Source: an uncultured Methanosarcinales archaeon
GTDB taxonomy: Archaea > Nanobdellota > Nanobdellia > Woesearchaeales > UBA12501
Direction of reading: 5' to 3'
NCBI GenBank assembly: GCA_964459835.1
Contig: CAYWPA010000002.1
Span: 48,711-112,710 of the forward strand
DNA: 64,000 nt
Shown: in pieces, positions 1 to 64,000 of the stretch
How the letters are laid out: every line of letters starts with the position of its first letter
Numbering within the stretch: position 1 is the stretch's first letter
Made by a program: the position numbers and the translations under genes
The notes under the pieces: generated by a model
What the model saw: only the letters and a program-made list of their open reading frames with translations
The model's database searches: none
Told to the model about the DNA's origin: nothing

Positions 1-296
1 ATATAGGGGAATCTGGCAATATGGCCGCACTCCCTGCACCTTATTATGACTCTCTGCTTGCCTGTCCTTACAGTTGCGTTTATGCCCGGCTTAAGGTATT
101 TGTAACACGATTTACAGACGCTTCTTTTGAGGCTTTTGGGAATAGGAGCCTGATACTTCATGCTGATCTTTCTTGCCAGGGTCACATATCTGTTTGCAAG
201 AGCCTTATCTTCATTAAACATAGAATCAGCCTGCTTAAACAGCTCTTTTATCCTCTCTTCTGCTATTTCAGCCTGTTTATGCTTTGTTTTTTTCAT
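1..296 (-). CDS. rnp4: RNase P protein component 4 (Rpp21/Rnp4), partial; runs off window start
   Basis: Minus-strand translation from ATG at 296: MKKTKHKQAEIAEERIKELFKQADSMFNEDKALANRYVTLARKISMKYQ...CKSCYKYL...RCRECGH, a zinc-ribbon Rpp21-like protein. No stop reached in window. The antisense ORF 21..317 is spurious. Confidence 0.6.
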   Translation of the reverse strand, partial: MKKTKHKQAEIAEERIKELFKQADSMFNEDKALANRYVTLARKISMKYQAPIPKSLKRSVCKSCYKYLKPGINATVRTGKQRVIIRCRECGHIARFPY

Positions 297-453
297 TTTG
301 TTTACTACTCTTTATAATCCTTATGATGTTTTTTAATAAAAATTTATCCCTTTTATCCATAGCCCAAGATGCCAAAATCTATATAAATAAGTGTGGAATT
401 AACAGATAAATGAAATTGGCGAAACCAAGCAAAAGCGATAAAATGGTGATAAT

Positions 454-843
454 ATGAAAGCATATAGGTATGAAGTAAAAGTACGTCCTGATGAAAATGC
501 TGAACCTGAAGATGTGGTACCGCAAGAAAGATTGTATATCCCCGGAGAAGGTGTTTTTGGATATACAACATATTCAAGGAGCATTGGGAAAATTAATTTT
601 TTTCAGAACTACCCAAAAATCATAGAAGAAGCAGAACAAGTTATAAAAGGAAACAATGAAGTAGGAAGATATTTGGGTGAGATTGAATTGCCAGACAATA
701 TTGTATTGCATGCGATTCAAAATGGAAAATTTTTTCTAGAAGAACAAAAGATTTGCGAAAAAAGGGTTGAAGAAGCAAGAAAATCGTTTGAGGGCCCTGC
801 AGAAAGGCTGCTTAAATCAATCGATGATGCTGTAATACAATGA
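454..843 (+). CDS. hypothetical protein (129 aa)
   Basis: Complete ORF whose stop overlaps the start of the next gene by ATGA. No recognisable motif. Confidence 0.4.
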   Translation: MKAYRYEVKVRPDENAEPEDVVPQERLYIPGEGVFGYTTYSRSIGKINFFQNYPKIIEEAEQVIKGNNEVGRYLGEIELPDNIVLHAIQNGKFFLEEQKICEKRVEEARKSFEGPAERLLKSIDDAVIQ

Positions 844-2090
844 GCTGGCTTAAATCAATTTTCGGAAAAGAAGAGGATGAAGCATTGGATGTTTCTGTTT
901 CTTTAGATGATCTTCCGGACTGGTTTGCTGACAAAATCGCTCCTGAAACAAAGAAGATAAGGGAGGAAATAATAAAAAACTTTGAGCAGGTAAATGCTGA
1001 AAAGGAAGAGCTGAGAAAAAAGCTTAAGGATTTTGGAGCAGCAGAGCTTAGAAATCCAAATATCCCTGAAAGGGCAAAGCAGGTGATGCAGGGCGCAAGG
1101 GAAAATTACATAAACTTCATAACAATATTCCTGAACAACCTTGAATTCCCTCAAAAGATAAGCTATGAAACACTGTCAGAATTCCTGGCAAATTTTGAAG
1201 AGCAGCTGAGCAGCCTGAACAAAAGCACTGCAAAGAGCTTTATGGTTCTGCAGGAATTCTTTGCAAAAGAATCCTTTTATATTGCTGCAGGCATAATAAA
1301 CATTGACAAGACAATAAGGGAACTGACAAACAACAATTACAAAACCATAATTTCTGCAAGAGAATGCATTGAAAATATTGAAAAGATAATGGAGGCAAAA
1401 GACGCTGCGAGCCAGATGCTGAAAGACAACGAAACAGAGCTTGAGCAGATAAGCAAAAGCACTGCAAAAGAGGAAAAGCACCTTGAGGAGCTTAAGGAAA
1501 GGGAAGAGTTTAAGCTTTACGAGACTGTTGAAAGGGAAAAGTCAGCAATTGAAAAAAGGCTTAAGGAAAAAGAGCTTTTCCTGATAAGCTCATTCTCCCC
1601 AGTTGAAAGGGCTTTGAGAAAGTTTGAGAAAATGGCCATTGGTAAAGAGAAGCTTGTAAAAATCTATGCAGAGGATGCTCTTGCAGCCTTAAAGGATGAC
1701 AAGAGTTTGGAAATACTTGAGATACTGCAGGATATCGTAAAATATATAGGGCTTGGGCAGCTTGAGCTAAAAGACAGGAAAAAGGAAAAGACAGTAGAAA
1801 CAGCAAAGGCATTAAACAGGGAGTTTCTTGAGGCTTTTCTTAAGGATTACATTGATGCAGAAAAAGCCCTTGTAAATGTAAAGAGAAAATTGCATTCCAA
1901 TACAATACTCCAGCAGATTGACGAGATAAACTACAGGGTAAGCCACATGAATGAGAAAAAGGCAAAAGTGGAAGAGAATATTAAAAAGCTGCAAAGCTAC
2001 AATAAGGACAAGGAGCTTAATGAAAACATAACTGTTATTAAGAAAGCCGTAAAAGAAATTATGAACATTAACCTTAGTGTTTCTACATGA
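840..2090 (+). CDS. coiled-coil protein (416 aa), K/E-rich
   Basis: Long ORF with heptad-like K/E/L composition; translationally coupled to the upstream ORF. Confidence 0.5.
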   Translation: MSWLKSIFGKEEDEALDVSVSLDDLPDWFADKIAPETKKIREEIIKNFEQVNAEKEELRKKLKDFGAAELRNPNIPERAKQVMQGARENYINFITIFLNNLEFPQKISYETLSEFLANFEEQLSSLNKSTAKSFMVLQEFFAKESFYIAAGIINIDKTIRELTNNNYKTIISARECIENIEKIMEAKDAASQMLKDNETELEQISKSTAKEEKHLEELKEREEFKLYETVEREKSAIEKRLKEKELFLISSFSPVERALRKFEKMAIGKEKLVKIYAEDALAALKDDKSLEILEILQDIVKYIGLGQLELKDRKKEKTVETAKALNREFLEAFLKDYIDAEKALVNVKRKLHSNTILQQIDEINYRVSHMNEKKAKVEENIKKLQSYNKDKELNENITVIKKAVKEIMNINLSVST

Positions 2091-2115
2091 ATATTTATAT
2101 CTGCATAAATAATAG

Positions 2116-2385
2116 TTATATAAAGCTGAACAGCGCTTTCTGCAGCAGGAATATAAACACTAACACTGTTATTACCGTGCTTCCGATGCCGAAGGCAACC
2201 AGCAGCAAATAGACTCCTGCAATAACATCAAGCCAGCTGACAAAATTTCCTGCCAGAGCAAACAAGCCGCCTTTGGATATAAGATATCCTGAGCCGTAAA
2301 GCATTGCGCCCATAGGCATAATAGGTGAAAAAAGAAGCACTAAAATAGCCATTGCATCAAATAATCCCATCACCTTCAGTAACAA
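2116..2385 (-). CDS. small hydrophobic membrane protein
   Basis: 89-aa ORF with 2-3 predicted TM helices; TAA stop. Confidence 0.35.
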   Translation of the reverse strand: MLLKVMGLFDAMAILVLLFSPIMPMGAMLYGSGYLISKGGLFALAGNFVSWLDVIAGVYLLLVAFGIGSTVITVLVFIFLLQKALFSFI

Positions 2386-2410
2386 TCTAACACCCCATCA
2401 AATTTATTAA

Positions 2411-2755
2411 TCAAAAGCTTAATGCAAATGTTGCAGAGAGCAAAATCAAAGCCGACAAAGCAATAGCAGCAAATCCTTTTGCCTTTATGTTTCTGTTCAT
2501 TAATCTTAAAGCGTAATAAATCCCAAATACAACAACATAAGCTGCAGCTAAAGGCAGCAAAATATTCGTAAGCACTATATTTGGCTCAGGGTTAAAGGCT
2601 TCCTTTGCTATCAGCAGGACAAACAGCAAAAAAACTACCTTAAGCACAAAGCTGTTTCTTGTTCCTTCCAGAAACTCGCTTTTCTTAAGAATGAAGAATT
2701 CCATAAATTCCTCATGAATTTCCTTTGACTGCAGCCTGTCCATTCCCATTTTCAA
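2411..2755 (-). CDS. membrane protein (114 aa)
   Basis: Hydrophobic ORF in series with the downstream membrane ORFs. Confidence 0.4.
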   Translation of the reverse strand: MKMGMDRLQSKEIHEEFMEFFILKKSEFLEGTRNSFVLKVVFLLFVLLIAKEAFNPEPNIVLTNILLPLAAAYVVVFGIYYALRLMNRNIKAKGFAAIALSALILLSATFALSF

Positions 2756-2851
2756 CCCTTATTCAATTGGATATAATATCCAACTATCTTTGGGATATAT
2801 AAATATTGCGGTCTAGTTAATTTTATAAATAAAAGAAAGAGATAAGCAGGT

Positions 2852-3322
2852 ATGGAGCTATTACAGTACATACTTGTGGCTTTGGCTGTATATGCAGCAG
2901 TGTATTTGGGCATGCTGCTTGCCTTTAACTCCCCCGAGGAGCTTAAGCCAGGGAGGAGGTATTTTGACGCTGCTGAGAAGCTAGTGTACATTGCAGTTAT
3001 TGTCTTGTTCATGTATGCCTTTGACACAGAAAACATTATTCTTTCCATTGGCCTGCTTGCAATTGCATTGTTTTTCATAAAGTATCTTAATACAAATTAT
3101 GCATATATCTTGCTTGCAGTAATATTTTACCTTTCTTCAACAGTTGCATGGCTGTTTACAATTCAGGCATGCCTGATATTTTTATTCTCGCTTATTCATG
3201 GAACGATTTTTGTTGATGAGCATAAAGGGATGCTAAAGCGCTTTATGGTTAAGAAGATAATTCTGCAAAGGACAATTTTTCCAATAATAGCAATATTACT
3301 GTTTCTTCTTAAGCTAGTATAG
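2852..3322 (+). CDS. multi-pass membrane protein (156 aa)
   Basis: Four predicted TM segments. Preferred over the conflicting antisense ORF 2752..3078. Confidence 0.4.
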   Translation: MELLQYILVALAVYAAVYLGMLLAFNSPEELKPGRRYFDAAEKLVYIAVIVLFMYAFDTENIILSIGLLAIALFFIKYLNTNYAYILLAVIFYLSSTVAWLFTIQACLIFLFSLIHGTIFVDEHKGMLKRFMVKKIILQRTIFPIIAILLFLLKLV

Positions 3323-3904
3323 CCTTATCAAGAATATCATTATTGCTGCGGCAACAGGAATAAGAATATTATCATCCATGAACCAAATGTCATGGCCAAT
3401 ATCTTTTTCAACCGACTCCACAGACATTGCAAGCAAAGCAGCTGCAAAAGCTTCTGTTGGGTTTACAAAAAACATAGCAGCCACAGCAGAGACAATTGTC
3501 GCGAATGCAATGCCTAAAAGGCGGCTGTTTTTTGAGGCATGATACCTTGTCATGTTGGCCACAGGATCGCCAACTGACAGTATTGCCACTGAGGCAAGTG
3601 CAATATCCTTGCTAAACAAGGAATACGCTATAAAACAGCCTGAAATGAAGTATAAAAAGCCCTTTCCTGGCATGCTTTTCTTTGCTTTCTCCCTTTCAAA
3701 ATTATCAATAATCCAGCTGATGAAAGGCATGTTAAAGTCTCTTGACAAAAAGCAAAGGGCAGCTCCTGCAGCAATTACGGCTATGAACCTTGAAACATTA
3801 AGAAAATCATTGTAAATAAGATAAATGATCAGCAGCCCTCCAAACAAATGGAACGCTTTTCTTTTTAATTCAACACCTAATTTTACTACTTTTAATTTTA
3901 CCAC
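3314..3904 (-). CDS. polyprenol/dolichol kinase-like (CTP-dependent) membrane protein
   Basis: Multi-TM ORF with a GDPVAN..G motif resembling the dolichol/phytol kinase family. Lies in the lipid cluster. Confidence 0.4.
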   Translation of the reverse strand: MVKLKVVKLGVELKRKAFHLFGGLLIIYLIYNDFLNVSRFIAVIAAGAALCFLSRDFNMPFISWIIDNFEREKAKKSMPGKGFLYFISGCFIAYSLFSKDIALASVAILSVGDPVANMTRYHASKNSRLLGIAFATIVSAVAAMFFVNPTEAFAAALLAMSVESVEKDIGHDIWFMDDNILIPVAAAIMIFLIRLY

Positions 3905-3923
3905 TTTTTATCACTTCTACTTT

Positions 3924-4484
3924 TTACCATTTCTTTTTATTTATTCCAAGGTAAAATCCAAGATGATTCATTATTATGTGTGATGCAAAGCTTGTTATGA
4001 ATATTGCAGCCACTATCATAACAGAAGGCTTGTGTATAAATGAGGAAAAAAACAAAGCTCCGACAACATAATCTATCTGGTCAAACGGAATCCATCTTTC
4101 TCCTGGCTTTATGCCAATTCTTCTTTTGAAAAAGCTTTTTACCAAGTCTCCGAAAATTGCTCCAGCACCCATCAAAAGCCCGAACATTATCGGTGTTGCC
4201 GAATAATCAATTATGCTTATGCTCTTGAAAAAATCAACAGTGTCAATATTATACAGAAGAGCCTGGATGTAGAAAAAAACAACGCCAAAAATAACAGCTG
4301 CAAACAGGCCCCTGAAGGTTTTATGCGAGCCAAACAGCGACTTTCCCATAAAAACAGCATTAAAGTCGATCGGCTTTGCGAGCTTTTTGAAAGTTCCCCT
4401 GGCAAAAACAGGCGCCATGTTGGCAAAATGCGCCGGCATCATATAATACAATGCCTGTACCAATAGCAATATTGTTTCGTTCAT
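3924..4484 (-). CDS. carS: CDP-archaeol synthase
   Basis: GKTWRG-like 'KTFRGL' motif, GDLVKSFFKRRIGIKPGE and DQIDYVVGALFF match the CarS (DUF46) signature. Confidence 0.7.
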   Translation of the reverse strand: MNETILLLVQALYYMMPAHFANMAPVFARGTFKKLAKPIDFNAVFMGKSLFGSHKTFRGLFAAVIFGVVFFYIQALLYNIDTVDFFKSISIIDYSATPIMFGLLMGAGAIFGDLVKSFFKRRIGIKPGERWIPFDQIDYVVGALFFSSFIHKPSVMIVAAIFITSFASHIIMNHLGFYLGINKKKW

Positions 4485-4497
4485 TTTTCTGCCTTTA

Positions 4498-4941
4498 TTA
4501 CCTTATTCCGTGCACAGCGAGGGTAATGATAATGCCAATGGCAAAGCCTGCCAGCACCTCTAAAAGAGTATGCCCTGTCAAATGCTTCCATTCTGCCACT
4601 ATGGGCTCCCTGTGAACAAGCTTCTTAAACATTGAATTGATTATGCTTTCCTGCTTTCCTGCAAAAATCTTATCTCCTATAACATCCCTTATTATGATAA
4701 GGGAAAATCCTGTTGCAGCAAGAAACAGCAGGCTCATCCCCTCAATCAGATAAATGCTTAGTGCAATTGAAACAACAAAAGCAGTATGCGTTGATGGCAT
4801 TCCTGCTTCTATAAACAAATACCTCCAATGGTACTTGCCGTTCCTTTTTGATTCAATAATGGATTTTATTATTTGTGGTATTATGGCTACAAAAAAAGCG
4901 CTTTGCACAAGTTTGCTGGCAATAAATTCCTGAAGCATCAT
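4498..4941 (-). CDS. divergent PAP2/DUF212 family membrane protein
   Basis: GMPSTHTAFV motif (GMPSSHSA consensus) with TM helices. Confidence 0.55.
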   Translation of the reverse strand: MMLQEFIASKLVQSAFFVAIIPQIIKSIIESKRNGKYHWRYLFIEAGMPSTHTAFVVSIALSIYLIEGMSLLFLAATGFSLIIIRDVIGDKIFAGKQESIINSMFKKLVHREPIVAEWKHLTGHTLLEVLAGFAIGIIITLAVHGIR

Positions 4942-4947
4942 ATCACC

Positions 4948-5445
4948 TTAAATCAATTTTTTTATTTTAATATTGCTTATCATCAGCAGCGAAGATATTA
5001 AATAAATTATCGGGTAGATCGTTACAGGAGTGCGCAAAAAATAAACAAGAGGGATTATTATCCCGTTAAAAGTAATTGGCATTCCTATGTATTCTTTTAT
5101 GTTTAGTGTATTGAACCTTGCCAGCCTTAATACTCCGCATGCAATAAAAAATATCCATACAGGTATGAACATGATTGTTTCGGAGCTTATAATAAAGGCA
5201 AAAACTGCCGGGGAAATGCCAAATGAAACCAAGTCAGCCAGAGAGTCAAGCTGCTTTCCGAACAAATGAGTTGTGCCTTTTCTTGCAACCTTTCCGTCAA
5301 GGTAGTCAAACAGTACAGACAAAAGCATAAATCCTGCTGCAAGGTTAAGCAGATGAAGGACTGAAAAAAATATTGAAAAGCTTCCTGAAATAACATTAAG
5401 CAGTGTTACATAATCCTGTTTTTTTAGCAGTTTTTTGAAGTTCAT
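4948..5445 (-). CDS. pssA: CDP-alcohol phosphatidyltransferase, archaetidylserine synthase-like
   Basis: DYLDGKVARKG...G..LDSLADLVSFG equals the D-x2-DG-x2-AR...G-x3-D-x3-D motif. Its start overlaps psd (ATGA). Confidence 0.65.
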   Translation of the reverse strand: MNFKKLLKKQDYVTLLNVISGSFSIFFSVLHLLNLAAGFMLLSVLFDYLDGKVARKGTTHLFGKQLDSLADLVSFGISPAVFAFIISSETIMFIPVWIFFIACGVLRLARFNTLNIKEYIGMPITFNGIIIPLVYFLRTPVTIYPIIYLISSLLMISNIKIKKLI

Positions 5446-6077
5446 TCCGCAATCACAGTTTCGCCATCCACCACGTAATCCCCTTCTTTTACTTTTATTC
5501 CGAAACTGTCAGGAAGTATTACGCTTACCTGGCTTCCCAGCTTTATTATGCCTATAGTCTGCCCCTTTTTAATGTTTTGGTTTTTTCTGGCAAAGCATTC
5601 TATCCTGTTTGCCACAAGACCTGCTATCTGAATTATCTTTATTCTGCCTTTTTTTGTTTCCAGGAGTATCTCATTGTTCTCATTTTCAAGAGCTGCTCTC
5701 ATATTTCTTGCGCCAAGAACAGCATTGTGCAGCTTTCCTTTATTGTATTTGATATTCAGCACTTTTCCATCCGCCGGAGATCTCTGGTAATGCACATTCA
5801 GCGGGTTCATTACTATGTTTATCAGGTAGCCTTTTTTTATAGTATCTTTTGTCTGTAAATTTATCTTTCCAAGCATGCCTTTCTTTATTTCAACATTGCT
5901 ATCACCAACCGTTAGGACCCTTGCAACCTTTCCGTTTGCAGGAGAGACAATGCCTTTTATTGGCGTGTTTCTTTTTGGATTTCTTAAGAAAACTATTCTG
6001 TAAAACACTGCAAACAAGATTATTATTGTTGCTATTGCAGACAGCGTTATCTGAATTATTTGTGCTATTTGAACCAT
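5442..6077 (-). CDS. psd: phosphatidylserine (archaetidylserine) decarboxylase proenzyme
   Basis: PSD-like fold with an LGSQVSV self-cleavage-type (G-S) motif near the C-terminus. Operonic with pssA. Confidence 0.65.
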   Translation of the reverse strand: MVQIAQIIQITLSAIATIIILFAVFYRIVFLRNPKRNTPIKGIVSPANGKVARVLTVGDSNVEIKKGMLGKINLQTKDTIKKGYLINIVMNPLNVHYQRSPADGKVLNIKYNKGKLHNAVLGARNMRAALENENNEILLETKKGRIKIIQIAGLVANRIECFARKNQNIKKGQTIGIIKLGSQVSVILPDSFGIKVKEGDYVVDGETVIAE

Positions 6078-6162
6078 GATATGCTAAAAAAGAAATCATT
6101 TTATAAAGTTAACTAATGGTTAAGCGGCAAAATATATAAATCTTTGATATTTTAGCTTTTGC

Positions 6163-6756
6163 ATGACTGAATTTTATATAGTAAGGCACGGGAAAACAGA
6201 GTTCAATAAAGAAAAAAAGCTGCAGGGGCATCTTGATTCTCCGTTGCTGGAAAGAAGTGTTGAAGATATTAAAAAAATTGCTGAAAAACTGTCTGATGTT
6301 GGTTTTGATGTTATAATCAGCAGCGACTTGGGAAGGGCTGTGGAAACTGCCAAGATAGTAAAAAAAGAATTGGCAAAAAAGGAAATAAACAAAAACATAA
6401 AGCTAAAGGCTGCAAAAGAGCTTAGGGAAATTGATTTTGGGGATTTAGACGGCAAAAAGATACCTCATGTTCTAAAAGAGTATTTAAAATTAAAAACAAA
6501 TATACACCATAAAGCTCCGAACGGGGAAAGCTACAAGCAGCTTTATGACAGGGTTATTAAGCATATTAAAAGGCTTGAGGGAAAATATGAAAAAGTGCTT
6601 ATTGTCACGCATTCAGGCTGTATAAGGGCTTTATACTCTTTTTTCAGCAATAAAAGCTATAAAGCAAAAGTTATGATGCCTATGAGCAACAACATAATAA
6701 TGTACGCAAAGCTTGGGAAAGGCAGGCCAAAAGGCTTTGAATTGATACAGAAATAG
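6163..6756 (+). CDS. histidine phosphatase family protein (phosphoglycerate mutase-like)
   Basis: N-terminal RHGKTEFN (RHG catalytic motif) and a downstream THSG motif. Confidence 0.65.
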   Translation: MTEFYIVRHGKTEFNKEKKLQGHLDSPLLERSVEDIKKIAEKLSDVGFDVIISSDLGRAVETAKIVKKELAKKEINKNIKLKAAKELREIDFGDLDGKKIPHVLKEYLKLKTNIHHKAPNGESYKQLYDRVIKHIKRLEGKYEKVLIVTHSGCIRALYSFFSNKSYKAKVMMPMSNNIIMYAKLGKGRPKGFELIQK

Positions 6757-6770
6757 TTAAACAAAAATAT

Positions 6771-6974
6771 TTACTTCATCCTGACAAGCATTTCAATAAC
6801 AGAATCTCCAAACTCCTGCTTGATTGACTTTATCTTTGGCTCTGCAAGCACATGCTGTTTGTGCTGCGAGCATTCTTTCTTGTCTTCCCAATAGAAAAAG
6901 CACTTTTCCTTAAAATTCTCCCAGTTTGAACAATCCTTGCAAAGCTCGTTTCCTGCCATAATACCATTGAGCAA
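6771..6974 (-). CDS. small Cys-rich hypothetical protein (67 aa)
   Basis: ORF with CxxC/CxxxC residues and no known family. Confidence 0.3.
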   Translation of the reverse strand: MLNGIMAGNELCKDCSNWENFKEKCFFYWEDKKECSQHKQHVLAEPKIKSIKQEFGDSVIEMLVRMK

Positions 6975-7008
6975 GAAATCTATTTAAATCTTTCTGCTTT
7001 ACGATACT

Positions 7009-7146
7009 GTCAAGTTAAGTGCCAATGCTGCCAAGCAACGGTTTCGTCCATTGACACCGAGATTAGTGCAGGATTTCACTGCGTTCAATCCTGCTCCATA
7101 AGCGAACAGAGCGCGGCATTGGCATGAGACACGCTACTTGACTTAA
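7009..7146 (-). repeat. hairpin repeat element copy A (inverted orientation, 12-bp internal insertion)
   Basis: Termini GTCAAGTTAAGTGCCAATGCTGCC ... GCGCGGCATTGGCA..CTTGAC match copies B-D in reverse complement. Confidence 0.7.
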
Positions 7147-7196
7147 CCCTACCTTACGAAAACTATATAAATAAATTAGAAGCTTTTCTCCTTAAT

Positions 7197-7269
7197 GCCT
7201 CCGTAGCTTAGCAGGTAGAGCATTCGGCTGTTAACCGAAAGGTCGCCAGTTCGAGTCTGGCCGGAGGCG
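7197..7269 (+). tRNA. tRNA-Asn (GTT)
   Basis: Cloverleaf: acceptor GCCTCCG/CGGAGGC, D arm GCTT..GAGC, anticodon loop CTGTTAA, T loop TTCGAGT. Confidence 0.85.
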
Positions 7270-7282
7270 TTTTAGCTATAAC

Positions 7283-7434
7283 GGGCCCGTAGCTTAGCCT
7301 GGTGGAGCACACGACTGATAAACATTAAGCCGGGATTCTCTACGGAGGATGACGGCATTGAGAACCAAAATTCTCAATCCAAGGCTTGAAGTTCATAGAT
7401 CGTGAGGTCGGGAGTTCAAATCTCCTCGGGCCCA
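7283..7434 (+). tRNA. tRNA-Ile (GAT) with ~78-nt intron at position 37/38
   Basis: Acceptor GGGCCCG/CGGGCCC+A. Anticodon stem CACGA/TCGTG is separated by 7321..7398. Anticodon loop CTGATAA, T loop TTCAAAT. Confidence 0.75.
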
Positions 7435-7458
7435 TTCCTATTTCCACTATTCTTAAAA

Positions 7459-9015
7459 ATGGCAAAAAAACAAATAGAGCAAAAGTTTAGCAATGATGTT
7501 GTTAATCTTGCTTTTGATACAATAAGCCTTGGGAAGCAGGCCTTGGTTTTTCTAAATACAAAGCGCTCTGCAGAAAAAGCTGCTGAAGACATAAGCTTAA
7601 AGATAAAAGAAGGCAGCGCTGAAACAGAGGAGCTTTCAAATAAAATTCTAAAAGCATTATCAAGGCCGACATCGCAATGCGAAAGACTTGCAAGGTGTGT
7701 GAAGAAAGGCATAGCATTCCATCATGCTGGATTGGTGCAGAAGCAGAAAGAGATGATTGAAGATGCATTCAAGCAAAATAAGATTAAGATTATCTGCTGC
7801 ACCCCTACCCTTGCAGCCGGCGTTGATTTGCCTGCATTCAGGTCAATAATAAGAGACCTTAAAAGATACGGGCACAGGGGATTAGACTGGATTCCTGTTC
7901 TGGAGTACGAGCAGATGTCTGGAAGGGCCGGAAGGCCGAAGTATGATACATTCGGAGAGGCAATATGCATAGCAGGCCAGGAAAACGAGAAGGAAAGGAT
8001 AGTTGAAAGGTATATTGAAGGAGAGCCTGAAGAGATTTACTCTAAGCTGGCAGTAGAGCCAGTATTGAGAATGTATATCTTATCTTTAGTTGCAAGTGAG
8101 TTTGTAACGACAAAAAAGCAGCTTCTTGATTTCTTTAAAAAGACCTTCTGGGCGTACCAGTATGAAGATATTGAAAAATTGGAAGGAATAATAGATAAGA
8201 TGATAAATCTGCTTTCTGGATACAAATTTATTGAAGCAGATGAGAAAGAGTTTGCTTCTGCAAATGAAATAGGAAAAGAAAGCCTAAAAGCCACGCTGCT
8301 CGGGCAGAGGATTGCGCAGCTTTACATTGACCCATTGACAGCACACAATATTTTAAATGCATTGAAAAGGTCTTCTTCAAAGCAGGTAAATGAATTTTCT
8401 TTTTTGCAGATGGTCTCATATACTTTGGAATTGCGTCCGTTGCTGAGAATAAAAGTAAGGGAATACGACACTATTGAAAACGAGTTTACAAAGTTTGAGA
8501 GCAATTTAATAACACTTGAGCCTTCTTTGTACGATCCTGAGCATGACGAGTTTTTTGATTCTGTGAAGACTGCCTTGTTTTTCCATGACTGGATAGATGA
8601 AAATGATGAAGAGTTTCTTCTGAAGAAATATGATGTAAGGCCAGGTGAGATAAGGGTGAAGCTTGAAAGGGCTGAATGGCTGCTGTATGCTGCCGAGGAG
8701 ATGGCAAAGCTGCAGAAGATGCACAGCATAGTAAAAGAAATAATGAAAACAAGATTCAGGCTAAGGTATGGTGTAAGGGAAGAGCTGCTTACTCTGCTAA
8801 GGCTGGAAGGCATTGGAAGGGTAAGGGCAAGAAAGCTTTACAATCACAAGATAAAAGATATTGGAGATGTAAAAAAGGCAGATGTTTCTGTTTTGGCGCA
8901 GCTTCTTGGAAAGAACGTCGCAATAAAGGTAAAAAAGCAGGTTGGAGAGGATATAGAAAAGCTGAAAGTCCCTGAAAGAAAAAGAAAAGGGCAGCTCAGC
9001 CTGGGTGGCTACTGA
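7459..9015 (+). CDS. hel308: Hel308/Ski2-like DNA helicase, C-terminal portion only (RecA2-WH-ratchet-HhH); RecA1/Walker half absent
   Basis: Begins ~25 aa before motif IV (LVFLNTKRS). Motif V TPTLAAGVDLPA, motif VI MSGRAGRP, and a C-terminal HhH (GIGRVRARKLY) follow. No Walker A/DExH upstream, where the tRNA genes abut. Start set at the first ATG after tRNA-Ile. Confidence 0.8.
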   Translation: MAKKQIEQKFSNDVVNLAFDTISLGKQALVFLNTKRSAEKAAEDISLKIKEGSAETEELSNKILKALSRPTSQCERLARCVKKGIAFHHAGLVQKQKEMIEDAFKQNKIKIICCTPTLAAGVDLPAFRSIIRDLKRYGHRGLDWIPVLEYEQMSGRAGRPKYDTFGEAICIAGQENEKERIVERYIEGEPEEIYSKLAVEPVLRMYILSLVASEFVTTKKQLLDFFKKTFWAYQYEDIEKLEGIIDKMINLLSGYKFIEADEKEFASANEIGKESLKATLLGQRIAQLYIDPLTAHNILNALKRSSSKQVNEFSFLQMVSYTLELRPLLRIKVREYDTIENEFTKFESNLITLEPSLYDPEHDEFFDSVKTALFFHDWIDENDEEFLLKKYDVRPGEIRVKLERAEWLLYAAEEMAKLQKMHSIVKEIMKTRFRLRYGVREELLTLLRLEGIGRVRARKLYNHKIKDIGDVKKADVSVLAQLLGKNVAIKVKKQVGEDIEKLKVPERKRKGQLSLGGY

Positions 9016-9659
9016 TGCAGGAGATAATAACAAAAGACAATTCTCCAACAATAATGTCTTTGGAGTATTCTGAACCATACCGTTCCATTTCCGGAGCAAT
9101 GGAGGAATCTTTCAAGAAGTTTATAGGCCCGTGCAGGATAAAAGAATTTAAGGATGAAGTAAGTATTTTAGACATTGGCTTTGGCTTAGGCTATAATGTA
9201 TGCGCAGCTGTAGATGCTGTTTTGGAAGCAAATCCAAAATGCAATTTAGTTGTTTTTTCATTGGAAAAAGATAAAGAAATATTAAAAAAACTACAAAACC
9301 TAAATCCAGCTTTTAAAAATTACAATATGATAAAAGGGCTGGCAAAAAATCTTGAGTATAGAAAAGGCAATATAAATTTAAAGATTATTCTTGGCAATGC
9401 AACAGAAACAATAAAAAAAATAAATACAGATTTTGATGCAGTGTTTCTTGACCCTTTCTCCCCTCCGAAAAACCCTGAGTTATGGACAGAGGAATTTCTT
9501 AACGAGGTTGCCAAAAGAATGAAGAAAAGCGGGATTTTGGCGACCTACAGCTGCGCCAGGATAGTGAGGGAGAACATGAAAAAAGCAGGCCTTATGCCAG
9601 AGGACGGTCCATCCGTCGGAAGAAGGGCCCCTTCTACAATAGCAAGAAAAGCTTTATAA
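9015..9659 (+). CDS. MnmC/MnmD-like SAM-dependent tRNA methyltransferase (DUF752)
   Basis: DIGFGLGYN (SAM site) and FLDPFSPPKNPELWT...ILATYSCARIV..G closely parallel E. coli MnmC, DGFAPAKNPDMWT...LATFTSAGFVRRGL. Confidence 0.65.
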   Translation: MQEIITKDNSPTIMSLEYSEPYRSISGAMEESFKKFIGPCRIKEFKDEVSILDIGFGLGYNVCAAVDAVLEANPKCNLVVFSLEKDKEILKKLQNLNPAFKNYNMIKGLAKNLEYRKGNINLKIILGNATETIKKINTDFDAVFLDPFSPPKNPELWTEEFLNEVAKRMKKSGILATYSCARIVRENMKKAGLMPEDGPSVGRRAPSTIARKAL

Positions 9660-9660
9660 A
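9639..9660 (+). repeat. 22-bp direct repeat, left copy (ATAGCAAGAAAAGCTTTATAAA), includes the stop codon of the mnmC-like gene
   Basis: Perfect 22/22 match with 10651..10672. Confidence 0.85.
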
Positions 9661-9683
9661 ATATCAGAATATTAATAGTTAGT

Positions 9684-10550
9684 ATGAAGTTGAATTATAT
9701 TTCCCTATTGGCAATTTTGTTAATTGGTATGGTTTTTCTAAGCAGTTGTATGTCACAAGAATCACCAACAAAAGCTCCGACTACCACTCAACCATCTGAC
9801 ACTCCAGAAACAACACAACAAGAAACAACATCACAACAGCCAGATAAAGTTATTGACAAAGGAGACTTTAAAGTTGTATACGATTCGGTAGAAAACCCAG
9901 ATTTTATTGAATTAGAAAAAGTGCTTAAAGAATCAAAATTATTTGAAGAGGTAACAAACGAACTTAATAATAATTTTGCTTTACCTTATGATATTCTTGT
10001 TGTTTTTGAAGAATGCGGAGAAGAAAATGCGTTTTACGATTCGAATACTAAACAAATAACAATGTGTTATGAACTGATGGGTTACTTTGCCAAAGTATTT
10101 TATGATTATTCTGAAGATGATAATGACTTGGGAACGGCAATGCTAAATAGCATGTTTTTTGCATTCTATCATGAAGTTGGTCACATGATGGTTGATATAT
10201 ATGATTTACCTGCTACAGGCAATTCTGAAGATAATGCTGATCAAGTATCTACATTAATTCTTTTGAGTGACGAGGCTGATGGAGTAAGTACACTTTTGAA
10301 TGGGGCCAATTGGTTCTTTATAAAATCTGAAGAATCGGATATTGAAGAATCTATATTTTCAGACATTCACTCTCCCGATAAAAGGAGGTATTATAATCTC
10401 TTATGTTGGATTTATGGTAGTGACCCTGAAAACGGAGAATACATAATTACAGAATGGGAACTTCCAGAAGAAAGGGCTATTGGATGTGAAGAAGAATATA
10501 ATCAAATGTCTAATAGCTGGGATCGTTTGCTTTCTCCTTATTTCAAATGA
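9684..10550 (+). CDS. secreted/lipoprotein putative zinc metallopeptidase (HEVGH; DUF4344-like)
   Basis: Signal peptide with an LSSC lipobox, a T/Q/P-rich linker and an HEVGHMM HExxH motif. More AT-rich than its flanks and bracketed by the 22-bp direct repeats. Confidence 0.55.
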   Translation: MKLNYISLLAILLIGMVFLSSCMSQESPTKAPTTTQPSDTPETTQQETTSQQPDKVIDKGDFKVVYDSVENPDFIELEKVLKESKLFEEVTNELNNNFALPYDILVVFEECGEENAFYDSNTKQITMCYELMGYFAKVFYDYSEDDNDLGTAMLNSMFFAFYHEVGHMMVDIYDLPATGNSEDNADQVSTLILLSDEADGVSTLLNGANWFFIKSEESDIEESIFSDIHSPDKRRYYNLLCWIYGSDPENGEYIITEWELPEERAIGCEEEYNQMSNSWDRLLSPYFK

Positions 10551-10650
10551 ACCTATTCTTAAATTTGGCGGCAGCTCTCCATTATCAGCTTTATATGCAG
10601 TTATAGAGCCTCGCAAAACTGATGCTAACCTTTATTCTGGACAGAGCCTT

Positions 10651-10672
10651 ATAGCAAGAAAAGCTTTATAAA
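10651..10672 (+). repeat. 22-bp direct repeat, right copy
   Basis: Perfect repeat of 9639..9660. It creates a short ORF tail ...IARKAL* that duplicates the mnmC-like C-terminus. Confidence 0.85.
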
Positions 10673-10694
10673 CCTAGGGCAAGAGATATATACT

Positions 10695-11606
10695 ATGCAA
10701 GACAGGATCTTTTTTGAAAAGCCGGACTTGAACCTTCTCACAAAGCACTTTTCATGCGTGGATATGCACTTTCATACCAAGTATTCTGACACTTATACAA
10801 AAGTCCCCAATATAATAAAAAAAGCAGCAAAGAAAGGAGTAGGGGTTGCCATAACAGATCACAACGGAATAAATGGAAGCATAGAGGCATACAATAATAA
10901 GAAAGGCGTTATGGTTGTTCCTGCAATAGAGATTTCTGCAAAACAGGGCCCGCATATATTATTTTATTTTTACAGCATGAAAGAGCTGCAGGAGTTCTAT
11001 GAAAAAAAGATAAAGGATTTCAAGTCAAGAGCTCCCTACATGGCCACAAAGCTGACTGCAGAAGAAATTCTTGAAAGGGCTGAAGGATATAACTGCATAA
11101 GCTCTGCAGCACACCCTTCTTCAATAGGGCATTGGGACTTAAGGGCAAAGGTGGAAAAGGGAGAGATAAGCAGGGATGTTCTGAAAAAACTTGACTGCTT
11201 TGAGATGTTTAATGGCATGATGTCCAGGAAGATGAATGAGGAGTCCACAAGATGGGGTGTTGATCTTGGGAAGGGAATGACAGCAGGAAGCGACGGTCAC
11301 ACTCTGTTCTGCCTTGGAAGGACTGTATGCTACTCTGAAAGTGAAGGGGTAGACGGGTTCTTAGATGCCATAAGTAAGAAAAAGAACTATGCTATTGGAA
11401 AGGTTGCAAAGATAGGAAGCAGGGCATTGACTTACTCAAAGAACTTCGGAAAGCACTCTGTTTACGCAGGGCCTGCAATAGTCATACATTACAATCTTTA
11501 TATGAAAAACAACGTCGACAGGATGAAAGGAAAAATAAAAGAGAAAAGGGATGTTGTAGCGAACAATATAAAAGAAAATTTCTCCAGGATGAAAGGCAAG
11601 GTATGA
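10695..11606 (+). CDS. PHP-domain metal-dependent phosphoesterase
   Basis: DMHFHTKYSD...ITDHN His/Asp motifs of the PHP family. Stop overlaps the next gene start. Confidence 0.65.
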   Translation: MQDRIFFEKPDLNLLTKHFSCVDMHFHTKYSDTYTKVPNIIKKAAKKGVGVAITDHNGINGSIEAYNNKKGVMVVPAIEISAKQGPHILFYFYSMKELQEFYEKKIKDFKSRAPYMATKLTAEEILERAEGYNCISSAAHPSSIGHWDLRAKVEKGEISRDVLKKLDCFEMFNGMMSRKMNEESTRWGVDLGKGMTAGSDGHTLFCLGRTVCYSESEGVDGFLDAISKKKNYAIGKVAKIGSRALTYSKNFGKHSVYAGPAIVIHYNLYMKNNVDRMKGKIKEKRDVVANNIKENFSRMKGKV

Positions 11607-12115
11607 GAAAGGCAGATATTTTAACAACTGTAAGGCTTTTGCTTGCGCCTGTTTTTGCTTATTCTATCTACAAGCTAAACATTATTATTTCTTTACTTGT
11701 TCTTGTTTTTGCAGGCATAACTGATATTTTAGATGGCTATTTTGCAAGAAGAGAAAAGCCAACTCATTTTGGAATGTTGTATGACAGCGCTGTTGATAAA
11801 ATATTCATGCTGTTTGTTGTTGCTTCTATTGTTATGAAAAATTCACTTCCTCTTTATTTTATTCTTATGATTATGGTTAAGGACTTTTACCTTGGTATAA
11901 TGTATGGGATAAAGCATTTTATCGGCAGCAAAAAGAAAGTCATTCCGCCTACAGTGTATGGAAAATCCCTACTTTTCATCCAGTTTGTTGTTGTAATCAT
12001 GATGGTGCTCAAAATGCCTTATATTGTTCCTGCTGTGTGGTTTGTGTTTGTCTATGGGATATGCGTAGCTGCTGATTATACTGTAAAATTCTTCGGGCAG
12101 AAGGTTAAGATTTAG
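11603..12115 (+). CDS. CDP-alcohol phosphatidyltransferase (second copy; head-group synthase)
   Basis: DILDGYFARR...G..YDSAVDK motif with TM helices. Confidence 0.6.
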   Translation: MRKADILTTVRLLLAPVFAYSIYKLNIIISLLVLVFAGITDILDGYFARREKPTHFGMLYDSAVDKIFMLFVVASIVMKNSLPLYFILMIMVKDFYLGIMYGIKHFIGSKKKVIPPTVYGKSLLFIQFVVVIMMVLKMPYIVPAVWFVFVYGICVAADYTVKFFGQKVKI

Positions 12116-12118
12116 AAA

Positions 12119-13222
12119 TTATTTCCTTTGCTTTTTTGCTGTTTTATTCTTTTTCTTTCTGCTTGGCTTATTTTCTTCCTTTAAAATAATGCTTCCAGTA
12201 TCTATGAATCTTTTTACTTCTATCGCTCTTGCTCTTATTTTTTCATCTGGATGCCCAGCAAACAAACGATGCCAAGATATTCTGTCGCCGTAAGCCACTA
12301 CATAAGGAATTTTAAATTCATTTGGCATCAGCATTTCCCTTGCAGTTCCAGAAGCGCTGGCTGCTGCGCAAGCTTGATGAAGAAGGTTTAATCCATACAA
12401 TGCCATTCTTGCATGCTCTTGCTCACTATTTTTATTTCCAACTTCTCTATAATATGTACTAAGTACAGCATCAACATAAGTTGTGTACAAAGCAGTTATC
12501 CCTATCATGTTTCTTTCAGACGTAACATCGCTTTTCATGCCATTTTCCCATAAAGCTTTGTTTGCTTCAGAGGCTTTGGCAGCATACTCATGTGAAAGTG
12601 CAGATAAGTCACCAGTTAATAGTTCAGCATAAGTCATTGCAATGCTTTTCTGTGCATTCCATATATGGGAAGCATTTTCTGACTGCAAAGCATCCTCCAA
12701 AGATGCATCTGCATGTTTACGTGCAACCACTATATCCTCAAAATTACAACTCGTGAAATGTATGCTCAATGCAGCCATATTTGCTGCATGCTCGAATCTT
12801 GATCTTTTGCCATGCATCTCTTTGTTAAGACCATGGCGTAAGTTTCCAATTGTTTCAAAAACTTTAATTGTTTCTTCAAATGTTTCTAGTGCGCTTTCAG
12901 GATCTGCATTGTTGTGCAGATGGAAGAATCCATACTCTCCTACCAATAAATCAAGTTCAGGATATTTTGGTGTTTCTATTGATCCTGCCTTTTCAAAACA
13001 CCTTTCTACTTCAACACTATCTCTTGGTTTTCCAAAATATCTCCAGAAATCTCCTCTATAAGCCTCAAGAACTTTAACTTCTTCCGGCCTTGACTTTTTA
13101 ACTATTCTGCTAAGCCCACCCAATGCCTCTAAAGCTACTACTGACTTAGATGTTCCTTGGGCACGCGCAGCATCATATCTAGCCATTTGCTCGTTTACTT
13201 CTGCGCTTAAGCCAGGTATCAT
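12119..13222 (-). CDS. hypothetical alpha-helical protein (367 aa), compositionally atypical (Ala-rich)
   Basis: Complete ORF with no recognised motif. Amino-acid composition differs from the K/E/I-rich neighbours. Confidence 0.45.
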   Translation of the reverse strand: MIPGLSAEVNEQMARYDAARAQGTSKSVVALEALGGLSRIVKKSRPEEVKVLEAYRGDFWRYFGKPRDSVEVERCFEKAGSIETPKYPELDLLVGEYGFFHLHNNADPESALETFEETIKVFETIGNLRHGLNKEMHGKRSRFEHAANMAALSIHFTSCNFEDIVVARKHADASLEDALQSENASHIWNAQKSIAMTYAELLTGDLSALSHEYAAKASEANKALWENGMKSDVTSERNMIGITALYTTYVDAVLSTYYREVGNKNSEQEHARMALYGLNLLHQACAAASASGTAREMLMPNEFKIPYVVAYGDRISWHRLFAGHPDEKIRARAIEVKRFIDTGSIILKEENKPSRKKKNKTAKKQRK

Positions 13223-13330
13223 AAGAGATGGGATAAAGAGTTGGTATTTAAACTTTACTATTTTTACTATCTAATAGAGATGAAACTTCAGCAGAAACCT
13301 TAAATACAGCCTTGGTTATATTCTCTTTAT

Positions 13331-13402
13331 GCCCCCATAGTCTAATGGATAGAATACCTGGTTGCGGTCCAGGAGGTCGGGGTTCGATTCCTCGTGGGGG
13401 CG
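13331..13402 (+). tRNA. tRNA-Arg (GCG)
   Basis: Acceptor GCCCCCA/TGGGGGC+G, anticodon stem CCTGG/CCAGG with loop TTGCGGT, T arm CGGGG-TTCGATT-CCTCG. Weak D stem. Confidence 0.7.
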
Positions 13403-13405
13403 TAT

Positions 13406-13996
13406 TCAATCCAATCTTGCTCTTCTTATATATTCCACTTCAGCATCAACTGTCAAATCAATTAAGCCTCTGAAAAACTTTCTTATGAACTCAGGCTTGT
13501 GCAGCTTATATCTTTCAGCAAGCCTTACAGCATCCTCTATGACTTGTTTTTCTCTTTCCGGAGAAACCAATGTTTTCCTTATTTCAGCATCGGATAGATT
13601 TATCATTTCTTGGTTTTGCTGTAATTTTGATTCTGCAATCAGTCTGCCAATTCCTATTACCCTTTCATTGTACAGCATTACATTGTTCACATCGCACTTT
13701 GCTGTTTTCCCGTATGCTTCTCGCTCTTCTCCTTTCTCACAAAATTCTGGAAGCATAGCCCTGTAAAACTGAATTATCCTCTCACCAATATCAATTCTCA
13801 TTTTTCTTCTTTTTTGTTCTGTAAACAGCCTGTAATCAAACCATGTTTTTCCATTTGTAACTTCTTCTGTAAAGACACCTTTATTTAGCTTGTACCTATA
13901 CCTGTCTTTAAGGCCGCTGATTATGTTTGCTGTCATTTGGTCTATTCTAACTCTTAAATCTGAAATATCTATTGCCATACAAAACACATATCTCAA
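13406..13996 (-). CDS. chorismate mutase (AroQ)-like protein with a long insertion
   Basis: N-terminal LRVRIDQM helix and C-terminal SPEREKQVIEDAVRL...FIRKFFRGLIDL resemble AroQ helices. Assignment tentative. Confidence 0.35.
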   Translation of the reverse strand: MRYVFCMAIDISDLRVRIDQMTANIISGLKDRYRYKLNKGVFTEEVTNGKTWFDYRLFTEQKRRKMRIDIGERIIQFYRAMLPEFCEKGEEREAYGKTAKCDVNNVMLYNERVIGIGRLIAESKLQQNQEMINLSDAEIRKTLVSPEREKQVIEDAVRLAERYKLHKPEFIRKFFRGLIDLTVDAEVEYIRRARLD

Positions 13997-14093
13997 ATTT
14001 GTTTATAAAACTTTTCATAAAATAACTACTAAAAGGTTTAAACATAGAGTGCTCCAATAAATTTAAAAACACTTAACAAATACCATCTCTAAA

Positions 14094-14621
14094 ATGAACA
14101 AAACAACTATCTTGGCAATGATATTTATTCTGTTAGCACTAGTTTCATGCGCAAAGCAGGAGACTACACAAGCTGAGACAATGCCTCAGCCAGTAAGGGA
14201 AGTTCCTGTACAAGAGCCAGAAGTTGTTGAAGAGGAGAAGGCTTTTATCCCGGAAGACGCTTATGAAATAAAAGGCGTTGAATCATCAGATGTAATAACA
14301 GTTTCTTACAAGACAAGGCAGACAACAGACAATACAGCAGAGCTGGAAAGCGTTGAGTTTGTAATAAGGAATTACGGAAAAGAAAACATAAAGCCAAGGG
14401 TTTTGCTTCAGGTTTTCGGAGACAGCATGGGTATAAAAGAATTTTATGAGTACGACCAATTGCCTCCTGGATATAAATTCATCAAAACTGAATCTTTAAA
14501 TGCAGAGATTGACGCTCCAAAGCTTAAGAAAGACATCAATGCGCAGGTTCTTGACATGAACAAAGGAATGCAGTTGCTTGGACAAGACTCAAAGCAGTTC
14601 ATTGCAATAAAGCCAAAGTAA
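14094..14621 (+). CDS. secreted lipoprotein-like hypothetical protein
   Basis: Signal peptide ending LVSCAK (lipobox-like). Confidence 0.45.
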   Translation: MNKTTILAMIFILLALVSCAKQETTQAETMPQPVREVPVQEPEVVEEEKAFIPEDAYEIKGVESSDVITVSYKTRQTTDNTAELESVEFVIRNYGKENIKPRVLLQVFGDSMGIKEFYEYDQLPPGYKFIKTESLNAEIDAPKLKKDINAQVLDMNKGMQLLGQDSKQFIAIKPK

Positions 14622-16376
14622 TCATTTCTTTTTCTGCGAATAATACAACTCTTCAACTTCAGCAAGAGTAGCAATCTCCTTGACTGGCTTATCAAGGCGT
14701 AAATTCTTTACACGCGGAAATCGCAAGGCAAAGCCTGAAGTATAGGTTGGCGATTTCTGTATCTCTTCATAATTGACTTCAATCACGATCTTTGGCTTAA
14801 CATCAACATGCTTTCCTTTTTCCTTAACAATCAATGGCTTTAACACTTCTGTCATCTCCTGAAAGCTCACTCCATACTCTTCCAGCTCTTTTAATCCAGT
14901 GGAAACCTTGCCAACTTCAACTAATTCTCCATTATCTTGATCAAAGCATGCGACAGTATATGAAGAAAGCCAGCCTTTTCTCTTTCCTTCTCCCCAGTCA
15001 GCGCTTATAATGACTAAATCCAATGTTTCCATAACAGGCTTTACCTTAACTCCGAAGCCAACCCTTGAGCCTGGCTTATAGATTCCTTCAAGATTCTTGA
15101 CCATAATGCCTTCTTCCCCTTCTGCAAGGCTTTCTTTGTAGAACTTTTCAGCTTTCTTTGCATCATCTGTGACAAGCTGCTTTGCGTACCTTAATTTCTT
15201 GTCCTTGTTTGTTATTATTTTCTCTATCAGCTTTCTTCTTTCCTTAAAAGGTTTGTTCACATAGCTTTCACCATTAAAAGCAATAACATCAAAAACATTC
15301 ACCTCTACAGGAAACTTCTCAGCCATTTTTTCAATATCATATTTTCTTTTTATTCTTTGGGAAATGCTCTGGAAAGGAAGATACTTCTTTGTCTTTGGAT
15401 TAAAGCCAACAGCCTCTGAGTCAAGAATAAACTCTTTTCCTTCGATGTATTTTTTAGCACTCTCAACAACATCAGGAAACTGGGTTGTAACATCTTCAAA
15501 CCTTCTTGTAAAAAGCTTTATCTTACTGTCTGTCTTATGAATTTGAATCCTAAATCCATCATACTTAAATTCCAGTGCAGCAGGCTTCCCTACTTTTTCA
15601 AAAGCATCTTTAATATCGTTAGCCTTCTGGTACAGCATGACTTTTATCGGCCGGCCTATCTTCATCTCAATCTTTCCCAGGGCTTTGGCACCTTCTTTTG
15701 CCTTTATTACAATCTCACCAAAGTCATTTGAAACATTAAACGCTTTCTGAACAAGCTCTGAATATTCATTGTATTTTTCCCTGTCAGGGTTTATTGATTT
15801 TTTCTCCTTATCATAATTTAGATTTACTTCCTTTTCAAAAAACGCCCACACTATAGCATCCCTTAAAGTGCCGTCAGCAACACCTATTCTCAAATCTTCC
15901 AGGATTGTGCGTACGATATACTTTGCCTCTTTGGCAGCAGCGCTGCCAAGCAGCTCAGCAATCAATTTTATTTTTGCATCAACAGATCCAGCCCCTTCAA
16001 GCTCTGCAAGCTTTCTTATATTGTCAAAAACTTTCTTTACTGTTAATTCTTTTGAAGCAAGCGTTCTTTGCGATTTGCCTTTTGTAAGATTTTCAGCAAC
16101 TTCTCCCAAATCCCCTGTTTTCTTCCACTCTGTTTCAATTTTATTTGCATTTAATCCTGTTGCAACATTTATTGCCTTTATCACTATCTTTGAAGCAACT
16201 CCAATTTTTCTTTCATCGCTTGCAGGAAAAATCCTACCCTGCAGCAGCAAAGTTATGTGCGGAAGGTCTTCTGTTGGGACTTTTTTTAAGAACTCTGAAA
16301 TGTAATGCGTTTTTTCCAGCCTTTTTGTAGTAGAGTCAAGCTTTTCATACACCTCTACAAGATCAGCATACTTCAT
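14622..16376 (-). CDS. lig: ATP-dependent DNA ligase
   Basis: KYDG adenylation motif (EFKYDGFRIQIH) and a conserved ligase domain order. Start chosen at MKYADLVEVYEKL. Confidence 0.85.
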   Translation of the reverse strand: MKYADLVEVYEKLDSTTKRLEKTHYISEFLKKVPTEDLPHITLLLQGRIFPASDERKIGVASKIVIKAINVATGLNANKIETEWKKTGDLGEVAENLTKGKSQRTLASKELTVKKVFDNIRKLAELEGAGSVDAKIKLIAELLGSAAAKEAKYIVRTILEDLRIGVADGTLRDAIVWAFFEKEVNLNYDKEKKSINPDREKYNEYSELVQKAFNVSNDFGEIVIKAKEGAKALGKIEMKIGRPIKVMLYQKANDIKDAFEKVGKPAALEFKYDGFRIQIHKTDSKIKLFTRRFEDVTTQFPDVVESAKKYIEGKEFILDSEAVGFNPKTKKYLPFQSISQRIKRKYDIEKMAEKFPVEVNVFDVIAFNGESYVNKPFKERRKLIEKIITNKDKKLRYAKQLVTDDAKKAEKFYKESLAEGEEGIMVKNLEGIYKPGSRVGFGVKVKPVMETLDLVIISADWGEGKRKGWLSSYTVACFDQDNGELVEVGKVSTGLKELEEYGVSFQEMTEVLKPLIVKEKGKHVDVKPKIVIEVNYEEIQKSPTYTSGFALRFPRVKNLRLDKPVKEIATLAEVEELYYSQKKK

Positions 16377-16428
16377 ACAGCTTTGGTAAGAAACATGCTT
16401 TAAAAATTTTGCCACAAAACAAAGCATG

Positions 16429-16553
16429 GTCAACCTAAGCGCCAATGCCGCGCTCTGTTCGTATTTGGTTTTTGCTCTCGTAACCTATTATGTTTCGCAA
16501 TCGCTTCCTTTGTTTTGGCACGGCGCTTGGCGGCATTGGCGTCTTTCTTATCT
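16429..16553 (+). repeat. hairpin repeat element copy B
   Basis: GTCAACCTAAGCGCCAATGCCGCGCTCTGTTCG ... GGCGCTTGGCGGCATTGGCG with inverted termini. Sits in the divergent lig/nitroreductase intergenic region. Confidence 0.7.
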
Positions 16554-16602
16554 TAATCGAACAATAGAAATCTATATAAACAAACTGTGCTCTTTACGCA
16601 AT

Positions 16603-17418
16603 ATGGATATAATGGATGCAATAAAAAAGAGGCGAAGCATAAGGAAATTTCTAGAGCTGCCTGTGGAATGGGACAAGGTAATCAGTATTCTTGAAGCCGG
16701 AAGATATGCCCCTACTGCAGGAAACCTGCAGGCATGGAAGTTTATCATAATCAATGACCAAGGTGCTAAAGACAAGGTTGCAGAAGCATGCCTTCAGCAG
16801 CTATGGATTGCAGCAGCCCCTATGATGATTGCAATTGTTTCTAATCCAGAAAAGCACGAGCAGCATTATGGGAAAGCAGGAGAAAAATATGTTGTGCAGG
16901 ACTGTGCAATGGCAGCAGAAAATATGATGCTTGCAGCAGCTGCGCAAGGATTGGCAAGCTGCTTTGTCGCTGCTTTTGACGAGAGAATGATGAGCAGTGC
17001 GCTTGGAATTCCTGAAAGAGGAAGGCCAGAAGGCATTGTTGTGATAGGATACCCGGATGAGGAAGTTCCTGTTCCCCCGAAAACTGTTCTTGAAAGCTTG
17101 GTGTTCCTGCAGAAGTATGCTAATAGGATAAAAGATATCAATATGGTTATGTGGGATGTAAGCTTAATGTTTGAAGAAAGGCTGAAGAAGGCAAAGGAAA
17201 CTGCGCAGAAGAAGGTAGGCAAGGTCCAGAAGCAGATAGAGAAATATGTCCAGGAAAAAAAGATGAGGCAGCAGGGAGAGAAAGAGTATAGGGAAGATAT
17301 TGCAAGAATGGAAGAAAAACTGTATGAACAGGAAGAGCCTTTGGGAATAAAGATAGGGAAAAAGTTCGGGGAAAAGGCAAGGAAGATTAAAGAGAAGCTG
17401 AAGAAGAAAAAAGGCTGA
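16603..17418 (+). CDS. nitroreductase-family FMN oxidoreductase with K/E-rich C-terminal tail
   Basis: RRSIRKF..., AGRYAPTAGNLQAW and a nitroreductase fold (~180 aa), followed by ~90 aa of charged coiled-coil tail. TGA stop. Confidence 0.7.
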   Translation: MDIMDAIKKRRSIRKFLELPVEWDKVISILEAGRYAPTAGNLQAWKFIIINDQGAKDKVAEACLQQLWIAAAPMMIAIVSNPEKHEQHYGKAGEKYVVQDCAMAAENMMLAAAAQGLASCFVAAFDERMMSSALGIPERGRPEGIVVIGYPDEEVPVPPKTVLESLVFLQKYANRIKDINMVMWDVSLMFEERLKKAKETAQKKVGKVQKQIEKYVQEKKMRQQGEKEYREDIARMEEKLYEQEEPLGIKIGKKFGEKARKIKEKLKKKKG

Positions 17419-17718
17419 TTCTGCCCAAAGAAGATTATCATTGCCGAAGGCGTAACAGCGTTATATCCTGAATTACGAGAACTTTATAACTTGTCATTTT
17501 TTCTTGATGCGCCGAATGAAACACAAATTAAAAGCAGAATTACAAGAGACGTGAATGAAAGAGGATACACACTTGAAGAAGCCCTTAAGCTTTTCCACAC
17601 AATACAGCCAGATTACAAAAGATTTGTAGAGCCAACAAAGGATTTTGCAGACATAGTTTATCATGTTGATATAGACTATATTATGACACCAATCCATATT
17701 GCAAAGCGTTTCCGATAA
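17419..17718 (+). pseudogene. uridine kinase/PRK-family C-terminal fragment, in frame immediately after the TGA of the upstream gene
   Basis: KKIIIAEGVTALYPELRELYNLSFFLDAPNETQIKSRITRDVNERG matches Udk's (IVEG...D..D.RL.RR..RD..ERG) C-terminal half. No P-loop N-terminus exists. Confidence 0.5.
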
Positions 17719-17749
17719 ATTTTTATTCTACATCATCTATTGGATTAAT

Positions 17750-18391
17750 ATGGGTATAAAAGCAGCCATACTGGACTTTGACGGAGTTATAGTCGATTCT
17801 GAAAAAGCCAAATTTGAAAGCCTTAAAACATTGCTAAAAGCAAAAGGCATAATTCTAAAGAGCAAGGATTTTCCAGATATGGTTGGCAAGAAAACAAAAT
17901 TATTTCTGAAAGAAAAGTTTGAAAAGGAATTATCAGACAAAGCAATAGAAGCCATAGAGAAAAAGAGAAGAGACTATCAGATGAAGCATCTCAAAAAATA
18001 CTGCAAACCAATTCCGGGCGCAAAAGAATGCATTAAGTTCCTAAAAAGAAATAATTTAAAATTATGTCTGGCAACAGGAACAAAGCGAATGGTTGTGAAC
18101 AAAGTCATTAAAATGCTGGGCTTGAAAAGCTATTTTGATGCGTTTGTTACGGGCGAGGAATTCAAAAGCTCAAAGCCAAATCCCGGAGTCTATAGAATAG
18201 CAATCAAGAAGCTAAAAATTCCAAAAAAGCATATAATTGTGATAGAAGACTCTGCTGCAGGAGTAATGTCAGCAAAGAAAGCCGGTTTGAAATGCATAGC
18301 AATAACAACAACTCAAAGAAAAAAGCAGCTTAAAAGAGCAGACATAATTGTAAGCTCTTTTAAAAATATGAAAAAACACTTAACATTTTAA
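17750..18391 (+). CDS. HAD-superfamily hydrolase (beta-phosphoglucomutase-like)
   Basis: AILDFDGVIVDSE (DxDG motif I) and IEDSAAGV..AKKAG motifs. Confidence 0.7.
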   Translation: MGIKAAILDFDGVIVDSEKAKFESLKTLLKAKGIILKSKDFPDMVGKKTKLFLKEKFEKELSDKAIEAIEKKRRDYQMKHLKKYCKPIPGAKECIKFLKRNNLKLCLATGTKRMVVNKVIKMLGLKSYFDAFVTGEEFKSSKPNPGVYRIAIKKLKIPKKHIIVIEDSAAGVMSAKKAGLKCIAITTTQRKKQLKRADIIVSSFKNMKKHLTF

Positions 18392-18434
18392 AGCTTCAAA
18401 AAGTGTGCCATAAAAACAAGAAATATATCTCTTA

Positions 18435-18475
18435 TTTATTTTCTATATAGAAAATAATTAAAATCATAAAAACCG
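18435..18475. promoter_or_regulatory. conserved palindromic upstream motif, copy 1 (TTTATTTTCTATATAGAAAATAATTAAAA)
   Basis: Near-identical to 40018-40052, 44463-44498 and 59067-59100. A TATA-like TTTATATA lies ~20 bp downstream of the motif. Confidence 0.55.
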
Positions 18476-18533
18476 AAACATTTATATATAGGAATACTCA
18501 CTAGAGAGTAATAACATTTAAAGGGTGGTCATA

Positions 18534-18641
18534 ATGATAAGCATAAGAAGGAATGATGAAAGGGAGATGGACGAAGAGTTCAGGATTCTGCAGGAAGAAA
18601 TTCTTGAAACGATTCAGCTTTACATAAATAATAAAAGGTGA
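18534..18641 (+). CDS. small acidic ORF (35 aa)
   Basis: ATG preceded by AAGGGTGG. First of three tightly spaced small ORFs, all below the ORF-track cutoff. Confidence 0.3.
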   Translation: MISIRRNDEREMDEEFRILQEEILETIQLYINNKR

Positions 18642-18646
18642 GAAGA

Positions 18647-18745
18647 ATGGATGAATTTGATATGCTGGAAGAATTGTACAACAAAAGGGATATTTTCGAA
18701 ACATTAATGAATAGCGAGGAATTCAGAGAATTGGAGGATATGTAA
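18647..18745 (+). CDS. small acidic ORF (32 aa)
   Basis: ATG preceded by AAAGGTGAG, 5 nt after the previous stop. Confidence 0.3.
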   Translation: MDEFDMLEELYNKRDIFETLMNSEEFRELEDM

Positions 18746-18746
18746 G

Positions 18747-19112
18747 ATGGAGGAGACGGAAGGCATGGGAAAGTTACAATTTATATCTGTTGATGATATC
18801 GCAGGAAGAGATCAATTGATACTTCCTAAAGAGACTTTGGATGATGCTTTTGCCGGTATGATCCCAGAGGAACAAAAACCAACTTTAGATATTGGATCAA
18901 TCAAGTCATATGTGTTTAGCCTTTTGAATGGAAATACAATATGGCCTATTGAAGTTTATAGAAAAAATGGGAAATTTGTTGTAAGAGGAGATTATGAAAT
19001 AGTTAATGCATGTGCTTATATCGGTTGCTCACTATGGGTTGAAGTGATGCCTCCAGACGATTTAAGAATTCCACCACGAGACAGGCAAGGAAGCAAACAT
19101 CAATCACAATAA
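18747..19112 (+). CDS. hypothetical protein (121 aa)
   Basis: Starts 1 nt after the previous stop (GGAGGA upstream). No known motif. Confidence 0.4.
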   Translation: MEETEGMGKLQFISVDDIAGRDQLILPKETLDDAFAGMIPEEQKPTLDIGSIKSYVFSLLNGNTIWPIEVYRKNGKFVVRGDYEIVNACAYIGCSLWVEVMPPDDLRIPPRDRQGSKHQSQ

Positions 19113-19150
19113 CCACAACCCTTAAAAACACCTTAATTTTCCTTCTTAAA

Positions 19151-19435
19151 ATGAGGTTCAACTTAGAGCTAGATAAAGCTGTTGAGGAAATAAGGAAAGC
19201 AGATGCAAAGAAAGTCTGCATTCAGCTGCCTGACGGCTTGAAGCCTGAGGCAAAGAAAATAGCTGATGCTATAGAAGAAAAAACAAAGGCAAAAGTCATA
19301 ATATGGGCCGGGTCATGCTTTGGGGCATGTGATTTGCCATTAGAGGTTGAAAGGATGGGCGTTGATCTGCTTATCCAATGGGGCCATTCTAAGTGGAAAT
19401 ACGGGAATATCAAAGAAATCAATTACCTAGATTAA
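19151..19435 (+). pseudogene. dph2: diphthamide synthase Dph2, N-terminal fragment only (94 of ~340 aa)
   Basis: KKVCIQLPDGLKPEAKKIADAIEEK...GSCFGACDLPLEVERMGVDLLIQWGHS parallels Dph2 residues ~5-85 (VLIQSPEGL...GACD...GHS). ORF stops right after; no continuation in any frame. Confidence 0.7.
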
Positions 19436-19853
19436 AAGAAAATCTTATTAACATTAATTTATTCCACCATGACAATTTCTTAGGTGGCTGTGAAACGACT
19501 TGAGGAGATTCTCTCATAGGCTCAACTTGTGAAACTTCTTCTGCCTTTTCTTTAGGCATGCATGCTCCATCAAAGCAGCCGTTCTCACAGGCAATCCTGT
19601 TGGAAGCCTTTACTTTTCCAAAGCATCCATATTCTAATAGCTCATCGCTGCTTGCGCATTTATCAGCAAAGCTAAAGCTTTCTCCGTGCTCATCTGTTCC
19701 TGCAATAAACCCTTTTTTTTCATAAGTCATTCCGGAATCAGTATCTGTGCATGTCCTGTCAGCAAGCATATCTTTGCATACGCCATTTGAGCATTCTCCC
19801 TTGCATCTTTTTACATCCTTCCATGTTCCTGCAACACATTTTCTCAGATACAT
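19419..19853 (-). CDS. Cys-rich secreted-protein segment (downstream half of an ORF interrupted by one in-frame TGA)
   Basis: Same frame as 19917..20288. The 21 codons between them (ECKRPVDCTEEDFSCYPSYGA) are also Cys-rich. Confidence 0.4.
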   Translation of the reverse strand: MYLRKCVAGTWKDVKRCKGECSNGVCKDMLADRTCTDTDSGMTYEKKGFIAGTDEHGESFSFADKCASSDELLEYGCFGKVKASNRIACENGCFDGACMPKEKAEEVSQVEPMRESPQVVSQPPKKLSWWNKLMLIRFSFNLGN

Positions 19854-19916
19854 TGCTCCATATGAAGGGTAGCAGCTGAAATCCTCTTCTGTGCAGTCAA
19901 CAGGCCTTTTGCATTC

Positions 19917-20288
19917 TCATTCAAAACATCCATTTGCACATCTCTGTGTTGTAACCCATAATCCACCCTGGCAGTATTCCTGCACCACTCCATTGCACCT
20001 GAAGTCTCCTGCGCTGCACGGCTTTTCACAGCTTGCTGTCCCATATTTTGCTTCTGTAGGGCACTTCACTCCATCAACATAAAGATCGTTTCTCTTGCTG
20101 TCGTATCTTACATCTTGTTCAGGAATGGACTCAACATAGTTAAGCTGTCCTGTAGAATACATTGCTGATCCTCTTGTGCCTGTTGATGTATAGATATAGT
20201 TTCCTGTGATCATTGGCGGAATCAGAAAAATAAGAAGCATTGCAATTACAAAGCATAAAACAGCAATAATGGCATTTTTAGCTTCCAT
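19917..20288 (-). CDS. Cys-rich secreted/TM-anchored protein (upstream half; ends at in-frame TGA)
   Basis: N-terminal hydrophobic anchor followed by a C-x-C rich domain. Stop TGA at 19917-19919. Confidence 0.45.
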   Translation of the reverse strand: MEAKNAIIAVLCFVIAMLLIFLIPPMITGNYIYTSTGTRGSAMYSTGQLNYVESIPEQDVRYDSKRNDLYVDGVKCPTEAKYGTASCEKPCSAGDFRCNGVVQEYCQGGLWVTTQRCANGCFE

Positions 20289-20311
20289 AGCTTTTAATTG
20301 GCTTTATTAAT

Positions 20312-20490
20312 TTAAAAAGCTTTCGCAGTATTGTATTTAATGCATACAAAGTACTTTACTTTTATACCACCTAAACAAACAGGCTTAATATCAACCTCAG
20401 CACCATAGTCCAGGCCTTTTAAAAACTCATTGATAAACTCCTCTGCTTTCTTTAGACTATAAAACTCAGCAAGCCTTACTTTTTGAACCA
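20312..20490 (-). CDS. small hypothetical ORF (59 aa)
   Basis: Unannotated ORF MVQKVRLAEFYSLKKAEEFINEFLKGLDYGAEVDIKPVCLGG... lying in an otherwise empty 300-bp gap. Confidence 0.25.
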
Positions 20491-20524
20491 TGGCTAACTT
20501 TTGTTTTTGTAGTTTAAAAATTTT

Positions 20525-20562
20525 GTTATAGATTTATTATAGATTTGAAGTAATATTAATAT
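20525..20562 (+). promoter_or_regulatory. tandem 11-bp repeat (TTATAGATTTA/TTATAGATTTG) plus perfect 12-bp palindrome AATATTAATATT upstream of the wHTH gene
   Basis: Directly seen 25-60 bp upstream of the ATG at 20586. Candidate operator/TATA region. Confidence 0.4.
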
Positions 20563-20585
20563 TAGGACTATGTTAAGGTAAAAGC

Positions 20586-20858
20586 ATGGCTAAGAAAAAG
20601 AAAAGTGCTGATGTTTCTTTGCTAAGCTGGGTCAAGAGAGGGAAGCAAAGAAGGGAGATTCTTGTTCATATAGGAGACAAAGAAACACCAACTGAAATAG
20701 CAGAAAAATCAGGCTACTCTCTAAACCACACAAGCAAGGTATTAAATGATTTCAGAAGGCAGGGCCTTGTTGTCTGCCTTAATCCAAAACAAAAAACAGG
20801 AAGGCTTTACAAGCTGACGCTAAAAGCAAATGTAATAAAAGATACTTTAAAGAAATAA
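20586..20858 (+). CDS. winged-helix transcriptional regulator (90 aa)
   Basis: HTH-like segment TPTEIAEKSGYSLNHTSKVLNDFRRQGLV followed by a wing. Confidence 0.55.
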   Translation: MAKKKKSADVSLLSWVKRGKQRREILVHIGDKETPTEIAEKSGYSLNHTSKVLNDFRRQGLVVCLNPKQKTGRLYKLTLKANVIKDTLKK

Positions 20859-20865
20859 AAACCAG

Positions 20866-21537
20866 CTAGAGTATTCCTTTTTCCATCATGCTGAAATATT
20901 TTTTATCTGTAACGATAATGTGATCAAGAACTTCTATGCCCATTATTTTTCCAGCTTCAACAATCTGTTTTGTTGCTTCAATGTCCTCATCGCTAGGCTC
21001 AGGGTCATTCGAAGGATGATTATGTACAAGAATAACAGCAGCTGCATTTTCATTTATGGCAATATTAAATACTTCTCTTGGGTGTATGATATTTGAATCA
21101 AGGCTGCCGACAAAAATAATTTCTTTTTTAAGCATTCTTTTTCTTGCATCGATATATATGCCCAAAAGATGCTCCTTATTCAGGCAGGAAAGCTCATCCT
21201 GAACAATATCAACAACATCTTTTGCAGAACTTATTATCGGCAAATTTCTGCTGCTGCAATTTTTAAGCCTTCGTGCAAGCTCAAAACATGCTATGATCTG
21301 GCAGGCCTTTGCCTGCCCAATGCCTGTTTCTTTTTTTATAGCATTTACCCTTATTCTTGAAAGTTTTTTAAGGTCATATTTTTTAAGAATTTTTGAAGAA
21401 ATCTCAATAATGTTTTCTGTTTTGCTGCCAGTTCTTAGAATAATCGCAAGCAGCTCAGCATTACTTAATGCAGCTGCCCCATTTTTTTCAAGCCTTTCCC
21501 TGGGCCTATCATCTTTTGGCAAAGAAAGAATTTTCAT
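20866..21537 (-). CDS. radC: RadC-family JAMM protein
   Basis: HNHPSNDPEPSDEDIEATK (the HNHPSG...PS.D motif) and an N-terminal helix-hairpin-helix region. Confidence 0.8.
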   Translation of the reverse strand: MKILSLPKDDRPRERLEKNGAAALSNAELLAIILRTGSKTENIIEISSKILKKYDLKKLSRIRVNAIKKETGIGQAKACQIIACFELARRLKNCSSRNLPIISSAKDVVDIVQDELSCLNKEHLLGIYIDARKRMLKKEIIFVGSLDSNIIHPREVFNIAINENAAAVILVHNHPSNDPEPSDEDIEATKQIVEAGKIMGIEVLDHIIVTDKKYFSMMEKGIL

Positions 21538-21654
21538 TAAAGAATTTATCCTGCCCCTTTATTTAAATTTTGTTTTTGTGCAATAAAATTATGTAGTTTT
21601 TGATTAAACAATTTTGTTATTATTTTTTTATTTATATTATGAATAACTGTATTT

Positions 21655-22842
21655 CTAATTGAATTTCTTATAATTTTCCTCTAAAGCAGCAATAGCAGGA
21701 AGCTCTTCTCCTGAAAACATTGCCAAAGAAGCTCCTCCTCCTGTAGAAACATGTGTCATCTTTTCTTCCAGCCCTAAATCCCTTATAATATCAGCAGTAT
21801 CTCCTCCTCCTATAATCTTTACTGCATTTAGCTTTGCAATATATTCTGCTATCTGGCTGCTTCCTTCTGCAAACTTCTTTATTTCATACATTCCCAAAGG
21901 CCCGTTCCAGATTATTGTTTTTGCCTTGTCAAGCTCCTGCTGGAAGCTGAAAATAGTTCCAGGCCCGATATCCAATCCCATATCATCAGGCTTGATGTTT
22001 ATCATCGCTGTCATTTTTTCCTGTGCTTTTTCACTTGCTTCCTTGGCAACAATAATATCTTCTGGAAATACTATTTTATCCCCGCCTTTTTCAATTATTT
22101 CCTTTGCTTTTTTTATGTTTCCTTTGTCAACGATGCTTTTCCCAACCTCAAACCCCTGTGCCTTAAAAAAAGTAAAAATCATTCCTCCTCCTAGGAGTAT
22201 TTTGTCAACTTTGTCAAGCAGATGCTCAATCATGGGGATTTTTGTTTCCAGCTTTGCTCCCCCTACTATTGCAACAAAAGGATGTTTAGGGGATTCCATA
22301 GCTTCTTTTATTGTTGTAATCTCCTTGTCAAGCAAATATCCTGCGCAGCCTTCTATGAATCTTGTTATTGCATGAACTGATGCATGCTTCCTGTGGCATA
22401 CGCTGAATGCCTCATTGACATAAATATCTCCGTAGCTTGCAAGCTCCCTTGCAAAATATTCATCATTGGCTTCCTCTCTCTTATCAAACCTTAAGTTTTC
22501 AAGCATAACTATGTCTCCAAACTGCATTTTTTCAAGCTCTTCCCTTACATCAATGCCTATGATGCCTTCAATCTTCTTTACTTTCTTCCCAAGCAGCTCA
22601 GAAAGCCTTTCTGCAACATTGTCAAGCTTAATGTTCTCATCAATCCCCCCTTTGGGCCTGCCTAGATGGCTCATCAGAATTACTTTTGTTTTTTTTGAAA
22701 GAATATGTTTTATAGTAGGCAGCGTCTTCCTTATCCTGTAATCATCCTCTACTTTATTGTTGTCGTCGAGAGGAACATTAAAATCAACCCTTATTAGAAC
22801 TCGTTTTCCATCTAAATCCATATCCTCAAGCTTCCTGTACAT
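21655..22842 (-). CDS. pgk: phosphoglycerate kinase
   Basis: RVDFNVP, AHRAH-like CHRKHASV and C-terminal GGGAS/GGGDT motifs. Confidence 0.85.
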   Translation of the reverse strand: MYRKLEDMDLDGKRVLIRVDFNVPLDDNNKVEDDYRIRKTLPTIKHILSKKTKVILMSHLGRPKGGIDENIKLDNVAERLSELLGKKVKKIEGIIGIDVREELEKMQFGDIVMLENLRFDKREEANDEYFARELASYGDIYVNEAFSVCHRKHASVHAITRFIEGCAGYLLDKEITTIKEAMESPKHPFVAIVGGAKLETKIPMIEHLLDKVDKILLGGGMIFTFFKAQGFEVGKSIVDKGNIKKAKEIIEKGGDKIVFPEDIIVAKEASEKAQEKMTAMINIKPDDMGLDIGPGTIFSFQQELDKAKTIIWNGPLGMYEIKKFAEGSSQIAEYIAKLNAVKIIGGGDTADIIRDLGLEEKMTHVSTGGGASLAMFSGEELPAIAALEENYKKFN

Positions 22843-22865
22843 AAAGAAAAATGATAAACGGTTAT

Positions 22866-23870
22866 TTATATACTTTTTCCCATTATCTTTACAATATCAA
22901 TCATTCTGCACGAATACCCCCACTCATTGTCATACCATGCAAGAACTTTTATCAGATTGCCGTCAATCACATCTGTCATTGAGGCATCAAATATTGCAGA
23001 ATTCCTGTTTCCAATTATGTCTGTTGAAACAAGCTCTTCTTCTGAATACTCAAGAACACCTTTAAGATGATACTCTGCCACATTTTTGAACAAAGCATTT
23101 ATCTCTTCTATTGTGGTCTTCTTTTTAACCCTGCATACAAAATCGCTTATGCTTCCGTCAGGTGTAGGGACTCTAATTGCAATTCCATTAAGCTTTCCAT
23201 TTAATCCAGGGATTGTTTCTGTCACAGCCTTTGCAGCTCCTGTTGTTGTAGGAACTATGTTTGCAGCAGCGCTCCTTCCCCTTCTAAAATCCTTGTGCGG
23301 AGCATCTACTAAATTCTGGTCTGCTGTATAGCTGTGGACTGTTGTTAAAAATCCGTGCTCAATGCCAAAATTATCATTCAGAACTTTTACCACAGGCGCC
23401 AGGCAGTTTGTGGTGCATGATGCATTTGAAATTATCAAATCATTAGGCTTAATATCTTCCTCATTAACTCCTTTGACAATTGTTTTTACCTTGTCAGGGC
23501 CTTTGCAAGGCGCAGAAACCAAAACTTTTTTTGCTCCGGCCTTAATATGCTTTGAAGCCAGCTCTTTTGTAAGGAAAAATCCTGTGCTTTCAACAACAAT
23601 ATCTATCTTCAGTTTTTTCCATGGCAAATTTTCAGGGTCTCTTTCAGAGCAGACAATGATTTCTTTTCCGTCAACAATAAGCTTTCCTTTGTCTGCCTTG
23701 ACTTCTTTTTCATATCTTCCATGGACAGAGTCATGCTTTAATAAGTAAGCCAAAGAAGCAGTGTCTCCCAAGTCATTTACAGCGACAAACTCTATTTGAG
23801 GATCATCAACCCCAGCCTTGAAAACCATCCTTCCTATTCTTCCAAAGCCGTTTATAGCAACTCTAATCAT
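22866..23870 (-). CDS. gap: glyceraldehyde-3-phosphate dehydrogenase, class I (bacterial/eukaryotic type)
   Basis: INGFGRIGR NAD motif and catalytic ASCTTNCLAP. Class I signature rather than archaeal class II. Confidence 0.85.
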   Translation of the reverse strand: MIRVAINGFGRIGRMVFKAGVDDPQIEFVAVNDLGDTASLAYLLKHDSVHGRYEKEVKADKGKLIVDGKEIIVCSERDPENLPWKKLKIDIVVESTGFFLTKELASKHIKAGAKKVLVSAPCKGPDKVKTIVKGVNEEDIKPNDLIISNASCTTNCLAPVVKVLNDNFGIEHGFLTTVHSYTADQNLVDAPHKDFRRGRSAAANIVPTTTGAAKAVTETIPGLNGKLNGIAIRVPTPDGSISDFVCRVKKKTTIEEINALFKNVAEYHLKGVLEYSEEELVSTDIIGNRNSAIFDASMTDVIDGNLIKVLAWYDNEWGYSCRMIDIVKIMGKSI

Positions 23871-23935
23871 TTAGCACCTCTTTCTATAATAACCAGAAAT
23901 TATAATATATAAATATTTCCTTAGCTACATTTATT

Positions 23936-24214
23936 TTAGCTCTTTATTTCCTTCTGAAAAGACTTCAGAAACTTATCATTCTCTTTCTTAAGCCTCTTTA
24001 ATGCATCTGCCAATGCTTCCCTTGGGGATTTTTTTGATGTTTCAACAATGATTTTAGGTACTCCGATGAACGGATGGTTTACATTATATGTAGCTGTTTT
24101 TACACTCTCGTCATTGTAAAGCTCATTGGTAAGGGCATTGCAAAGTGTGGTGTCTTCCCCATGAAGCTCAAATACAAGCTTTGTTTTGCTTTCTTCCAGA
24201 ACCTTGACTTCCAT
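23936..24214 (-). CDS. rpoL: DNA-directed RNA polymerase subunit L (Rpo11)
   Basis: 92 aa. ELHGEDTTLCNAL matches the RpoL GEDHTLGN motif. Confidence 0.7.
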   Translation of the reverse strand: MEVKVLEESKTKLVFELHGEDTTLCNALTNELYNDESVKTATYNVNHPFIGVPKIIVETSKKSPREALADALKRLKKENDKFLKSFQKEIKS

Positions 24215-24343
24215 TTTAGCTGTTGTAGAAATGGCTGCTTTATAAAGCTTTGGGTTTGTTTAAGATATGAATTATTATACTATCTTAAAATAATAACATT
24301 TATATTAAAGGCTATTTTCACAAATTTAATCTGATGTGGTGAT

Positions 24344-25789
24344 ATGGCAACAGTAATACAAGAACCAGGAAGAACTTTTGGCGAATACAGCCTTCTTCCA
24401 AGCCTTACAACAAAAAAATGTAATATTCCTGATATTAACTTGGAAACAAGGCTTGCAGATTCTTTAACTCTTAAAATACCCATCTTAAGTGCGGCTATGA
24501 GGTCTGTTACAGGCTATGAAATGGCTTTGGCTCTTGGCAAGGAAGGAGGCATCGGCATTTTGCCGGCTGGCTTATCTATTGAAGAGCAGCAGAGCATTGT
24601 AAGAAAGATTAAAGAATATGAGATGGGTTTTGTTGAGGATCCGATAACAGTAAGAGAGACAAAAACAATAGAAGAAGTCTTAAGGGAAGTTAATACACAC
24701 GGGCATTCAAAAATACCAATTGTTGATAGAAACAATTACTTCCTTGGCTTATTTGATCACGGGCATTATCTAACTGTGAGCTCGAGCATAACAGACAATG
24801 TAACTTCTGTCATGATTACTTTTGAAAATGGTGAAATTCCTTATTGTGCTTTGCCTGATATCACAATAGAGCAGGCAAAAGAACTTCTTGCAGAGAAAAA
24901 AGCAAACTACTTGGTTGTTCTGGACAATCAAAAACGATTGGTTAAGCTGGCTTTCAAAAAAGATGTTAAAAAAATACCAGTTGGAGCTGCTATCTCTACA
25001 CATCCAGGCTGGCAGGAAAGGGTGAAGGGAAATGTTGCTGCTGGAGTGGATCTAATTGTTATTGACACTTCTGATGCTTATAGTGAATGGGTAGGGGATG
25101 TTATTAGTGAATATAAAAAAATGAAAATAGGTGTGCCATTATGTGCAGGAAATATAGTAACCTATGAAGGAGCATTATACTTGATGCAAAAAGGAGCAGA
25201 TATTGTTAAAGTAGGAATGTCTTCCGGCTCAATCTGCACAACACAAAGGGAGAAAGCAACAGGACGAGCCCCAATGACAGCTTTGATGGAAGCTGCAAAA
25301 GCAAGGGAGTATTATGAAAAAGAAAAGCAAAGATATGTTCCTTTGATTTCTGATGGTGGGATTACTGGAGCCAGAGACATGATTATTGCCTTAACACATG
25401 CAGATGCTGTTATGTTGGGCGGTTATTTAAACAGGTTTTACGAAGCTGCCGGAGAGAAATTAGACGAAGACGGAACAATAACAACTGATGAAACTAAAAT
25501 GAAAAGAGTGGTTACTTTTGGGGAAGGTTCAGCGAGAGCTCAAAACTTAGACAGATACGGACATACAAGCAAAAAAACTTTTTTCACAGAAGGCGCAGAG
25601 GGAACTGTTCTTTATGAGGGAAGGCTAAAGCCAACACTTAAGGCTGATTTGATAAGAATAAAAGCTGCGTTTGTAAATGAGGGCGGTATGGATTTGCCAG
25701 AATTTAGGGAAAAAGCAGTAATTGAGCTGAATTCACCCAACACAAGCCAGGTAGTAAGCACAACACATAGCATAGAGGAAAAAAAATAA
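24344..25789 (+). CDS. guaB: IMP dehydrogenase
   Basis: LSAAMRSVT, GGIGILP, CBS insertion and catalytic GSICTT loop. Confidence 0.8.
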   Translation: MATVIQEPGRTFGEYSLLPSLTTKKCNIPDINLETRLADSLTLKIPILSAAMRSVTGYEMALALGKEGGIGILPAGLSIEEQQSIVRKIKEYEMGFVEDPITVRETKTIEEVLREVNTHGHSKIPIVDRNNYFLGLFDHGHYLTVSSSITDNVTSVMITFENGEIPYCALPDITIEQAKELLAEKKANYLVVLDNQKRLVKLAFKKDVKKIPVGAAISTHPGWQERVKGNVAAGVDLIVIDTSDAYSEWVGDVISEYKKMKIGVPLCAGNIVTYEGALYLMQKGADIVKVGMSSGSICTTQREKATGRAPMTALMEAAKAREYYEKEKQRYVPLISDGGITGARDMIIALTHADAVMLGGYLNRFYEAAGEKLDEDGTITTDETKMKRVVTFGEGSARAQNLDRYGHTSKKTFFTEGAEGTVLYEGRLKPTLKADLIRIKAAFVNEGGMDLPEFREKAVIELNSPNTSQVVSTTHSIEEKK

Positions 25790-25798
25790 AAAAATAAA

Positions 25799-27076
25799 AT
25801 GTACATAGCAATTATAGGCGGGCAAAACGGGGATGAAGGCAAGGGAAAGATAATCCATTGGCTGGTGAAGCATGCTGCCGAGAAAGTAAAAAGAAGTTAT
25901 GACAATAAGCCAATTCTAGTGCAGCGCTGGCAGGGAGGAGCTAATGCTGGCCATACTATTGTCGAGGACAATGGAGAGATGTATAAGCTGCATCTAGTCC
26001 CAAGCGGAATCACGACACAAGAAGCATTTAACCTTATTGGGGATGGTGTTTACCTTGATCCAAGAAAATTGATGAAAGAAATCCAAGAGTTAAGGGGAAG
26101 AGGAGTGAATGTTTCCAGCCAAAATTTAGGCATAGCTTCAAAAGCGCATATCACTTTTGATTACCATACTGCTGAAGACCAAGCTGATTTTAATAAAGCA
26201 AGGCATACATCAACAGGAAGCGGAATTAAACAGACAGCTGTTGATAAATTTGGAAGAGTTGGCATTAGGTTTGTGGAATTTTTAGATGCAGAAGCATTGG
26301 CAGCTGTGCTAAGGGAAAAAAGATTTCCAAATGGGATGCCCGGCACAAATATAGATAATTTTGTAGCAAGTTATGACACTGAAAGGGAATTTCTGAAAGA
26401 ATTTATTATACTTGAGCAAGATGCCATAAAAAAATATGGAAAAGCTTATAGAATTGGAGAAGGCGCGCAAGGAACCTTATTGGATGTTGATGTAGGAATG
26501 TATCCAGGAATAACCTCTTCAAACCCTGCAAAAGCTCCTGGAAGGCCAGATTATGTCTTAGGCGTTTTCAAATTGTATGTAAGCAGCGTTGGAACAGGCG
26601 ACAGGCCATTTGTTTCCCGCATGGATAAGAATTTAGAAACAGAATTAAGAGAGCTATGGCAGGAAAGAGGCACAACAACAGGAAAAGACAGGGAACTTGG
26701 TTGGTTTGATGCTGTTGCTGCAAAGGAAGCAATAAGAAATGCAAACATTGATTATTTGGTCGGCACTTGTGGAGACAGGTTAAATGAATTAGGAAAAAGA
26801 AACGAAAAAGTCAGGATAGTTACTGCATATAAAATTAATGGAAAAGTTTATTCTGAATGGGATGTTAGCTTTGACAATAGGTTTACTCTGCAAAGAGCAG
26901 AGCCGGTGTTGGAAGAATTAGAGTCTTGGACTGAATTTAGTATTGATGGACAATTAACCAAAAATGCACAAAGGTATCTTGATAGGCTTCAAGATTTATT
27001 AAGAAGGGAATTTATCATGTTCGGCACAGGGCCTAAGCAAAATGACATGCTTGTTTATAAAGATCTTTTAGCTTAG
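25799..27076 (+). CDS. purA: adenylosuccinate synthetase
   Basis: GGQNGDEGKGKI P-loop, GANAGHT and a TTGKDRELGWFD-type motif. Confidence 0.85.
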   Translation: MYIAIIGGQNGDEGKGKIIHWLVKHAAEKVKRSYDNKPILVQRWQGGANAGHTIVEDNGEMYKLHLVPSGITTQEAFNLIGDGVYLDPRKLMKEIQELRGRGVNVSSQNLGIASKAHITFDYHTAEDQADFNKARHTSTGSGIKQTAVDKFGRVGIRFVEFLDAEALAAVLREKRFPNGMPGTNIDNFVASYDTEREFLKEFIILEQDAIKKYGKAYRIGEGAQGTLLDVDVGMYPGITSSNPAKAPGRPDYVLGVFKLYVSSVGTGDRPFVSRMDKNLETELRELWQERGTTTGKDRELGWFDAVAAKEAIRNANIDYLVGTCGDRLNELGKRNEKVRIVTAYKINGKVYSEWDVSFDNRFTLQRAEPVLEELESWTEFSIDGQLTKNAQRYLDRLQDLLRREFIMFGTGPKQNDMLVYKDLLA

Positions 27077-27595
27077 TAAGCTCCTAAGCCAGTTTATTAT
27101 TTTTTCAAAGAAACTTTCTGGCTTTTGTTGTTCTTGGATTTCAGCAGATATGTTCTCTACAGGTTCTGGCTGCGCAGTTATATTTTCTTGTTTTTCCGGC
27201 TCTGATCTATCATTAACAATCTCTTTCTCTATTTCATTTAAATTAAGGTTTTTCCCTTCATATCCATAGAAATAATACTCAACATAATCAGCACCATTCT
27301 CATCAATTATTATTGTAGTAGGGATTATCTCGCTTCCGTCTGAAAACCTGAAGCTTTCATCTTCTTTCAGGGCTTTTGAATGCTCCCCGTTAACACTAAA
27401 AACAACCTCTCTGGTCGGGTCAGAAACCACTACAATCTTTACTAAATACCCTTTATTTTCCCCTGTAAGGTAAAGCTTAGGCATGTTTTCATAAACCCTG
27501 TCTTTTTTTGTAAACTTTGCACTTGCCAAGCTTATGCAAAGCAGTCCAATGACAAAAAACAAAATTATTCTTTTGATTTTTCCATCCTCCAGCAC
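27068..27595 (-). CDS. secreted/TM-anchored hypothetical protein
   Basis: N-terminal hydrophobic segment, then an acidic C-terminal region. Confidence 0.4.
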   Translation of the reverse strand: MLEDGKIKRIILFFVIGLLCISLASAKFTKKDRVYENMPKLYLTGENKGYLVKIVVVSDPTREVVFSVNGEHSKALKEDESFRFSDGSEIIPTTIIIDENGADYVEYYFYGYEGKNLNLNEIEKEIVNDRSEPEKQENITAQPEPVENISAEIQEQQKPESFFEKIINWLRSLLS

Positions 27596-28197
27596 CCAAC
27601 TTTTATCCTGTGTATTTTTCTTTTATGAAACAGCTGCGAAGCCTTTATCGGCAGATCATGCTCTGTGTAATGCGTTACTTCAAACTTATTGTCTTTGCCT
27701 ATCTTTTCAATGAAGCTTTGGCTTGTTGCCTTGTGCATTGTATAAATAACTTTGCTGATATTAAAAGCTTTCTCCAGAAAAGCCCTGTCTGCATGCCTTT
27801 GTTTTGTTCCAAATGGTGGATTTTCAACAACAACATCTACATTTTCATCAAAGTCTTTAATGTCTTTTTCAACAAACACAGCTTTTTTCTTGTCTGCTCC
27901 TGCATTTTCTAAATTCTCCTTTGCAATCTCCATTGCCTTTTCATCTTTTTCAACAAAATAAACCAATTCCGCTCCAAGCAGCAGACATCCAATCCCCAAA
28001 ATCCCTGTTCCGCTGCCTAAATCAGCAATCACCTTTCCCTCAATGTCATCATTCATGTAGGCATTCCACAAAACTTCTGCAGCTATCTCTGAATCAGTAG
28101 GATATTGCTCTTCCTTTATGTTTGGATCTTCAAATACCTTTAATTTTGAGAGCTCGATTGCCAGCCTTGACTTGGAACCTATCATTATAAGCAACAT
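27565..28197 (-). CDS. METTL5-like N6-adenine rRNA methyltransferase (NPPF motif)
   Basis: DLGSGTGILGI SAM motif and catalytic NPPFG. Confidence 0.65.
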   Translation of the reverse strand: MLLIMIGSKSRLAIELSKLKVFEDPNIKEEQYPTDSEIAAEVLWNAYMNDDIEGKVIADLGSGTGILGIGCLLLGAELVYFVEKDEKAMEIAKENLENAGADKKKAVFVEKDIKDFDENVDVVVENPPFGTKQRHADRAFLEKAFNISKVIYTMHKATSQSFIEKIGKDNKFEVTHYTEHDLPIKASQLFHKRKIHRIKVGCWRMEKSKE

Positions 28198-28285
28198 TCC
28201 AGTATTATTTTTATATTTTTGCTAATATTCTGCAGAAATTATATTTTCAAACACATATTTTTGCAACACAACAATCTTTATAAAT

Positions 28286-28870
28286 ATGGGGCTTTCTATT
28301 TTAGCCGGGGGTGTAAGATTGAAGAGTGTTTTAAAGAGGGATAGAGATTTTTCTCAGCAAGTAACATTACTTGACAAAAGCCTAAAGCTTTCCTTTGCAG
28401 CTGTAAAGGAAGAATTTGATGAGCATCTTCTTGCCATAAACGAAAGCACAACAGAACTTCAGGTCCACGATGCAAAGCTTGAGGAGATTGATAACAAAAT
28501 AGAGAAGGTTGCCTCCAGGCTTGATGAACTTTCCATGATGATTAAGCAGTTTGCCATGCAGAGCAGGTATAATATTGACCTTGGCTATTTTGAGCAGAAG
28601 GTATTTATGGCTTTGTACATGTTTGAAAACGGATTTTTAAGTTTGGAGGATATATCCAAAAAGTCTTCTGTTCCTTTGTTCCAGATAAGGGAAATAATAA
28701 CATCAATGCTTGACAAGGGAGTAAGAATGACAAGAGATGTTGTTGAAGGCAAAGTTCTTTTTAAGCTTGAAGACAGCTTCAGGCAGAAGCAGGCAGTTGA
28801 GCAGGTTGTGAAAATATCCTCTCATATTTCATTGCAGCTTGAGAACAAGCCATTGGAGATGTTCTTTTAG
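28286..28870 (+). CDS. hypothetical protein (194 aa)
   Basis: Complete ORF with coiled-coil centre; unknown family. Confidence 0.4.
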   Translation: MGLSILAGGVRLKSVLKRDRDFSQQVTLLDKSLKLSFAAVKEEFDEHLLAINESTTELQVHDAKLEEIDNKIEKVASRLDELSMMIKQFAMQSRYNIDLGYFEQKVFMALYMFENGFLSLEDISKKSSVPLFQIREIITSMLDKGVRMTRDVVEGKVLFKLEDSFRQKQAVEQVVKISSHISLQLENKPLEMFF

Positions 28871-28939
28871 TCACTAATATAGGACATTGCTTCTAAATAA
28901 GATGGAAATATTTTTATAATTAAATAGAATTCCAAAAAC

Positions 28940-30445
28940 ATGATTGAAATAGTTGATTGCGGAAGCCAGCTAACGCAAAATATTGCAAGAAGAGTTAGAG
29001 AATTAGGCGTTTATGCAGCCATTGTTCCTTTTGATAAATTAAGTCCAGCAAGAAGTGATCTAGAAGGAAGAATAATCTCTGGAGGGCCGTTTAGTGTTTA
29101 TGATAAAGGGGCCCCGCTTTATCCAAAAAGAATTTTAGAGTCAAATATCCCAACGCTTGGAATTTGCTATGGCCAGCAGTCAATAGCCTTCCTTTTAGGA
29201 GGCACTGTTGTGCCAACAAATGAAAGGGAATATGGAGATACAAAAGTTATGTTGGGAAAGGAAAGCCTTTTGTTCAAAGGAGTGCCAACGGAGTCAACAG
29301 TAAGGATGAGCCACGGCGATATAGTTGAAGAGGCCCCGCAAGGTTTTGATGTCATTGCAGTTTCCAGCGGCGGCCATATTGCAGCAATGCAAAGAGGCAA
29401 TATTTATGCTGTTCAGTTTCATCCTGAGGTAGACCATACAGAATATGGAAGACAGATATTAGATAATTTTTTGAAGATATGCAATGCAGGAAGAACATGG
29501 GACCCAGAGAAGTATATTGATGCAATTATAGAAAAAACAAGAGAGCAAGTAAAAGGAAAAGTTGGCGTTGGCGGGATAAGCGGAGGAGTTGATTCTACAA
29601 CGGCAGCTGTGTTGCTTTCGCAAATAACAGAAAACTTCTACCCTATTTTTGTTGACAATGGGCTGTTAAGAAAAGATGAAGCAGAAGAAGTTAGAAGAAG
29701 TTTAGATGGCTTTAACATCAATGTGTTGTTTGTTGATGCAAGCGAGAGATTTCTTGCAAAATTAAGAGGCGTTACAGATCCGGATGAAAAAAGAAGGATA
29801 ATAGGCCATGAGTTCATCGCTGTTTTTGATGAAGAGGCAAAACAATTTGGAGCAGAATATCTTTTGCAGGGCACGCTTTATCCAGATGTTATTGAAAGTG
29901 TTCCAGTCTACGGCTCGTCTTCAAAGATAAAAAGGCACCATAATGTAGGGGGATTGCCAGAGAAAATGGATTTAGAGATTGTTGAGCCTTTTAGGGAATT
30001 GTTTAAAGATGAGGTTAGGAAGATTGCAGAGCATAGGCTTGGCTTGCCAAAGGAAATCGTCTGGAGACACCCTTTTCCAGGCCCAGGTTTGGCTGTAAGG
30101 ATTTTAGGAGAGGTATCCCCTGAAAAGCTTAGACTTTTAAGAGAAGCAGACACTATATTTATTGAAGAATTAAAGGCAAGAGGGCTTTATTATGACATCA
30201 GCCAGGCATTTGCTGTTCTGCCAAATGCTCAGTCTGTCGGTGTTATGGGTGATGCTGGCACTTATGAAGGCATTATTGGCTTGAGGGCTGTGACAACAAA
30301 TGATTTTATGACTTCTGATTGGTTTGAGTTTAAGAAAGAAGACTTAACAGCAATTGCAAACAGGATAATAAATGAAGTCAAAGGCATAAATCGCGTTGTT
30401 TATGATGTCAGCCAGAAGCCTCCGTCCACAATTGAGTGGGAATGA
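28940..30445 (+). CDS. guaA: GMP synthase (fused GATase + ATP-pyrophosphatase)
   Basis: GICYGQQ (catalytic Cys), SGGVDSTTAA PP-loop and a C-terminal dimerisation domain. Confidence 0.9.
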   Translation: MIEIVDCGSQLTQNIARRVRELGVYAAIVPFDKLSPARSDLEGRIISGGPFSVYDKGAPLYPKRILESNIPTLGICYGQQSIAFLLGGTVVPTNEREYGDTKVMLGKESLLFKGVPTESTVRMSHGDIVEEAPQGFDVIAVSSGGHIAAMQRGNIYAVQFHPEVDHTEYGRQILDNFLKICNAGRTWDPEKYIDAIIEKTREQVKGKVGVGGISGGVDSTTAAVLLSQITENFYPIFVDNGLLRKDEAEEVRRSLDGFNINVLFVDASERFLAKLRGVTDPDEKRRIIGHEFIAVFDEEAKQFGAEYLLQGTLYPDVIESVPVYGSSSKIKRHHNVGGLPEKMDLEIVEPFRELFKDEVRKIAEHRLGLPKEIVWRHPFPGPGLAVRILGEVSPEKLRLLREADTIFIEELKARGLYYDISQAFAVLPNAQSVGVMGDAGTYEGIIGLRAVTTNDFMTSDWFEFKKEDLTAIANRIINEVKGINRVVYDVSQKPPSTIEWE

Positions 30446-30741
30446 ACCACTCACTTTTTGCTGCTTTTTTTCCTGTTTTTATATATTTTACATATGCTTT
30501 CTGCTGACCACTCACTTTTTTGCCTTAATTTTGGCATTTTACCTACTCATTTCTGAATGTTTTCGTTTCATTATCTTTCCTATTTGCTTTTTATTATTTT
30601 ATCTATTTGTTGTCGGGATTATATATACATTACATAAAAAATAATATCGACAGTATAATTGAATTTTACAGAATCAAAAAAGAAAAAATACTTACAGCTA
30701 TCAGGCAAAATAAGAAAATAAAAGAATAAAAACAAAAAACT

Positions 30742-31353
30742 TTAAGCTTCTACTATATTTTCTTGCTTTTCCTGCTGGTTCTGCTGCTGGGTTTCTGCAA
30801 TCTTCTCGTTTTTAATGGTTCTCTGCAACTCCCTGATCAGCTTCTGTGTTTCATCCATGTTGTTTTTAATGGCTAGAATAGCCTTCTCAAAGGCCATTTC
30901 CAATGTGTTTCCACTCAGCTTATACCCGATAACAACCTTTCCTTCGCTGATATAGCTTGTTTTTACGATCAGGCTGATATCTGTCCATCGCTTTAAGTAG
31001 TCATACATTGTCTGCCTTGTAATCCCAGCATAATATCCCATCTGCTCAACTGTCATTACAGCCAATTCCGGCTTTTTCTGTCTGTAAGCCTGCTTGCTTC
31101 TCTCGTACATCTCTACCATAACCCGGTACATCTTATCGGTAGAGCCTTTTTTTCTTGGCATTAAGCCGATTCTTGACAGAACAACATTTGCCAATTCGTC
31201 AGTACTTGGATTTAAGCTAGGCTGCACATCCGTCAATATGATTTTTGCGGTTTTGAATTTAATCACCTCCACAAACACATATATGGTATATACTTCTTCT
31301 GGGATTTTATTTAAAAGCTTTTGGTATTCTGCCGACAAGGAAAAAAGTTTCAA
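30742..31353 (-). CDS. winged-helix DNA-binding protein (203 aa)
   Basis: Central HTH VEQMGYYAGITRQTMYDYLKRW plus a wing; Q/E-rich tail. Confidence 0.45.
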   Translation of the reverse strand: MKLFSLSAEYQKLLNKIPEEVYTIYVFVEVIKFKTAKIILTDVQPSLNPSTDELANVVLSRIGLMPRKKGSTDKMYRVMVEMYERSKQAYRQKKPELAVMTVEQMGYYAGITRQTMYDYLKRWTDISLIVKTSYISEGKVVIGYKLSGNTLEMAFEKAILAIKNNMDETQKLIRELQRTIKNEKIAETQQQNQQEKQENIVEA

Positions 31354-31793
31354 AAGTAGTTTTTTGTTTTTGCTTAAAGATTTTAGTTCAGTTATTTTAT
31401 TGTTTTTTTCTCTGTTTGATAAAAATAAAAAAACAATAAAAAATAAACAAAATACTTTGCACTCTGCTTAAAGGTTTTTGTTATTTTTATATATACTGCT
31501 TATAATGCATTAAAAACAAAAATCAACACTAAACCATGGCCTTTTGGCTCATTTTCTGACAAAAAACTTTAGTTTTTTTATTATTCGGAATTATTCCGAA
31601 TTTTCCTTTTTCAAAAAACTGGCTTATTTTGGCATTATCCCAAAATCAGAATTTTATTCTGGCATTATGCACTAAAAAAAGGAATTATGCCGACAAATTT
31701 CGCAAAACAAGTTCGAGGGGTCAAAACCCTAGAACCCAGGTTCTACAGCAAAACTCTGCAAAAGATGCAGAAATAGGGTAGATTGCAGGAGCA

Positions 31794-32153
31794 TTACTGT
31801 GTTTTTCCGACACCGTTCCTTAACTCAAGTATTTTGGACACCAAACTATCTACAACAGTTTTTTGATGTTCAATCAGTTCTGCTACTTTTATATTGTATC
31901 TTTCTGCCTCTTTTTCTGGAAGAACATATATATTTCCATTATCCAAATAAAAAACCCTTCCTCTAAGGCCGAATTCTTCTTCAATTCCATCAAAGTCAAA
32001 AATATCGGCAAGCTCCTGCCTTTCCGTATGTTTCCTTATTCTTTTTTCTTCTTCAGGTGTCATAGCATAGCCAAGAAATTCTCCATGCTCAGCCCTTAAA
32101 AATAACAAGTAATCATATTCAGGGGGAAGAAAATAACACGTTTTATTGCTCAT
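31794..32153 (-). CDS. hypothetical protein (119 aa)
   Basis: Complete ORF of unknown family, flanked by AT-rich repeats. Confidence 0.4.
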   Translation of the reverse strand: MSNKTCYFLPPEYDYLLFLRAEHGEFLGYAMTPEEEKRIRKHTERQELADIFDFDGIEEEFGLRGRVFYLDNGNIYVLPEKEAERYNIKVAELIEHQKTVVDSLVSKILELRNGVGKTQ

Positions 32154-32215
32154 TTCATATCACTGTAATTATATACTGTTATTTCAACTATAACAATGTT
32201 TCTATCCAAGGGTGC

Positions 32216-32344
32216 TGCCAACTTAAGTGCCAATGCTGCGCTCTGTTCGCTTCTTCATTTCTTTTTCGCATTCGAGGAACTCTCGCAATTGCTTCACCAT
32301 TTGAGCACGCCGCTTGGCAGCATTGGCACCTTGCTTGGCTTGAC
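32216..32344 (+). repeat. hairpin repeat element copy C
   Basis: TGCCAACTTAAGTGCCAATGCTGCGCTCTGTTCG ... CCGCTTGGCAGCATTGGCACCTTGCTTGGCTTGAC. Abuts the stop codon of 32346..34370. Confidence 0.7.
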
Positions 32345-32345
32345 C

Positions 32346-34370
32346 CTATCCAAGAATGTTAACAACAGGCTGCCTTTGCTTGTGGGGATACTCAATGATT
32401 AAGTCATTGTTGTTGCCGGCATCCTCTTTAATAAACAAAGCTCCATACTCTGTCAAGCCCATGTCTGTGCTGGAGTCAGCCTTTCCAAGCTTTATTGCAG
32501 ACTGGGAAGGAATATCAACATCAAGGACAGCATTTGAGGTAAACACAATGCTAACAGATTCATCACTGCTTCTCTCTCTTATATTTTTCTTTAAAGTTGT
32601 CAGAGTAATTGTCAAAGGAGAAGCTGGAGTCAATGAAGAGCCTAAATCCAGGATTCCTCCTCCTCTTGTAACTATATTTGCCTCATCTCCAAAGCTGTTG
32701 TCTCCTGTAAGGTCAACAGCTATTGGATTTCCAGAAGCATCTGAAATGAAAAAATTAAAAGAATCTCCGCTTATAGAAAAGCTTCCTTCTCCCAATACTC
32801 CTGCAGTTGAAGAAGGCAAATAAGCAGCTGTTATTGTTGATCCAGACTCATCATCAAACAGTATGGTGCTGCTTCCTGTATCGATTCCATCATACTTCAT
32901 AATGTTTGTTCTTCCATCATCTGTATTAGAGCTTGAAGCAGCAAAGAAGTCATTTTCTTCAATTACAAAGTCGGTATTTGAAGCCCCTTCTATGTAAATC
33001 AAATCCTGGTCTTCATCTCCATATTTAAATGTTACACTATTGTCCAGCAGAGGAATATCATATTCTTTTCCTGATGTGCTCTCAAACTGCAGCTTGTAAG
33101 CATCATCACCTGAAGAATCAAGCTTTATTATTGAAGTAGGGACATCTTCAAGACCTTCATACATAATATCCCATCCCCCTAGCATAGCACTGCCAATGTA
33201 ATCAGAAAGCTTTTCTCCGTCTTTCAGATAATATTCATCGCCTGCTTCAAACCTGTAAGTTATTGTGTTTAATGTATAAATATCTCCAGACCTGCTTCCT
33301 TTGATCCTTACTTTTCCTCCCTCAATTGTTTTCTGCCTTAATTTAACGCTTCTTTCAAATTCATTGTCAGCTGTGTTGCTGTCTTTGAAATTTATTTTTG
33401 ATGCTCCTACATACATCTCAATCAAATCCCTTCCATTTTCTCCTGCTTCTGTTGTTATTATCTCTCTAATTCCAACTTCGCTTCCGTCTGATAAAACATC
33501 AACCTCGCCTTCTTTTAGCTCAGATGTTGATTTTTCGTTTACTGTCAATTTTACGCTCTGTGCTGCATCGCTGACAATAGAAGCCCTTATGTTATATGTT
33601 GTTCCTCCTATTTTGTAAACTTTTGTCTCTCCTTCTCCTAAAATATCATGTATCTCTCCTGATATCAAGTCCAGCTCTACTCCATTATTGCTGTCTATCT
33701 TTGCCATTATAACAGCATAAGGCCTTCCAAGAATGTTTATTGTCTCGTCTTCCAGATCCACTAATCTTCCGTTGTCTATTTTGCTCTGCAACCCAGCTGC
33801 AAACTCTATTTCGTACTCAAAAATATCCTTGTCGTCAAAGAAAAGATAGTCTCTTGTCTCTCCGCCGTCTTTTTTAAAAACAGGTTTTCCTGACGATATT
33901 CCGTCGCTGTCAAACTTTAAGAATTGGGAATAAGGCGTTGCCTTTGTTTTTGTTGTTATTACTCCTCCCTGCAAAGCAGCCAAATTCGCCTGTGTCAAAA
34001 TCCTTACTTCTTCTCCTATTGATTCATTCAGCTGCAGGTTTTTAACCCTAAATACTCCCTGCTTGTTTACAGGCTCAATCGGAACTCCGCATTTTCCATC
34101 CTGGCAGCCGTAATGGCACGTTAATGCAACTTTTGTCCCCAACACACATCTCTGCAGAATATCTCCCTCGCAAATATCTTCTGTGCATTCAGCTTTTCTT
34201 TCTTCTGCTTCTTTTTTCGGCTCTTCTTCAGGCTTTTCTATTGTCTCGGGCCCTTTTTCTTCTTCAGCAGCCAGTGTTTCATTTATTTTATACTCCATAT
34301 CTTTTATTTTGCACCCAGAACTAAATATAATCAAAACAAAAACCATTAATATAAAAATTATTTTTTTCAT
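32346..34370 (-). CDS. large secreted Cys-rich/Gly-Asp-Ser-rich surface protein (674 aa)
   Basis: Signal peptide MKKIIFILMVFVLIIFSSGC, an N-terminal Cys cluster and a long beta-rich G/D/S/T region. Confidence 0.5.
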   Translation of the reverse strand: MKKIIFILMVFVLIIFSSGCKIKDMEYKINETLAAEEEKGPETIEKPEEEPKKEAEERKAECTEDICEGDILQRCVLGTKVALTCHYGCQDGKCGVPIEPVNKQGVFRVKNLQLNESIGEEVRILTQANLAALQGGVITTKTKATPYSQFLKFDSDGISSGKPVFKKDGGETRDYLFFDDKDIFEYEIEFAAGLQSKIDNGRLVDLEDETINILGRPYAVIMAKIDSNNGVELDLISGEIHDILGEGETKVYKIGGTTYNIRASIVSDAAQSVKLTVNEKSTSELKEGEVDVLSDGSEVGIREIITTEAGENGRDLIEMYVGASKINFKDSNTADNEFERSVKLRQKTIEGGKVRIKGSRSGDIYTLNTITYRFEAGDEYYLKDGEKLSDYIGSAMLGGWDIMYEGLEDVPTSIIKLDSSGDDAYKLQFESTSGKEYDIPLLDNSVTFKYGDEDQDLIYIEGASNTDFVIEENDFFAASSSNTDDGRTNIMKYDGIDTGSSTILFDDESGSTITAAYLPSSTAGVLGEGSFSISGDSFNFFISDASGNPIAVDLTGDNSFGDEANIVTRGGGILDLGSSLTPASPLTITLTTLKKNIRERSSDESVSIVFTSNAVLDVDIPSQSAIKLGKADSSTDMGLTEYGALFIKEDAGNNNDLIIEYPHKQRQPVVNILG

Positions 34371-35083
34371 CCTACATAGCTTAATCTTTTCTTTTTCTGC
34401 TCTTCTGTTGTAGCCTTTGCCTGCTCCATCAATCCCTTTAATTTGCTTTCAAACTTCTCTGCCTGCTCAAGCAAAGGAGCCGGATCAAGCTTTAATCCAA
34501 GGTACTTGTCCAGAACCTCTATGATCTTTGCGGCAGCCTTGCTGTCAGGCATCTGGCTTTCAGTCTCTGCAAATACGCATGAAAGCGCTGCTTTATCAGC
34601 CTCTGCAAGCAAAGCCCCTGTTACACCAACGATAATCCCTTCTTTTAATTCCTCTACGCCGATGTTCTTGAATTTTTTCTTGTTTTCCTCTTTGTTTGAA
34701 TAGAAAAAGCACTGCATCATGTCCTGCTCTATTGCTCCAGGAGAAGCAACTCCTTCCAGGCTTATTAACTCCTTTGCATCCAGCTGCTTTGCAATATCAA
34801 TTATAGCATCGGCTATCGCCCACTCAAAGCCTTGTACATTTGTAACTACATGGAATATCATTATGTTTGTCTTTTCATCATGGAATATCTCAATCGGCTT
34901 GACAATCTTTCCGTTATGGATTGCAATCATTGCAGGAAGGTCATCTATTTTAACTATTCCGATAGGCTTTGCCTTCAAGGCTTCTATTAAAAATTCTGTT
35001 GTGATTGTCCCTATTAATCCAAATCCTGGAAATCCCTCTATTATCGTAGGCTTCATGGGCTTTTTAGTTAGGGTTATTTTCAT
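34367..35083 (-). CDS. PAC2-family (proteasome assembly chaperone-like) protein
   Basis: IEGFPGFGLIG (GFPG.GL.G signature). Confidence 0.65.
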   Translation of the reverse strand: MKITLTKKPMKPTIIEGFPGFGLIGTITTEFLIEALKAKPIGIVKIDDLPAMIAIHNGKIVKPIEIFHDEKTNIMIFHVVTNVQGFEWAIADAIIDIAKQLDAKELISLEGVASPGAIEQDMMQCFFYSNKEENKKKFKNIGVEELKEGIIVGVTGALLAEADKAALSCVFAETESQMPDSKAAAKIIEVLDKYLGLKLDPAPLLEQAEKFESKLKGLMEQAKATTEEQKKKRLSYVG

Positions 35084-36040
35084 CTAAATGTTCACCTCTT
35101 CTAAAATCTTGTGCAGGTTTCTGCAAACATTTACAGAAAGCTCTATTTCTTTGCTTAATTCATCCTCTTTAACTTCTAATTTGTTTATCGTGAAAAGAAT
35201 GTTAGTTGTTTTTTCTTTGCATTCAGCAATTTTATCTTCAATGCTTTTTGTTGCAGTTCTTCCAATTGCTTTTTTTAAAGCATCAACAGACTTTTCCAAT
35301 GCCTTGAATTTTTCTTTTCCTGATTCAATATAATCAGCAACTTCAAACTCTTCAGCATCTTCCCGTTGTAACACGGCCCTAAGGGCATTCATCTGATTTC
35401 CAAGCTTCTCATTTAAATCATTAGCTTGTTTTGCGTTAATACGTGCAATATTTTGCAATAAAATCATGAAATTAGTACTTAACAAACGCTCAGTTTTTCT
35501 GGTGATCCTGCTTCTTGCCTTCATTCTCCTGTCGATTCTTCTTATCTTTTTTATCAGCTTTTCTTCCTCATTTACTTTTGATTTTAACTCGTCTGCCAGT
35601 CTTTTAGCGTTCTTTCTATTTGCAGGAAATTCGATTTTTATGCCATCCATAAGCATGAATGTGCTTTGAAGGTCGTTTTTCATTTCTTTTGTATTGACCT
35701 CAAGGCCTTGCATTAGCATCGCATTAAGCCTTTTTTCTTCATTTAGTGTATCGTTAATATTATTTTTTATATCTTCAACAATTTTTTTTGTATTTTGCAT
35801 ACCTTCTCTTGAAACTGCTGGCGCCTGTGCTGGTGCAGCTACTTCAGGCAGTGGAGATATATTTAACTTACTAGTAACCTTTCTCAGCTTCATAGCTAGG
35901 TCGTGGTTTGCTACACTTGCTCTCAATGCTATTTTGAATTTATCCCTATTATTCTTTGCAACTGCTTTTCCCCGAGCTATGATTTCTCCTATGCTTGCCA
36001 TTTTACATTGAATCCTCTCCTGCAGTGAATGCAGCTTCAA
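35084..36040 (-). CDS. coiled-coil protein (318 aa)
   Basis: Heptad-rich K/E/L sequence in an operon with the membrane paralogs. Confidence 0.45.
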   Translation of the reverse strand: MKLHSLQERIQCKMASIGEIIARGKAVAKNNRDKFKIALRASVANHDLAMKLRKVTSKLNISPLPEVAAPAQAPAVSREGMQNTKKIVEDIKNNINDTLNEEKRLNAMLMQGLEVNTKEMKNDLQSTFMLMDGIKIEFPANRKNAKRLADELKSKVNEEEKLIKKIRRIDRRMKARSRITRKTERLLSTNFMILLQNIARINAKQANDLNEKLGNQMNALRAVLQREDAEEFEVADYIESGKEKFKALEKSVDALKKAIGRTATKSIEDKIAECKEKTTNILFTINKLEVKEDELSKEIELSVNVCRNLHKILEEVNI

Positions 36041-37136
36041 AATTATCCATTAAATCTACATGTTGTCCTGTTAATCCTTCCCATTCCAATGCTTTATCTA
36101 CAAACTCATCTATTACATGCTCTTCAAGATGGGCTGTGTTTGGATCTGTTAAAAACCAATGGAATCTTGAATTTATATCATTTCCAAGATTGTGAAGATG
36201 TATTGTTAATTCATTAAGCTGATTCCATAAATCTGCATCAACAGGCGGCGCTCCTGCTGTAATATGCGCATGGTTTGCTGCAAGTATGTTATTTAACAAA
36301 TGTTCTAAATCTTCAAGCGTGCTTTCAAAATCATGCATAAATCCTTCAATTTCATGCAAATACTCGTGTAAATGTGCGACATGCGGCGCTCCTCCTCCGC
36401 CAGGTCCTCCATGACCGCCCCCGCCTCCTGGTCCAGCTCCTCCACCACCAGGGCCTCCTGCAGGCGGTGCTCCGCCGGCTGGCGGGTGTCCTCCACCACC
36501 AAATAAGCCTCCAAACCAGCCTCCAATAGCTCCTCCTGCTCCGCCAGTTAAAGCAAGGAAAGCATACACTATTGTCATTATTATTGCAATGCCTATTATG
36601 AATTGCGCAATGTTTCTTAAAGTAGGTATAAAAGTTACCTGTGTTCCTGAAACGTTTAAGAAATTACTTACAATTACTGCCAGCAGATAATAAGCCAAAG
36701 CTTTCATTCCATAATGAAATCTTGTAGGCTGCGGGAATGCTTTGTGTATACCATAAACCAGGCCAACAGTTGGAAGGCCGATAATAAATACAGTTGCAAC
36801 AATGCCATAAGACTGGAAGATTGCAGTCAAAATGCTTGCAGGCATAAAGGTTGTTGAAATCAAAGCAATGATAAAAGCAACTGTTGTCCTTATGTTCTTA
36901 TGCTCTTTATCAGCAAGGAATGGAATCATCCCTGAAACAGCATAAAGCACTGCAAAGAGCAGAATCCATATCATAAATTTTGCCCAGAACGTGAACTCAA
37001 GCCCAGACAATGTTCCCATGAACAAAATAGGCCTTAGCGCATTCATTATTGAGCCAGCAACATTGCCTATCTGCGCATAGGCAGAAGTAGCCAAAACAGC
37101 GAATACAAACAAATATGCTAATATCTTTTTGCTCAT
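36003..37136 (-). CDS. signal-peptide multi-TM protein with Gly/Pro-rich linker and His-rich C-terminal domain (paralog 1)
   Basis: SP ...SAYA|Q. TM core TTVAFIIALISTTFMPASILTAIFQSYGIVA is paralogous to 37133..39052. Low-complexity GGGGHPPAGGAPPAGGPGGGG, then an HxxH-rich tail. Confidence 0.5.
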   Translation of the reverse strand: MSKKILAYLFVFAVLATSAYAQIGNVAGSIMNALRPILFMGTLSGLEFTFWAKFMIWILLFAVLYAVSGMIPFLADKEHKNIRTTVAFIIALISTTFMPASILTAIFQSYGIVATVFIIGLPTVGLVYGIHKAFPQPTRFHYGMKALAYYLLAVIVSNFLNVSGTQVTFIPTLRNIAQFIIGIAIIMTIVYAFLALTGGAGGAIGGWFGGLFGGGGHPPAGGAPPAGGPGGGGAGPGGGGGHGGPGGGGAPHVAHLHEYLHEIEGFMHDFESTLEDLEHLLNNILAANHAHITAGAPPVDADLWNQLNELTIHLHNLGNDINSRFHWFLTDPNTAHLEEHVIDEFVDKALEWEGLTGQHVDLMDNFEAAFTAGEDSM

Positions 37137-39052
37137 TTTCCTTTTTTAATAAACGCTCCCAGCAGCCTTAAAAGGCCATTTGCTTCCCCAACAATTAGGT
37201 CGTATTCTTTTTCTATATCTTTTTTCATTCCTATGAATATTGTAAACGTAAAGCCAGGAGACCTTATCTGCTCAAGGAAACCTTTAAGCCTGTTGCAGTT
37301 TTCTTGTATCCTGTATGCAAACTGTTCCTCCTGCTTGACAATTTCATCTTTTTTCTCACCCAATATCTCTTTGTCCTGCAATAGCCTTCTTAGAAGCCTT
37401 TGGACAAAATTCAGCTCTCTTAATATATTATCTGTGCTTGTTTCAATAATGTAAGGAAGGTCTTTTCTTCTCCTGTTATAAGCTTTCTCTCTCTTTATAT
37501 TATGGATGTTCTTTTTTGATTCATCTGCAAACTTCCTTATTCTTCTTAGTTCAACTAACTCTTTCCTTTCAAGCCTTAGCTCTCTCTTTATTTCTACTTT
37601 TTCTGCCTCTTCCACTTCTATGATTTTTTCTGCTACTTTTTCTTCGTACTCAAGAAGCTGCCTTATCCTTTCTTCATGATGCTGTATCATATTCCTTAAC
37701 TGCATCAGCCTATCCATATCAACTATCATGTTCTTCTCATTCTGCTCAAGCTCAACAAGCATCCTGTCTGCATTTATCAAAAGGCTTAGTGCCTCCTGCA
37801 TCCTGTCTTCCTTAAGTGCATTTTGCATTGCAATTATGGTTTCAAGGATCTGGACTACAGCCTTTTCCTCTATATCAGCCCTTCTCTGCTTTTCAAGGAT
37901 TTCTGCATTTGCCTCGTTTACTTCCTGCAGCTCTTTTTCCATATCTATTTTTTCAGCCTCAGCAACCTTCAGCTGGTCTTCCAGACCCCCTTTCTCAGTT
38001 TCATCTTCTGTTTTTGCAAGCATCTCTTTGATAGTTTCCATTTCTTGTGCTTTTCTCTTTGCAAACTTGTTCAGAGCTTCCACTTTTTTCCTGACATCAT
38101 CAATCAGCGGCTTTATCACCACTACATTCCAACCTCTGACCTCCTGCCTTATCCTTCTCAGCTCTTCATTGACTCCTGCGATTTTCTGATTAATCTCCTC
38201 CTTTGTCATTGTATGGTTCTGTAGCCCTTCTAGCATTGCCTTTACTTCGTTTATCATCCTTTCAACAGCACTTATGTTTGTCTTATTTTCATTTACAAAC
38301 TTGCCGAGCTTTTCATCAATAACCTTGCTGACATCTTTTCCCATAGTCTTTCTCATCTTTTCGGTTTCTTTCTCAAAATCTTTCTCCTGCCTTTCCCTTC
38401 TTGAAGGGCCTGTTCCGCCCAAATGCATTCCGCCTAAGTTAAGGCCTCTGCCGAATAAAGACATCAATGCTGCGCCGCCATGCCAAATCATAAATCCCAT
38501 TGGAATCCATATCAAAGAATTAAACCAGTCTCCAGCTCCATAACCTCTTCCCAATTCTTCATTAAGCCAGGAGATAAACCTGTATGCAATCCATGTTGAA
38601 AATGCAGCAAGAATAAATCCAATTGCATGCGCTAAAAAAGGATGGTCAGCGCCTATTCCATCTTTTAATCTTTTTGAAAGATAAATCATTGCAAAAATCA
38701 AGCCGCCTAATAAAATAAGAACAGCGACTATGCTGTAAGTCTGGAAAATAAGCTGAACCATCTTTGCAGGAATAAAAGTAACAGACATCAATGCGATGAT
38801 TCCTGCAACTACTGTTCCAATCCTGTTGTCATCTCCAAACACTTTTCTTCCAGCAGCAGTAAGGACTGAAAACAGCAAAAGCCAGATCAAGAATTTGGCT
38901 GCGAGTGTTTCTTTTGTTATAAAATCAAATACACCAAGAAGTGTCAGAAAAGCCTTCTTTAAAGGCTCACCAAACTCCTGTGCATGGGCAATAGGGAATA
39001 CAGAAAGGGTCATTAATATATTAAAAAATATCAAAAACCTCTGTTTTTTCAT
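37133..39052 (-). CDS. signal-peptide multi-TM protein with ~400-aa coiled-coil tail (paralog 2)
   Basis: SP ...PIAHA|Q. TM core TVVAGIIALMSVTFIPAKMVQLIFQTYSIVA. Long K/E coiled coil. Confidence 0.5.
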   Translation of the reverse strand: MKKQRFLIFFNILMTLSVFPIAHAQEFGEPLKKAFLTLLGVFDFITKETLAAKFLIWLLLFSVLTAAGRKVFGDDNRIGTVVAGIIALMSVTFIPAKMVQLIFQTYSIVAVLILLGGLIFAMIYLSKRLKDGIGADHPFLAHAIGFILAAFSTWIAYRFISWLNEELGRGYGAGDWFNSLIWIPMGFMIWHGGAALMSLFGRGLNLGGMHLGGTGPSRRERQEKDFEKETEKMRKTMGKDVSKVIDEKLGKFVNENKTNISAVERMINEVKAMLEGLQNHTMTKEEINQKIAGVNEELRRIRQEVRGWNVVVIKPLIDDVRKKVEALNKFAKRKAQEMETIKEMLAKTEDETEKGGLEDQLKVAEAEKIDMEKELQEVNEANAEILEKQRRADIEEKAVVQILETIIAMQNALKEDRMQEALSLLINADRMLVELEQNEKNMIVDMDRLMQLRNMIQHHEERIRQLLEYEEKVAEKIIEVEEAEKVEIKRELRLERKELVELRRIRKFADESKKNIHNIKREKAYNRRRKDLPYIIETSTDNILRELNFVQRLLRRLLQDKEILGEKKDEIVKQEEQFAYRIQENCNRLKGFLEQIRSPGFTFTIFIGMKKDIEKEYDLIVGEANGLLRLLGAFIKKGK

Positions 39053-39194
39053 CCATACACCTCGGTATGGCTAATTTTAGGGAATTTTCTTTATAAATAT
39101 TTCCAATGGTTAGTGATAAGGAAAACTTTAAATAACCATAATGCAAATAAAAGGAAAAGGTGATATTTTGAGCATATTAAAAGGAAAAAGAGGC

Positions 39195-39314
39195 ATGATG
39201 ACAAGCTGGGAGGATTTCTTTAAAGGCCTGCTTTTTGGCATCATTACAGGAGCTGTTTTATTATACCTTATAATAAAAGGAATCATTCCGCTGCCCTTTG
39301 GGATAGGTTTGTAA
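39195..39314 (+). CDS. tiny single-TM ORF (39 aa)
   Basis: MMTSWEDFFKGLLFGIITGAVLLYLIIKGIIPLPFGIGL. Unannotated, below the track cutoff. Confidence 0.2.
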   Translation: MMTSWEDFFKGLLFGIITGAVLLYLIIKGIIPLPFGIGL

Positions 39315-39315
39315 A

Positions 39316-39678
39316 ATGAAAGTAATGATAACAATATTCGGACTAATGACTGTGCTTGCAGGAGTTCTTCCGTTTGCAGGAAATTTTAACATTCTGCCAG
39401 CTTACATTCCAACAACAGGAATGTGGTACTATGGGATAATTATTGGAATCGGAGTTTTGGGATTTATCTATGGTGTTACAAATCCAGGAATGCTGTTATA
39501 CGGAACTGACAGGTTTATTCCAGTTTTCCTCGGTATTTTGACTCTTTTTGGAGGAGTTCTTCCATTTGTGCAGAATTTTGGATTTTTGAAAATGGTTCCA
39601 GCAACAGGACTTATTTATTCTGGAATAATTTCTTTGATAGGGATTATTGGAATTATTTACGGAGCAACACAGATTTAA
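39316..39678 (+). CDS. membrane protein with internal duplication (120 aa)
   Basis: Two ~55-aa halves, each containing GVLPF..NF. Confidence 0.45.
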   Translation: MKVMITIFGLMTVLAGVLPFAGNFNILPAYIPTTGMWYYGIIIGIGVLGFIYGVTNPGMLLYGTDRFIPVFLGILTLFGGVLPFVQNFGFLKMVPATGLIYSGIISLIGIIGIIYGATQI

Positions 39679-39932
39679 ATAATTTCTACTTTGCTTCCTA
39701 CTGCCTGTCCTGGCATTCCTTTCTCAAACAGAACTCTTACTGCTCCTGAATTTCCATGAGCAGCTCTTATCTCTCCTTTAATTTCTTTGCTTGCAGGGCT
39801 TTTCCATACTACTTTTTTTCCAACAAGGCCTTTTGCCTTATCTTTGTTGTCTACTCCCTTGACTACAACAACCATGTAAGTATCTCTTTGCGTATGCACT
39901 CCCTGCCTGTAATTTTTGATTACTGCTTCCAT
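39675..39932 (-). CDS. rpl35ae: 50S ribosomal protein L35Ae
   Basis: LVGKKVVWKSP...HGNSGAVRVLFEKGMPGQAVGSKV matches the L35Ae signature. Confidence 0.8.
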   Translation of the reverse strand: MEAVIKNYRQGVHTQRDTYMVVVVKGVDNKDKAKGLVGKKVVWKSPASKEIKGEIRAAHGNSGAVRVLFEKGMPGQAVGSKVEII

Positions 39933-40017
39933 AACAGTTTGGATTTTGAGATGGTTTATAAAGCTTATTGCCTTGGTTAAGTCTAACGACTGTTGCTAAA
40001 AGTCTAACGACGGCCAC

Positions 40018-40052
40018 TAATTATTTTCCATATAGAAAAAAATTAAAACGGC
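40018..40052. promoter_or_regulatory. conserved palindromic upstream motif, copy 2 (TTATTTTCCATATAGAAAAAAATTAAAA)
   Basis: Upstream of rpl35ae (minus strand). TATA-like TTTATAAA at 39946-39956. Two 12-bp direct repeats AAGTCTAACGAC lie at 39979-40011. Confidence 0.5.
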
Positions 40053-41242
40053 AAGAAATATAGTATTACAGGCAGCATAAGGCAGCCCATTGCGTGGGTT
40101 CTTGAAGTCTTGGCTATAGCCGGAATAATGCCAATGGCAGTGCTGACTATCAATACAAAAATACCAATAAATCCGGATAAAAACAAAGCCATGATAAAAA
40201 TAAACAAAATAATGAAAAGAACCAGTTTTTTATAGTTTATTTTTGATATTGTCTTTGCGAAAAAATTTCCAAGGCTTAATGCAGCAATAACGCTTAGCCC
40301 TGCAACAATCAATGTAACTGCCAAAAAAATCAAAACATACTCAAAAGATGCATCAATCAATTTTGTTATTGCAACAACGCTTCCGTTTCTTGCCTTGCCT
40401 ATAGTCAGCCAGGAAATTAAGCTTAGGACAAAATTGACAGTATTGATAGAGCCGATCAAAATCATAAATCCATGGTCTCCTAATTTTCTTGTAATCTGCA
40501 TTGAGATTACTGCTGCCTGCGCGGCTCCTAATCCAGGAAGAAACGAAGTCAAGAATCCTGAAAACTCACCTGAAAACAGGGCAGCAAAAGTTTTCTTCCA
40601 GTTTAGCTTTATTTTCTGGATTTTATTTTGCACTGGTATGGAATTGCTTTCATTTAAGCTGATCAGTAATGTGCTTACCCCAAATAATCCAGACAGCATC
40701 GGGAAGAGCGGCTCTTTTATTTGTAAGTTTAAGACGATTAACCCAAAAACGCCAGAAAGCAGAAAAATAAGCAGCGCCCATAGCTTTTTTCTGTCCCTCA
40801 GAATCATAAAAACAATTACTGCCAATAATAAATAGCCGATGTAGTTTGATATTATTGGGTAAGCATATTTGACAATAGGCATAAAAAGAAAAAACAGCAG
40901 CAAGCTCAAAATCACAGCTCCAAAGCTTCCTATCAAAGTAAGCTTTACAGCCATCATGCCATTTCCTCTCATCAGATACCTATGCCCCGGCAGCACACCA
41001 AGTGCCATGTCTGCTTCAGGGGCTCCAAGGAATATCGAAGGCAAAGAATCAATAAAGGTATTTGCAACTGAAACTGTTATTATGAACACAGCCAATGCCA
41101 ATGGAGATATGAACTTCAGCAGAAAAGGGGAAATGCTGACAAGAAAGGCAGCAACAAGATTTGTATGTATACCTGGAGTAACCCCGCAGATTATTCCAAA
41201 TACCATGCCAAGCAAAATAGCTATTAATATCTCGAAAAACAT
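40043..41242 (-). CDS. TctA-like (DUF112) multi-pass membrane transporter
   Basis: ~11 TM helices with GVTPGIH near the N-terminus, resembling the tripartite tricarboxylate transporter large subunit family. Confidence 0.5.
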   Translation of the reverse strand: MFFEILIAILLGMVFGIICGVTPGIHTNLVAAFLVSISPFLLKFISPLALAVFIITVSVANTFIDSLPSIFLGAPEADMALGVLPGHRYLMRGNGMMAVKLTLIGSFGAVILSLLLFFLFMPIVKYAYPIISNYIGYLLLAVIVFMILRDRKKLWALLIFLLSGVFGLIVLNLQIKEPLFPMLSGLFGVSTLLISLNESNSIPVQNKIQKIKLNWKKTFAALFSGEFSGFLTSFLPGLGAAQAAVISMQITRKLGDHGFMILIGSINTVNFVLSLISWLTIGKARNGSVVAITKLIDASFEYVLIFLAVTLIVAGLSVIAALSLGNFFAKTISKINYKKLVLFIILFIFIMALFLSGFIGIFVLIVSTAIGIIPAIAKTSRTHAMGCLMLPVILYFLPF

Positions 41243-41340
41243 ATAGCTGTTATTTTTTGGTATTTAATAAAAACAAAGGAAAAAAATCCGGAAAATCTGC
41301 ATTTCTATTGAAAAGTTTTCATACTCTGTCTTAAAAGCCT

Positions 41341-41685
41341 CTAGCCTAAATATCTGATTTCATCAGCAATGACCTCATAGTCATTATTATACTTTTCAAC
41401 TTTGCCTACAACTTCAACTTTGTCACCTTTTTCCAGATTTAAAAAATCATCAAAAATCATCACATTGATTTTTTCTTTTGTATCTATTTTGATTAATTTG
41501 GAATTCTCAAAATTAACAATATCAATTACATTGCCTTTAACCAAAACCTTATCTCCAAGGCTTTCATCATTCAGCAAGGAAACACTTGCTTCTTCAACAT
41601 CGGAAAACTCCAGAATATAATAAAGCATCAGCACTCCTAGGATGCTTGCAATCAAAGCAGCCTTAAGCAGGGTCTTGTCTTCCAT
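41341..41685 (-). CDS. TM-anchored OB-fold (tRNA_anti-like) protein
   Basis: N-terminal TM helix, then a KVLVKGNVIDIV...KGDKVEVVGKV OB-like fold. Confidence 0.45.
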   Translation of the reverse strand: MEDKTLLKAALIASILGVLMLYYILEFSDVEEASVSLLNDESLGDKVLVKGNVIDIVNFENSKLIKIDTKEKINVMIFDDFLNLEKGDKVEVVGKVEKYNNDYEVIADEIRYLG

Positions 41686-41811
41686 AATACTTATTCATCT
41701 GCTGTTTTTATAATTTCTTTCAATGTTTTATTGAAATTCTTTCATCTTTTTTGGAACTTTTGCGGAATTTTATCAATAAGCAATAATAAAAGCCATTGCT
41801 TAAGACATGAT

Positions 41812-42150
41812 ATGAAAGCTTTAGCAAGGATACACGAAACCTTTATATATCAATTGATATATAAAAGGGATATGGCAGCCCAAGTGCTGAAAAATCCTTT
41901 TGAAAGGTCCCCAACACTTGATACTGTATTGATGGTAGAGAAAGCTATTGAAAACCACAGCGGGGAATTCAACAGGACAGAAGTATGGAAGAAACTGCCT
42001 AGAAAAGTAATGTGGCAGACTTATCTTGTTATTCTGGATTATCTTGAAAGCATTAACAAGATTGCTTTCGATAGAAAAGGCAAGGTTGCATATATCTGGA
42101 ATCCTAAACTAGCAAATAAATTAAGAATGAGAAAGGAGATCCAGGTATGA
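41812..42150 (+). CDS. putative antitoxin partner (start uncertain)
   Basis: Overlaps the downstream YoeB-like toxin by ATGA. No recognisable antitoxin family motif. Confidence 0.3.
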   Translation: MKALARIHETFIYQLIYKRDMAAQVLKNPFERSPTLDTVLMVEKAIENHSGEFNRTEVWKKLPRKVMWQTYLVILDYLESINKIAFDRKGKVAYIWNPKLANKLRMRKEIQV

Positions 42151-42473
42151 TAAAGCCGTCAAAAGTTGTTTTTATAGATGAAAATCTGGAAAAATGCTTT
42201 GCTTCTTTAAATGAAAATGATTTTATTAAGAAAGCAATTATCAGGGCAATACATGATCTGCGGCAAAATGCTTTTTCCGGCATCCAGGTTCCCAAAAAAT
42301 TAATACCAAAAGAATATGTTCAGAAATATGGTATAAATAATCTTTGGAAGTATGATTTGCCAAAAGGCTGGAGATTATTATATACAGTAACTGCTGATAA
42401 TGAAGTTGAGCTAATCTCTGCAATCCTAGAGTGGTTTAACCATAAAGAATACGAAAGAAAATTCAAATACTGA
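42147..42473 (+). CDS. YoeB/RelE-superfamily toxin
   Basis: [12 protein letters not shown]...[15 protein letters not shown]...[33 protein letters not shown] parallels YoeB (LIWSEES...INELIKDTRRTPFEG...WSRRI..HRLVYAV). Confidence 0.65.
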
Positions 42474-42531
42474 TCCAAAAACAAAGGTAAAAACCAACAA
42501 GCTTATAAATCCTTATTGTCTCCCACTAATA

Positions 42532-44418
42532 ATGATTAAAAAGTTCAAATCTACTAAAGATGTTGATGTTTCTGATAGGATGATTGACCAGGTTGTAGGC
42601 CAGGAAGAAGCTGTCAATATAGTAAAAAAAGCCTCTGCCCAGAGAAGGCACGTTCTGCTTATAGGAGAGCCTGGAACAGGTAAGAGCATGCTTGGAATGG
42701 CGCTTGCAGAGCTGTTGTCAAAGGAAAAATTAGTTGATATTCTTGCATTCTTCAACCCAAACGATGAAAACCAGCCATTGATAAGAGTGGTGCCTGCGAG
42801 CCAGGGAAGGAACATGGTTTCAGGAGCAAGGATGCAGAGCATGGATATGTTCAAGAACCAAAATATAATTATGTTTATTCTTGTGATACTTGCAATGATT
42901 GCCCCATGGTGGGCTTTGAAATATTACTCAAGACCAGACCAATTAGGCGTAACAGGTGGAGCAATTATCTTTGCAGCCTTCTTTTTGGGAGCAATGGTCT
43001 TCCTTGCTTCATTCATAATATTCATCAATGTGGGGAAGAAAACAGGGCAGAAAGTCCAAGTACCTAAATTAGTTGTTGATAATTACAAAAGAAAGCAGGC
43101 ACCTTTTTTTGATGCTACAGGGGCGCATGCAGGAGCTTTGTTAGGAGACGTGCTTCACGATCCGTTTCAGTCAGGAGGCTTAGGGACCCCATCGCATGAA
43201 AGGGTTGTCGCAGGAATGATACACAAGGCAAACATGGGTGTTTTATTTATAGACGAGCTTGCAACATTGCAGCCGCATACACAGCAGGAATTGCTTACAG
43301 CTTTGCAGGAAGGAAAATATGCAATCACAGGGCAGAGCGAAAGAAGCGCAGGAGCTATGGTAAGGACAGAGCCTGTGCCATGCAATTTTATTTTAGTTGC
43401 TGCAGGAAATATGGAAACAATAACCAATATGCACCCTGCATTGAGGAGCAGGGTAAGGGGATATGGCTATGAAGTTTATATGCAGGACACCATGCCTGAC
43501 ACAGAGGAAAACAGATATAAGATTGCGCAATTCGTTGCGCAGGAAGTTAAGAAGGACAAGAAAATCCCTCACTTCTCAAAAGACGCAGTTGACGCTATAA
43601 TTGAGGAGGCAAAAAGAAGGGCAAACAGAAAGTACCATCTGACTTTAAGGCTAAGGGAGTTGGGAGGGATTGTAAGGGCAGCAGGAGATTTGGCAACAGA
43701 GGAAAAATCAGATTTTGTGCAGAGGAAGCATGTTCTGGATGCGAAAAAAATTGCAAGGACTTTGGAAACGCAGATTGCTGACAAGATAATAACAAGGAAA
43801 AAAGAATATGAAGTTATTGTAACAACAGGAAAGAAGATTGGAAGGGTAAACGGCTTGGCAGTCATGGGAGGAGAGACAGGAATTTACTCCGGAATAATTT
43901 TGCCGATTGAAAGCCAGGTCACTCCTGGAGGAAAAGAGGCGCAGATAATTGCAACAGGAAAATTAGGAGAGATTGCAAAGGAAGCAGTAATTAATGTTTC
44001 TGCAATCATAAAAAGATTTTTTGGAGAAGACATCAAAGAGAAGCATGATATTTATGTGCAGTTTTTGCAGACATATGAAGGCATTGAAGGAGATTCAGCT
44101 TCAATAGCAGTTGCGACTTCTATCATTTCTGCATTAAAGCAGGTTCCTGTAAGGCAGGATGTTGCAATGACAGGCAGTTTATCAGTTCGCGGAGAAGTAC
44201 TTCCGATAGGCGGGGTTTCTGCCAAAGTAGAGGCAGCTGCAGAAGCAGGAATAAAGACAATTATTGTTCCAAAGTCAAACATCAATGACATTGTTGTTGA
44301 CAAAAAGAAGCTTAAAGGAGTAAAGATTGTTCCTGTTGACAATATTTCAGAAGTCCTTGAAGAAGCATTGGACTGGAAAGGAAAAGAAGATATTCTGAAG
44401 AAGATAAAGAAAGGATGA
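42532..44418 (+). CDS. lon: archaeal membrane-bound Lon protease (LonB)
   Basis: Walker A GEPGTGKS, two-helix TM insertion in the AAA+ module, and a catalytic Ser in [13 protein letters not shown] (Lon S-K dyad domain). Confidence 0.9.
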
Positions 44419-44462
44419 TCTCTATTTCTCATAATTGATTGGCTGTTTGTTATTTTTTATAT

Positions 44463-44498
44463 TTATCTTCCATATAGAAAATAATTAAATAAAAAATC
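44463..44498. promoter_or_regulatory. conserved palindromic upstream motif, copy 3 (TTTATCTTCCATATAGAAAATAATTAAATAAAA)
   Basis: Lies between the lon stop and the gyrB start. TATA-like TTTATATA ~60 bp upstream of the gyrB ATG. Confidence 0.5.
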
Positions 44499-44566
44499 TA
44501 TAAAACCTTTAAATTATGGTATTATGGCCTCTATAAAGCCATTCCAGCAGCAAAAGATTTATATAG

Positions 44567-47803
<3,237 letters not shown>

Positions 47804-47825
47804 TCATCATGTATAAAATTACTCT

Positions 47826-49418
47826 TTATATCTGCTTAAAAAGCTCTTTTGCCCTTTCTTCTGCTTCAAGAATAAATGCAGCAAGCTTAGGGCCATTATC
47901 TTTGTTTATCAGAACGTTATATGCAGCCTTGAAGAACTCGTCTGTTTTTAGCCCAAACCTTTCCATGATTATATAAAATTCCTCATGCAAATCCTTGTCA
48001 TTCCAGCTTTTCTTTCCAAGAACAGCAGCAATTGCCTTCAATGCATCTTTCTGCTCTTTTGTCAGTGATTTTTTGACTTTTTCTGAAACATTTGTCTGCA
48101 GTGTCCATGTAAAATCTTCAGGCGCATGCTTTTGTATCCAGTTCTTTGCGCACTCCGCCCTTTTTCTCAGCCTTTCTTTGTCAAAATCATCTTTTAGCTG
48201 TTTTTCATAAAATCCAATTGCCTTGTCTACATCCAGATTGTTAAACTGCAGCACTGTTGTAAGGTGCCTGAATGAAGGCTGATAAGGGATTTTTTTAGGA
48301 ACTTTGTCTACACAAGAAAGCTCGTAGATCCTTTTCTGCTGCGCAAGCTTTTTCTCATTTTCAACCTTTTCTTCTCCAAAATATATCCTCTCGCACTTGT
48401 CAAAATCCTCGTATATTTTTATCGCATCAAGATCAAATGAAATCGCAAACTCAGCAGTAGGCCTTGAACCAGCAAAAAGCCACCTAACTATTTCAGGCTC
48501 ATAAACCTCAAGGACGTCTTTTAATGTTACAACTTCTCCTGCAGAAGACGATATTTTTCCACCTCTTCCTTTTATAAATATAAATTCATACCCTTGATAA
48601 ATCGGAGGGTCTCTTTTCCATACTGCCTTGATAATAACCTTTCCTGTATCAAAACTTCCTCCTACTGTAGAATGGTCTTTTCCAGCAGGCTCAAAGTCCA
48701 CTTTCTCATAATTCCATCTCATAGGCCAGTCAACCCTCCAAAGTAGCTTGGAAATCCCCTTTTTCCTCAAATCAAAAGTATCTTTATGCTTACATTTGCA
48801 TTCATAGCTTACCAAATACTCTTCGTCATAAGCAGTAACCCATGTTGTGTCATTATCGCATTTTTCGCAGAATATTGTTATTGGGTACCAGTTCTCCTTT
48901 AAAGGCTCTTCCCTGTACTTATCAAGCACTGCTTTTATTTCATTTCTCCTTTGCATTGCTGTTTTCATTTCTTTTGCATAAATGCATTTTCTGTATTGTT
49001 TGCTTTGATAAATGAACTCAACATTAATGCCGACTATAGGAAGGATTTCTTCAATCATAGCTTCATGATGCCTGGCGTAGCTTTCATGTTTGCAGCCAAA
49101 CGGATCAGGAACATTTACAATCGGTTTTCTAAGATACTTTTCAAGATCCTTTGACATGTCTTTAGGTACCTTCCTAAAAGCATCATAATCATCCCATGAA
49201 AAAATAAATCTTACTTTCTTTCCAAGCTTTTCCAAAGCCCTTTTGACTAGTTCAACGGTAATCAATTCCCTGAAATTCCCAATATGGACAACACCTGAAG
49301 GAGTAATGCCAGAGGCAACTGTGTAGAGCTTTTTGCCTTTCTCCTGCTTTTCCCAGAACTCCACTACTTTTTTTGCAGTCTGGTCCGCCCAATGCAATGA
49401 TTCCTGTTCTTCTGCCAT
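47826..49418 (-). CDS. lysK: class I lysyl-tRNA synthetase
   Basis: HIGN (HIGH-type) motif and GGKISSSAG (KMSKS-type) motif with LysRS-I architecture. Confidence 0.8.
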   Translation of the reverse strand: MAEEQESLHWADQTAKKVVEFWEKQEKGKKLYTVASGITPSGVVHIGNFRELITVELVKRALEKLGKKVRFIFSWDDYDAFRKVPKDMSKDLEKYLRKPIVNVPDPFGCKHESYARHHEAMIEEILPIVGINVEFIYQSKQYRKCIYAKEMKTAMQRRNEIKAVLDKYREEPLKENWYPITIFCEKCDNDTTWVTAYDEEYLVSYECKCKHKDTFDLRKKGISKLLWRVDWPMRWNYEKVDFEPAGKDHSTVGGSFDTGKVIIKAVWKRDPPIYQGYEFIFIKGRGGKISSSAGEVVTLKDVLEVYEPEIVRWLFAGSRPTAEFAISFDLDAIKIYEDFDKCERIYFGEEKVENEKKLAQQKRIYELSCVDKVPKKIPYQPSFRHLTTVLQFNNLDVDKAIGFYEKQLKDDFDKERLRKRAECAKNWIQKHAPEDFTWTLQTNVSEKVKKSLTKEQKDALKAIAAVLGKKSWNDKDLHEEFYIIMERFGLKTDEFFKAAYNVLINKDNGPKLAAFILEAEERAKELFKQI

Positions 49419-49449
49419 TTTAGTGTATTTTTATTTTAAATATTTTATT

Positions 49450-49839
49450 TTAATATATCTTCAAATCTCCTGTTACTTTGTCTATCTCAGTTTCCTTTGC
49501 AGGGCCAATAGCAAAGCATGTTTTAGTGCCTGGAGCAACAACTGTTTTGCCTGCATCCTCTATGACAGCAGTTACAAGGCCGCTGTCTTTTGCAGATTGA
49601 AGGTACCTGAACATCTCTTTCTCATCCGCCACGCGCAGCACAATCTTCTTCATCCCTTCCTTTCTCCATTTCTGCACAACATCTTTGTCTGATTTCAAAA
49701 CAGCATCGACTGATGCATGCGCTACTTGAGCTGCAAGCTTTCCCTTTGGCAAGTCAAGGTCTTTTCTTACTACGATAACCTGCTTATATTCTGTGTCAGC
49801 ATCCCTTATAGCGCTTATGGCCTTTTTTATTATCCCCAT
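49450..49839 (-). CDS. pth2: peptidyl-tRNA hydrolase, archaeal PTH2
   Basis: KQVIVVRKDL.LPKGKLAAQVAHAS, the PTH2 family signature. Confidence 0.8.
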   Translation of the reverse strand: MGIIKKAISAIRDADTEYKQVIVVRKDLDLPKGKLAAQVAHASVDAVLKSDKDVVQKWRKEGMKKIVLRVADEKEMFRYLQSAKDSGLVTAVIEDAGKTVVAPGTKTCFAIGPAKETEIDKVTGDLKIY

Positions 49840-49911
49840 TCCTGCATCTAACCAACAGCCTTTTTTAAATTTAATGAAAACTTTTATAAATAAACAGGCT
49901 TATCCCAAAGT

Positions 49912-50853
49912 ATGCTTAAGGTTTATGTAAAAAGGGGTGTCAAGGTAGAAGAAGGCTCTATTTCTGCAATTAAATCAAAAGGCGTTGTCTGGATAGACGC
50001 TTTAAACCCAACAGCAGAAGAGCTTGACAAGCTAAAAAACGAAACAAACATCCCTTTAAATCTTCTTAAAATTTACACAGATGAATCTGTTCGCGCACAT
50101 GTAATCAAGTATGAAAAGTTTGCAAATATCATATTTGCCGCTCCTTATGAGGGCATTGCGAAAAAAACAACACCTATCATAATTTTTACATTTGGAAACA
50201 ATAATATTTTAACATTAAGAACAAAAGATGTTGATTCTATAGCTTCATTCAAAAAAAGAATAAAAGAAGAAGGCACTATTTCTTTTGACTCTCCATCAAC
50301 ATTCCTTCATACTTTTTTGGATGAGATTGTTTCAAACTATTTTAAAGTGTTTGATGATATCGAAGAGAAGATCGAGGATGTTGAGCATATAGTTTTAAAA
50401 AAGCCGACAAAAAGCAACCTTGAAAAAATATTTGAAGTTAAAAAATCGCTGATTTTCCTGCATAAGGCTTTAAGTGCAAACAGGGAGGCAATAACAAGCA
50501 TTGAAAAAGGATTTGTAAAAAAACTATCCCTGGCAGATTCGCGGTATTTTAGGGATTTATACCAGGATATTGTGCAGCTTATTGATATAGAGGAAACTTA
50601 CAGGGATATATTGACCGGTGTTATAGACATACACCTATCTTCAATTTCAAACAACATAAACGACGTCATGAGAAAGCTTACTGTTTATGGTTCTTTTGTC
50701 CTGGTCCCGACTCTAATATCCAGCATATACGGCATGAACTTTCATTTCATGCCTGAAATACCATGGAAGTACGGCTATACATTTGCGCTTTCTATCATGG
50801 TTATTTCTATAACTCTGCTTTATATTTACTTTAAGAATAAAGAATGGATATAA
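49912..50853 (+). CDS. corA: CorA-family Mg2+/Co2+ transporter
   Basis: C-terminal two TM helices with a YGMNF (GMN) motif. Confidence 0.75.
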   Translation: MLKVYVKRGVKVEEGSISAIKSKGVVWIDALNPTAEELDKLKNETNIPLNLLKIYTDESVRAHVIKYEKFANIIFAAPYEGIAKKTTPIIIFTFGNNNILTLRTKDVDSIASFKKRIKEEGTISFDSPSTFLHTFLDEIVSNYFKVFDDIEEKIEDVEHIVLKKPTKSNLEKIFEVKKSLIFLHKALSANREAITSIEKGFVKKLSLADSRYFRDLYQDIVQLIDIEETYRDILTGVIDIHLSSISNNINDVMRKLTVYGSFVLVPTLISSIYGMNFHFMPEIPWKYGYTFALSIMVISITLLYIYFKNKEWI

Positions 50854-50920
50854 TTTAATGATACAAGAATAATAAAATAAATGTAAAATAATATAAACAT
50901 ATGGCAATAATCTCATTCTT

Positions 50921-52015
50921 ATGGCAGAATACCAAGATAAGATTAAGGACCTTGAAGACGAGCTGAAGAAGACAAAATACAACAAGAGAACGCAGCATCA
51001 TGTAGGCTTGGTAAAGGCCAAGCTGGCTATTCTCAAGGAAAAGGAGATAAAAAGAAGCGCAGGCAAGAAAGGAGAAGGGTTTTCTGTAAGGAAGTCAGGG
51101 GATGCAACCGTTGTTTTGGTTGGATTTCCGTCTGTTGGAAAATCATCTTTGCTAAATGCACTAACAAAGGCAAACTCTCCTGTAGGGGCATATGCTTTCA
51201 CAACTTTAGATGTAATTCCCGGCCTATTGGAGTACAAGCATGCTAAAATACAGGTTCTTGATGTTCCTGGAATTGTCTACGGAGCTGCAACAGGAAGAGG
51301 GAGGGGAAGGGAAGTTCTTGCAGTCATGAGAAGCGCTGACATGGTTTTAATATTAATAGACGTGCATCATCCAGAGCATCTGGAGGCTCTGAAAAAAGAG
51401 ATCTTTGATTCTGGACTAAGAATCAACCAGCAGCTTCCTGACATGAAAATTGCAAAGAAGAGCAAGGGAGGATTAAGCATTGCAACGACAACAAAGCTTA
51501 CCAATACTGACAAAGAGACTATCGCAGACATAATAAAGGAATTCCGAACTTTTAATGCGGATGTTGTCATCAGGCAGGATATAACGCAGGACCAGGTCAT
51601 TGATGTTATCGAGGGAAACAAAGTTTATCTTCCTGCTTTGGTTCTTTTGAATAAGATAGATATGGTTGGCAATGATGAATTAGAGAGGATCAAGAAAAAA
51701 GTAAGGCCTGACTTGTGCGTCTCTGCGCAAGACAAAACAAACATTGAAGAGCTGAAAGACATGATTTTTAATACATTGGATTTAATGAGGGTTTACTGCA
51801 AGGAATCCGGAAAAAAGGCAGATTTGGATGTTCCGCTTATAATGAAATCAGGCTCTACACTAAAAGACATGTGCGAGAAGCTGCACAAGGACTTTATTAC
51901 AAAGTTCAAGTTTGCTAGAATTTGGGGGCCATCAGCAAAGTTCGGAGGCCAAAAGCTGCTGAAGCTGGGCCATGTGCTGAAGGATAAAGATACGGTAGAG
52001 ATGCATTTAAGGTGA
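50921..52015 (+). CDS. drg: DRG-family GTPase (Obg-like, C-terminal TGS domain)
   Basis: G1 GFPSVGKSSLLN, G3 DVPG, G4 NKID, and a C-terminal TGS-like region. Confidence 0.8.
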   Translation: MAEYQDKIKDLEDELKKTKYNKRTQHHVGLVKAKLAILKEKEIKRSAGKKGEGFSVRKSGDATVVLVGFPSVGKSSLLNALTKANSPVGAYAFTTLDVIPGLLEYKHAKIQVLDVPGIVYGAATGRGRGREVLAVMRSADMVLILIDVHHPEHLEALKKEIFDSGLRINQQLPDMKIAKKSKGGLSIATTTKLTNTDKETIADIIKEFRTFNADVVIRQDITQDQVIDVIEGNKVYLPALVLLNKIDMVGNDELERIKKKVRPDLCVSAQDKTNIEELKDMIFNTLDLMRVYCKESGKKADLDVPLIMKSGSTLKDMCEKLHKDFITKFKFARIWGPSAKFGGQKLLKLGHVLKDKDTVEMHLR

Positions 52016-54646
52016 TTACCTTGCCTTTTCTAATTCCATCTTCTCTCTTATAAACTTGAATATTTCGCCGAAGATAAAGACGCTTGATGCAACTGCTACT
52101 GTAATCAGCCAGTCAAATCTTGTCATTGGGATTGTCTTGAAGTAGACATTCAATGGAGTGTGGATTACTATAATCTGCAGCAAAATTGAAGTTCCTATTG
52201 CCCCTATCAAATGAAGGTTTGAGAAAACTCCAAGCTTGAACAGGCTTTTTCTTTCGCTCCTGCAGTTCAATACGTTGAACATCTGGAACATCATCAAAGT
52301 TGTAAAGGCAACTGTCTGCGCATACCTTAGGTTTTCCTCAGGTCCGTACATCTTGAAAACAAACAATGTTCCAAGCATCATAATAATGCCTGTGATAAAA
52401 ATATAAAACTCCCCGAATGTGTCAATTATTTTGGCCTTAGGCTTTCTTGGGGGCCTTTCCATTATGCCTTTCTCTTCAGGCTCTACTCCCAAAGCAAGTG
52501 CAGGCAGGCCGTCTGTAACCAAATTAATCCACAGAATCTGGATAGGTATAAGCGGAAGCATTGTTCCTCCATTTCTTCCTGTAAAGATTAGTATTGCCAT
52601 AAAAATAGTGAGGATTTCTCCTATATTGCTTGAGATAAGATACTCAACAAACTTCCTTATATTGTCAAATATGCTTCTTCCCTCTTCAACAGCATTAACA
52701 ATGGATGTAAAGTTATCATCAGTTAATATCATATCAGATGCTTCTTTTGCAACATCTGTTCCTGTAATGCCCATTGAAATCCCTATGTCTGCCTTTTTCA
52801 AAGCAGGAGCATCATTTACGCCGTCTCCTGTCATTGCAACAATATGGCCTTTTTTCTTCAAAGCGGCTATTATCTTCAGCTTATCTTCTGGATTTACTCT
52901 CGCATAGATTGCAATGTCATTTACTTCCTTGTCCAAATCTATCCCATGCAGCTCTTCTCCTGTTATTGCCTTTCCTTCAATTCCAAGCGCTCTTGCAACA
53001 GCCATCGCAGTTGTTTTATGGTCTCCTGTAATCATAACTACTTTAATTCCTGCAGTTTCACATTTTTGTATTGCCAGCTTTACTTCTTCTCTTGGCGGGT
53101 CAATCATGCCCTGCAGTCCGACAAAAATCAAATCTTTTTCTGTAAAATTCCCTTTAACATCTTTGTAGGCAAAACCCATGACCCTTAATGCATTGTCTGC
53201 AAACTCCTCATTTATTTTCAGAATCTCCTTTTTCTTTTGCGGTGTTAATTCCTTAACTTTTCCATTTACAATAATTTTTGAGCATAATTTAAGTATAACA
53301 TCAGGAGCGCCTTTCATATATGCAGCTTTATTCCCATTAATTTTATGTATAGTAGCCATCCTTTTTCTTTCAGAGCTAAAAGGTATCTCTTCCAATCTTC
53401 TGTGCTTGATATCAAGATTTTCCTTGTACAGCCCATTCTTTGCTGCGCTTACAATCAACGCGCCTTCAGTAGGGTCTCCGACTACCTCATATCCTTTGTC
53501 TTCTTTCAGCGTGGCATTATTGTTCAAAGCCCCTATCTGAAGCAATAATCCAAGGTCTTTTGGTTTGCTTGAGAAATCCCCTTTAGACTCATAGCCAGAG
53601 CCAGAAACATCGATAATTTCATCGTCAACATAAACTTTGGTAACAGTCATTTGGTTATGCGTAAGGGTACCTGTCTTATCGCTGCATATTACTGTTGTGC
53701 AGCCAAGGGTTTCTACAGAAGGCAGCTTTCTGACAAGGGCATGCCTTTTGATCATCCTTTGCACTCCTAGTGCCATGCATATTGTTACCACAATGGGCAG
53801 CCCTTCTGGGATTGCAGCTACTGCCAAGCTTACAGCAGCAAGGAACATGTCAAGCAGCGGATTTCCTTTTAATACTCCAACGCCAAAAACAACTATACAG
53901 ATAATTATAGTTAAAGCACCAAGCCGTCTTGCCAATGCCTTTAATTTTTTCTGTAGCGGAGTCAATTCTTCTTTTGTTATTTGAATAAGGTGCGCAATGC
54001 TTCCTATCTGCGTCTGCATTCCTGTTCCTACTACTAATGCTTTTCCTACTCCGTCTGTGATTACAGTGCCTGAGAAAATCATGTTATGCCTGTCAGCAAC
54101 AGGTGTTTTTTCTGCCAATATTGCAATTTCTTTTTTTACAGGCGTTGACTCTCCTGTTAATGCAGCCTCCTGTGTATAAAGAGACGAAATCTCTATAAGC
54201 CTTGCATCAGCAGGAATCTTTTCCCCTGCTTCCAGGATCAAGATATCGCCGGTAACAACTTCTTTTGAATCAATCTGGACTTTTTTTCCGTTCCTCAGCA
54301 CAACTGTCTTAAGGGAGGCCATTTTTTTTAGGGCATCTATTGCTTTTTCAGCCTTGTATTCCTGTACAAAGCCAAGGACAGCATTAAGCACAAGTATAAT
54401 GCCGATTACAATAGCATCAAGGTCTTCTCCTACAAACAATGAAATAGCCACTGCTGCAAGAAGTATCCATACAATTGGGCTGGCAAACTGCGAGATGAAT
54501 ATTTTCAGAGGGCTTATCTTTTCCTTTTCTTCCAGCTGGTTTAGCCCGTATTTTTCCAGCCTTTTCTTTGCCTCAAACTCTGACAGTCCGTTAGGGCCTG
54601 TAGCAAATTCTTTATACAGCTCCTCTGATTTTTTAGTATGATACAT
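52016..54646 (-). CDS. P-type cation-transporting ATPase (Ca2+/Na+-K+ subtype-like)
   Basis: DKTGTLT phosphorylation site, TGDHKTTA, GDGVNDAPALKKADIG hinge, and ~10 TM helices. Confidence 0.9.
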   Translation of the reverse strand: MYHTKKSEELYKEFATGPNGLSEFEAKKRLEKYGLNQLEEKEKISPLKIFISQFASPIVWILLAAVAISLFVGEDLDAIVIGIILVLNAVLGFVQEYKAEKAIDALKKMASLKTVVLRNGKKVQIDSKEVVTGDILILEAGEKIPADARLIEISSLYTQEAALTGESTPVKKEIAILAEKTPVADRHNMIFSGTVITDGVGKALVVGTGMQTQIGSIAHLIQITKEELTPLQKKLKALARRLGALTIIICIVVFGVGVLKGNPLLDMFLAAVSLAVAAIPEGLPIVVTICMALGVQRMIKRHALVRKLPSVETLGCTTVICSDKTGTLTHNQMTVTKVYVDDEIIDVSGSGYESKGDFSSKPKDLGLLLQIGALNNNATLKEDKGYEVVGDPTEGALIVSAAKNGLYKENLDIKHRRLEEIPFSSERKRMATIHKINGNKAAYMKGAPDVILKLCSKIIVNGKVKELTPQKKKEILKINEEFADNALRVMGFAYKDVKGNFTEKDLIFVGLQGMIDPPREEVKLAIQKCETAGIKVVMITGDHKTTAMAVARALGIEGKAITGEELHGIDLDKEVNDIAIYARVNPEDKLKIIAALKKKGHIVAMTGDGVNDAPALKKADIGISMGITGTDVAKEASDMILTDDNFTSIVNAVEEGRSIFDNIRKFVEYLISSNIGEILTIFMAILIFTGRNGGTMLPLIPIQILWINLVTDGLPALALGVEPEEKGIMERPPRKPKAKIIDTFGEFYIFITGIIMMLGTLFVFKMYGPEENLRYAQTVAFTTLMMFQMFNVLNCRSERKSLFKLGVFSNLHLIGAIGTSILLQIIVIHTPLNVYFKTIPMTRFDWLITVAVASSVFIFGEIFKFIREKMELEKAR

Positions 54647-54714
54647 TGTTTAGCTTCTTTTTACAAGTATCCTGAACGTCAGCCTTTCAATAAAGTCAAC
54701 ATGTATGCTTCTTT

Positions 54715-55035
54715 TCATTCCAATTGCCTCCTGGTTCCTATCTTCAGGTCTTTCAGGTTAGAAAGGAAGTACTCAAGGCAGTCTGTTGCACAGAAGGTTG
54801 CCTTCTTTTTCAGGTCTTCAGGCCCAAACATCAATGTAAAGTTGTTCATGCTGTATCTGTCAATCCTGCTGTTGCATGTTGTGCAGTATATGTTGTGCTT
54901 CTTAAGCTCATCCTTTATTTTAGTCTCTACTACCTTCTTTATCTCTAAAGCACCGTTGTGCTCTATATCCCTTACCATGTTTGTAAGCTCATTGAAGTCA
55001 ATAAGCTCCACTACCTCATCGAATCTCCTTTTCAC
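54715..55035 (-). CDS. zinc-ribbon hypothetical protein (106 aa)
   Basis: CTTC...C...C spacing; unknown family. Confidence 0.35.
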   Translation of the reverse strand: MKRRFDEVVELIDFNELTNMVRDIEHNGALEIKKVVETKIKDELKKHNIYCTTCNSRIDRYSMNNFTLMFGPEDLKKKATFCATDCLEYFLSNLKDLKIGTRRQLE

Positions 55036-55039
55036 TTTT

Positions 55040-56317
55040 TCACCTCTCTATTTTTACTTTGTCCATTAATTTTGGAACATAAACATTGTAGTCAAGCATC
55101 CTTGCCCATTCAGCCAAGCAGTCTTCTGCTTTGGGGTCGCCATGCAGCAATACAAGATGCTCGGGATTTGCTTTTTTGATCAGGCTTTTTGTTTCCTTTA
55201 ATCCGGAATGCGCAGAAAAGTCAAAATTTTCCACAAAACAGAGGGCTTTCTTTTTGTAGCCGTCAATAAAAACTGATTTTTCATCCATCAGCAGCCTTCC
55301 GTTTGTGTGCTCTCCCTGGTAGCCTGTCAGCAATACTGAATTTTTTTGGTCAAAGTACATATGCTTCAGATAGTCCATTACAGGCCCTCCTGTCAGCATT
55401 CCTGATGTAGTTATGAAAACTCCCTGCTTCTTTACAATGTTCTCTCTTTGCTTTCCTCCCTTCACCAGCCTTACCTTGCTGTATGCCTTTCTCAGCATTT
55501 TTGCGTCCTTTATTGACTGCGGCTCTTTAAGAATAATATCTGTAGCTTCCTTTGCCATTCCGTCAAGATAAACAGGAGCATCTAATTTTAACTGAGAGAG
55601 AAGCAGCATAATTTCCTGTGCTCTTCCAACGGCAAAGCATGGGATTAATACACTTCCGCCATTGTTTACTGTCTCTGCAACCTTATCAAGGAACTCCTTC
55701 TCAACCTTTTTTCTTGGAGGATGATCTCTGTCTCCGTAAGTTGATTCTGTTATCAATACATCTACCTCACCAAAGCTTGTGTCTGCTTCTTTCATCAATT
55801 GAGTTTCCTGCAGGTTAATATCTCCTGTATAAAGCAGAGATTTATTGTCTGCATTTACAAGAATTGTTGAGCTTCCAGGAATATGGCCTGCAGGGTAGAA
55901 CGTGAAGTTTACATCCAGAACTTTTCCTGACTCTTTCTGCCTTATTCTTTTTACGCAATTCAGTATCTTCTGTATGTCTTCCTCAAAATATCCCAATTCC
56001 TCGTGCTTAAATCTTCCAATCTTGAACGCGTCTTCCAGCAGGACTTTTGTCAATTTTTTTGTCATTGAGGTTGCATAAATCGGGCAGTACAATCCCTGAT
56101 GATCAAACAAAGGCAGGGCTCCTGTATGGTCCAAATGCGCATGGCTTATCAGCACTGCATCAATCTCTGAAAGATTCTGCATTCCGACAGGAAACTCGCT
56201 TAGGCTTTCTGTCAATTTTAAGCCTGCATCAAGAAGAATTCTTGTTGATTTTTTTGTTTCTAATTCAATGCAGCTCCTTCCTATTTCCATTGCAGCGCCA
56301 TGGAAAGTCAATTTCAT
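55040..56317 (-). CDS. beta-CASP/metallo-beta-lactamase ribonuclease (aCPSF2-like, no KH domains)
   Basis: ISHAHLDHTGALP (HxHxDH) and beta-CASP motifs. Confidence 0.8.
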   Translation of the reverse strand: MKLTFHGAAMEIGRSCIELETKKSTRILLDAGLKLTESLSEFPVGMQNLSEIDAVLISHAHLDHTGALPLFDHQGLYCPIYATSMTKKLTKVLLEDAFKIGRFKHEELGYFEEDIQKILNCVKRIRQKESGKVLDVNFTFYPAGHIPGSSTILVNADNKSLLYTGDINLQETQLMKEADTSFGEVDVLITESTYGDRDHPPRKKVEKEFLDKVAETVNNGGSVLIPCFAVGRAQEIMLLLSQLKLDAPVYLDGMAKEATDIILKEPQSIKDAKMLRKAYSKVRLVKGGKQRENIVKKQGVFITTSGMLTGGPVMDYLKHMYFDQKNSVLLTGYQGEHTNGRLLMDEKSVFIDGYKKKALCFVENFDFSAHSGLKETKSLIKKANPEHLVLLHGDPKAEDCLAEWARMLDYNVYVPKLMDKVKIER

Positions 56318-56496
56318 TTCTTTCCACCTCTTTTTCCCCTTTCCTCAAACTCTACGTACCATCTTTGCGTTGCCTTGTCATACTTGAACACCACATCGTG
56401 CTTTTTGGAGGGATCCAGCGCAAAGAGGAGCGGCATAGGTATGGTTGTCTCAAAACTGCTTCCTCTCTTGTAAAGCCGCCTTCTTATCTCGGTCAT
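56314..56496 (-). CDS. AbrB/MazE-like swapped-hairpin small DNA-binding protein (60 aa)
   Basis: RLYKRGSSFETTIPMPL resembles the AbrB/SpoVT fold signature. Overlaps the beta-CASP start by ATGA. Confidence 0.4.
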   Translation of the reverse strand: MTEIRRRLYKRGSSFETTIPMPLLFALDPSKKHDVVFKYDKATQRWYVEFEERGKRGGKK

Positions 56497-56654
56497 TTTC
56501 TGGATACTTATATTTATCTTTATTTTTATACTATTCTATTTATAAATATTTCTATTCTTTTATATACTTAAGAAAATACTTATATATTAAGGATTATTTG
56601 GGAGTAGTATATTAAAGAAAGCTTTATTAACTAGGCTTTATTCCCCACATTAGC

Positions 56655-57338
56655 ATGACTTTAGAAGCAACTCTTGGAGTAATGAATGCGGTTGAAGGCA
56701 ATAAGAACTTACAACTAGGATTTTTCAACGTGCTTTCTGAATTAACTGGCCTTCAAGTAGGTGTAGGAAATATGTCTTATAAATCAAACGGTGTTCAAGC
56801 GGGGTTGTTAAATCAGTCTTATAAATCAAACGGTGTTCAAGTAGGATTTGCAAACATGACTTCTGATGCGACTTCTGATTCTAAAAAAACTACAAAAGAA
56901 CAAATTAATGGATATTCTAATGGAATGCAAGCCGGGTTATTCAATTTTGCTGGTGTATCAAAAGGGCTCCAAATTGGCGTAGCTAATATAGCTAAATGCA
57001 CTTATGGTGTTCAGCTAGGTTTATTTAATGAATCTTATACTTATCATCCTGAAGAAATAGAAGAAACAAAAGGTGTTCAGATTGGTCCTTTTAATTCTAT
57101 TAAAAAAGGAAAGGGATTTCAGTTTGGAGTTATCGATTTTGCTAAAAGACTTAAAGGTGTTCAGCTTGGTTTAGTTGATGTTGTTAAAAGAGAATTTGAT
57201 GGATTGCAAGTTGGCGGAATCTGTTACGCAGCTGAAGGTACATATTTGCAATTAGGTGTATTGACTTTAAGAACAGAAGGACGATGGTATTCAAGGATAA
57301 CTCCTTTAGTTGGTTATCATTCAAGGCCTAAAAAATAA
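56655..57338 (+). CDS. repeat protein with ~10 copies of a G-[VLM]-Q-x-G-[LFV]-x-N motif
   Basis: Repeats GLQVGVGN, GVQAGLLN, GVQVGFAN, GMQAGLFN, GLQIGVAN, GVQLGLFN, GVQIGPFN, GFQFGVID, GVQLGLVD, GLQVGGIC. AT-rich codon usage; no SP called. Confidence 0.5.
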   Translation: MTLEATLGVMNAVEGNKNLQLGFFNVLSELTGLQVGVGNMSYKSNGVQAGLLNQSYKSNGVQVGFANMTSDATSDSKKTTKEQINGYSNGMQAGLFNFAGVSKGLQIGVANIAKCTYGVQLGLFNESYTYHPEEIEETKGVQIGPFNSIKKGKGFQFGVIDFAKRLKGVQLGLVDVVKREFDGLQVGGICYAAEGTYLQLGVLTLRTEGRWYSRITPLVGYHSRPKK

Positions 57339-57380
57339 TTTTCAGAAACTATATAAACAAATCTTTTTTTCTTTTACTTT

Positions 57381-58193
57381 ATGAAACTAGCCATTATCGT
57401 TTCTACTAAAGACCCTGCAGGAATGAACATAAAGGAACGGCTTTTAGAGACAGGAAAATTCAAGGAAACAGCAGAGTGGAAAGGCCACAAAATCTACGAG
57501 TACAACAAAGACTGCCATCTTTACACAACAGATACTGATTCAATAAGGAATGAAGACATTGACAAGGAAATAAAAGCAGACTTTTTTCTTTTTGCAACAA
57601 AGCACAGCTCTTCTGCAGGCGTAAGATCATTAAGCGTGCATTCGATCGGAAACTGGGGCAAGGCAGAATATGGAGGAAAAGATAAATCATTGGTTTTTTC
57701 AGATGGAAATTTGTTAAGATATTCTTTATTTCTACTTGAAGAATTAAATAATTTAGAAATAGAAACAATCCAAGAAGTCACTCATCACGGCCCTTATTTA
57801 GAAAAGCCAACAATGTTCATTGAAATAGGAAGTGAAGAAAAAGGGTGGAAAGACAAGAAAGCAGCAGAAATTCTGGCAAAAGCAATAATCAATGTTGTTG
57901 AAACTTTGCAGCAAAATAAATTGCCGAAATTTACAATTGCTTTTGGCATTGGAGGCCTGCATCACTCCCCTATCTTTACTTCTATAATGCATAAAACTGA
58001 TTTAGCCTTCTCCCATATCTGCCCAAAATACAATCTTGAAAACTTGAGTATAGAACTAATAAAGGAGGCAATGGAAAAGGGAAAGGCAGAGTTAGTTGTT
58101 CTGGACTGGAAAGGCTTAGGGAAGGAAAAGCAGCGCATAGTGGAAATGTTAGATAAAAACAATATTACTTACAAAAGAAGCAAAGACCTTTAG
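57381..58193 (+). CDS. dtdA: archaeal D-aminoacyl-tRNA deacylase (DtdA)
   Basis: End-to-end similarity to the Pyrococcus DtdA pattern (KDPAGMNI..., HSIGNWGKAEYGGKD, THHGP, IAFGIGGLHHSP, VLDWKG). Confidence 0.7.
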   Translation: MKLAIIVSTKDPAGMNIKERLLETGKFKETAEWKGHKIYEYNKDCHLYTTDTDSIRNEDIDKEIKADFFLFATKHSSSAGVRSLSVHSIGNWGKAEYGGKDKSLVFSDGNLLRYSLFLLEELNNLEIETIQEVTHHGPYLEKPTMFIEIGSEEKGWKDKKAAEILAKAIINVVETLQQNKLPKFTIAFGIGGLHHSPIFTSIMHKTDLAFSHICPKYNLENLSIELIKEAMEKGKAELVVLDWKGLGKEKQRIVEMLDKNNITYKRSKDL

Positions 58194-58238
58194 ATTTTTG
58201 CGAGGCTTAATATTTAAAATTAATGTATTTTAAGAAAT

Positions 58239-58997
58239 TCAGGCTTTTTTCTCAGGGCTTGCAGCAGGCTTTCCTTCAACAGGTTTTCCCTCAACAGGCT
58301 TTGCTTCTACAGGCATTAATTCCTTGATGATCTGCATTGGCACTCCGGCTTCTAACATCTTTGCTTTGATAGCTGAAGCAGTCTTTCCTTCCATCTCCTT
58401 CAATATTGCTTTTCCTTTTGCCTCGTACTCAACTCTCTTTGCCTTTATGTCTTCCTCAAGCCTCTTCCTTTCTTCTTCCAATGCTTTAAGCTCTTCTGTT
58501 GAAAGTTCTGTCTTTCCTTTTTCTATCTTTTCCTTAAAAGCTCCCTTGTTGATATCAGCGATAGTTTCTCTTGCAGGCTTTCCCTCAACTAATATTCCCA
58601 TTGAGTCGCATGTCCCTATAATTTCCTTTACTTTTGAAAATTTGTCTTTTCCAAGCAAAGAATCAGCTTTCATTTTTGAAACTTTTATTATCTGCTCAAT
58701 TTTCAAATCAGCAACCTTTTCAAGCTTAGGGTTTGCAGCGCCTTTCTGTACATTTGCCTCTTTTTTTATCAAAGCTGATGTAGGCGGAGTTCCAACTGAT
58801 ATTGTGAAGCTTTTTGTTTCCTTGTCTATTGTTACTTTAACAGGCACCTGCATTCCCTTGAATTCCTGGGTTTTTTTGTTTATTTCTGTAACTACCTGCC
58901 CTATGTTTACTCCTAACGGCCCTAAAGCAGGCCCTAACGGAGGTGCTGCAGTAGCTTTTCCCCCTTCAATCAATGCATCTACGGTTTGAGTTGCCAT
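58239..58997 (-). CDS. rpl11: 50S ribosomal protein L11 with ~90-aa K/E/PVEGK-repeat C-terminal extension
   Basis: GGKATAAPPLGPALGPLGVNI and a conserved C-domain, then KAKRVEYEAKGK...PVEGKPVEGKPAASPEKKA. Confidence 0.8.
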   Translation of the reverse strand: MATQTVDALIEGGKATAAPPLGPALGPLGVNIGQVVTEINKKTQEFKGMQVPVKVTIDKETKSFTISVGTPPTSALIKKEANVQKGAANPKLEKVADLKIEQIIKVSKMKADSLLGKDKFSKVKEIIGTCDSMGILVEGKPARETIADINKGAFKEKIEKGKTELSTEELKALEEERKRLEEDIKAKRVEYEAKGKAILKEMEGKTASAIKAKMLEAGVPMQIIKELMPVEAKPVEGKPVEGKPAASPEKKA

Positions 58998-59066
58998 GTT
59001 TTGCAGGATTTAGAAGTAGTATTTAAAGGTTATTGCCATAGGGCATTGAAAATATTAAATTAATCT

Positions 59067-59100
59067 TAATTATTTTCTATATGGAAAATAAATAGTAAAA
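59067..59100. promoter_or_regulatory. conserved palindromic upstream motif, copy 4 (TAATTATTTTCTATATGGAAAATAAATAG)
   Basis: Lies 70-100 bp upstream of the rpl11 ATG. A separate TATA (RC of AGTAGTATTTAAAGG at 59013-59030) sits at about -25. Confidence 0.5.
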
Positions 59101-59128
59101 CTTCTTTGTCCTAATCGCCTATGGAAGC

Positions 59129-59356
59129 CTAACAGTGCTTCAGAAACTCTTCTCTGCTAATTCCTAAGTTTCTCTTTATAATTTTATTTAGGAGCCCGGG
59201 GCCAATTTCTTCGCCAGAATGGGAAGGGATAGTTGTTCTCCTCCCATCGGTATGTTTGTAAATCATATGGCTTCCTGTTGTATGGCTGTAAGTAAATCCA
59301 AATTTTTCCACTATTTTTGCTAGCTCCTTGCCTGTTAGCTTAGGCAATTTTGCCAA
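59129..59356 (-). CDS. hicA: HicA mRNA-interferase toxin
   Basis: KLTGKELAKIVEKFGF...GSHMIYKHTDGRRTTIPSHSGEEIGPGLLNKIIKRNLGI, HicA (YcfA) family. Confidence 0.75.
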   Translation of the reverse strand: MAKLPKLTGKELAKIVEKFGFTYSHTTGSHMIYKHTDGRRTTIPSHSGEEIGPGLLNKIIKRNLGISREEFLKHC

Positions 59357-59359
59357 GAA

Positions 59360-59569
59360 CTACACCTCTATTTGCTGTACACCGACAAACTGTTCAGATA
59401 TTTCAGGCTCTTCATTGCTTTCTAGATATGCTTTTATCGCCTCTTTTGTTCTTTCGATTAGTTTATCCATATTTTTAGCTTGAGTATGGCAGCCTGGCAA
59501 CCCGACTACCTCAGAAACAAAAAACCCTTCTTCATCTTTTTCAATGATGATAGTGTATTTTTTTGCCAT
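59360..59569 (-). CDS. hicB: HicB antitoxin (UPF0150)
   Basis: MAKKYTIIIEKDEEGFFVSEVVGLPGCHTQAKNMDKLIERTKEAIKAYLE. Start set at MAKKY (the ORF extends to 59611). Confidence 0.7.
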   Translation of the reverse strand: MAKKYTIIIEKDEEGFFVSEVVGLPGCHTQAKNMDKLIERTKEAIKAYLESNEEPEISEQFVGVQQIEV

Positions 59570-59614
59570 AGCAGCTAAATGCAAAGAATAGTATTTAAAT
59601 GTTGTTATCAAGAG

Positions 59615-60235
59615 TTAATCTTCTGCAGACTCTCCCCCTTCTCTCCTGATAACCCTGATGGCATCCATCTTCAGCGTTATAGGGATAGGAACTGCTGCTT
59701 CAAGAAGCTCAACAATGACTTCTTCCTTGCCCTTGTCAACTCTTGTAATCTTGCACTTCTCTCTCTTGAAAGGCCCTGAAATTATTTCAGCAATATCATT
59801 TTTCATTATGTTAACTTCCTGCTTGATAACCTCAAGCATATGGGCCATTTCCTTATATTCAACAGGCGCAGATAATATTCCGCGTGCATAAGGAATTCCA
59901 TGTGCAGCAATCTCTGCGTCCTCTTTTGTAGGTGTTTCCAAAAATATATATCCTCTCATTCCGTGAGGCCTTATTACAGAATAAACATTAAGCTTTTTCT
60001 TTGCTGCATTTGAGCTTATAAAATCCATAACCTGGTCTTCCCTGTTTGCAGTTGTTCTCAGTGCAAAAATCTTTGTTTCCTTCAAGCCTTCTTCTTCAGG
60101 CTTTTCTTCTTTCTTCTCAATCAAAGGCCCGATTTCTTCAAGCTCCTGGACTTCCATAGGCTTTATCTTGGGCAACTCAGCCTTTGGCTTTTCTTCCATC
60201 TTGAATTTGATTTCTTCTTTCTTTTGTTCTGCCAT
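59615..60235 (-). CDS. spt5: transcription elongation factor Spt5 (NusG homolog) with acidic N-terminal extension
   Basis: NGN domain (IFALRTTANREDQV), then KOW (GPFKREKCKITRVDKGKEEVIVEL). Confidence 0.8.
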   Translation of the reverse strand: MAEQKKEEIKFKMEEKPKAELPKIKPMEVQELEEIGPLIEKKEEKPEEEGLKETKIFALRTTANREDQVMDFISSNAAKKKLNVYSVIRPHGMRGYIFLETPTKEDAEIAAHGIPYARGILSAPVEYKEMAHMLEVIKQEVNIMKNDIAEIISGPFKREKCKITRVDKGKEEVIVELLEAAVPIPITLKMDAIRVIRREGGESAED

Positions 60236-60236
60236 C

Positions 60237-60425
60237 TTAAAATACCAGCTCCTTTATGAAAAATATCAAAAACCCGACAATCCCTATGATTGTCATTCCC
60301 AAGCCTGACACCTTGACAATTGTCTTGAACTCAAGCATTGAGGGCTTTTTTGTGACTTTCAGTACTCTAATGCACCCATCTACATACCTTTTGATCCTGT
60401 ATTGCCAAGAAATATTCCCTTCCAT
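60237..60425 (-). CDS. secE: preprotein translocase subunit SecE (Sec61 gamma)
   Basis: 62 aa with a single C-terminal TM helix and the conserved secE-nusG/spt5 gene order. Confidence 0.7.
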   Translation of the reverse strand: MEGNISWQYRIKRYVDGCIRVLKVTKKPSMLEFKTIVKVSGLGMTIIGIVGFLIFFIKELVF

Positions 60426-60426
60426 T

Positions 60427-61599
60427 TTAATCTAAAAATTCAATCCCCAACTCGTTCTGAATGCTTTCCTTTTTTTTCCCTAATCTTTTTGTATCTGGCC
60501 CAAAGATCTGGGTTGATTTTACCCCTGTGATTATCAAAAGCACCCTTATTATATTTGAAAGGTCCTCTGAAATCTGAGCTCCCCATATAACTCTCGCGTC
60601 TTCATCAAGCTTTTCTGTTATTGTTTCAACAATTTTTCTTGCTTCATCTAATGTCATGTCTGTTCCGCCTGTAATGTTGATCAATGCCCCATTAGCGCCT
60701 GAGACATCCACACTTAGCAATGGGTTTGATATTGCTTTTTCAACAGCTTCCACAGACCTGTTCTCTGTGTCGCTTTCTCCTACCCCTATCAAAGCAACTC
60801 CTCCATTGCCCATGACAGTCCTTATGTCAGCAAAGTCAAGGTTTACAAGGCCTGCTTTTGTTACAAGCTCTGCTATTCCCTTTACTGCATTTGTAAGTAT
60901 TTCATCTGCAATCTTAAAGGCGGTATGCAACGGAAGGTCAGGGGCAAGCTCAAGCAGCTTGTCGTTAGGGATAACTATCAAAGTATCCACAGCACTTTCC
61001 ATTTTTTCCAACCCAATAATTGCGTTTTCATATCTTCTTTTTCCTTCCATTGAGAAAGGCAAAGTTACAATTCCAACTGTCAATGCGCCCATTTTTTTTG
61101 AAAGCTCTGCAACAATGGGAGCTGAGCCTGTACCTGTTCCGCCTCCCAATCCACATGTTACAAAAACAATATCAGCGCCTTTCAAGGACTCTTTTATTTC
61201 TGCTTCCTGCTCTTTTGCAGCCTCTTCCCCTATTTTTGGTATGCTTCCTGCGCCCAATCCTTTTGTGGTTTCCTTTCCGATCAGTATTTTTTTGTCTGCG
61301 CTTGTATATAGCAAATCCTGGGCATCTGTATTGATGGCAATCGATTCAGCTCCTTTAATGCCGACTTCTGTTATCCTGTTGATCGTATTGTTTCCTCCTC
61401 CACCACATCCTACTACTTTTATCGTAGCCCTTTGCCTTGAAAGCAGCATCTCAAGCTCTGTATCGATATTGCTTGTTTTGCTGGCTTCCTCAACAACAGG
61501 CCTTCCGCCTACAGTAGGCCCTCTAGGAACCTGGTGATATGTTTCCTTATTTGGAGCTTCTTCAGAATGATTCTGCTGGTTTTGGTTCATGAAATCCAT
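60427..61599 (-). CDS. ftsZ: cell division GTPase FtsZ
   Basis: GCGGGGNN..., tubulin signature GGGTGTG, and T7 loop NLDFAD. Confidence 0.9.
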   Translation of the reverse strand: MDFMNQNQQNHSEEAPNKETYHQVPRGPTVGGRPVVEEASKTSNIDTELEMLLSRQRATIKVVGCGGGGNNTINRITEVGIKGAESIAINTDAQDLLYTSADKKILIGKETTKGLGAGSIPKIGEEAAKEQEAEIKESLKGADIVFVTCGLGGGTGTGSAPIVAELSKKMGALTVGIVTLPFSMEGKRRYENAIIGLEKMESAVDTLIVIPNDKLLELAPDLPLHTAFKIADEILTNAVKGIAELVTKAGLVNLDFADIRTVMGNGGVALIGVGESDTENRSVEAVEKAISNPLLSVDVSGANGALINITGGTDMTLDEARKIVETITEKLDEDARVIWGAQISEDLSNIIRVLLIITGVKSTQIFGPDTKRLGKKKESIQNELGIEFLD

Positions 61600-61642
61600 T
61601 TTCTCCTCGACAGTGATTTAATGATTATACCTCTATATAAAT

Positions 61643-62299
61643 TTATTGATTGAATTTAACAGCCTTTACAGACGGTATAATTTTTCTTACATAATCGCTA
61701 ATCTGCTCAACAATGGGATCTGGGATTTTTATTTTTTGCTTTAGCTTTAGTTCTGCAACCCCTTCTTTTATGATGACTTCAATGTCTTTTACCTGAAGCT
61801 TCAGCCTTAGCAAAGCCCTTACCTTTTCCTCATCGCTTGTGACTATCTTATTGGCCTTTACTTTATATACAATATCCAGTCCAGCTAACGGATGGTTGAA
61901 GTCAACTAATGTTCTTCCACCGCTCACATTTTTTACAACCCCAAGTATTCCATCAATATTGACCTGCAATCCAGGAACAGGCCTTATGTTTTCTTTTGTA
62001 AACTTGCCCGTTGAAATAAGCTGCACAAGCTTTGGGTTTTTCTTTCCAAATGCATTTTCCGGCTTAAGCTCTATTTCATAGCTTTTTCCTGTTTCCTTTC
62101 CCTCAAGCTCTATGTCCAGGCCCTTGACAAGCTGCTTCTCGCCTATGCAAACAACTACAGGCCCATATTCTGTGTTTTGCATTGACAGCTCTGCATCTTT
62201 TGCAACAGCCTTGTCTGTTGTATCAAATATAAACTTGTTGTCCTTTACAATGCCTGTATACTCAAGCTCTACAAAATCGCCTTTCTTTATTGCCGCCAT
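61643..62299 (-). CDS. FKBP-type peptidyl-prolyl cis-trans isomerase (long archaeal SlyD-like form)
   Basis: GDFVELEYTGIVKDNKFIFDTT... FKBP domain plus insert-in-flap and C-terminal domains. Confidence 0.8.
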   Translation of the reverse strand: MAAIKKGDFVELEYTGIVKDNKFIFDTTDKAVAKDAELSMQNTEYGPVVVCIGEKQLVKGLDIELEGKETGKSYEIELKPENAFGKKNPKLVQLISTGKFTKENIRPVPGLQVNIDGILGVVKNVSGGRTLVDFNHPLAGLDIVYKVKANKIVTSDEEKVRALLRLKLQVKDIEVIIKEGVAELKLKQKIKIPDPIVEQISDYVRKIIPSVKAVKFNQ

Positions 62300-62405
62300 C
62301 GGATTGTTGTTCTTGTTTTACCTTCAACTAGCTCATGATTTTAAGCATAGAAGAATATATACAGGGTTTTGCAGTAGTATTTAAAGCTTTTGCTTCTTAT
62401 GCAAT

Positions 62406-62528
62406 GTCAACCTAAGTGCCAATGCTGCGCTTTGTACGCTTCTGTCTTTGTTCTCGCAATCAAGGCACTTTCGCAATCGCTTCCTGTTATAAGGCACGGC
62501 GCTTGGCAGCATTGGCACCTTTCTTGAC
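62406..62528 (+). repeat. hairpin repeat element copy D
   Basis: GTCAACCTAAGTGCCAATGCTGCGCTTTGTACG ... GGCGCTTGGCAGCATTGGCACCTTTCTTGAC. Ends exactly at the cmk stop codon. Confidence 0.7.
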
Positions 62529-63064
62529 TATATATGTTTCTTCACTGCTTTCAAAACCTCTTGTATTTCCTCTTCTATTGTTAGGTTTGTTGTGTCAATA
62601 ACATAATCATAATTTGACTTGTCGTAATGGTTAACATTATAGTATTCTTTATACCTTTTCATTTCTGACTTTATCCTTTCTGCAAGCTTGTTTACCATAT
62701 CCTGCCTTGTAAAAGCCTCTTCGTCATTTCTTCCCTGGTTTAATATTCTCTGCGCTCCTACTTCCAAATCAACATCCAGGAATATTTTTATTGATTTTGG
62801 AATAAAATGAAATCCCAGCCTGGAATCAATCACAAAATTATCCTCTCTTTCTCCAAGCCTTTTCTGCCGTTTGTCAACCTCAATGTCTATGCTTTTGTCC
62901 TGCTCCTCAAGCTCATTCAGCTCTGCCAGCGTGAGCCCTTTCTCCTCTGCAATCTCCCTTTGAAAATCACCCATAGAATAATGCTTCATGCCTAATCTAT
63001 TAGCCACTTCCTTTGCAACAGTGCTTTTTCCTGAGCCAGGCGCTCCGCCTATTGTTATTATCAT
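62528..63064 (-). CDS. cmk: cytidylate kinase, archaeal type (P-loop NMP kinase)
   Basis: MIITIGGAPGSGKSTVAKEVA, ~178 aa. Confidence 0.6.
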   Translation of the reverse strand: MIITIGGAPGSGKSTVAKEVANRLGMKHYSMGDFQREIAEEKGLTLAELNELEEQDKSIDIEVDKRQKRLGEREDNFVIDSRLGFHFIPKSIKIFLDVDLEVGAQRILNQGRNDEEAFTRQDMVNKLAERIKSEMKRYKEYYNVNHYDKSNYDYVIDTTNLTIEEEIQEVLKAVKKHI

Positions 63065-63082
63065 GGTTTAGGAAGGAGAAGT

Positions 63083-63493
63083 CTAGTTTAAAAAGTTTGT
63101 TTCAGGAAGCTCAACACTTGGAATATGACCAAATATATCAGGCTCTAGTAATATGCTAAGATCTAGTTTTACAGGGTTGTAAAAACCATACAAAGGCGAA
63201 TGAAATTCAATCGCATAATAAGGTATAGTTACTTCTATTGGTTCTGCTTCTTTTCTGGCAACAGGATTTGGTATTTTTGTTTCATACCCTGTGATTGATA
63301 TATCAAACATTTGCTGTGTTATTGATATTGGATGGTGGATTTCCTTTACACCATAAATTCTTATTATGTCAAGAGGAAAATATTTTAAACGCCAAAGAAC
63401 CTCAGCTTCTGGAAGCTGCTCCCATTCTTCTGGTATTTGCAGCTCTTTCAAAGCCCTTTTCAAAATTGTTCCTATATGCTGTGGTTCTCCCAT
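63083..63493 (-). CDS. hypothetical protein (136 aa)
   Basis: Complete ORF; unknown family. Confidence 0.4.
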   Translation of the reverse strand: MGEPQHIGTILKRALKELQIPEEWEQLPEAEVLWRLKYFPLDIIRIYGVKEIHHPISITQQMFDISITGYETKIPNPVARKEAEPIEVTIPYYAIEFHSPLYGFYNPVKLDLSILLEPDIFGHIPSVELPETNFLN

Positions 63494-63591
63494 TATTTTC
63501 CCCTAATCAAAACCAGTAAACAGGCATTTGCAGCCATATATAAACCTTTCCCATAATTTTAAATATAAACCATGCCTCCACCCCATGGAAA

Positions 63592-64000
63592 ATGTTAAGA
63601 CAAGGCTTAGCAGCGATACTGGCAGCAGGGGTTTTAACTACAGCAACGTTCAATAAAGCCCACGGCAGCATTCCTGAAGAGCATATTCCTTCTATTGAAG
63701 AAATAGCAAAAACAGATATTGATATTTCAAGGGAAAGGGTCAATGATACAGTAGGAAAAGTCCAAGGCATTACTCATCATGACATTGATGAAATTCTTGC
63801 AAAAATAGTTGTCAAGCAGATCAGAAGAATGTTTATTGTAAGGATGGTAAATGATGAAAATGATGATAGCAATTATTCTGATTCGCTTGTGTTTACAAAT
63901 CCCAAGCCGGAAGCAAATGAGCTCAATGAAATTTATGGAGAAATTAAGAATATAAGGCCTACAAATAATGCTGATATAAGTTATGATACTCTTATGGATT
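63592..64000 (+). CDS. secreted hypothetical protein, partial (runs off window end)
   Basis: Plus-strand ORF starting MLRQGLAAILAAGVLTTATF (signal peptide) with no stop before 64000. Preferred over the antisense ORF 63507..63770. Confidence 0.4.
   Translation, partial: MLRQGLAAILAAGVLTTATFNKAHGSIPEEHIPSIEEIAKTDIDISRERVNDTVGKVQGITHHDIDEILAKIVVKQIRRMFIVRMVNDENDDSNYSDSLVFTNPKPEANELNEIYGEIKNIRPTNNADISYDTLMD

Follow-up and report, generated by a model that had tools for sequence, protein, structure and literature searches.

A probable MITE family with IS1-like ends in a DPANN archaeon

The 64-kb stretch of DNA analysed here (the window) comes from a DPANN, Woesearchaeota-like archaeon and holds four copies of a hairpin-forming repeat, and the question is what kind of sequence these are. 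A sequence-only reading had offered three answers, a MITE-like mobile element, a REP-like repeat or a family of ~125-nt structured non-coding RNAs (ncRNAs), and had held that nothing in the standard feature classes explains the family. The latter view was mistaken, since MITEs are a standard class, and only the first of the three answers has stood. The four repeats are very probably MITEs, i.e. 135-146-bp non-coding derivatives of a DDE-type IS that are moved in trans, because they combine terminal inverted repeats, 9-bp target-site duplications (TSDs), dispersal over unrelated loci and a lack of coding capacity. The repeats are an ordinary kind of mobile DNA, and neither a new RNA nor a new class of element. 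We know of no individual description of this family; its annotation turns an unexplained hairpin family into a mobile element with exact boundaries and guards against mis-labelling as ncRNA.

Four copies at unrelated loci

A profile search with the family (nhmmer) returns exactly four sites in the 64-kb window, with E-values from 1e-28 to 1e-34, and no fifth copy. These are the four sites first recognised as a repeat family with inverted ends, while the true ends lie 5-6 nt farther out in each copy than originally placed:

7003..7148, minus strand: MITE copy A, 146 nt (nhmmer E 1.7e-28, alignments)
16423..16558, plus strand: MITE copy B, 136 nt (nhmmer E 5.7e-31)
32211..32345, plus strand: MITE copy C, 135 nt (nhmmer E 2.1e-32), tips GGTGCTGCCAAC ... 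GGCTTGACC
62400..62534, plus strand: MITE copy D, 135 nt (nhmmer E 1.8e-34)

Both ends carry long inverted repeats (~35 nt each) in which a 12-nt tip (GGTGCWGYCAAS) is joined through a short linker to a strongly conserved inner arm (GCCAATGCYGC...). The inner arms, GCCAATGCYGCGCT and GCTTGGCRGCATTGGC, are invariant in all four window copies; the arm pattern finds these four exactly plus one chance match with two mismatches, where shuffled sequence leads one to expect 0.57. Copy C has the best-preserved tips of the four, copies B and D have a variant left tip in common, and the left linker of copy A is 7 nt longer, a subfamily trait common to loci L018 and L049. Along with L055, these two belong to other archaeal contigs that carry further copies or relatives of the family. 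The genes that flank the four window copies differ and bear no relationship to each other. The elements themselves have no coding capacity, their reading frames being short and inconsistent from copy to copy. The 64 kb contain no gene for a transposase of any Pfam family, and no autonomous IS with matching ends occurs in the window or at the compared loci; an element that lacks a transposase would be moved in trans by one encoded elsewhere.

The SM1-SM4 elements of Sulfolobus solfataricus are archaeal MITEs. The present family resembles these, and the elements of a 2024 archaeal census (PMC11602168), in its small size, non-coding nature, inverted ends, TSDs, intergenic dispersal and reliance on resident IS, a likeness of features. 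A size of 135-146 nt, the want of a transposase ORF, terminal inverted repeats, TSDs of a fixed 9 bp and dispersed loci together speak for a MITE here. The same census records MITEs at very high density in a Woesearchaeal genome (PMC11602168), and the four copies in 64 kb, or about 60 per Mb for one family, fit the published MITE richness of some DPANN genomes. The family is an additional case of a known class in a group whose richness in MITEs is already published.

Target-site duplications and altered gene ends

A test for duplications had been proposed around GTCAA/TTGAC, where it fails; the 9-bp repeats appear 6 nt farther out:

7149..7157: left TSD copy of A in element orientation, GTAAGGTAG on the minus strand, 7/9 match to 6994-7002
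6994..7002: right TSD copy of A, GTAAAGCAG on the minus strand, read from the sequence
32202..32210: left TSD copy of C, CTATCCAAG, 9/9 identical to 32346-32354
32346..32354: right TSD copy of C, CTATCCAAG, reverse complement CTTGGATAG
62391..62399: left TSD copy of D, TGCTTCTTA, 7/9 match to 62535-62543
62535..62543: right TSD copy of D, TGTTTCTTC, within the cmk coding sequence

The register was fixed by L018 and L049 for copy A and by copy C for copy D. The flanks match at nine of nine positions in C, L018 and L055, at eight in L049 and at seven in A and D; those of copy B agree at 4/9 only and form no recognisable duplication. With a per-site match probability of 0.265, P(9/9) is ~6e-6 and P(>=7/9) ~2e-3. 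In all informative copies the duplication is 9 bp long, which would reflect a 9-bp staggered cut at insertion. Because its duplication is perfect, copy C appears to document a recent transposition.

Copies A and B lie next to promoters, copies C and D at gene 3' ends. Copy A ends 48 nt upstream of tRNA-Asn (7196-7270), or ~39 nt with the duplication counted, and its left TSD copy adjoins a TATA-like box of the tRNA gene. Copy B sits between divergent genes identified by Pfam, for a DNA ligase (minus strand, likely ATG 16376) and a nitroreductase (plus strand, likely ATG 16603), ~45 nt from both start codons. Copy C abuts the stop of a 674-aa gene, and that stop lies inside its TSD: CTTGGATAG comprises the last two codons and the TAG of this gene, whose translation ends ...NILG*, with ...STLG* beyond the element. 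The insertion would have duplicated the stop codon; as the gene regains its stop from the duplication, the 674-aa protein would be the same as before. Copy D, flanked by cmk and FKBP genes (both identified by Pfam), is inserted in frame into the final codons of cmk; in translation, the gene's two terminal codons and its TAG stop (62528-62530) come from the right tip of the element (62523-62534). Three codons at the end of cmk would thereby have given way to element sequence, with the C-terminus of the product rewritten. The earlier statement that every copy is strictly intergenic thus needs amending, as D covers the end of cmk and C touches a stop that belongs to its own TSD. The flush placement against gene boundaries is probably explained by the TSDs, since that of C holds the TAG of the 674-aa gene and D entered cmk at its very end. 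The altered C-terminus encoded by cmk and the duplicated stop, both odd gene ends, are accounted for in this way.

The nearest available relative, L055, has the same cmk-FKBP-FtsZ-Spt5 synteny and carries a related 214-bp element with its 9/9 flanking duplication. At the site of copy D it has another gene between cmk and FKBP and offers no empty site, and its cmk is only 64% identical.

A bacterial parallel is provided by the Correia elements (CREE/NEMIS) of Neisseria, which are alike in length (about 100-155 bp), in their long inverted ends and in their insertion near genes; they differ in duplicating TA, as opposed to 9 bp here, and in having bacterial hosts and not an archaeon. Correia elements are co-transcribed with the genes near which they insert, as hairpins, and RNase III is documented to process them. 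They offer a possible model of altered expression through insertions of this type.

The ends and the likely mobiliser

For comparison, the ends of E. coli IS1A were taken from an annotated genome. The left tip of copy C and the IS1A inverted repeat have an exact 13-mer, TGCTGCCAACTTA, in common, offset by 3 nt such that the block lies nearer the end in the MITE; the chance of this identity is ~3e-6 for one pair of ends and ~5e-5 over the 14 ends compared. Both begin GGTG. The left ends of C and L055 read GGTGCTG and fit the IS1 pattern GGnnnTG, while GGTGCAG in L018 and L049 fits it inexactly. The stop codon of InsB is the TTA of CCAACTTA, and a MITE frame '...RTERSIGT*' stops at the equivalent TTA. 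The right arm carries ATGCTGCCAA, which is identical to positions 5-14 of the IS1A inverted repeat, and the IS1-like motif recurs in this arm ~22 nt further in; the inner arm may act as a second, subterminal binding site for the transposase. IS1 typically makes 9-bp duplications, and the 9 bp found here fall within the 8-9 bp of the IS1 family. The likely mobiliser would be an IS1-family transposase acting in trans, judging from the ends and the TSD, because the 13-mer, the GGTG start, the equivalent stop codon and the length of the duplication all point that way. Against the likeness with E. coli IS1 in these features and in the ATGCTGCCAA motif must be set the 3-nt offset that the match needs, the longer inverted repeats of the MITE (~35 nt) with their second inner motif, and the DPANN host. 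The ends are recognisably related to those of bacterial IS1, and copy C points to recent transposition in a small DPANN genome.

No similarity to IS1 InsA or InsB was detected by tblastn in the 64 kb, and an IS1-type transposase is absent from the window and the compared loci alike. The matches listed in a plasmid tblastn for such a transposase were saturated by enterobacterial IS1. All 27 IS families that ISEScan annotates are represented in the Nanobdellota (PMC13343696).

A different source of the transposase, namely the IS1595 family (IS1016/Merlin-like) or another DDE enzyme that duplicates 8-9 bp, has some claim but is unlikely. The IS1016 subgroup and eukaryotic Merlin elements begin GG(G/T)GCTGT and duplicate 7-9 bp, much as here; ISApl4 of this subgroup, in which direct repeats are 7-9 bp, has the inverted repeat GGGGCTGTACTAGA (PMC12561309), and the L055 tips (GGTGCTGT...) match seven of its first eight nucleotides. 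However, the similarity ends after these 8 nt, the longest common word being 4-5 nt, whereas IS1A has 13 nt in common along with CCAACTTA and the stop-codon arrangement. In addition, the inverted repeats of ISApl4 are 14 bp, unlike those of the MITE, and its duplications are 8 bp, whereas all clear ones here are 9 bp.

Hairpins, conserved arms and relatives

The terminal stems fold as had been stated at the outset. The 12-nt tips and 11-13-bp arms pair in every copy, and perfectly so in L018 and L049; the supposedly perfect complementarity of a 13-nt core holds for C and D, while B has a compensated C-G pair and A one C/A mismatch. Compensatory changes, which the earlier reading had suggested looking for, do occur: B, L018 and L049 have C-G in place of T-A, and L004 (2544-2640) has four compensated positions. 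The predicted hairpins, at -37 to -49 kcal/mol with z-scores from -2 to -5, are stable, and together with the intergenic location this favours independently transcribed, structured ~125-nt ncRNAs. Against it, the two strands fold equally well, and in the consensus fold only the inverted ends pair (12+5 bp), the interior being variable at 45/61 columns and devoid of a conserved helix. In Rfam searches tRNAs alone pass the gathering score, permissive scans giving noise at E >= 0.18, and an RNA gene explains neither the 9-bp duplications nor the IS-like termini. Such an RNA family is very improbable, and the hairpin potential would simply follow from the inverted ends.

The architecture also recalls the REP/REPIN/BIME repeats, with inverted pairs of conserved short sequences, a variable spacer and occasional tandem clusters (here in one assembly). 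That the family is of this type, spread by a RAYT (an IS200-like tyrosine transposase), is hardly credible: REPs are singly palindromic and make no target duplication, whereas the single arms here are not palindromic and the elements have DDE-type GGTG termini and 9-bp duplications, with the pairing of inverted ends as their only consensus structure. No Y1/RAYT-like gene was found in the 64-kb window.

In A, B and D the outer six nucleotides of the tips do not follow the GGTGC consensus, yet the arms hardly vary: variable columns number 2/30 in the arms vs 14/24 in the tips (Fisher p = 5e-5). Dead copies under simple neutral decay would not be expected to show this pattern. The pattern invites the proposal that the host has co-opted the inner arms, if not the whole elements, and that selection preserves the arms, either for protein binding or as a hairpin in RNA that affects the stability, termination or processing of neighbouring transcripts. 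Variable linkers and interiors add to the contrast with the arms, all four window copies lie at most about 60 nt from a promoter or stop codon, and the compensated stem changes agree with such a role. Another Woesearchaeota-like assembly has the same arms without tips, in tandem units that form ~105-125-nt hairpins, followed by 24-nt periodic arm-like repeats. On the other hand, inverted repeats co-vary in any transposon lineage with no need of an RNA function, and the left tip variant of B and D indicates that tip variation is at least partly inherited from source copies and is not all decay in place. In the comparison with L055, conservation between genera covers 24 nt from the tip inwards, half of the arm among them, as expected of a transposase-binding end; the sequence as read shows no oligo-T tract after the hairpin, and orientation relative to the neighbouring genes is inconsistent from copy to copy. 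Co-option by the host is rated as improbable. A long shot is the more specific idea that the arms (GCCAATGCYGCGCT / GCTTGGCRGCATTGGC) are more than transposon ends, a module that selection maintains in Woesearchaeota-like genomes, one that persists in immobile copies with changed tips and is amplified without them. If so, the module might bind a host or element protein, such as a domesticated IS1 InsA-like repressor, or function as an RNA hairpin near promoters and stops.

As a MITE family the repeats are also usable as a marker for assembly breaks and binning errors, because the one reference genome with a match is classified under Methanosarcinales, yet looks Woesearchaeal.

Copies, boundaries and duplications of the element

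MITEs are a standard class of element, known in archaea, and the four repeats of the window are copies of one, as follows from their terminal inverted repeats, duplications of fixed length, dispersal among unrelated genes and lack of coding capacity.

Copies of the element in the window
7003-7148, reverse strand: copy A, beside tRNA-Asn
16423-16558: copy B, between the DNA ligase and nitroreductase genes
32211-32345: copy C, at the end of a 674-aa gene
62400-62534: copy D, at the end of cmk

The sequence-only reading had placed four copies at these sites, which is confirmed: they can be aligned along their entire length, and a family profile search of the 64 kb returned only sites A-D (E 1e-28 to 1e-34). 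Two blocks, GCCAATGCYGCGCT and GCTTGGCRGCATTGGC, are invariant across the four copies at a spacing of 69-73 nt; the former has four exact matches in the window, against an expectation of 0.57 when up to two mismatches are allowed. Every copy folds, as had been proposed, into a long hairpin closed by these two blocks, on both strands. Among the four copies the arms (the conserved inner inverted-repeat blocks) vary in 2 of 30 columns, which form one compensated Y/R pair, the tips (the 12-nt outermost inverted repeats) in 14 of 24 (arms versus tips, p = 5e-5), the linkers between them in 18 of 21 and the interior in 45 of 61.

A single-arm metagenome scan gave 45 loci, two of which, L018 and L049 (Ga0180432), are true relatives; the remaining 43 are chance matches in GC-rich bacteria. 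In both relatives the similarity runs out to terminal inverted repeats of 12 nt, GGTGCAGTCAAC...GTTGACTGCACC, which are perfect and directly bordered by 9-bp direct repeats (in L018 ATTCTTTAG at either end, in L049 CTTAAAAAG/ATTAAAAAG). Thus the copies of the earlier reading stand but its boundaries do not, since this geometry shifts each end outward by 5-6 nt; the element ends are written as GGTGCWGYCAAS...GCCAATGC. Duplication matches in the window were scored at registers set beforehand from other copies, and with a per-site match probability of 0.265 the chance of 9/9 is about 6e-6 and that of at least 7/9 about 2e-3.

Flanks of the window copies (left flank, copy, right flank; matching positions)
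CTATCCAAG, C, CTATCCAAG; 9/9
GTAAGGTAG, A, GTAAAGCAG; 7/9
TGCTTCTTA, D, TGTTTCTTC; 7/9
Flanks of B at the shifted boundary; 4/9

Four of the clear duplications have AG at the end beside the left tip, namely CTATCCAAG (window 32202-32210), GTAAGGTAG (7149-7157), ATTCTTTAG (L018) and CTTAAAAAG (L049), and this may be a target preference.

The other options put forward from the sequence, a family of structured ncRNAs or a REP-like repeat, gain no support beyond the hairpin, which is common to any MITE. Compensatory changes do exist, in three double-change pairs, but all lie within the inverted ends, to which RNAalifold on six copies confines the predicted pairing (12+5 bp). Rfam returned nothing but tRNAs at gathering thresholds and noise at permissive ones, and a K-turn or bulge-helix-bulge at the arm junction did not fit by inspection. 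A small protein or a read-through extension after TAG, possibly with pyrrolysine, was rejected on inconsistent lengths and starts, B having no start codon; the frames GANAAKRRA... and ...RTERSIGT* owe their recurrence solely to the conservation of the arms. Orientation relative to the flanking genes is the same in 3/3 informative window copies but is broken in L018, and is not significant.

Relatives of the family and the host

A both-arm scan of reference genomes (one per species) found matches only in four short contigs of one MAG. The same scan of metagenomes gave no match, blastn of plasmids and phages with copy C found nothing similar, and a viral scan yielded two inverted repeats unrelated to the element.

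Tipless units in the MAG
L001: 2630-2945
L002: 4040-4211
L003: 1810-2008
L004: 1-230 and 2539-2644

These units are about 105-125 nt long and have no tips at all; they carry the same arms around a different conserved interior and lie in tandem, with arm-like repeats of 24-nt period after them. All four contigs start or stop inside such units, an indication that the units are numerous in that genome. One unit has four stem changes, all fully compensated. A second, tipless copy is also seen in L049 (3338-3460, reverse strand), with an arm2-like block directly against arm1, and L018 has a lone arm2-like block at 524-545.

Of the relatives available, L055 (GCA_046484055.1) is closest to the window; its cmk is 64% identical and the order cmk-FKBP-FtsZ-Spt5 is kept. 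It carries a MITE of a sister family, a 214-bp element (JAWOBY010000025.1, 9131-9344) with a perfect 9-bp duplication, TGAGGCATT. The first 24 nt of its inverted repeat (GGTGCTGTCAAGTTAAGTGCCATTG) are as in the window family; the continuation differs, and the inner repeat is GTGCCATTGAGGCC. These 24 nt, half of the arm included, are thus constant between genera. Taken together with a variant left tip common to B and D, this constancy indicates that part of the tip variation is inherited and is not decay in place. It is quite improbable that the arms have a role in the host or in regulation.

The gene content of the window is archaeal (CDP-archaeol synthase, class I LysRS, PTH2, L35Ae, Spt5, RNA polymerase subunit L, FtsZ, ATP-dependent DNA ligase and an intron-containing tRNA), and its cmk has its best named homologues, at 56-64% identity, in Woesearchaeota and Nanoarchaeota. 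Judged from these homologues, the host is a DPANN archaeon, and databases contain none of its close relatives; Logan contigs of run ERR3478686 also contain fragments of the window DNA. The title of the MAG is 'uncultured Methanosarcinales archaeon', and the named homologues of the phosphomannomutase gene on L001 (CAZLVM010000028.1, 3448-4899) are all Woesearchaeota, the closest at 59-62% identity. Going by this gene, the contig or the entire bin is probably mislabelled or contaminated, and the family is so far limited to Woesearchaeota-like DNA. A 2024 census reported a very high MITE density in a Woesearchaeal genome (PMC11602168), and all 27 ISEScan-annotated IS families have been reported in Nanobdellota (PMC13343696).

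Resemblance of the ends to IS1

The family is a new, well-delimited MITE, notable for ends recognisably similar to those of bacterial IS1 and for a two-motif end architecture. The 39-mer of the IS1 inverted repeat is carried by 4958 of the 5426 E. coli genomes and abuts an annotated IS1A transposase gene; the IS1A ends are GGTGATGCTGCCAACTTACTGAT and GGTAATGACTCCAACTTATTGAT. The left tip of C, GGTGCTGCCAACTTAAGT, has the exact 13-mer TGCTGCCAACTTA in common with the first of these, although three nt nearer the terminus than in IS1A, and L018 shares CAACTTA with both. The InsB stop codon of IS1A is the TTA of CCAACTTA, and ...RTERSIGT*, the sole recurring protein-like frame of the MITE, stops at the equivalent TTA. 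Read inward, the right arm, GCCAATGCTGCCAAG, includes ATGCTGCCAA; this word is the same as IS1A inverted-repeat positions 5-14 and agrees with the tip motif TGCAGTCAAG at 8/10 positions. Each end thus resembles an IS1-like motif present twice in direct orientation, at a distance of about 22 nt, which makes the arm a putative subterminal transposase-binding site.

Duplications of 9 bp are typical of IS1, and an IS1-family transposase is, on the likeness of the ends, a somewhat favoured candidate for the mobiliser. That IS1595 or another family mobilised the element is rather unlikely: the inverted repeat of ISApl4 (GGGGCTGTACTAGA, with 8-bp repeats; PMC12561309) resembles the tips, as an IS1595/IS1016 mobiliser would have it, yet the likeness is limited to the first 8 nt. 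As for an autonomous partner of the presumed IS1-type element, none was found in the window and related loci: Pfam recognised no transposase of any family among about 68 ORFs of the window and 10 from related loci, and tblastn with E. coli InsA/InsB gave no match there. Against plasmids, the InsB tblastn was saturated by enterobacterial IS1, and a literature search on ISMhu11 and ISC1173 found no papers.

Insertion sites and other features of the window

The copies had been described as flush with gene boundaries; this is seen at the gene ends beside C and D, where the geometry of insertion and duplication explains it. At C the insertion duplicated the end of the 674-aa gene, and since the reverse complement of this target, CTTGGATAG, encodes Leu-Gly-stop, the protein is unchanged; a second LG* is present across the element. 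D and its duplication amount to 144 nt, or 48 codons, inserted into cmk in frame, and the sole stop within the element in that frame is the TAG of the right tip. The gene currently ends in ...KKHI*, and a former end, ...KKQKL*, persists beyond D. This would be the ancestral terminus; the C-terminal tails of cmk homologues are too variable to confirm it, and the nearest homologues, 63-64% identical, are too distant for an empty-site comparison. At A, about six nt separate the duplication from the TATA-like box of tRNA-Asn downstream of it. B separates the core promoters of the ligase and nitroreductase genes, which diverge and whose start codons (16376 and 16603, respectively) are inferred from Pfam domain positions and sequence. 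In L049 (1460-1531 and 1540-1686) no more than nine nt lie between the MITE and the 3' end of tRNA-His; this site and that of A may point to a preference for tRNA-flanking AT-rich DNA.

Further features of the window
7283-7434: intron-containing tRNA, reads as tRNA-Ile(GAU); its intron, about 80 nt long, follows the anticodon loop
7402-9015: Hel308/Ski2-like archaeal helicase ORF, Pfam match from Helicase_C at residue 94
44633-47803: DNA gyrase B gene with an intein (Intein_splicing, residues 431-854)
19151-19435: 94-aa ORF matching just the first 58 of 302 diphthamide-synthase model positions

The intron-containing tRNA begins 13 nt downstream of tRNA-Asn; Rfam matches it at 50.7 bits and ARAGORN missed it. 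Pfam found no DEAD/RecA1 domain in the helicase ORF, and there is no upstream room for one because the tRNAs occupy that DNA; this may be a truncated gene or a split one. A stretch of L049 (734-1021) is 56% identical to the 94-aa ORF, which on this likeness may be a conserved short protein and not a pseudogene.

Follow-up and report, generated by a model that had tools for sequence, protein, structure and literature searches.

A probable two-gene form of the Hel308 helicase in Woesearchaeota-type DPANN archaea

Positions 7459 to 9015 (+) of the window, the whole 64-kb stretch of DNA analysed here, most likely hold a functional gene whose product is the C-terminal subunit of a two-piece Hel308 helicase (Hjm/HELQ-type, Ski2-like SF2). 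The homology of the encoded protein to Hjm/Hel308 is far beyond chance. As judged by sequence comparison, the missing half exists as a stand-alone family of about 221 residues in the same taxa. The first-pass annotation had raised the idea of a split gene with its N-terminal half encoded elsewhere; that RecA1 family, one member of which probably belongs to the same genome, bears the idea out.

Under the longest-start rule, the open reading frame runs from 7402 to 9015 (+) with a GTG start. Homologues favour the ATG at 7459 as the start, giving a protein of 518 aa beginning MAKKQ, and the frame contains no internal stop codons or frameshifts. The helicase had earlier been placed at 7197-9015: the end of that interval is correct, but 7197 is the start of tRNA-Asn. 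The features of the locus were as follows:

7197-7269 (+): tRNA-Asn(GUU), Rfam tRNA 72.8 bits, also detected by ARAGORN
7283-7434 (+): tRNA-Ile(GAU), Rfam tRNA 50.7 bits, 3' end 24 nt before the helicase ATG
7459-9015 (+): hel308 C-half gene, 518 aa plus stop codon
7537-7551 (+): motif IV, QALVF (residues 27-31); Q27 and F31 invariant in a 40-sequence alignment
7714-7734 (+): motif IVa, AFHHAGL (residues 86-92); F87, H88, H89 and G91 invariant
7801-7842 (+): motif V, TPTLAAGVDLPAFR (residues 115-128); T115, P116, L118, G121, P125 and R128 invariant
7912-7938 (+): motif VI, QMSGRAGRP (residues 152-160); Q152, G155, R156, G158, R159 and P160 invariant
7954-8235 (+): winged-helix domain (domain 3), Pfam HTH_61, residues 166-259, passes the cut-off
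8398-8772 (+): ratchet domain (domain 4), Pfam Helicase_dom4_arc, residues 314-438, E = 8e-29, passes the cut-off
8791-8934 (+): helix-hairpin-helix (HhH, domain 5), Pfam HHH_5, residues 445-492

The window protein corresponds to Hel308/Hjm residues ~213-720 (E = 2e-90). Specifically, phmmer searches of the PDB aligned its residues 16-513 with residues 228-714 of the 720 in Pyrococcus furiosus Hjm (2zj2; E = 2e-90), and also aligned the protein with residues 243-680 of Archaeoglobus fulgidus Hel308. Pfam placed Helicase_C at residues 75-160. The HHH_5 match scored 26.8 bits, just under the curated cut-off of 27, and the C-terminal ends of Hjm and Hel308 aligned over this region. The counterpart of the A. 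fulgidus ratchet Trp, W407, was invariant in the 40-sequence alignment. Motif IVa, F/YHHAGL, is defined as a Hel308/HELQ signature in PMC10484726. The AF2 model of the C-half as a single chain had a pLDDT of 83 and a pTM of only 0.57. Thus, of the hallmarks of Hel308/Hjm, the RecA2 motifs IV, V and VI, motif IVa and domains 3, 4 and 5 are all present, and RecA1 (motif Q, Walker A, Ia, Ib, DExH and SAT) is absent from the polypeptide.

These results agree with the earlier reading that Hel308 is kept here only as its C-terminal 518 aa, as reflected in the PDB match and the lack of a Pfam match for RecA1. The frame opens about 25 residues ahead of motif IV, as that reading had it, with QALVF beginning at residue 27. 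The named domains (motifs IV-VI, winged-helix, ratchet and HhH) were all recovered by Pfam and alignment, and the frame directly follows a tRNA-Asn/tRNA-Ile pair. Indeed, the window protein had no Pfam match to a DEAD/ResIII domain, and no RecA1 half was found upstream, where its absence had been noted, or anywhere in the 64-kb window, using a regular expression for Hel308-type Walker A and DExH motifs and tblastn with 11 N-terminal probes. The probes representing A. fulgidus, P. furiosus and M. thermautotrophicus served for searching only, and database sequences later took their place.

The truncated form is shared by a family. The 120 closest homologues were all C-halves of ~520 aa (range 502-674 aa) from Woesearchaeota/Nanoarchaeota, with a Met start, the identical N-terminal boundary and 57-65% identity to the window protein; none of the 120 contained PF00270. 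Motifs IV, IVa, V and VI were invariant or nearly so in the 40-sequence C-half alignment, and the window protein matched every invariant column, including the arginines of motif VI. Mean column identity was 65% for C-halves and 75% for N-halves (40 diverse sequences each), a pattern that indicates purifying selection on both halves across lineages. The best 150 representatives of 50%-identity clusters comprised 45 C-halves, 87 unsplit proteins and 19 fragments. The top 21 were all C-halves, the nearest unsplit proteins being only 41-48% identical, and 28 of the 150 carried large insertions. A search of genome contigs with the single C-half protein returned five loci.

The other half was recovered with an N-terminal profile built from unsplit relatives. 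Among its best 120 matches, 118 were stand-alone proteins of 219-244 aa (median 221). These N-halves contained PF00270 only, with every RecA1 motif (Q and I-III) present and invariant, and those with names were labelled Woesearchaeota or Nanoarchaeota. When one of them, P0366, was used as the query, 4110 matches were obtained at E ≤ 1e-20, and the best 120 of the 4110 were almost all ~220 aa. At the level of metagenome DNA (80 N-half loci, 0.6 Mb), a stop codon occurred at the equivalent position, 217-236, in 76 of the 80 loci; two of the other four were unsplit, the only genes in the scan to join both parts, and two ran off the contig end.

The two families abut. N-halves end ~15 residues past WRPV, the C-terminus of P0366 being ...GEIEFY, and the 15 residues after WRPV plus the 26 that precede QALVF in the C-half make 41. 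In most of the unsplit relatives examined, WRPV and QALVF are 40-44 residues apart, so the two pieces cover Hel308 without overlap or gap. On Hjm, P0366 aligned with residues 8-213 and the window protein with residues 228-714, from its own residue 16. Domain 1 of Hjm comprises residues 1-197 and domain 2 residues 198-399 (PMC2636818). Since the N-half reaches Hjm residue ~213, it holds about 19 residues of RecA2. Its residues 211-220 were predicted to form a β-hairpin (AF2, pLDDT 91), and its AF2 model matched 2zj2 with a Foldseek TM of 0.88.

P0366 is probably the N-subunit of this very genome, encoded on a different contig. Over 2850 nt, the window's C-half region matched a contig of run ERR3478686 (Logan assembly) at 100% identity, and P0366 lies on another contig of that run. 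The GC content of the P0366 contig was 0.376 versus 0.378 for the window, and its tetranucleotide correlation with the window was 0.954, compared with 0.932 ± 0.018 for the window's own chunks; this likeness alone is not decisive because another woesearchaeal contig, L027, also reached 0.931. The P0366 contig further carries one copy of a repeat found three times in the window and absent from all other 59 loci compared. It is the shared run, the matching composition and the shared repeat that identify P0366 as the likely partner. The first-pass annotation had recommended looking elsewhere in the genome for a RecA1-half frame, and P0366, ending ~15 residues past WRPV, is the probable answer.

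The halves were not linked at any of the 76 split N-half loci or the seven C-half loci, and neither the regular expression nor tblastn revealed a RecA1 half within 10 kb of the C-half genes in seven relatives. Two candidate shared contigs, at 6042 and 3748 nt, proved to be different contigs for the N-half and the C-half. A 207-aa frame upstream of the C-half in locus L006 was considered as a RecA1 candidate and rejected: by eye it reads as an HD-domain-type hydrolase, and tblastn gave no RecA1 match. Among viral contigs (IMG/VR), N- and C-terminal profiles and two DNA patterns retrieved only unrelated phage/viral helicases and no woesearchaeal hel308.

Based on these data, we propose that a single ancestral hel308 was split about 19 residues inside RecA2 in a large Woesearchaeota-type DPANN clade, and that both half-genes have since drifted to unlinked loci. 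An NJ tree, in which the unsplit P0142 and P0149 sit beside the main split clade, was poorly resolved and leaves undecided whether there was one fission or a few. The N-subunit (~221 aa) would supply RecA1 (motifs Q, I, Ia, Ib, Ic, II and III) and the first β-hairpin of RecA2, and the C-subunit (~520 aa) the remainder of RecA2 (motifs IV, IVa, V and VI) with the winged-helix, ratchet and HhH domains. Each half would be translated alone from its own ATG to its own stop codon, and the two polypeptides would associate non-covalently, with the C-terminal hairpin of the N-subunit completing the RecA2 sheet of the C-subunit. In Hel308, the ssDNA tunnel is built from domains 1, 3 and 4, and RecA1 may also be gripped by domains 3 and 4. 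The ATP site would be composite: the P-loop and DEIH would come from the N-chain and the motif VI arginines from the C-chain, acting as arginine fingers on RecA1-bound ATP. The expected outcome is the usual 3'-5' ratchet helicase, with ATPase and helicase activity predicted for the pair. A further thought, which we regard as unlikely, is that Hel308 is an obligate heterodimer in these archaea and that the split is exploited: docking of RecA1 on the C-subunit would be regulated, maybe with coordination by a repeat of ~135 nt, or RecA1 might serve other partners too.

Upstream of tRNA-Asn, a TATA-like sequence, AAAACTATATAAATA, at 7160-7176 is a putative promoter; the transcription unit probably opens with tRNA-Asn, and the hel308 C-half is probably co-transcribed with the two upstream tRNAs. 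A scan of the locus for bacterial-type promoters and terminators was uninformative, the host being archaeal. The tRNA-Ile is interrupted by a 79-nt insertion at 7321-7399, at canonical position 37/38 in the anticodon loop; ARAGORN detected only tRNA-Asn and missed it. A MITE-like repeat is located immediately 5' of the tRNA pair. A shared, structured repeat of ~135 nt lies just upstream of both half-gene transcription units in this genome, taking P0366 as the partner; it matched no Rfam family.

Among other readings, the one that fares best, though we consider it distinctly improbable, is that the C-half acts without the N-half, as an ATP-independent DNA-binding or annealing factor or with another RecA1 donor, and that the ~221-aa protein has a separate role. 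The halves are unlinked, in unrelated gene neighbourhoods, and PMC10484726 ties the annealing activity of Hel308 to motif IVa, both of which would suit such a factor. Yet motif V and the arginines of motif VI, useful only beside an ATP-loaded RecA1, are invariant; the ~19 RecA2 residues on the N-half would be senseless alone; and the two families carry the same taxon labels and have clean, complementary boundaries.

It is very unlikely that the halves are rejoined into a single-chain Hel308, whether by RNA trans-splicing at a bulge-helix-bulge or by protein trans-splicing through a split intein. Precedents exist in Nanoarchaeum, where trans-spliced split tRNAs and a split-intein PolB are both known. 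The split tRNAs are discussed in 10.64898/2026.05.13.725050. Within the Hel308 family, cis-inteins occur (in P0121, after the TPTL of motif V), the large insertions in 28 of the 150 best representatives point the same way, and an intron-bearing tRNA lies directly upstream of the C-half. Against rejoining, all N-halves end in a stop codon of their own, all C-halves begin with a Met of their own, and the N-tail and C-head lengths add up to the unsplit length. The N-half is homologous to Hel308 to within ~3 residues of its end and only ~15 residues of the C-half precede its homology, so there is no room for N- and C-intein fragments. Indeed, neither intein fragments nor a +1 nucleophile was found at the break, and no junction residues are unaccounted for. 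Complementarity between sequence 3' of the N-half gene and sequence 5' of the C-half gene extended over 8 nt at most, against a mean of 8.2 for shuffled sequences.

That the gene is a decaying pseudogene, a hel308 that lost its 5' part in a rearrangement and no longer functions, had been offered as an alternative. RecA1 is indeed missing from the locus and from the entire window, but we judge this reading extremely improbable, as the 120 nearest homologues, drawn from many independent assemblies, have the same start point and are 57-65% identical, all invariant family columns are intact and the frame is uninterrupted.

An equally slim chance attaches to the idea, also raised in the first-pass annotation, that the split arose in this genome by a tRNA-targeted integration or rearrangement at tRNA-Asn/tRNA-Ile. 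Transfer RNA genes are classic integration targets, the pair abuts the start of the helicase gene at a distance of 24 nt, and the MITE-like repeat adjoins the tRNAs. The suggested comparison of synteny in relatives went the other way: the C-half is preceded by a PHP gene in L003, by an HD-domain gene in L006 and by divergent genes in L001 and L005, and tRNA-Asn/Ile were 2-9 kb away or not detected in these four loci, all of which share the breakpoint. The tRNA adjacency is thus limited to this lineage and the breakpoint common to all, so the fission is far older than the adjacency. A remaining local role for the tRNAs could be a gene deletion between them and the C-half gene in this lineage.

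Finally, an artefact of assembly, binning or gene calling (a frameshift, a chimeric contig or a sequencing error) has a practically negligible likelihood: although the window comes from a metagenome-assembled contig and some assemblies are rich in split-gene artefacts (10.64898/2026.05.13.725050), the upstream sequence comprises two well-formed tRNA genes rather than out-of-frame RecA1 coding sequence, the independent Logan assembly of the run gives the identical 2850 nt, and the same boundaries recur in many independent JGI, ENA, NCBI and Logan assemblies.

The two-subunit Hel308 matters for how these genomes are read. Hel308/HELQ is a conserved replication-fork repair helicase. In public annotation, the halves are labelled 'DEAD/DEAH box helicase' and 'helicase-related' or 'hypothetical protein'. 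With the halves labelled separately, automated surveys will score Hel308 of Woesearchaeota as absent or fragmentary, and completeness or frameshift checks may flag the split as an error; recognizing the pair corrects the DNA-repair inventories of a very abundant DPANN clade. Being a two-piece SF2 motor of natural origin, cut ~19 residues into RecA2, the pair also offers a ready system in which to study the assembly in trans of the RecA1-RecA2 cleft, the ratchet and the domain ring, and the communication among them.

The canonical single-chain references are P. furiosus Hjm (2ZJ2), A. fulgidus Hel308 (2P6R) and Sulfolobus solfataricus Hel308 (2VA8). The form described here has the same five domains and all of the SF2 motifs, spread over two proteins: the N-half shares 50% identity with P. 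furiosus Hjm, at a TM of 0.88, and the C-half keeps F/YHHAGL, the ratchet Trp and the HhH tail. In the phmmer alignment, A. fulgidus ratchet Arg592 corresponds to Val400 of the window protein, flanked by the basic R399 and K401. Unlike the canonical enzymes, it comes from two genes that are not linked, and its ATPase cleft therefore has to be assembled from two chains; the break lies ~19 residues into RecA2 rather than at the domain 1/2 boundary of Hjm.

The closest single-chain relatives are the unsplit P0142 and P0149 and the metagenome loci L133 and L139. Their N-parts are 59-60% identical to N-halves and their C-parts ~45-47% identical to the window protein; they share the CTPTASGKT form of motif I with the N-halves, and their continuous frames of ~711-726 aa run through the point at which the split genes stop and start anew. 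Several C-halves and unsplit relatives bear inteins of ~450-530 aa in motif V or VI, that of P0121 lying in motif V (TPTL/C...HN/S). These are cis-inteins, each within one frame and at another site, whereas the window gene and the fission point contain neither inteins nor remnants of them.

Waters et al. are said to have described in 2003 split genes in Nanoarchaeum equitans, including those for reverse gyrase, AlaRS, an Lhr-type large helicase and Dph1/2, among others. Split genes in reduced DPANN genomes are reviewed in PMC6349945. In the literature searched, Hel308 was not among the split genes named, and no description of a split Hel308 was found. As in the N. equitans cases, an informational-processing gene has become two unlinked frames, translated separately, whose products between them cover the ancestral protein. 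Splits of the N. equitans kind are for the most part restricted to a few very reduced genomes (PMC6349945). In contrast, the Hel308 fission is ancient and spans a very large and diverse clade, with 4110 N-half-like clusters at E ≤ 1e-20.

The ORF listing of the window placed the Hel308 reading frame at 7402-9015 (+), with a GTG start at 7402 that falls within a tRNA gene. Translation from the ATG at 7459 yielded a protein of 518 aa, in agreement with the N-termini of all homologs. Pfam analysis revealed Helicase_C, HTH_61 (winged helix), Helicase_dom4_arc (ratchet, E 8e-29) and HHH_5 domains in this protein and no DEAD or ResIII domain. Among PDB sequences, it aligned from residue 16 to residues 228-714 of the 720 of P. 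furiosus Hjm (2zj2, E 2e-90), as well as to the Hel308 proteins of A. fulgidus and S. solfataricus. Hel308-type RecA1 coding potential was found nowhere in the 64-kb window. These results bear out the first-pass annotation, which had described the C-terminal piece of a Hel308 lacking RecA1 (C-half; gene, hel308C) and a tRNA-Asn/tRNA-Ile pair immediately 5' of it:

7197-7269, tRNA-Asn(GUU), upstream of hel308C
7283-7434, tRNA-Ile(GAU) with a 79-nt insertion at position 37/38, upstream of hel308C

The tRNA-Ile gene was missed by ARAGORN (bacterial settings), and its orthologs at related loci L001 and L006 have no intron.

The C-half is a conserved protein. Among 5.8 billion proteins, the best 120 matches were 502-674 aa long, with 57-65% identity and 96-100% query coverage; PF00270 was absent from all of them, and each had its initiator Met ahead of QALVF, by a median of 26 residues. 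The named sources were Candidatus Woesearchaeota, Nanoarchaeota or Nanoarchaeia. In an alignment of 40 C-halves, motifs IV, IVa (AFHHAGL), V (TPTLAxGVDLPAFR) and VI (QMxGRAGRP) were invariant or nearly so. An alternative raised earlier, that hel308C is a decaying pseudogene, was thus rejected: the same ~520-aa form recurs in the best 120 homologs with its catalytic motifs essentially intact. Moreover, the ATP on which the arginines of motif VI act is bound to RecA1, so the invariance of these arginines would imply a RecA1 partner. In an exhaustive phmmer search of 1.84 billion 50%-identity cluster representatives, the best 21 clusters were all C-halves, and the best 150 representatives were classed as 45 C-halves, 87 unsplit proteins and 19 fragments. 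Identity to the window protein was 41-48% for the closest unsplit Hel308 proteins, which are about 700-770 aa long.

In many Hel308 homologs, C-halves and unsplit proteins alike, motif V or VI is interrupted by an insertion of 150-530 aa (P0121, P0124, P0129, P0130, P0139 and 23 unsplit representatives). That of P0121 follows TPTL of motif V, is bounded by TPTL/C...HN/S and is intein-like (cis-intein).

The missing half was sought using a profile of the N-terminal ~220 residues of nine unsplit relatives. Among the top 120 matches, 118 were stand-alone proteins, 219-244 aa long (median 221), and PF00270 was the sole Pfam domain in every one. Those with named sources came from Woesearchaeota or Nanoarchaeota and were annotated as 'DEAD/DEAH box helicase'. 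Their alignment had a mean column identity of 75%, with invariant motifs Q, I (CTPTASGKTL), Ia, Ib, Ic, II (DEIH) and III (LSATIGN), and every aligned protein ended in WRPVKLHKGIYLDGEIEF plus 0-4 residues. One such protein, P0366, returned 4110 matches at E<=1e-20, of which the best 120 were almost all about 220 aa. In raw metagenome DNA, a stop codon occurred at the equivalent position, 217-236, in 76 of 80 N-half loci; two loci (L133, L139) held unsplit genes of about 711 aa and two extended past the contig end. This stand-alone RecA1 family, with motifs Q and I-III, supports the earlier proposal of a split gene whose N-terminal half is encoded elsewhere.

P0366 is probably the partner of the window protein in one genome, with the halves on separate contigs, as judged from sequence provenance, composition and a shared repeat. 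Window positions 7292-10141 were 100% identical to a Logan contig of run ERR3478686, and L060, another contig of this run, encodes P0366. Both proteins were recorded in NCBI as well as in Logan, the NCBI contig being 80,130 nt long for P0366 and 114,956 nt for the window protein. The GC content of L060 was 0.376 versus 0.378 for the window (~38%). Its tetranucleotide correlation with the window was 0.954, compared to 0.932 ± 0.018 for the window's own 1.9-kb chunks and 0.60-0.93 for other Woesearchaeal loci. L060 also has in common with the window a structured intergenic repeat, described below. Neither half was seen together with the other on one contig or in a closed genome.

Together the two halves tile Hel308, with neither gap nor overlap. 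P0366 aligned to residues 8-213 of Hjm and 2-218 of A. fulgidus Hel308. A median of 15 residues follows WRPV in N-halves and 26 precede QALVF in C-halves; the sum, 41, compares with a spacing of 40-44 in most unsplit relatives checked. Domains 1 and 2 of Hjm comprise residues 1-197 and 198-399, respectively (PMC2636818), which places the cut ~19 residues inside RecA2. In an AF2 model of P0366 (pLDDT 91; TM 0.88 on superposition with Hjm), residues 211-220, from these ~19 residues, formed a terminal β-hairpin. The C-half model had a pLDDT of 83.

We infer that the halves are translated separately and then associate non-covalently. The terminal hairpin of the N-subunit would complete the RecA2 sheet, and RecA1 would pack against domains 3 and 4 as well; the ssDNA tunnel of Hel308 is formed by domains 3 and 4 together with domain 1 (PMC2636818). 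Association would restore the composite ATPase site and the ratchet. No signs of rejoining of the halves were found. For a split intein, the junction leaves no space for intein fragments; for RNA trans-splicing, there were no complementary flanks, the longest match being 8 nt versus a shuffled mean of 8.2.

A neighbor-joining (NJ) tree of the C-terminal region was star-like. The window protein fell in a clade of 29 sequences without unsplit proteins, adjoined by the unsplit pair P0142/P0149. The remaining C-halves lay outside the large unsplit clade, in one group of 10 and in smaller ones; three isolated 'C-halves' that did fall within this clade look like truncated gene calls. The tree is consistent with either one or a few ancient fissions.

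The halves were unlinked at the loci retrieved: none of the 76 split N-half loci held a C-half, none of the seven C-half loci, including the window, held an N-half, and no RecA1 occurred within up to 10 kb (less on shorter contigs) of the six other C-half loci. Neighborhoods of both genes differ from genome to genome. In L001 the tRNA-Asn/tRNA-Ile pair is found 9 kb upstream of the C-half, and in L006 a tRNA-Ile is found 2 kb upstream; outside the window, the gene next to the C-half on its upstream side is of PHP or HD type, or divergent genes lie there. Synteny in relatives therefore showed the same breakpoint but not the tRNA adjacency, and a tRNA-targeted rearrangement, suggested in the first-pass annotation, was not supported. 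A breakpoint common to C-halves with such varied upstream neighbors indicates that the fission is ancestral and the tRNA adjacency in the window later and local.

Only 24 nt (7435-7458) lie between the tRNA-Ile 3' end and the hel308C ATG, and they lack both a Shine-Dalgarno sequence and a suitably spaced TATA-like box. The sole good TATA-like box, AAAACTATATAAATA (7160-7176), lies 5' of tRNA-Asn. This arrangement suggests that the two tRNAs and the mRNA are transcribed together and that tRNA 3'-end cleavage then processes the transcript.

Archaeal lipid-synthesis genes lie upstream of hel308C (CarS, DUF212, CDP-alcohol phosphatidyltransferase and PS decarboxylase; 3924-6077 (-)) and at 2564-4756 in L003, a related Woesearchaeote; downstream are a PHP-domain gene and tRNA-Arg(GCG) (13331-13402). 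Gene order around hel308C is syntenic with L003 and the tRNA-Arg is also present in L008, so the neighborhood is partly conserved. ARAGORN reported a 'tRNA-Stop(tta)' (850-937, 88 nt) and a 'tRNA-???(gtta)' (5167-5260, 94 nt) in L003; both are probably mis-parsed intron-containing tRNAs, and the latter may be the tRNA-Asn ortholog.

An intergenic element of ~135 nt occurs at four sites:

window 7005-7147 (-)
window 32208-32345 (+)
window 62400-62535 (+)
L060 1-68 (+)

It folds into a perfect stem of ~12 bp (TGCCAATGCTGC/GCAGCATTGGCA) and an outer GTCAA/TTGAC stem around an interior of ~85 nt (MFE z-score -3.1). A 21-mer of the element occurred three times versus 0.02 expected, a 14-mer was confined to the window and L060 (0 of 59 other loci compared), and no Rfam match was found. 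The element may be MITE-like or an sRNA. One copy precedes the tRNA-Asn/tRNA-Ile/hel308C unit by ~50 nt and another precedes the hel308 N-half gene by ~40 nt, and the two are oppositely oriented with respect to the genes that follow them; their presence upstream of both halves may be coincidence. Between the first copy and a histidine phosphatase gene is a 67-aa Cys-rich ORF (CxxC...C...C; 6771-6974 (-)) without a Pfam match. Finally, an exact 22-nt direct repeat (ATAGCAAGAAAAGCTTTATAAA; 9639-9660 and 10651-10672) flanks a DUF4344 metallopeptidase gene (9684-10550). Its first copy is the 3' end of a Methyltransf_30 gene, and the repeat looks like a target duplication from a single-gene insertion.

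No description of a split Hel308 was found in the openly accessible literature searched. It is unmentioned in the parts consulted of a 2024 survey of archaeal Ski2-like helicases (PMC10946056), and a survey of fusion and fission in Archaea does not mention helicases (PMC11237513). Absence from this literature is not proof of novelty; we rate the split Hel308 as new, an apparently undescribed two-subunit form of a known helicase. Split genes as such are well known in DPANN archaea, including those for reverse gyrase, tRNA synthetases and Dph1/2 (PMC6349945).

Follow-up and report, generated by a model that had tools for sequence, protein, structure and literature searches.

The locus described here raises the question of how a single gene coding for a putative secreted metallopeptidase came to lie between two genes of a small archaeal chromosome, bracketed by identical 22-nt sequences, and whether this arrangement is the work of a site-specific mobile element. 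An exact match search of the window (the whole 64-kb stretch of DNA that was analysed) agrees with the original prediction of perfect 22-bp direct repeats at 9639-9660 and 10651-10672, since it retrieved the 22-mer ATAGCAAGAAAAGCTTTATAAA as 2 exact copies at these positions. The surrounding window is core chromosome, the genome is small and that of a DPANN (Woesearchaeota-like) archaeon, and the neighbourhood of the insert comprises mnmC, a PHP gene, lipid-synthesis genes and a DNA ligase gene. The relevant features are the following.

9015..9659, + strand: MnmC/MnmD-like SAM methyltransferase gene (PF05430, E = 2e-33), whose last codons hold the apparent promoter of the next gene
9639..9660, + strand: repeat copy 1, native 3' end of mnmC (codons IARKAL, stop and 1 nt); exact 22-mer
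9648..9660, + strand: BRE/TATA consensus AAAGCTTTATAAA, putative DUF4344 promoter, 23 nt from the ATG at 9684
9661..10650, + strand: probable insert, 990 nt long, made up of a 23-nt spacer, the DUF4344 gene and a 100-nt tail; excising 9661-10672 restores mnmC-PHP
9684..10550, + strand: DUF4344 putative zinc metallopeptidase gene (PF14247, E = 1.5e-70), whose product carries a lipobox-type signal at the N terminus and a disordered linker of Thr/Pro/Gln
10551..10650, + strand: 100-nt tail, probably carried in with the insert, with no significant match in mnmC, PHP, the loci compared or elsewhere in the window
10651..10672, + strand: repeat copy 2, probable duplicated target, terminating no recognised gene; exact 22-mer
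10660..10672, + strand: BRE/TATA consensus, putative PHP promoter, 22 nt from the ATG at 10695
10695..11606, + strand: PHP-domain phosphoesterase gene (PF02811 and PF13263), the downstream neighbour of mnmC in two relatives (L095 and L096)

A repeat carrying a gene tail and a promoter consensus

The assignment of the upstream gene as mnmC-like is borne out by its PF05430 match, and the ends of its homologues (19/19 terminate in ...GRRAPSTIA followed by 1-8 variable residues) are alike, which identifies copy 1 as the native mnmC end. This copy contains six codons, the stop codon and one base, and not the seven codons plus stop counted originally. The second copy had been described as an orphan IARKAL* tail. 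The sequence is as stated, in that no recognised gene ends there, the DNA upstream of it is without significant similarity to mnmC and IARKAL* closes a frame with 63 open codons before it, but the reading has to be revised, for a PHP promoter fits this copy better.

The identity between the copies has a sharp edge at both sides, the boundary sequences of the insert being TATAAA|ATATCAG on the left and GAGCCTT|ATAGCAA on the right. Among the close-range direct repeats of the window, the exact 22-nt pair is the longest. A search for other copies of the 22-mer, suggested with the original prediction, returned no further match at up to 3 mismatches on either strand of the window and 0 matches in 100 shuffles, and neither the 22-mer nor the cassette has another copy in the window, the 96 loci compared or IMG/VR. 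By inspection, the palindrome in the 22-mer, AAAGCTTT, spans just 8 bp and dif-like arms are absent, on which grounds a Xer/dif-type site was dropped; no hairpin or inverted-repeat recombination site was found at the 22-mer or the cassette.

The original prediction overlooked the main functional point, which is that the repeat is mostly a BRE/TATA element located at canonical distance from both downstream starts. Indeed, 13 of its 22 nt, AAAGCTTTATAAA, are the BRE/TATA promoter consensus of the genome, of which the window holds 3 exact copies, all ending 22-24 nt before an ATG (those of the DUF4344, PHP and RpoL genes), and 21/39 of the best upstream consensus matches lie at a gap of 21-24 nt to the start. 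By position, both copies present the archaeal arrangement of a purine-rich BRE and an AT-rich TATA box at fixed distance, with the transcription start site at or near the start codon, and a GGAGG-like Shine-Dalgarno sequence is absent before the DUF4344 and PHP ATGs. In some archaea leaderless mRNAs are the majority class (PMC4983044). From the spacing shared by the three exact consensus copies, the peptidase gene appears to have its promoter in copy 1 and the PHP gene in copy 2. Judged by position only, both would be active: the DUF4344 gene is probably transcribed from the TATA box of copy 1, and transcription is predicted to start no more than a few nt from 9684 and from 10695 and to depend on TTTATAAA.

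Since the consensus supplies 13 of the 22 nt, a naive chance estimate for a 22-mer overstates the surprise, and the independent evidence for a duplication is confined to the other 9 nt, which are mnmC coding sequence without a known promoter role. These are identical at 9/9 positions, the sole such pair among 276 promoter pairs, with a per-pair probability of ~5e-5 at this base composition (a rough estimate from pair counts). Another, unlinked promoter pair matches at 8/9 upstream nt.

The peptidase gene and the unoccupied layout in relatives

The original prediction of a DUF4344-like HExxH peptidase agrees with the PF14247 match, which reaches 237.8 bits against a cut-off of 29.6 and covers profile positions 1-220 of 220. 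The HExxH motif is conserved in 35 homologues: HEVGH occupies residues 163-167, of which H163, G166 and H167 are invariant and E164 is nearly so, and the homologue alignment shows four Cys with full or nearly full conservation. The product is annotated as a putative peptidase, its enzymology being a prediction. The lipobox (L-S-S-C) and the Thr/Pro/Gln linker were read directly from the sequence. An AlphaFold model of the protein has a pLDDT of 87, the N-terminal 60 residues being of low confidence, and a structure search with it gave no PDB match.

Comparison with the window indicates, as anticipated, an AT-richer gene: its GC is 0.333 vs. a gene mean of 0.381, its GC3 is 0.232 vs. 0.354 (sd 0.063) and third lowest of 66 genes, and in codon-usage distance it is 3rd of 45. 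At about 2 sd, the deviation in composition is not extreme. The best non-self matches of the gene (64-71% protein and 79-81% DNA identity) place it nearer its database relatives than mnmC or PHP are to theirs (59% for MnmC, 47-48% for PHP). In other DPANN contigs, DUF4344 homologues occupy unrelated neighbourhoods, and no flanking repeats of at least 12 nt surround those in L003-L011. Two of these contigs, L003 and L007, are 99.9% identical and differ in gene calls only, and L004 departs after position 6819; strain variation beside DUF4344 in L003-L008 was considered as evidence and proved uninformative. The suggestion of searching viral contigs for the cassette led nowhere: viral carriage was rejected, as IMG/VR contains neither the 22-mer nor a close DUF4344 relative, a profile search there yielding one relative at 31%.

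No terminal inverted repeats exist between the ends of the segment, ATATCAGAATATT... and ...TTCTGGACAGAGCCTT, whose sole common element is a subterminal 7-mer (CAGAATA/TATTCTG), differently offset at either end, and no GTTRRRY core sites were found at the cassette boundaries. A structured recombination site within 10545-10680, attC or otherwise, was ruled out by folding (MFE -6.9 kcal/mol, z = +2.28), which is worse than in shuffles of the same sequence, and no local inverted repeat was detected in the tail. The tail was also considered as a decayed mnmC 3' end or PHP copy and rejected, local alignment scores lying inside the shuffle range; homology searches with the tail and the 5' spacer against the window and the 96 loci gave chance 10-14-mers only. 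A weak promoter-like motif followed by an ATG occurs in the tail at 10585-10624, against a background of 0.04 per 100 nt.

In two relatives, mnmC is directly followed by PHP, with gaps of 14 nt (L095) and 11 nt (L096), and both have a TATA-like box within the mnmC tail that ends 22-23 nt before the PHP ATG. Deletion of 9661-10672 from the window recreates this design, and DUF4344 is found at 0/84 mnmC loci. The search for an empty site, called for by the original prediction, was successful as regards the unoccupied mnmC-PHP order and unsuccessful at the sequence level: no available relative is close enough to share the 22-mer, so that the term refers here to a gene order shared with relatives at 52-57% identity in MnmC. 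In the two nearest relatives by MnmC (58-59%), other genes follow mnmC, and a sequence-level site was rejected. A MnmC search of genome contigs gave a single match (27%, Bdellovibrio), and exact-protein look-ups returned matches from the same sample only. The same picture would result if the relatives had lost the segment by a precise deletion between such repeats.

Origin of the bracketed gene

The arrangement is likely the result of a lineage-specific 990-nt insertion accompanied by a 22-nt target duplication that copied a stop codon and a promoter; we infer the direction of the event, i.e., insertion, from the layout of relatives together with the composition and similarity pattern of the gene. 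In the ancestral state, mnmC would have been directly followed by PHP, its presumed ancestral downstream neighbour, and the PHP BRE/TATA would have been embedded in the last mnmC codons and stop, which would have yielded a leaderless PHP mRNA. Foreign DNA of 990 nt, consisting of one DUF4344 lipoprotein-type metallopeptidase gene and 100 nt of 3' sequence, would then have entered this junction in the present lineage and left the 22-nt junction target on both sides. As the duplicated block holds both the mnmC stop and the promoter, mnmC would have remained intact, the new gene would have landed 23 nt from a consensus TATA and PHP would have kept its own copy at 22 nt. The donor was probably another DPANN archaeon. 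Of the site-specific insertion with target/att duplication proposed originally, the insertion and the duplication are supported by the relatives' layout, composition and similarity, whereas the site-specific, att-like character is not supported (no other copies, no flanking repeats at homologues and no hairpin). The statement that no integrase is present holds: the cassette has one ORF, DUF4344, and a survey of the 64-kb window detected neither an integrase nor a transposase or Cas1, with 0 recombinase Pfam matches among 66 ORFs.

As to mechanism, we tentatively favour, at low confidence, a DNA fragment captured during repair of a staggered break. Homology of the recipient promoter to the promoter that the gene had in its donor may have aided the left join, because the insert starts exactly at the point where a TATA box would end. 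Such capture is more likely than a dedicated mobile element. The 22-nt duplication exceeds most transposase footprints. A retro-copy (TPRT-like) was set aside because the left end of the insert lies 23 nt ahead of the ATG and not at the start of a leaderless transcript; no reverse transcriptase was found in the window.

Several other accounts compete with insertion by capture. Chance similarity of two consensus promoters has a negligible probability: the consensus would provide 13 nt, but no match with up to 3 mismatches occurs elsewhere or in shuffles, the 9/9 identity is of the order of ~5e-5 per pair, and the copies are adjacent and bracket exactly one atypical gene. An assembly artefact, with the cassette threaded via a shared short repeat or the contig being chimeric, is very improbable. 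Indeed, an independent Logan contig from a k=31 assembly (L001, equal to window 7292-10141) spans the left junction, and since k=31 is longer than the 22-nt repeat, mnmC, the repeat and the cassette are physically contiguous; moreover, both promoter spacings look functional. The right junction is present in the source assembly only, the Logan contigs breaking at 10141 and 11320, and this speaks for an artefact; against it, final assembly k values, too, typically exceed 22 nt. Alternatively, no insertion took place, the mnmC-DUF4344-PHP order being old, the 22-nt identity arising later by short-tract gene conversion between adjacent promoters that shared the 13-nt consensus, and the relatives having lost DUF4344 or never had the order. 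Against this improbable history stand the location of the 9/9 match in mnmC coding sequence, the only one among 276 pairs, the proximity of mnmC and PHP (11-14 nt) in two relatives, the compositional oddity of DUF4344 and its unusual similarity to distant contigs, and the sharp identity edges, even if 13/22 nt are consensus anyway and the unlinked promoter pair sharing 8/9 upstream nt indicates that extended similarity is not unique.

About as improbable as gene conversion is a non-autonomous single-gene cassette, in which a 1012-bp circle carrying one 22-mer as attP would have integrated in Campbell fashion at the mnmC end, where an attB of identical sequence lay, through a recombinase encoded elsewhere in the genome. 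An excised circle or a tandem copy, as expected under this model, would have the junction ...GGACAGAGCCTTATAGCAAGAAAAGCTTTATAAAATATCAGAATA, and an unoccupied allele ...CCTTCTACAATAGCAAGAAAAGCTTTATAAACCTAGGGCAAG. Exact repeats do enclose a single gene at the point where the conserved mnmC terminates, and mnmC is made whole again in the manner of the att sites of integrative elements, DUF4344 contexts vary among DPANN contigs, and the 63-codon open frame before copy 2 would fit a tail and 22-mer already contiguous in the donor. Nevertheless, no second cassette or 22-mer was found in the window, the 96 loci or IMG/VR, DUF4344 homologues elsewhere are without flanking repeats of at least 12 nt, no recombinase was detected among the genes of the 64 kb, the 22-mer has neither inverted arms nor a hairpin, and the promoter consensus explains more than half of the presumed att.

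Comparison with known systems and significance

Elements and islets mobilized by tyrosine integrases also have direct repeats that cover the 3' terminus of a conserved gene, which stays intact, as here where copy 1 completes mnmC after ...STIA. They differ from the present locus, in which the insert has no integrase (and none was detected in 64 kb), a length of 990 nt, one cargo gene, no other copies and a repeat that is mostly promoter. Insertion sequences, transposons and MITEs resemble it in target duplication (22 nt and exact, a length that is atypical), but terminal inverted repeats, a transposase and Cas1 are lacking here and the insert is single-copy. To our knowledge, 22 nt exceeds nearly all known target-site duplications (TSDs). 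Casposons encode a Cas1 casposase and a family-B polymerase, and have terminal inverted repeats (TIRs) and a TSD of ~14-15 bp; here, neither Cas1 nor PolB occurs in the window and TIRs are absent.

Integron cassettes, including archaeal ones, have been reported in Nanoarchaeota/DPANN MAGs (Ghaly et al., 2022, PMC9668308). Like them, the insert is a single ORF of ~1 kb in its neighbours' orientation and without its own recombinase, but there is no attC hairpin, GTTRRRY core, cassette array or IntI. Unlike most cassettes, it sits behind a promoter, and its 22-nt flanking direct repeat is not produced by integron recombination. In T4-type phages, PeSL promoter-terminator cassettes and mini-circles have been described (Arbiol et al., 2010, PMC2839356), in which short promoter-containing repeats likewise flank single accessory genes and recombination is proposed to move a gene with one promoter. 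On the one hand, PeSLs are many-copy sequences with stem-loop terminators in phage hyperplastic regions; on the other hand, the present repeat has two copies, no stem-loop and a core chromosomal location, and its 9-nt identity beyond the consensus is unexplained by a simple promoter-promoter crossover. Homology-facilitated illegitimate recombination, known from competent bacteria and E. coli conjugation (PMC3240628), brings in small pieces of foreign DNA through a short homologous anchor at one end and an illegitimate join at the other, and the left end of the insert here lies exactly at the edge of a shared promoter motif. A 13-nt anchor, as here, is very short for this process. So far as is known, the process is bacterial, and it usually removes recipient sequence instead of duplicating it.

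The locus is a clear gene gain and does not demonstrate a new class of mobile element. It is a single case of an ordinary kind, apart from the unusual length of the duplication, and a scan of the window together with 674 kb of DPANN loci gave 0 comparable repeat-bracketed insertions with promoter or gene-tail character. That it reflects an unrecognised route of gene gain in DPANN archaea, by which single genes would enter promoter/stop junctions as small promoter-associated units through a host or trans-acting enzyme with a ~22-nt duplication, seems a shade more doubtful than either the cassette or the gene conversion. If true, such insertions would be self-expressing and harmless to their neighbours, a functional parallel to integron cassettes and PeSL mini-circles without attC or an element-borne recombinase.

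DPANN genomes are extremely compact, and the promoters here appear to lie within the last codons of the upstream gene, where an insertion would as a rule break either the upstream frame or the downstream promoter. Duplication of stop and promoter would allow a gene to be added without damage, the newcomer being expressed at once and the neighbour keeping its promoter. The locus would also offer a dated example of a secreted-peptidase gene exchanged among DPANN archaea, and it gives a testable promoter consensus for an uncultivated lineage. Finally, a direct repeat of gene tail, stop and BRE/TATA, with copies 21-24 nt before an ATG, is a signature that can be searched for in archaeal MAGs.

Repeat, gene order and unoccupied relatives

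Of the exact direct repeats at close range in the 64 kb, the 22-mer ATAGCAAGAAAAGCTTTATAAA is the longest, and no further match to it with up to three mismatches was found on either strand of the window or in shuffled windows. The gene layout of the original prediction was recovered around its two exact copies:

9015-9659, MnmC/MnmD-type methyltransferase gene (PF05430)
9639-9660, copy 1 of the 22-mer
9684-10550, DUF4344 gene (PF14247, E = 1.5e-70)
10651-10672, copy 2 of the 22-mer
10695-11606, PHP-domain gene

The repeat holds six codons of mnmC (IARKAL), the stop codon and one further base, not the seven codons initially counted. As all 19 MnmC homologues share the C-terminus ...GRRAPSTIA followed by 1-8 variable residues, copy 1 is the native mnmC end. 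The 100 nt ahead of copy 2 show no significant similarity to mnmC, PHP, the rest of the window or the fetched loci.

Judging by the source names of its MnmC and PHP relatives, the host is a DPANN, Woesearchaeota-like archaeon; no close relative was found in the databases, the best non-self matches being 59% (MnmC) and 47-48% (PHP) identical. An mnmC homologue is present in 84 fetched loci, 59 of which extend 1 kb or more downstream of it; none of the 84 carries DUF4344 nearby and only L095 and L096 carry PHP. In these two loci PHP directly follows mnmC (gaps of 14 and 11 nt, respectively), and an AT-rich TATA-like box lies within the last mnmC codons, ending 22-23 nt before the PHP ATG; L096 also carries, upstream, the same C-terminal-half helicase gene as the window. 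Removing 9661-10672 from the window yields ...ACAATAGCAAGAAAAGCTTTATAA-A-22 nt-ATG, the same design. Insertion with target duplication, as originally proposed, is thus supported by this unoccupied layout, by the deletion reconstruction and by the foreign look of the inserted gene.

The helicase gene itself (7459-9015, +) is Hel308-like and comprises the C-terminal half only (Helicase_C, HTH_61, domain 4, HhH), without the N-terminal DEAD/RecA1 domain; the N-terminal half is absent from the window. The relative has the same 522-aa half-gene (L096, 2023-3591), so the clade seems to have a split helicase gene. In L062, from a metagenomic relative, the mnmC homologue (612-1271) is bracketed by a ~80-nt direct repeat (338-419 and 1287-1368) containing a hairpin.

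Predicted promoter content of the repeat

The upstream regions of 66 ORFs, each of at least 90 aa, follow a common grammar, a purine-rich element and then an AT-rich box; the consensus of the two together is AAAGCTTTATAAA, and it stops 21-24 nt short of the ATG. This gap is found in 21 of the 39 genes whose best consensus match has four mismatches or fewer, against ~8% expected for uniform positions, and all three exact 13-mer copies in the window, which precede the DUF4344, PHP and RNA polymerase subunit L genes, lie at gaps of 22-24 nt. In archaeal promoters the centre of the TATA box lies about 26-27 nt before the transcription start, which would put the start here at the ATG or beside it and make the mRNAs leaderless; no Shine-Dalgarno-like sequence was seen before the DUF4344 or PHP start codons. 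Most mRNAs of several archaea belong to the leaderless class (PMC4983044).

A predicted BRE/TATA promoter therefore makes up 13 of the 22 repeated bases; copy 1 lies where it could drive the peptidase gene, at a gap of 23 nt, and copy 2 where it could drive PHP, at a gap of 22 nt. What had been described as an orphan coding tail at copy 2 is better read as the putative PHP promoter, given the 13-nt BRE/TATA element at that gap. This content would give copy 2 a function and also makes the repeat statistically less surprising. The other nine bases, ATAGCAAGA, are mnmC coding sequence and are identical at 9/9 positions. Of 276 promoter pairs aligned on the TATA box, only copy 1 and copy 2 match at all nine, and one unlinked pair matches at 8/9.

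The promoter pair that ranks second, behind the two copies, at 13979-14014 (-) and 49876-49911 (+), is unlinked, precedes the genes 13406-13978 (-) and 49912-50853 (+) and has 20 of 22 nt in common (ATTTWATGAAAASTTTTATAAA), which may reflect chance in AT-rich sequence or a common upstream element.

Cargo and origin of the insert

The DUF4344 protein combines an N-terminal helix followed by a lipobox-like L-S-S-C, a Thr/Pro/Gln linker of low model confidence and a confidently modelled domain (overall pLDDT 87), with HEVGH, another invariant His and four invariant Cys, and therefore fits an extracellular, disulfide-bonded zinc peptidase. SGC lipoboxes also occur in homologues of other DPANN contigs. 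Peptidase activity is a Pfam-level prediction; no related solved structure was found by sequence or Foldseek, and the only functional context found in the literature is a paper that lists DUF4344 as one of the domains in Xanthomonas-type T4SS effectors (PMC6536674).

The gene has a foreign look in composition: at 0.232, its GC3 is the third lowest among 66 genes (0.354 ± 0.063), and its codon-usage distance ranks 3 of 45. To homologues in DPANN contigs, which have unrelated neighbourhoods, its protein identity is 64-71% and its DNA identity 79-81% over 440-540 nt, and DUF4344 is closer to its database relatives than either flanking gene is to its own. The surroundings, by gene content, are core chromosome (among others lipid synthesis, DNA ligase, PGK, GAPDH, RpoL, IMPDH, GyrB, LysRS, FtsZ, L11). 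An upstream region (...AACGTCACYTARAAYMRTTTAGAAAGGTYTTTATRTTTGTTT...) is conserved in DUF4344 homologues of two DPANN contig families (L003-L008 around 5001-6164; L011, 4135-4213); it is missing here, so that the window's gene is without that upstream regulatory region.

The insert is 990 nt long with sharp edges and a 22-nt target duplication. In outcome it is like an islet flanked by att sites or a transposon flanked by TSDs, and as a single expressed accessory gene it is like an integron cassette (PMC9668308) or a phage PeSL unit (PMC2839356), but each testable named mechanism lacks a defining feature here. Terminal inverted repeats are missing, the GTTRRRY core is absent at both boundaries, and the 100-nt tail of the insert contains no attC-like hairpin and folds worse than shuffles (z = +2.28). 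Neither an integrase, whose lack was remarked on at the outset, nor a transposase or Cas1 was detected in the cassette or in the whole 64 kb. Neither the window, the 96 fetched loci nor IMG/VR holds a second cassette or any 22-mer beyond the pair, and DUF4344 is essentially absent from viral contigs. No flanking repeats were found at DUF4344 homologues elsewhere, nor any comparable repeat-bracketed insertion in 674 kb of DPANN DNA. A dedicated cassette mobilised in trans is improbable. Ancestral gene order with a short conversion could likewise yield identical copies, and is also unlikely beside the unoccupied layout of the two relatives. As to an assembly artefact, a Logan contig (run ERR3478686) identical to window 7292-10141 was built with k = 31. 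As this is longer than the repeat, the left junction, the only one covered by this independent support, is physically real; such an artefact is very improbable.

There is a real and well-resolved event here, probably an insertion that is specific to the lineage and that duplicated 22 nt including a promoter; it is best classed as an unusual form of insertion with duplication of the target. The insert starts exactly at the end of the TATA box, placing the new gene at canonical promoter distance. This is suggestive, being the expected result of a left join made inside a homologous stretch shared by the recipient promoter and the promoter that the donor gene itself had. A simple promoter-promoter crossover leaves the nine extra duplicated bases unexplained, which favours, with low confidence, a fragment that would have been captured by repair at a staggered break; selection would afterwards have kept only the product with mnmC, newcomer and PHP all functional. 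The duplicated promoter adds a neat touch of function to what is a single instance.

There are weak hints that the tail is a piece of coding sequence or promoter from the donor. A weak promoter-like TCAGCTTTATATG is followed 24 nt on by an ATG (together 10585-10624; background 0.04 per 100 nt) opening a 10-codon ORF, MLTFILDRAL* (motif and ORF span 10585-10654), which could be the cut-off beginning of the gene that came next in the donor and would then fit random chromosomal fragment capture. The frame ending IARKAL* at copy 2 is open for 63 codons (10480-10671).

Other features of the window

Between tRNA-Asn (7196-7270) and the helicase gene lies a second tRNA gene with a ~80-nt intron (7283-7434, +; Rfam RF00005, 50.7 bits), missed by ARAGORN. 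An intergenic element of ~140 nt occurs in four copies (6995-7140, 16428-16553, 32188-32340, 62377-62529), with conserved ~28-nt terminal inverted repeats (GTCAACYTAAGTGCCAATGCTGC ... GCAGCATTGGCACCTTTCTTGAC) around a variable interior; its consensus fold retains the long stem with a few compensatory changes, no Rfam match was found, and it is either MITE-like or a structured RNA. The palindromic intergenic motif TTATTTTCYATATRGAAAATAAT, also in four copies (18424-18462, 40009-40047, 44451-44489, 59058-59096), may bind a regulator or act as a bidirectional terminator. The DNA gyrase B gene (44633-47803, +) is interrupted by an intein (PF14890, residues 431-854). It has an exact 19-mer (44890-44908) in common with the PHP gene (10916-10934), encoding VPAIEI in frame in both; the similarity ends sharply on either side and is probably due to chance.

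Follow-up and report, generated by a model that had tools for sequence, protein, structure and literature searches.

The palindrome that recurs in the 64-kb stretch of DNA analyzed here (hereafter, the window) is probably the binding site of a conserved DNA-binding protein of Woesearchaeota-type DPANN archaea, and the best candidate for this role, an interpretation that we favor with moderate confidence, is a small PadR-like winged-helix protein. The motif is kept across Woesearchaeota-type archaea and thus is not a local oddity; its most conserved locations are the center of the orc1-adjacent origin and the promoter of the candidate factor's own gene.

The window contains exactly four copies of TTATTTTCYATATRGAAAATAA (22-mer, 0 to 1 mismatch; Table 1), where none is expected by chance; no sites with 2 to 4 mismatches are present in the window, and background matches in this 22-mer scan appear only from 5 mismatches upward. 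When up to 3 mismatches are allowed, the 26-mer TTTATTTTCYATATRGAAAATAATTA matches the same four places only, compared to 0 matches in 100 dinucleotide-preserving shuffles. Thus, the preliminary description of this DNA, which reported four near-identical palindromes, each between the 3' end of one gene and the 5' end of the next, is accurate for all four sites, and the distance to the ATG that it gave, 60 to 150 bp, is close to the approximately 83 to 160 bp measured here from the motif center. The mean pairwise identity of the four copies is 87% in the core vs 25 to 30% in the 45-bp flanks; the conserved stretch spans only about 28 bp, so that the four sites do not belong to a longer repeat. 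All four spacers separate genes of the same strand, namely, those for a HAD hydrolase and the small ORFs, TctA and rpl35ae, LonB and the intein-containing gyrB, and HicA and rpl11.

Table 1. Copies of the palindrome in the window, the associated TATA boxes and the downstream genes
Feature	Position	Strand	Remarks
Motif copy 1, TATTTATTTTCTATATAGAAAATAATTAAA	18433..18462		16-mer core 18439-18454; 47 nt past HAD-hydrolase stop codon; center 38 bp upstream of the center of TATA box 18481-18488
Motif copy 2, ACTAATTATTTTCCATATAGAAAAAAATTAAA	40016..40047		16-mer core 40024-40039; right flank overlaps TctA stop codon (40043-40045, minus strand); center 73 bp upstream of rpl35ae TATA center
Motif copy 3, TATTTATCTTCCATATAGAAAATAATTAAA	44460..44489		16-mer core 44466-44481 (one mismatch, TCTTCC); left arm with one T>C change; 47 nt past LonB stop codon; center 88 bp upstream of TATA box 44558-44565
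Motif copy 4, CTTAATTATTTTCTATATGGAAAATAAATAGT	59065..59096		16-mer core 59073-59088; 40 nt past HicA stop codon; center 57 bp upstream of rpl11 TATA center
TATA box TTTATATA, small-ORF transcription unit	18481..18488	+	
TATA box TTTATAAA, rpl35ae	39955..39962	-	ends 22 nt before ATG at 39932
Second TATA-like box near motif copy 3	44507..44514		37 bp downstream of motif copy 3 center
TATA box TTTATATA, gyrB	44558..44565	+	ATG at 44633
TATA box TTTAAATA (minus strand), rpl11	59020..59027	-	ends 22 nt before ATG at 58997
Unit downstream of copy 1	18525..19112	+	two small ORFs of 38 and 35 aa, plus a 121-aa ORF
Ribosomal protein L35Ae, downstream of copy 2	39675..39932	-	
DNA gyrase B with intein, downstream of copy 3	44633..47803	+	
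Ribosomal protein L11, downstream of copy 4	58239..58997	-	252 aa, C-terminal extension

At each of the four sites, a separate TATA box lies between the motif and the start codon, 38 to 89 bp from the motif, and the window holds only 4 motif sites for approximately 77 genes; the motif is therefore not the TATA box itself, as originally proposed, and it is not a general promoter consensus either. The spacing between TATA box and ATG in rpl35ae and rpl11 is compatible with leaderless transcripts. The small-ORF unit has an SD-like GGTG ahead of its start at 18525/18535, and its 121-aa ORF shows no Pfam match.

An exact 19-mer scan matched at least 118 loci, with at least 78 loci from at least 57 DPANN assemblies (labelled Woesearchaeota, Nanoarchaeota or similar MAGs); two or more motif loci are present in at least 14 assemblies. 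Among the DPANN matches listed, the window included, 70 of the 73 scorable copies are intergenic; among the bacterial matches listed, 26 of 38 fall inside genes. The 70 intergenic copies among the matches listed are distributed between divergent (40), tandem (26) and convergent (4) genes, compared to 26.7, 34.6 and 8.7, respectively, expected from spacer lengths (p = 0.0035), and truly convergent spacers hold at least two copies (loci L025 and L036). The TATA box at the motif loci is separate from the motif and ends 20 to 23 nt before the ATG, and the distance between the motif and TATA centers clusters at 27 to 33 bp, with a full range of 13 to 340 bp. The variable distance to the TATA box, together with the convergent copies, is more easily reconciled with a nucleoid-associated or architectural protein than with a classical activator. 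In many related genomes, the motif neighbors orc1, gyrA/gyrB, RNR, aaRS, ribosomal protein and TBP genes; the translation- and replication-related targets previously envisaged are thus among the neighbors, but the gene set as a whole is heterogeneous and shows little conservation from one genome to another. There is no motif copy upstream of rpl11 in loci L038 and L215.

The most frequent neighbor is orc1/cdc6; in 15 of the at least 78 motif loci, it lies downstream of the motif, with canonical origin recognition boxes (ORBs) alongside. We compiled an independent set of 80 orc1 loci that were chosen by protein similarity alone; among the 66 with enough upstream DNA, 42 carry the motif upstream of orc1 (with up to 4 mismatches in 22), compared to 0.8 in composition-preserving shuffles. 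The nearest ORBs on the two sides are inverted in 29 of these 42 loci, and in 17 of the 29, the motif is located at 0.4 to 0.6 of the inter-ORB interval (binomial p = 5.6e-6).

The candidate binder is a conserved basic protein of about 104 residues (pI 9.3 to 9.7, about 9.4) with a conserved N-terminal GRP arm. Its AF2 model (pLDDT 89) is matched best by Foldseek to PadR-family regulators, including a PadR-operator complex. The motif is found in the core promoter of the candidate gene in all 4 copies from motif-ascertained loci and in 6 of the 10 protein-ascertained lineages, clearly in five (P0036, P0018, P0090, P0053 and P0123) and in degenerate form in one (P0153); the promoters of more distant homologs in the remaining four (P0141, P0137, P0158 and P0136) lack it. 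Across lineages, the motif occupies three registers, abutting the TATA box and covering the BRE, between the TATA box and the ATG, or over the ATG. This position on the factor's core promoter implies negative autoregulation, although it could also mark the gene simply as a target of another factor. The candidate gene was not detected in the window (hmmsearch, nothing at E <= 1). The window's own proteins at 20586 and 30742, which had been suggested as wHTH binders, are not linked to the motif; HTH matches are weak for one of them and absent for the other.

Because the origin center and the factor's own promoter are the most conserved locations, the motif points to an origin-plus-genome-wide factor of the ucm/UBP kind and away from a simple operon activator. 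The earlier interpretation is partly supported: a dimeric protein that recognizes a specific sequence agrees with a conserved palindrome located on the promoter side of genes, but the regulators suggested from within the window are not supported.

The palindrome thus occurs in three settings: on the core promoter of the candidate factor's own gene, midway between the inverted ORBs of the orc1-adjacent origin, and elsewhere in intergenic spacers, for the most part a short way upstream of the BRE/TATA of housekeeping genes in divergent or tandem arrangement. We infer binding by the candidate, its dimeric state, the direction in which it regulates and any part that it plays in origin firing. The dimer would place one winged helix on each TTATTTTC arm and span the ATAT center. 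The four window copies belong to the last, dispersed class, where the bound factor most likely modulates the transcription of rpl11, rpl35ae, gyrB and the small-ORF unit from upstream, a position that in archaea usually suggests activation or an architectural role. The effect on transcription would track the cellular level of the factor, which would also act at the origin.

Other binders can be considered. The palindrome might be a second type of Orc1/Cdc6 site, composed of two inverted ANTTTC hexamers and bound by the initiator or by a transcription-factor Orc1 paralog (cf. Sulfolobus Orc1-2). The prominence of orc1 among the motif neighbors agrees with this possibility, as do the resemblance of the motif arms to the ORB dyad (TTTCC/GGAAA) and the ATTTTC that occurs in the motif twice, in inverted orientation, and fits ANTTTC, the element that Orc1-2 footprints and needs for activation (PMC6061795). 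We nevertheless consider it unlikely: separate canonical ORBs and mini-ORBs, with different arms and a different spacer (3 bp in the ORB vs 6 bp in the motif), are present in the same regions; Orc1 is established to bind ORBs as a polar monomer rather than a symmetric dimer (restated in PMC12141716); ORBs without the palindrome are found at about a third of the related orc1 loci; the window contains neither orc1 nor an ORB; and the motif on the PadR-like core promoter is left unexplained. Slightly less probable still is binding by another protein, the true counterpart of Sulfolobus UBP, with the PadR-like gene, orc1 and the window genes as mere targets and the sites as nucleoid-organizing elements or parts of the origin that hardly affect transcription directly. 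The positional parallel is close, given the location in the middle of the DUE between inverted ORBs and the many intergenic sites; ucm/UBP has hundreds of these, with no clear correlation to transcription (PMC12141716). Furthermore, the half-site TTTTCTATA resembles the ucm reverse complement CTTTTGTATAAT, the sites lie at varying distances from promoters, and convergent spacers contain some of them. However, no such protein was found beside the motif among the matches listed, where the only recurrent DNA-binding neighbors are Orc1, TrmB-like and PadR-like proteins, and the three registers on the PadR-like core promoter are a classical signature of autoregulation.

The TrmB-like protein (PF01978 and PF11495), encoded divergently from orc1 in 7 of the 15 motif-ascertained and 24 of the 43 independent orc1 loci, could itself recognize the palindrome as its operator, and the motif is indeed found in 21 of the 24 loci with this neighbor vs 7 of the 19 without it (Fisher p = 0.001). 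This association, however, is confounded by synteny and phylogeny, and the TTTTC motif lies 130 to 500 bp from the TrmB-like start codon. Moreover, at least 20 of 38 TrmB-like promoters, inspected by eye, have a different palindrome of their own (GTTACT-N6-8-AATAAC, or TATCAC..GAGTAA in some), which is located about 12 nt upstream of the TATA box and resembles known TrmB-family sites, making the operator reading improbable. A core promoter element, be it a lineage-specific BRE/TATA or a bidirectional promoter, would account for the TATA-like center CTATATAG, for GAAAAT that, read outward, fits the BRE consensus RNWAAW, and for the enrichment between divergent genes; it is very improbable given that the canonical TTTAWATA boxes are separate, the CCATATGG variants match a TATA box poorly, a BRE for the central TATA would need the GAAAA arms on its other side, and the window sites are few. 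Least probable of all is a role as a structured nucleic acid (the hairpin of a bidirectional terminator, a cruciform or an RNA element) or as the terminus of a small mobile element. The inverted repeat is perfect and each window copy lies just past the 3' end of a gene, but the predicted hairpin stability is low (-6.7, -5.3, -1.0 and -4.6 kcal/mol, with copy 3 no better than shuffled sequence), the sequence itself rather than pairing alone is kept across lineages, the copies between divergent genes among the matches listed are not at transcript ends, neither an Rfam match nor a tRNA association was found, and the flanks of the copies are unrelated.

The closest known system, which the arrangement proposed here resembles in layout, is ucm/UBP of Sulfolobales and Desulfurococcales (Dhanaraju et al. 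2025, Nat Commun 16:5230; PMC12141716), the only orders from which ubp has been reported (PMC12141716). Both ucm and the present motif are short and conserved, lie in an AT-rich unwinding region midway between the inverted ORBs of an orc1-adjacent origin and have many further chromosomal sites enriched in intergenic regions; the proven binder in one case and the candidate in the other are small and basic (UBP, 111 aa, pI 9.3). In contrast, ucm is asymmetric, 11 to 12 bp long and bound by a UBP monomer via beta-hairpins, whereas the motif here is a palindrome of 16 to 28 bp with a PadR-like winged-helix candidate, for which the 50 best Foldseek matches do not include the UBP entries 9EFD/E/F and no PDB chain shows sequence similarity. 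The motif copy on the promoter of the factor's own gene, which would serve autoregulation, has no reported counterpart for UBP.

With the PadR family (e.g., the B. subtilis PadR-operator complex, PDB 5X11), the candidate shares a length of about 100 to 110 residues and, in its predicted fold, three helices, a long beta-hairpin wing and a C-terminal helix, as well as, presumably, a palindromic DNA target and an operator on the regulator's own promoter. The Pfam PadR model scores below threshold against the candidate family (one member reaches E = 0.033 and the others give no match), the N-terminal GRP arm sets the candidate apart, and its putative targets would be the origin and dispersed housekeeping promoters rather than a detoxification or efflux operon. 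Orc1-2/DDRE (ANTTTC) of Sulfolobus (Sun et al. 2018; PMC6061795) provides another case of an origin-associated protein family that also reads a TTTC-containing promoter element, and the present motif recalls DDRE and ORBs in its two inverted ATTTTC hexamers and in adjoining ORBs. Unlike this motif, the DDRE hexamer occurs singly, inside an asymmetric consensus of 20 bp at damage-induced genes; ORBs consist of TTCCA-N3-GGAAA and a G-string, neither of which is a feature of the motif, and the motif also occurs in a window without orc1 or ORBs.

In bacteria, sites inside the origin and at the promoters of many growth-related genes are bound by Fis and IHF in E. coli and by CtrA in Caulobacter. 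These proteins are unrelated to the candidate, whose function is putative, and operate in another domain of life with another initiator system; the parallel with Fis and IHF has been drawn for UBP as well (PMC12141716).

The 16-bp core TTTTCYATATRGAAAA occurs at four places in the window (see the table), and a search of the window with up to two mismatches identified no other place. The 26-mer TTTATTTTCYATATRGAAAATAATTA, with up to three mismatches allowed, was likewise found in the window just at these four places and not at all in 100 dinucleotide-preserving shuffles (the G+C content of the window is 37.8%), and the 22-mer TTATTTTCYATATRGAAAATAA matched the window at four sites with 0 or 1 mismatch and at none with 2 to 4, the background starting from 5 to 6 mismatches. 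The four sites noticed in the preliminary description are thus real, far beyond chance. The mean pairwise identity of the four copies is 87% in the core compared to 25 to 30% in the flanks, with about 28 bp conserved and no more; given that the flanks are unrelated, the copies do not belong to any longer repeat, at its ends or elsewhere, which rules out a MITE as well. When the copies are read along the direction of the flanking genes, the right arm GAAAATAATTA is near-invariant and the left arm is TTTAT(T/C)TTC, an orientation bias that is not significant with four sites. According to the gene calls for the window, every copy lies 3' of one gene and 5' of the next gene on the same strand, and a canonical TATA box, which ends 22 nt before the ATG in the case of rpl35ae and rpl11, is located between the motif and the next start codon; the preliminary description is borne out on both counts, and the motif itself is not the TATA box.

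Motif copies and other features of the window and related loci (L-numbers denote fetched loci; distances are between the centres of the motif and the TATA box)
Feature	Position	Setting	Motif to TATA (bp)
Motif copy 1, 16-bp core	18439	HAD hydrolase -> small ORFs, same strand	38
Motif copy 2, 16-bp core	40024	TctA -> rpl35ae, same strand	73
Motif copy 3, 16-bp core (one mismatch)	44466	LonB -> gyrB (with intein), same strand	88 (37 if a second TATA-like box is used)
Motif copy 4, 16-bp core	59073	spt5/nusG - hicB - hicA -> rpl11, same strand	57
Direct repeat AAGTCTAACGAC	39979-39990 and 40000-40011	flanked by motif copy 2 and the TATA box of rpl35ae	
Near-palindrome TTGCCATAGGGCA	59033-59045	flanked by motif copy 4 and the TATA box of rpl11	
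HicA/HicB pair	59129-59611	between spt5/nusG and rpl11	
spt5/nusG	59615-60235		
rpl11	58239-58997		
rpl11 in related MAGs	L038:4881-5606; L215:175-882		
gyrB	44633-47803		
Diphthamide-synthase ORF	19151-19435		
Diphthamide-synthase homologue	L060:5331-5999	motif 43 nt upstream; divergent neighbour a HAD hydrolase	
Rfam tRNA match	7283-7434	directly after tRNA-Asn	
First proposed in-window regulator	20586-20858		
Second proposed in-window regulator	30742-31353		

The direct repeat in the copy 2 spacer is perfect over 12 bp, with the two units 21 bp apart, and may be the site of another factor. The spt5/nusG and rpl11 genes are usually adjacent in archaea; here, a HicA/HicB toxin-antitoxin pair is inserted between them. 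The L11 proteins of the window and the related MAGs consist of 235 to 252 residues, and the L11 domains span residues 1 to 137 alone, indicating a lineage-specific C-terminal extension of about 100 residues. The intein in GyrB (Intein_splicing spans residues 431 to 854, with an HNH-like stretch) is missing in the homologue from locus L022. The diphthamide-synthase ORF of the window (94 aa) covers profile positions 1 to 58 alone and the homologue in L060 covers positions 66 to 288; the window gene may be split or truncated, and the neighbourhood of a HAD hydrolase, the motif and diphthamide synthase recurs in these two loci. The Rfam tRNA match over 152 nt presumably corresponds to an intron-containing tRNA missed by ARAGORN.

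To chart the motif across prokaryotes, the exact 19-mer TTTTCYATATRGAAAATAA was scanned against one genome per species and was found in at least 118 loci. At least 78 of these, from at least 57 assemblies, come from Woesearchaeota, Nanoarchaeota, 'Nanoarchaeia', Undinarchaeota or unclassified archaeal MAGs, according to the taxon labels in the titles of the records, and the remainder are bacterial. The label 'uncultured Methanosarcinales' carried by some of the archaeal MAGs among the matches listed is doubtful, because these MAGs agree with the DPANN set in their Orc1 proteins and small genome size. Two or more motif loci are present in at least 14 assemblies, and the window proteins are 60 to 75% identical to proteins encoded in the archaeal motif loci. 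Genes were called as simple longest ORFs, a crude procedure by which the coding share of the window is 93%. With these calls, 70 of the 73 scorable copies in archaea and the window, among the matches listed, are intergenic, and 26 of the 38 bacterial matches listed lie inside genes, as chance would give. The intergenic copies among the matches listed, many of which come from phylogenetically related loci, are found in 40 divergent, 26 tandem and 4 convergent spacers, compared to 26.7, 34.6 and 8.7, respectively, expected from spacer lengths (chi-square p = 0.0035). The excess in divergent spacers indicates that the motif goes with the promoter side of genes, not with their ends; truly convergent spacers hold at least two copies (L025, L036). 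When 1 to 4 mismatches were allowed, 13 further copies were detected in 545 kb of archaeal loci versus 2 in 279 kb of bacterial loci, so weaker sites exist. A search of the literature found no described origin or promoter motif of Woesearchaeota or DPANN, and the motif would define the first regulon-like network proposed for Woesearchaeota. It is established as a conserved and functional element, as are its positions relative to genes, to replication origins and to the gene for the PadR-like protein discussed below.

The BRE/TATA core promoter is expected about 22 to 25 nt upstream of leaderless starts, at most promoters. Across the 78 DPANN loci listed and the window, TTTAWATA boxes end 20 to 23 nt before the start codon, with a sharp peak, suggesting that most mRNAs of the lineage are leaderless. 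The motif is separate from these boxes: among the matches listed, spacings between the end of the 16-mer and the ATG peak at 38 to 56 nt, and the distance from the motif centre to the TATA centre clusters at 27 to 33 bp (16 of 76), within a range of 13 to about 340 bp. Such spacing suits a protein that, at many promoters, sits immediately upstream of the BRE without a strict register. The possibility that the motif is simply the general BRE/TATA consensus of the lineage, on which the operator proposed in the preliminary description would have foundered, is rejected because separate TTTAWATA boxes hold that position and the motif is present in only 4 copies for the ~77 genes of the window.

Genes pointing away from the motif were sorted by BLAST clustering and Pfam scans. 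Among the matches listed, the neighbour is Orc1/Cdc6 in 15 loci (15 different assemblies) and a TrmB-family gene, always divergent from orc1, in 7 loci. The other neighbours include class I aaRS (3), PheRS, an AlaX-like protein, TBP (2), S19e (2), L22, Rpb5, RIO1 (2), tRNA-splicing endonuclease (2), RNase Z-like proteins (2), gyrA, ribonucleotide reductase, UDG, a DnaG-like Toprim protein, diphthamide synthase, transporters and hydrolases. The earlier suggestion that the motif controls genes for translation and replication holds to the extent that such genes are well represented; the set is mixed, and given that DPANN genomes consist largely of replication and translation genes, their share among the neighbours is not taken as enrichment. 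Conservation does not extend to individual sites: examination of the same place revealed no upstream copy at rpl11 in L038 and L215 or at gyrB in L022.

In the orc1 loci identified through the motif, the region upstream of orc1 has the layout of a classical archaeal origin, with inverted origin recognition boxes (ORBs, the Orc1/Cdc6 sites; TTCCA-N3-GAAA-N4-GGGG) around an AT-rich stretch and a mini-ORB adjoining the orc1 start, and the palindrome is located inside the AT-rich stretch, between the ORBs. To counter ascertainment bias, we collected 80 orc1 loci from metagenomes on the sole basis of protein similarity (59 to 77% identity) and scored the 66 with at least 250 nt upstream for the motif (no more than 4 mismatches in 22, within 900 nt upstream). 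The motif is present upstream of orc1 in 42 of the 66 independent loci, compared to 0.8 in shuffles that preserve composition in 50-nt blocks; under the stricter threshold of 2 mismatches, the counts are 19 and 0, respectively. The nearest ORBs on the two sides are inverted around the motif in 29 of the 42 loci, and in 17 of these 29, the motif falls within the middle fifth (0.4 to 0.6) of the inter-ORB interval (binomial p = 5.6e-6 for an expected 0.2, with related loci not being independent). Changes in variant copies at orc1 are often symmetrical, as in TAATTTACCATATTGTAAATTA. Roughly one in three of the orc1 loci possesses ORBs and lacks the palindrome. The combination of inverted ORBs with a central palindrome is a practical marker for locating Woesearchaeota replication origins in MAGs; the 64-kb window itself lacks orc1/cdc6 genes, TrmB-like homologues and ORBs. 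In orc1 loci without the palindrome (L151, L163, L172, L185, L186, L193, L195, L197), the divergent neighbour is LonB, 61 to 65% identical to the LonB of the window, rather than a TrmB-like gene, and two types of origin neighbourhood appear to exist in the lineage.

Three DNA-binding proteins recur beside the motif among the matches listed, namely, Orc1/Cdc6, the TrmB-like protein and a PadR-like protein of about 104 residues (MPKGRPVKSEIRQNIVEILY..GYGYEIYK..TMRSIYYHLKKG..KGDYSWG). All four copies of the PadR-like gene in 1.2 Mb of fetched DNA are located directly at the motif, which lies inside the core promoter: it abuts the TATA box in L045 and L093 (GAAAA-cTATAAATAc, then 22 nt to the ATG) and so covers the BRE, lies between the TATA box and the ATG in L057, and overlies the ATG in L081. 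The family is large and highly conserved, with 1334 clusters at 90% identity (the best 120 of the 1334 are at least 76% identical), with some members annotated 'DNA-binding PadR family transcriptional regulator'. Further loci were fetched with the protein as the sole criterion; in these, the motif adjoins the TATA box of the PadR-like gene in lineages P0036 (ten contigs of one marine population), P0018, P0090 and P0053 (two tandem copies), overlies the ATG in P0123 and is degenerate in P0153 (TTATTTGCAATATGGAAAC); the promoters of the gene in four more distant lineages (P0141, P0137, P0158, P0136) carry no motif. By locus, the motif is found on the gene's own promoter in L045, L093, L057, L081, L199-208, L217, L218-220, L221-222 and L223, and in degenerate form in L211. 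A palindrome that occupies the core promoter of a small DNA-binding protein and is kept across lineages, in three different registers, is what an autoregulated factor and its operator typically show. In the P0036 loci (L199-L208), about 50 nt upstream of the gene, the motif shows a C/T polymorphism precisely at its degenerate Y position (TTTTCCATAT versus TTTTCTATAT), in a spacer that is otherwise nearly identical. The PadR-like gene is also repeatedly divergent from or beside a gene for an RMKL-like/N6_N4 methyltransferase (UPF0020; L081, L209, L213, L217, L223, L224), a conserved synteny.

A Pfam search assigned the candidate to no family at threshold: the best match, PadR (PF03551), was obtained for one member (E = 0.033; 14.6 bits versus the gathering cut-off of 27) and none for the others, and the PDB contains no sequence relative of the protein. 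The AlphaFold2 model built from 33 homologues (mean pLDDT 89) consists of a helix, a strand, two helices, a long beta-hairpin wing and a C-terminal helix, that is, the winged helix-turn-helix with a C-terminal helix expected for the PadR family (~100 to 180 residues). The top Foldseek matches in the PDB (9qbd, 5dym, 6abt, 5x11; E 4e-4 to 1e-3, TM 0.43 to 0.62) all belong to the PadR family and include the complex of B. subtilis PadR with its operator; the replication terminator protein RTP and the archaeal centromere-binding protein AspA are found lower in the list. The candidate is basic (pI 9.3 to 9.7, ~12 kDa), and its invariant N-terminal GRP looks like an AT-hook. Together with the modelled fold and the charge, this makes a dimer that reads the two TTATTTTC arms plausible. 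On balance, we lean slightly towards the PadR-like protein as the binder of the motif. We infer that it would bind as a dimer, repress its own gene, modulate the four window promoters from upstream and have a role in origin firing.

Other proteins and other kinds of element have to be weighed against this assignment. Orc1-2 of Sulfolobus reads ANTTTC (PMC6061795), and the palindrome includes two inverted ATTTTC hexamers that fit this sequence, so Orc1/Cdc6 itself stays a rival binder, although its own sites, the ORBs, occur apart from the motif and have different arms and a different spacer. The motif is no variant of an ORB or mini-ORB, that is, a TTCCA-N3-GGAAA dyad with a G-string beside orc1/cdc6: its arms are TTTTC/GAAAA, its spacer measures 6 bp and it lacks a G-string, with ORBs next to it in the orc1 loci. 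The TrmB-like regulator was the first leading candidate, given that the motif is present in 21 of the 24 orc1 loci with a TrmB-like neighbour versus 7 of the 19 without one (Fisher p = 0.001). Known TrmB-family (TGM-like) sites, however, are of the TATCAC-N5-GTGATA or TACT-N7-8-GAGTA type and lie near the TrmB-family gene; the motif is unlike this consensus, and TGM-like sites occur separately from it. Upstream of the TrmB-family genes divergent from orc1, there is a second conserved palindrome (GTTACT-N6-8-AATAAC, or TATCAC..GAGTAA in some; L016, L103, L119, L123-125, L133, L146, L148, L158, L161, L164, L180, L192, L196 and others). Because these genes thus carry a TGM-like palindrome of their own, about 12 nt upstream of the TATA box, which is probably the more natural operator for the TrmB-like protein, this candidate is downgraded.

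The two proteins encoded in the window that the preliminary description put forward as winged helix-turn-helix regulators fare poorly: the first gives weak HTH matches only and the second none, and neither gene is beside a motif copy. A terminator or structured RNA, for which one would expect a stable hairpin maintained by compensatory change where transcripts end, is rejected as well, considering that the predicted folding energies are weak (-1.0 to -6.7 kcal/mol), copy 3 folds no better than shuffles, and the copies are mostly found between divergent genes. A known RNA family or a tRNA promoter is ruled out because Rfam matches nothing in the window besides tRNAs, none of them the motif, and no association with tRNAs is seen in the 78 DPANN loci listed.

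The closest known parallel to the PadR-like protein and its putative site comes from Sulfolobus, where ucm (ATTATACAAAAG), an element of 11-12 bp located halfway from ORB2 to ORB3 in oriC1, is required for origin firing and is bound by UBP, a 111-residue basic essential protein (PMC12141716). UBP has 329 further sites, enriched in intergenic regions, interacts with the N-terminal domain of MCM and influences growth-phase gene expression; according to its authors, ubp occurs in Sulfolobales and Desulfurococcales alone, and they raise the question of analogues in other lineages (PMC12141716). It is conceivable, if on the whole rather unlikely, that Woesearchaeota-type DPANN independently evolved a counterpart, with a PadR-like dimer at the origin centre that marks housekeeping promoters too. 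Under this scenario, the winged-helix dimer would sit on the palindrome in the very middle of the origin, where MCM is loaded between two ORBs occupied by Orc1, and would contribute to activating or gating the origin. Dozens of housekeeping promoters, including those of rpl11, rpl35ae and gyrB in the window, would be marked by this autoregulated protein as well, and the concentration of a single factor could tie replication initiation to growth-related gene expression. The motif system offers a concrete candidate for a ucm/UBP analogue in an uncultivated DPANN lineage, complete with a DNA element, an inter-ORB position, dispersed copies and a named protein family. Should the protein be no more than an ordinary transcription factor, there would still be a cis-element that is well supported across the lineage, together with a regulator that is probably its partner.

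The likeness to ucm/UBP involves the location of the motif, which in the related orc1 loci, though not in the window, falls in the unwinding region halfway from one inverted ORB to the other; the dispersed intergenic copies, including the four non-origin copies in the window; and the small size and basic character of the candidate binder. There are also differences. The palindrome TTATTTTCYATATRGAAAATAA does not match the ucm consensus ATTATACAAA-A/C, and the DPANN half-site and the reverse complement of ucm are alike in 8 of 12 positions, in AT-rich sequence. Furthermore, ucm is asymmetric and is bound by a UBP monomer, whereas the DPANN motif is a palindrome; the candidate has a winged-helix fold, and the UBP entries (beta-hairpin saddle, SiRe_1573 family, PDB 9EFD-F) are not among the best 50 Foldseek matches; and a copy on the factor's own promoter, present in the case of the DPANN candidate, is not reported for UBP. 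With respect to a PadR regulator with a palindromic operator, the candidate fits in fold and site architecture but not in Pfam membership, and it shares with the PadR family an inverted-repeat operator, here a predicted site, on its own promoter. Given the shared origin position and dispersed copies, on the one hand, and the differing motif symmetry and fold, on the other hand, we regard the motif system as one that would work like ucm/UBP without being a member of that family.
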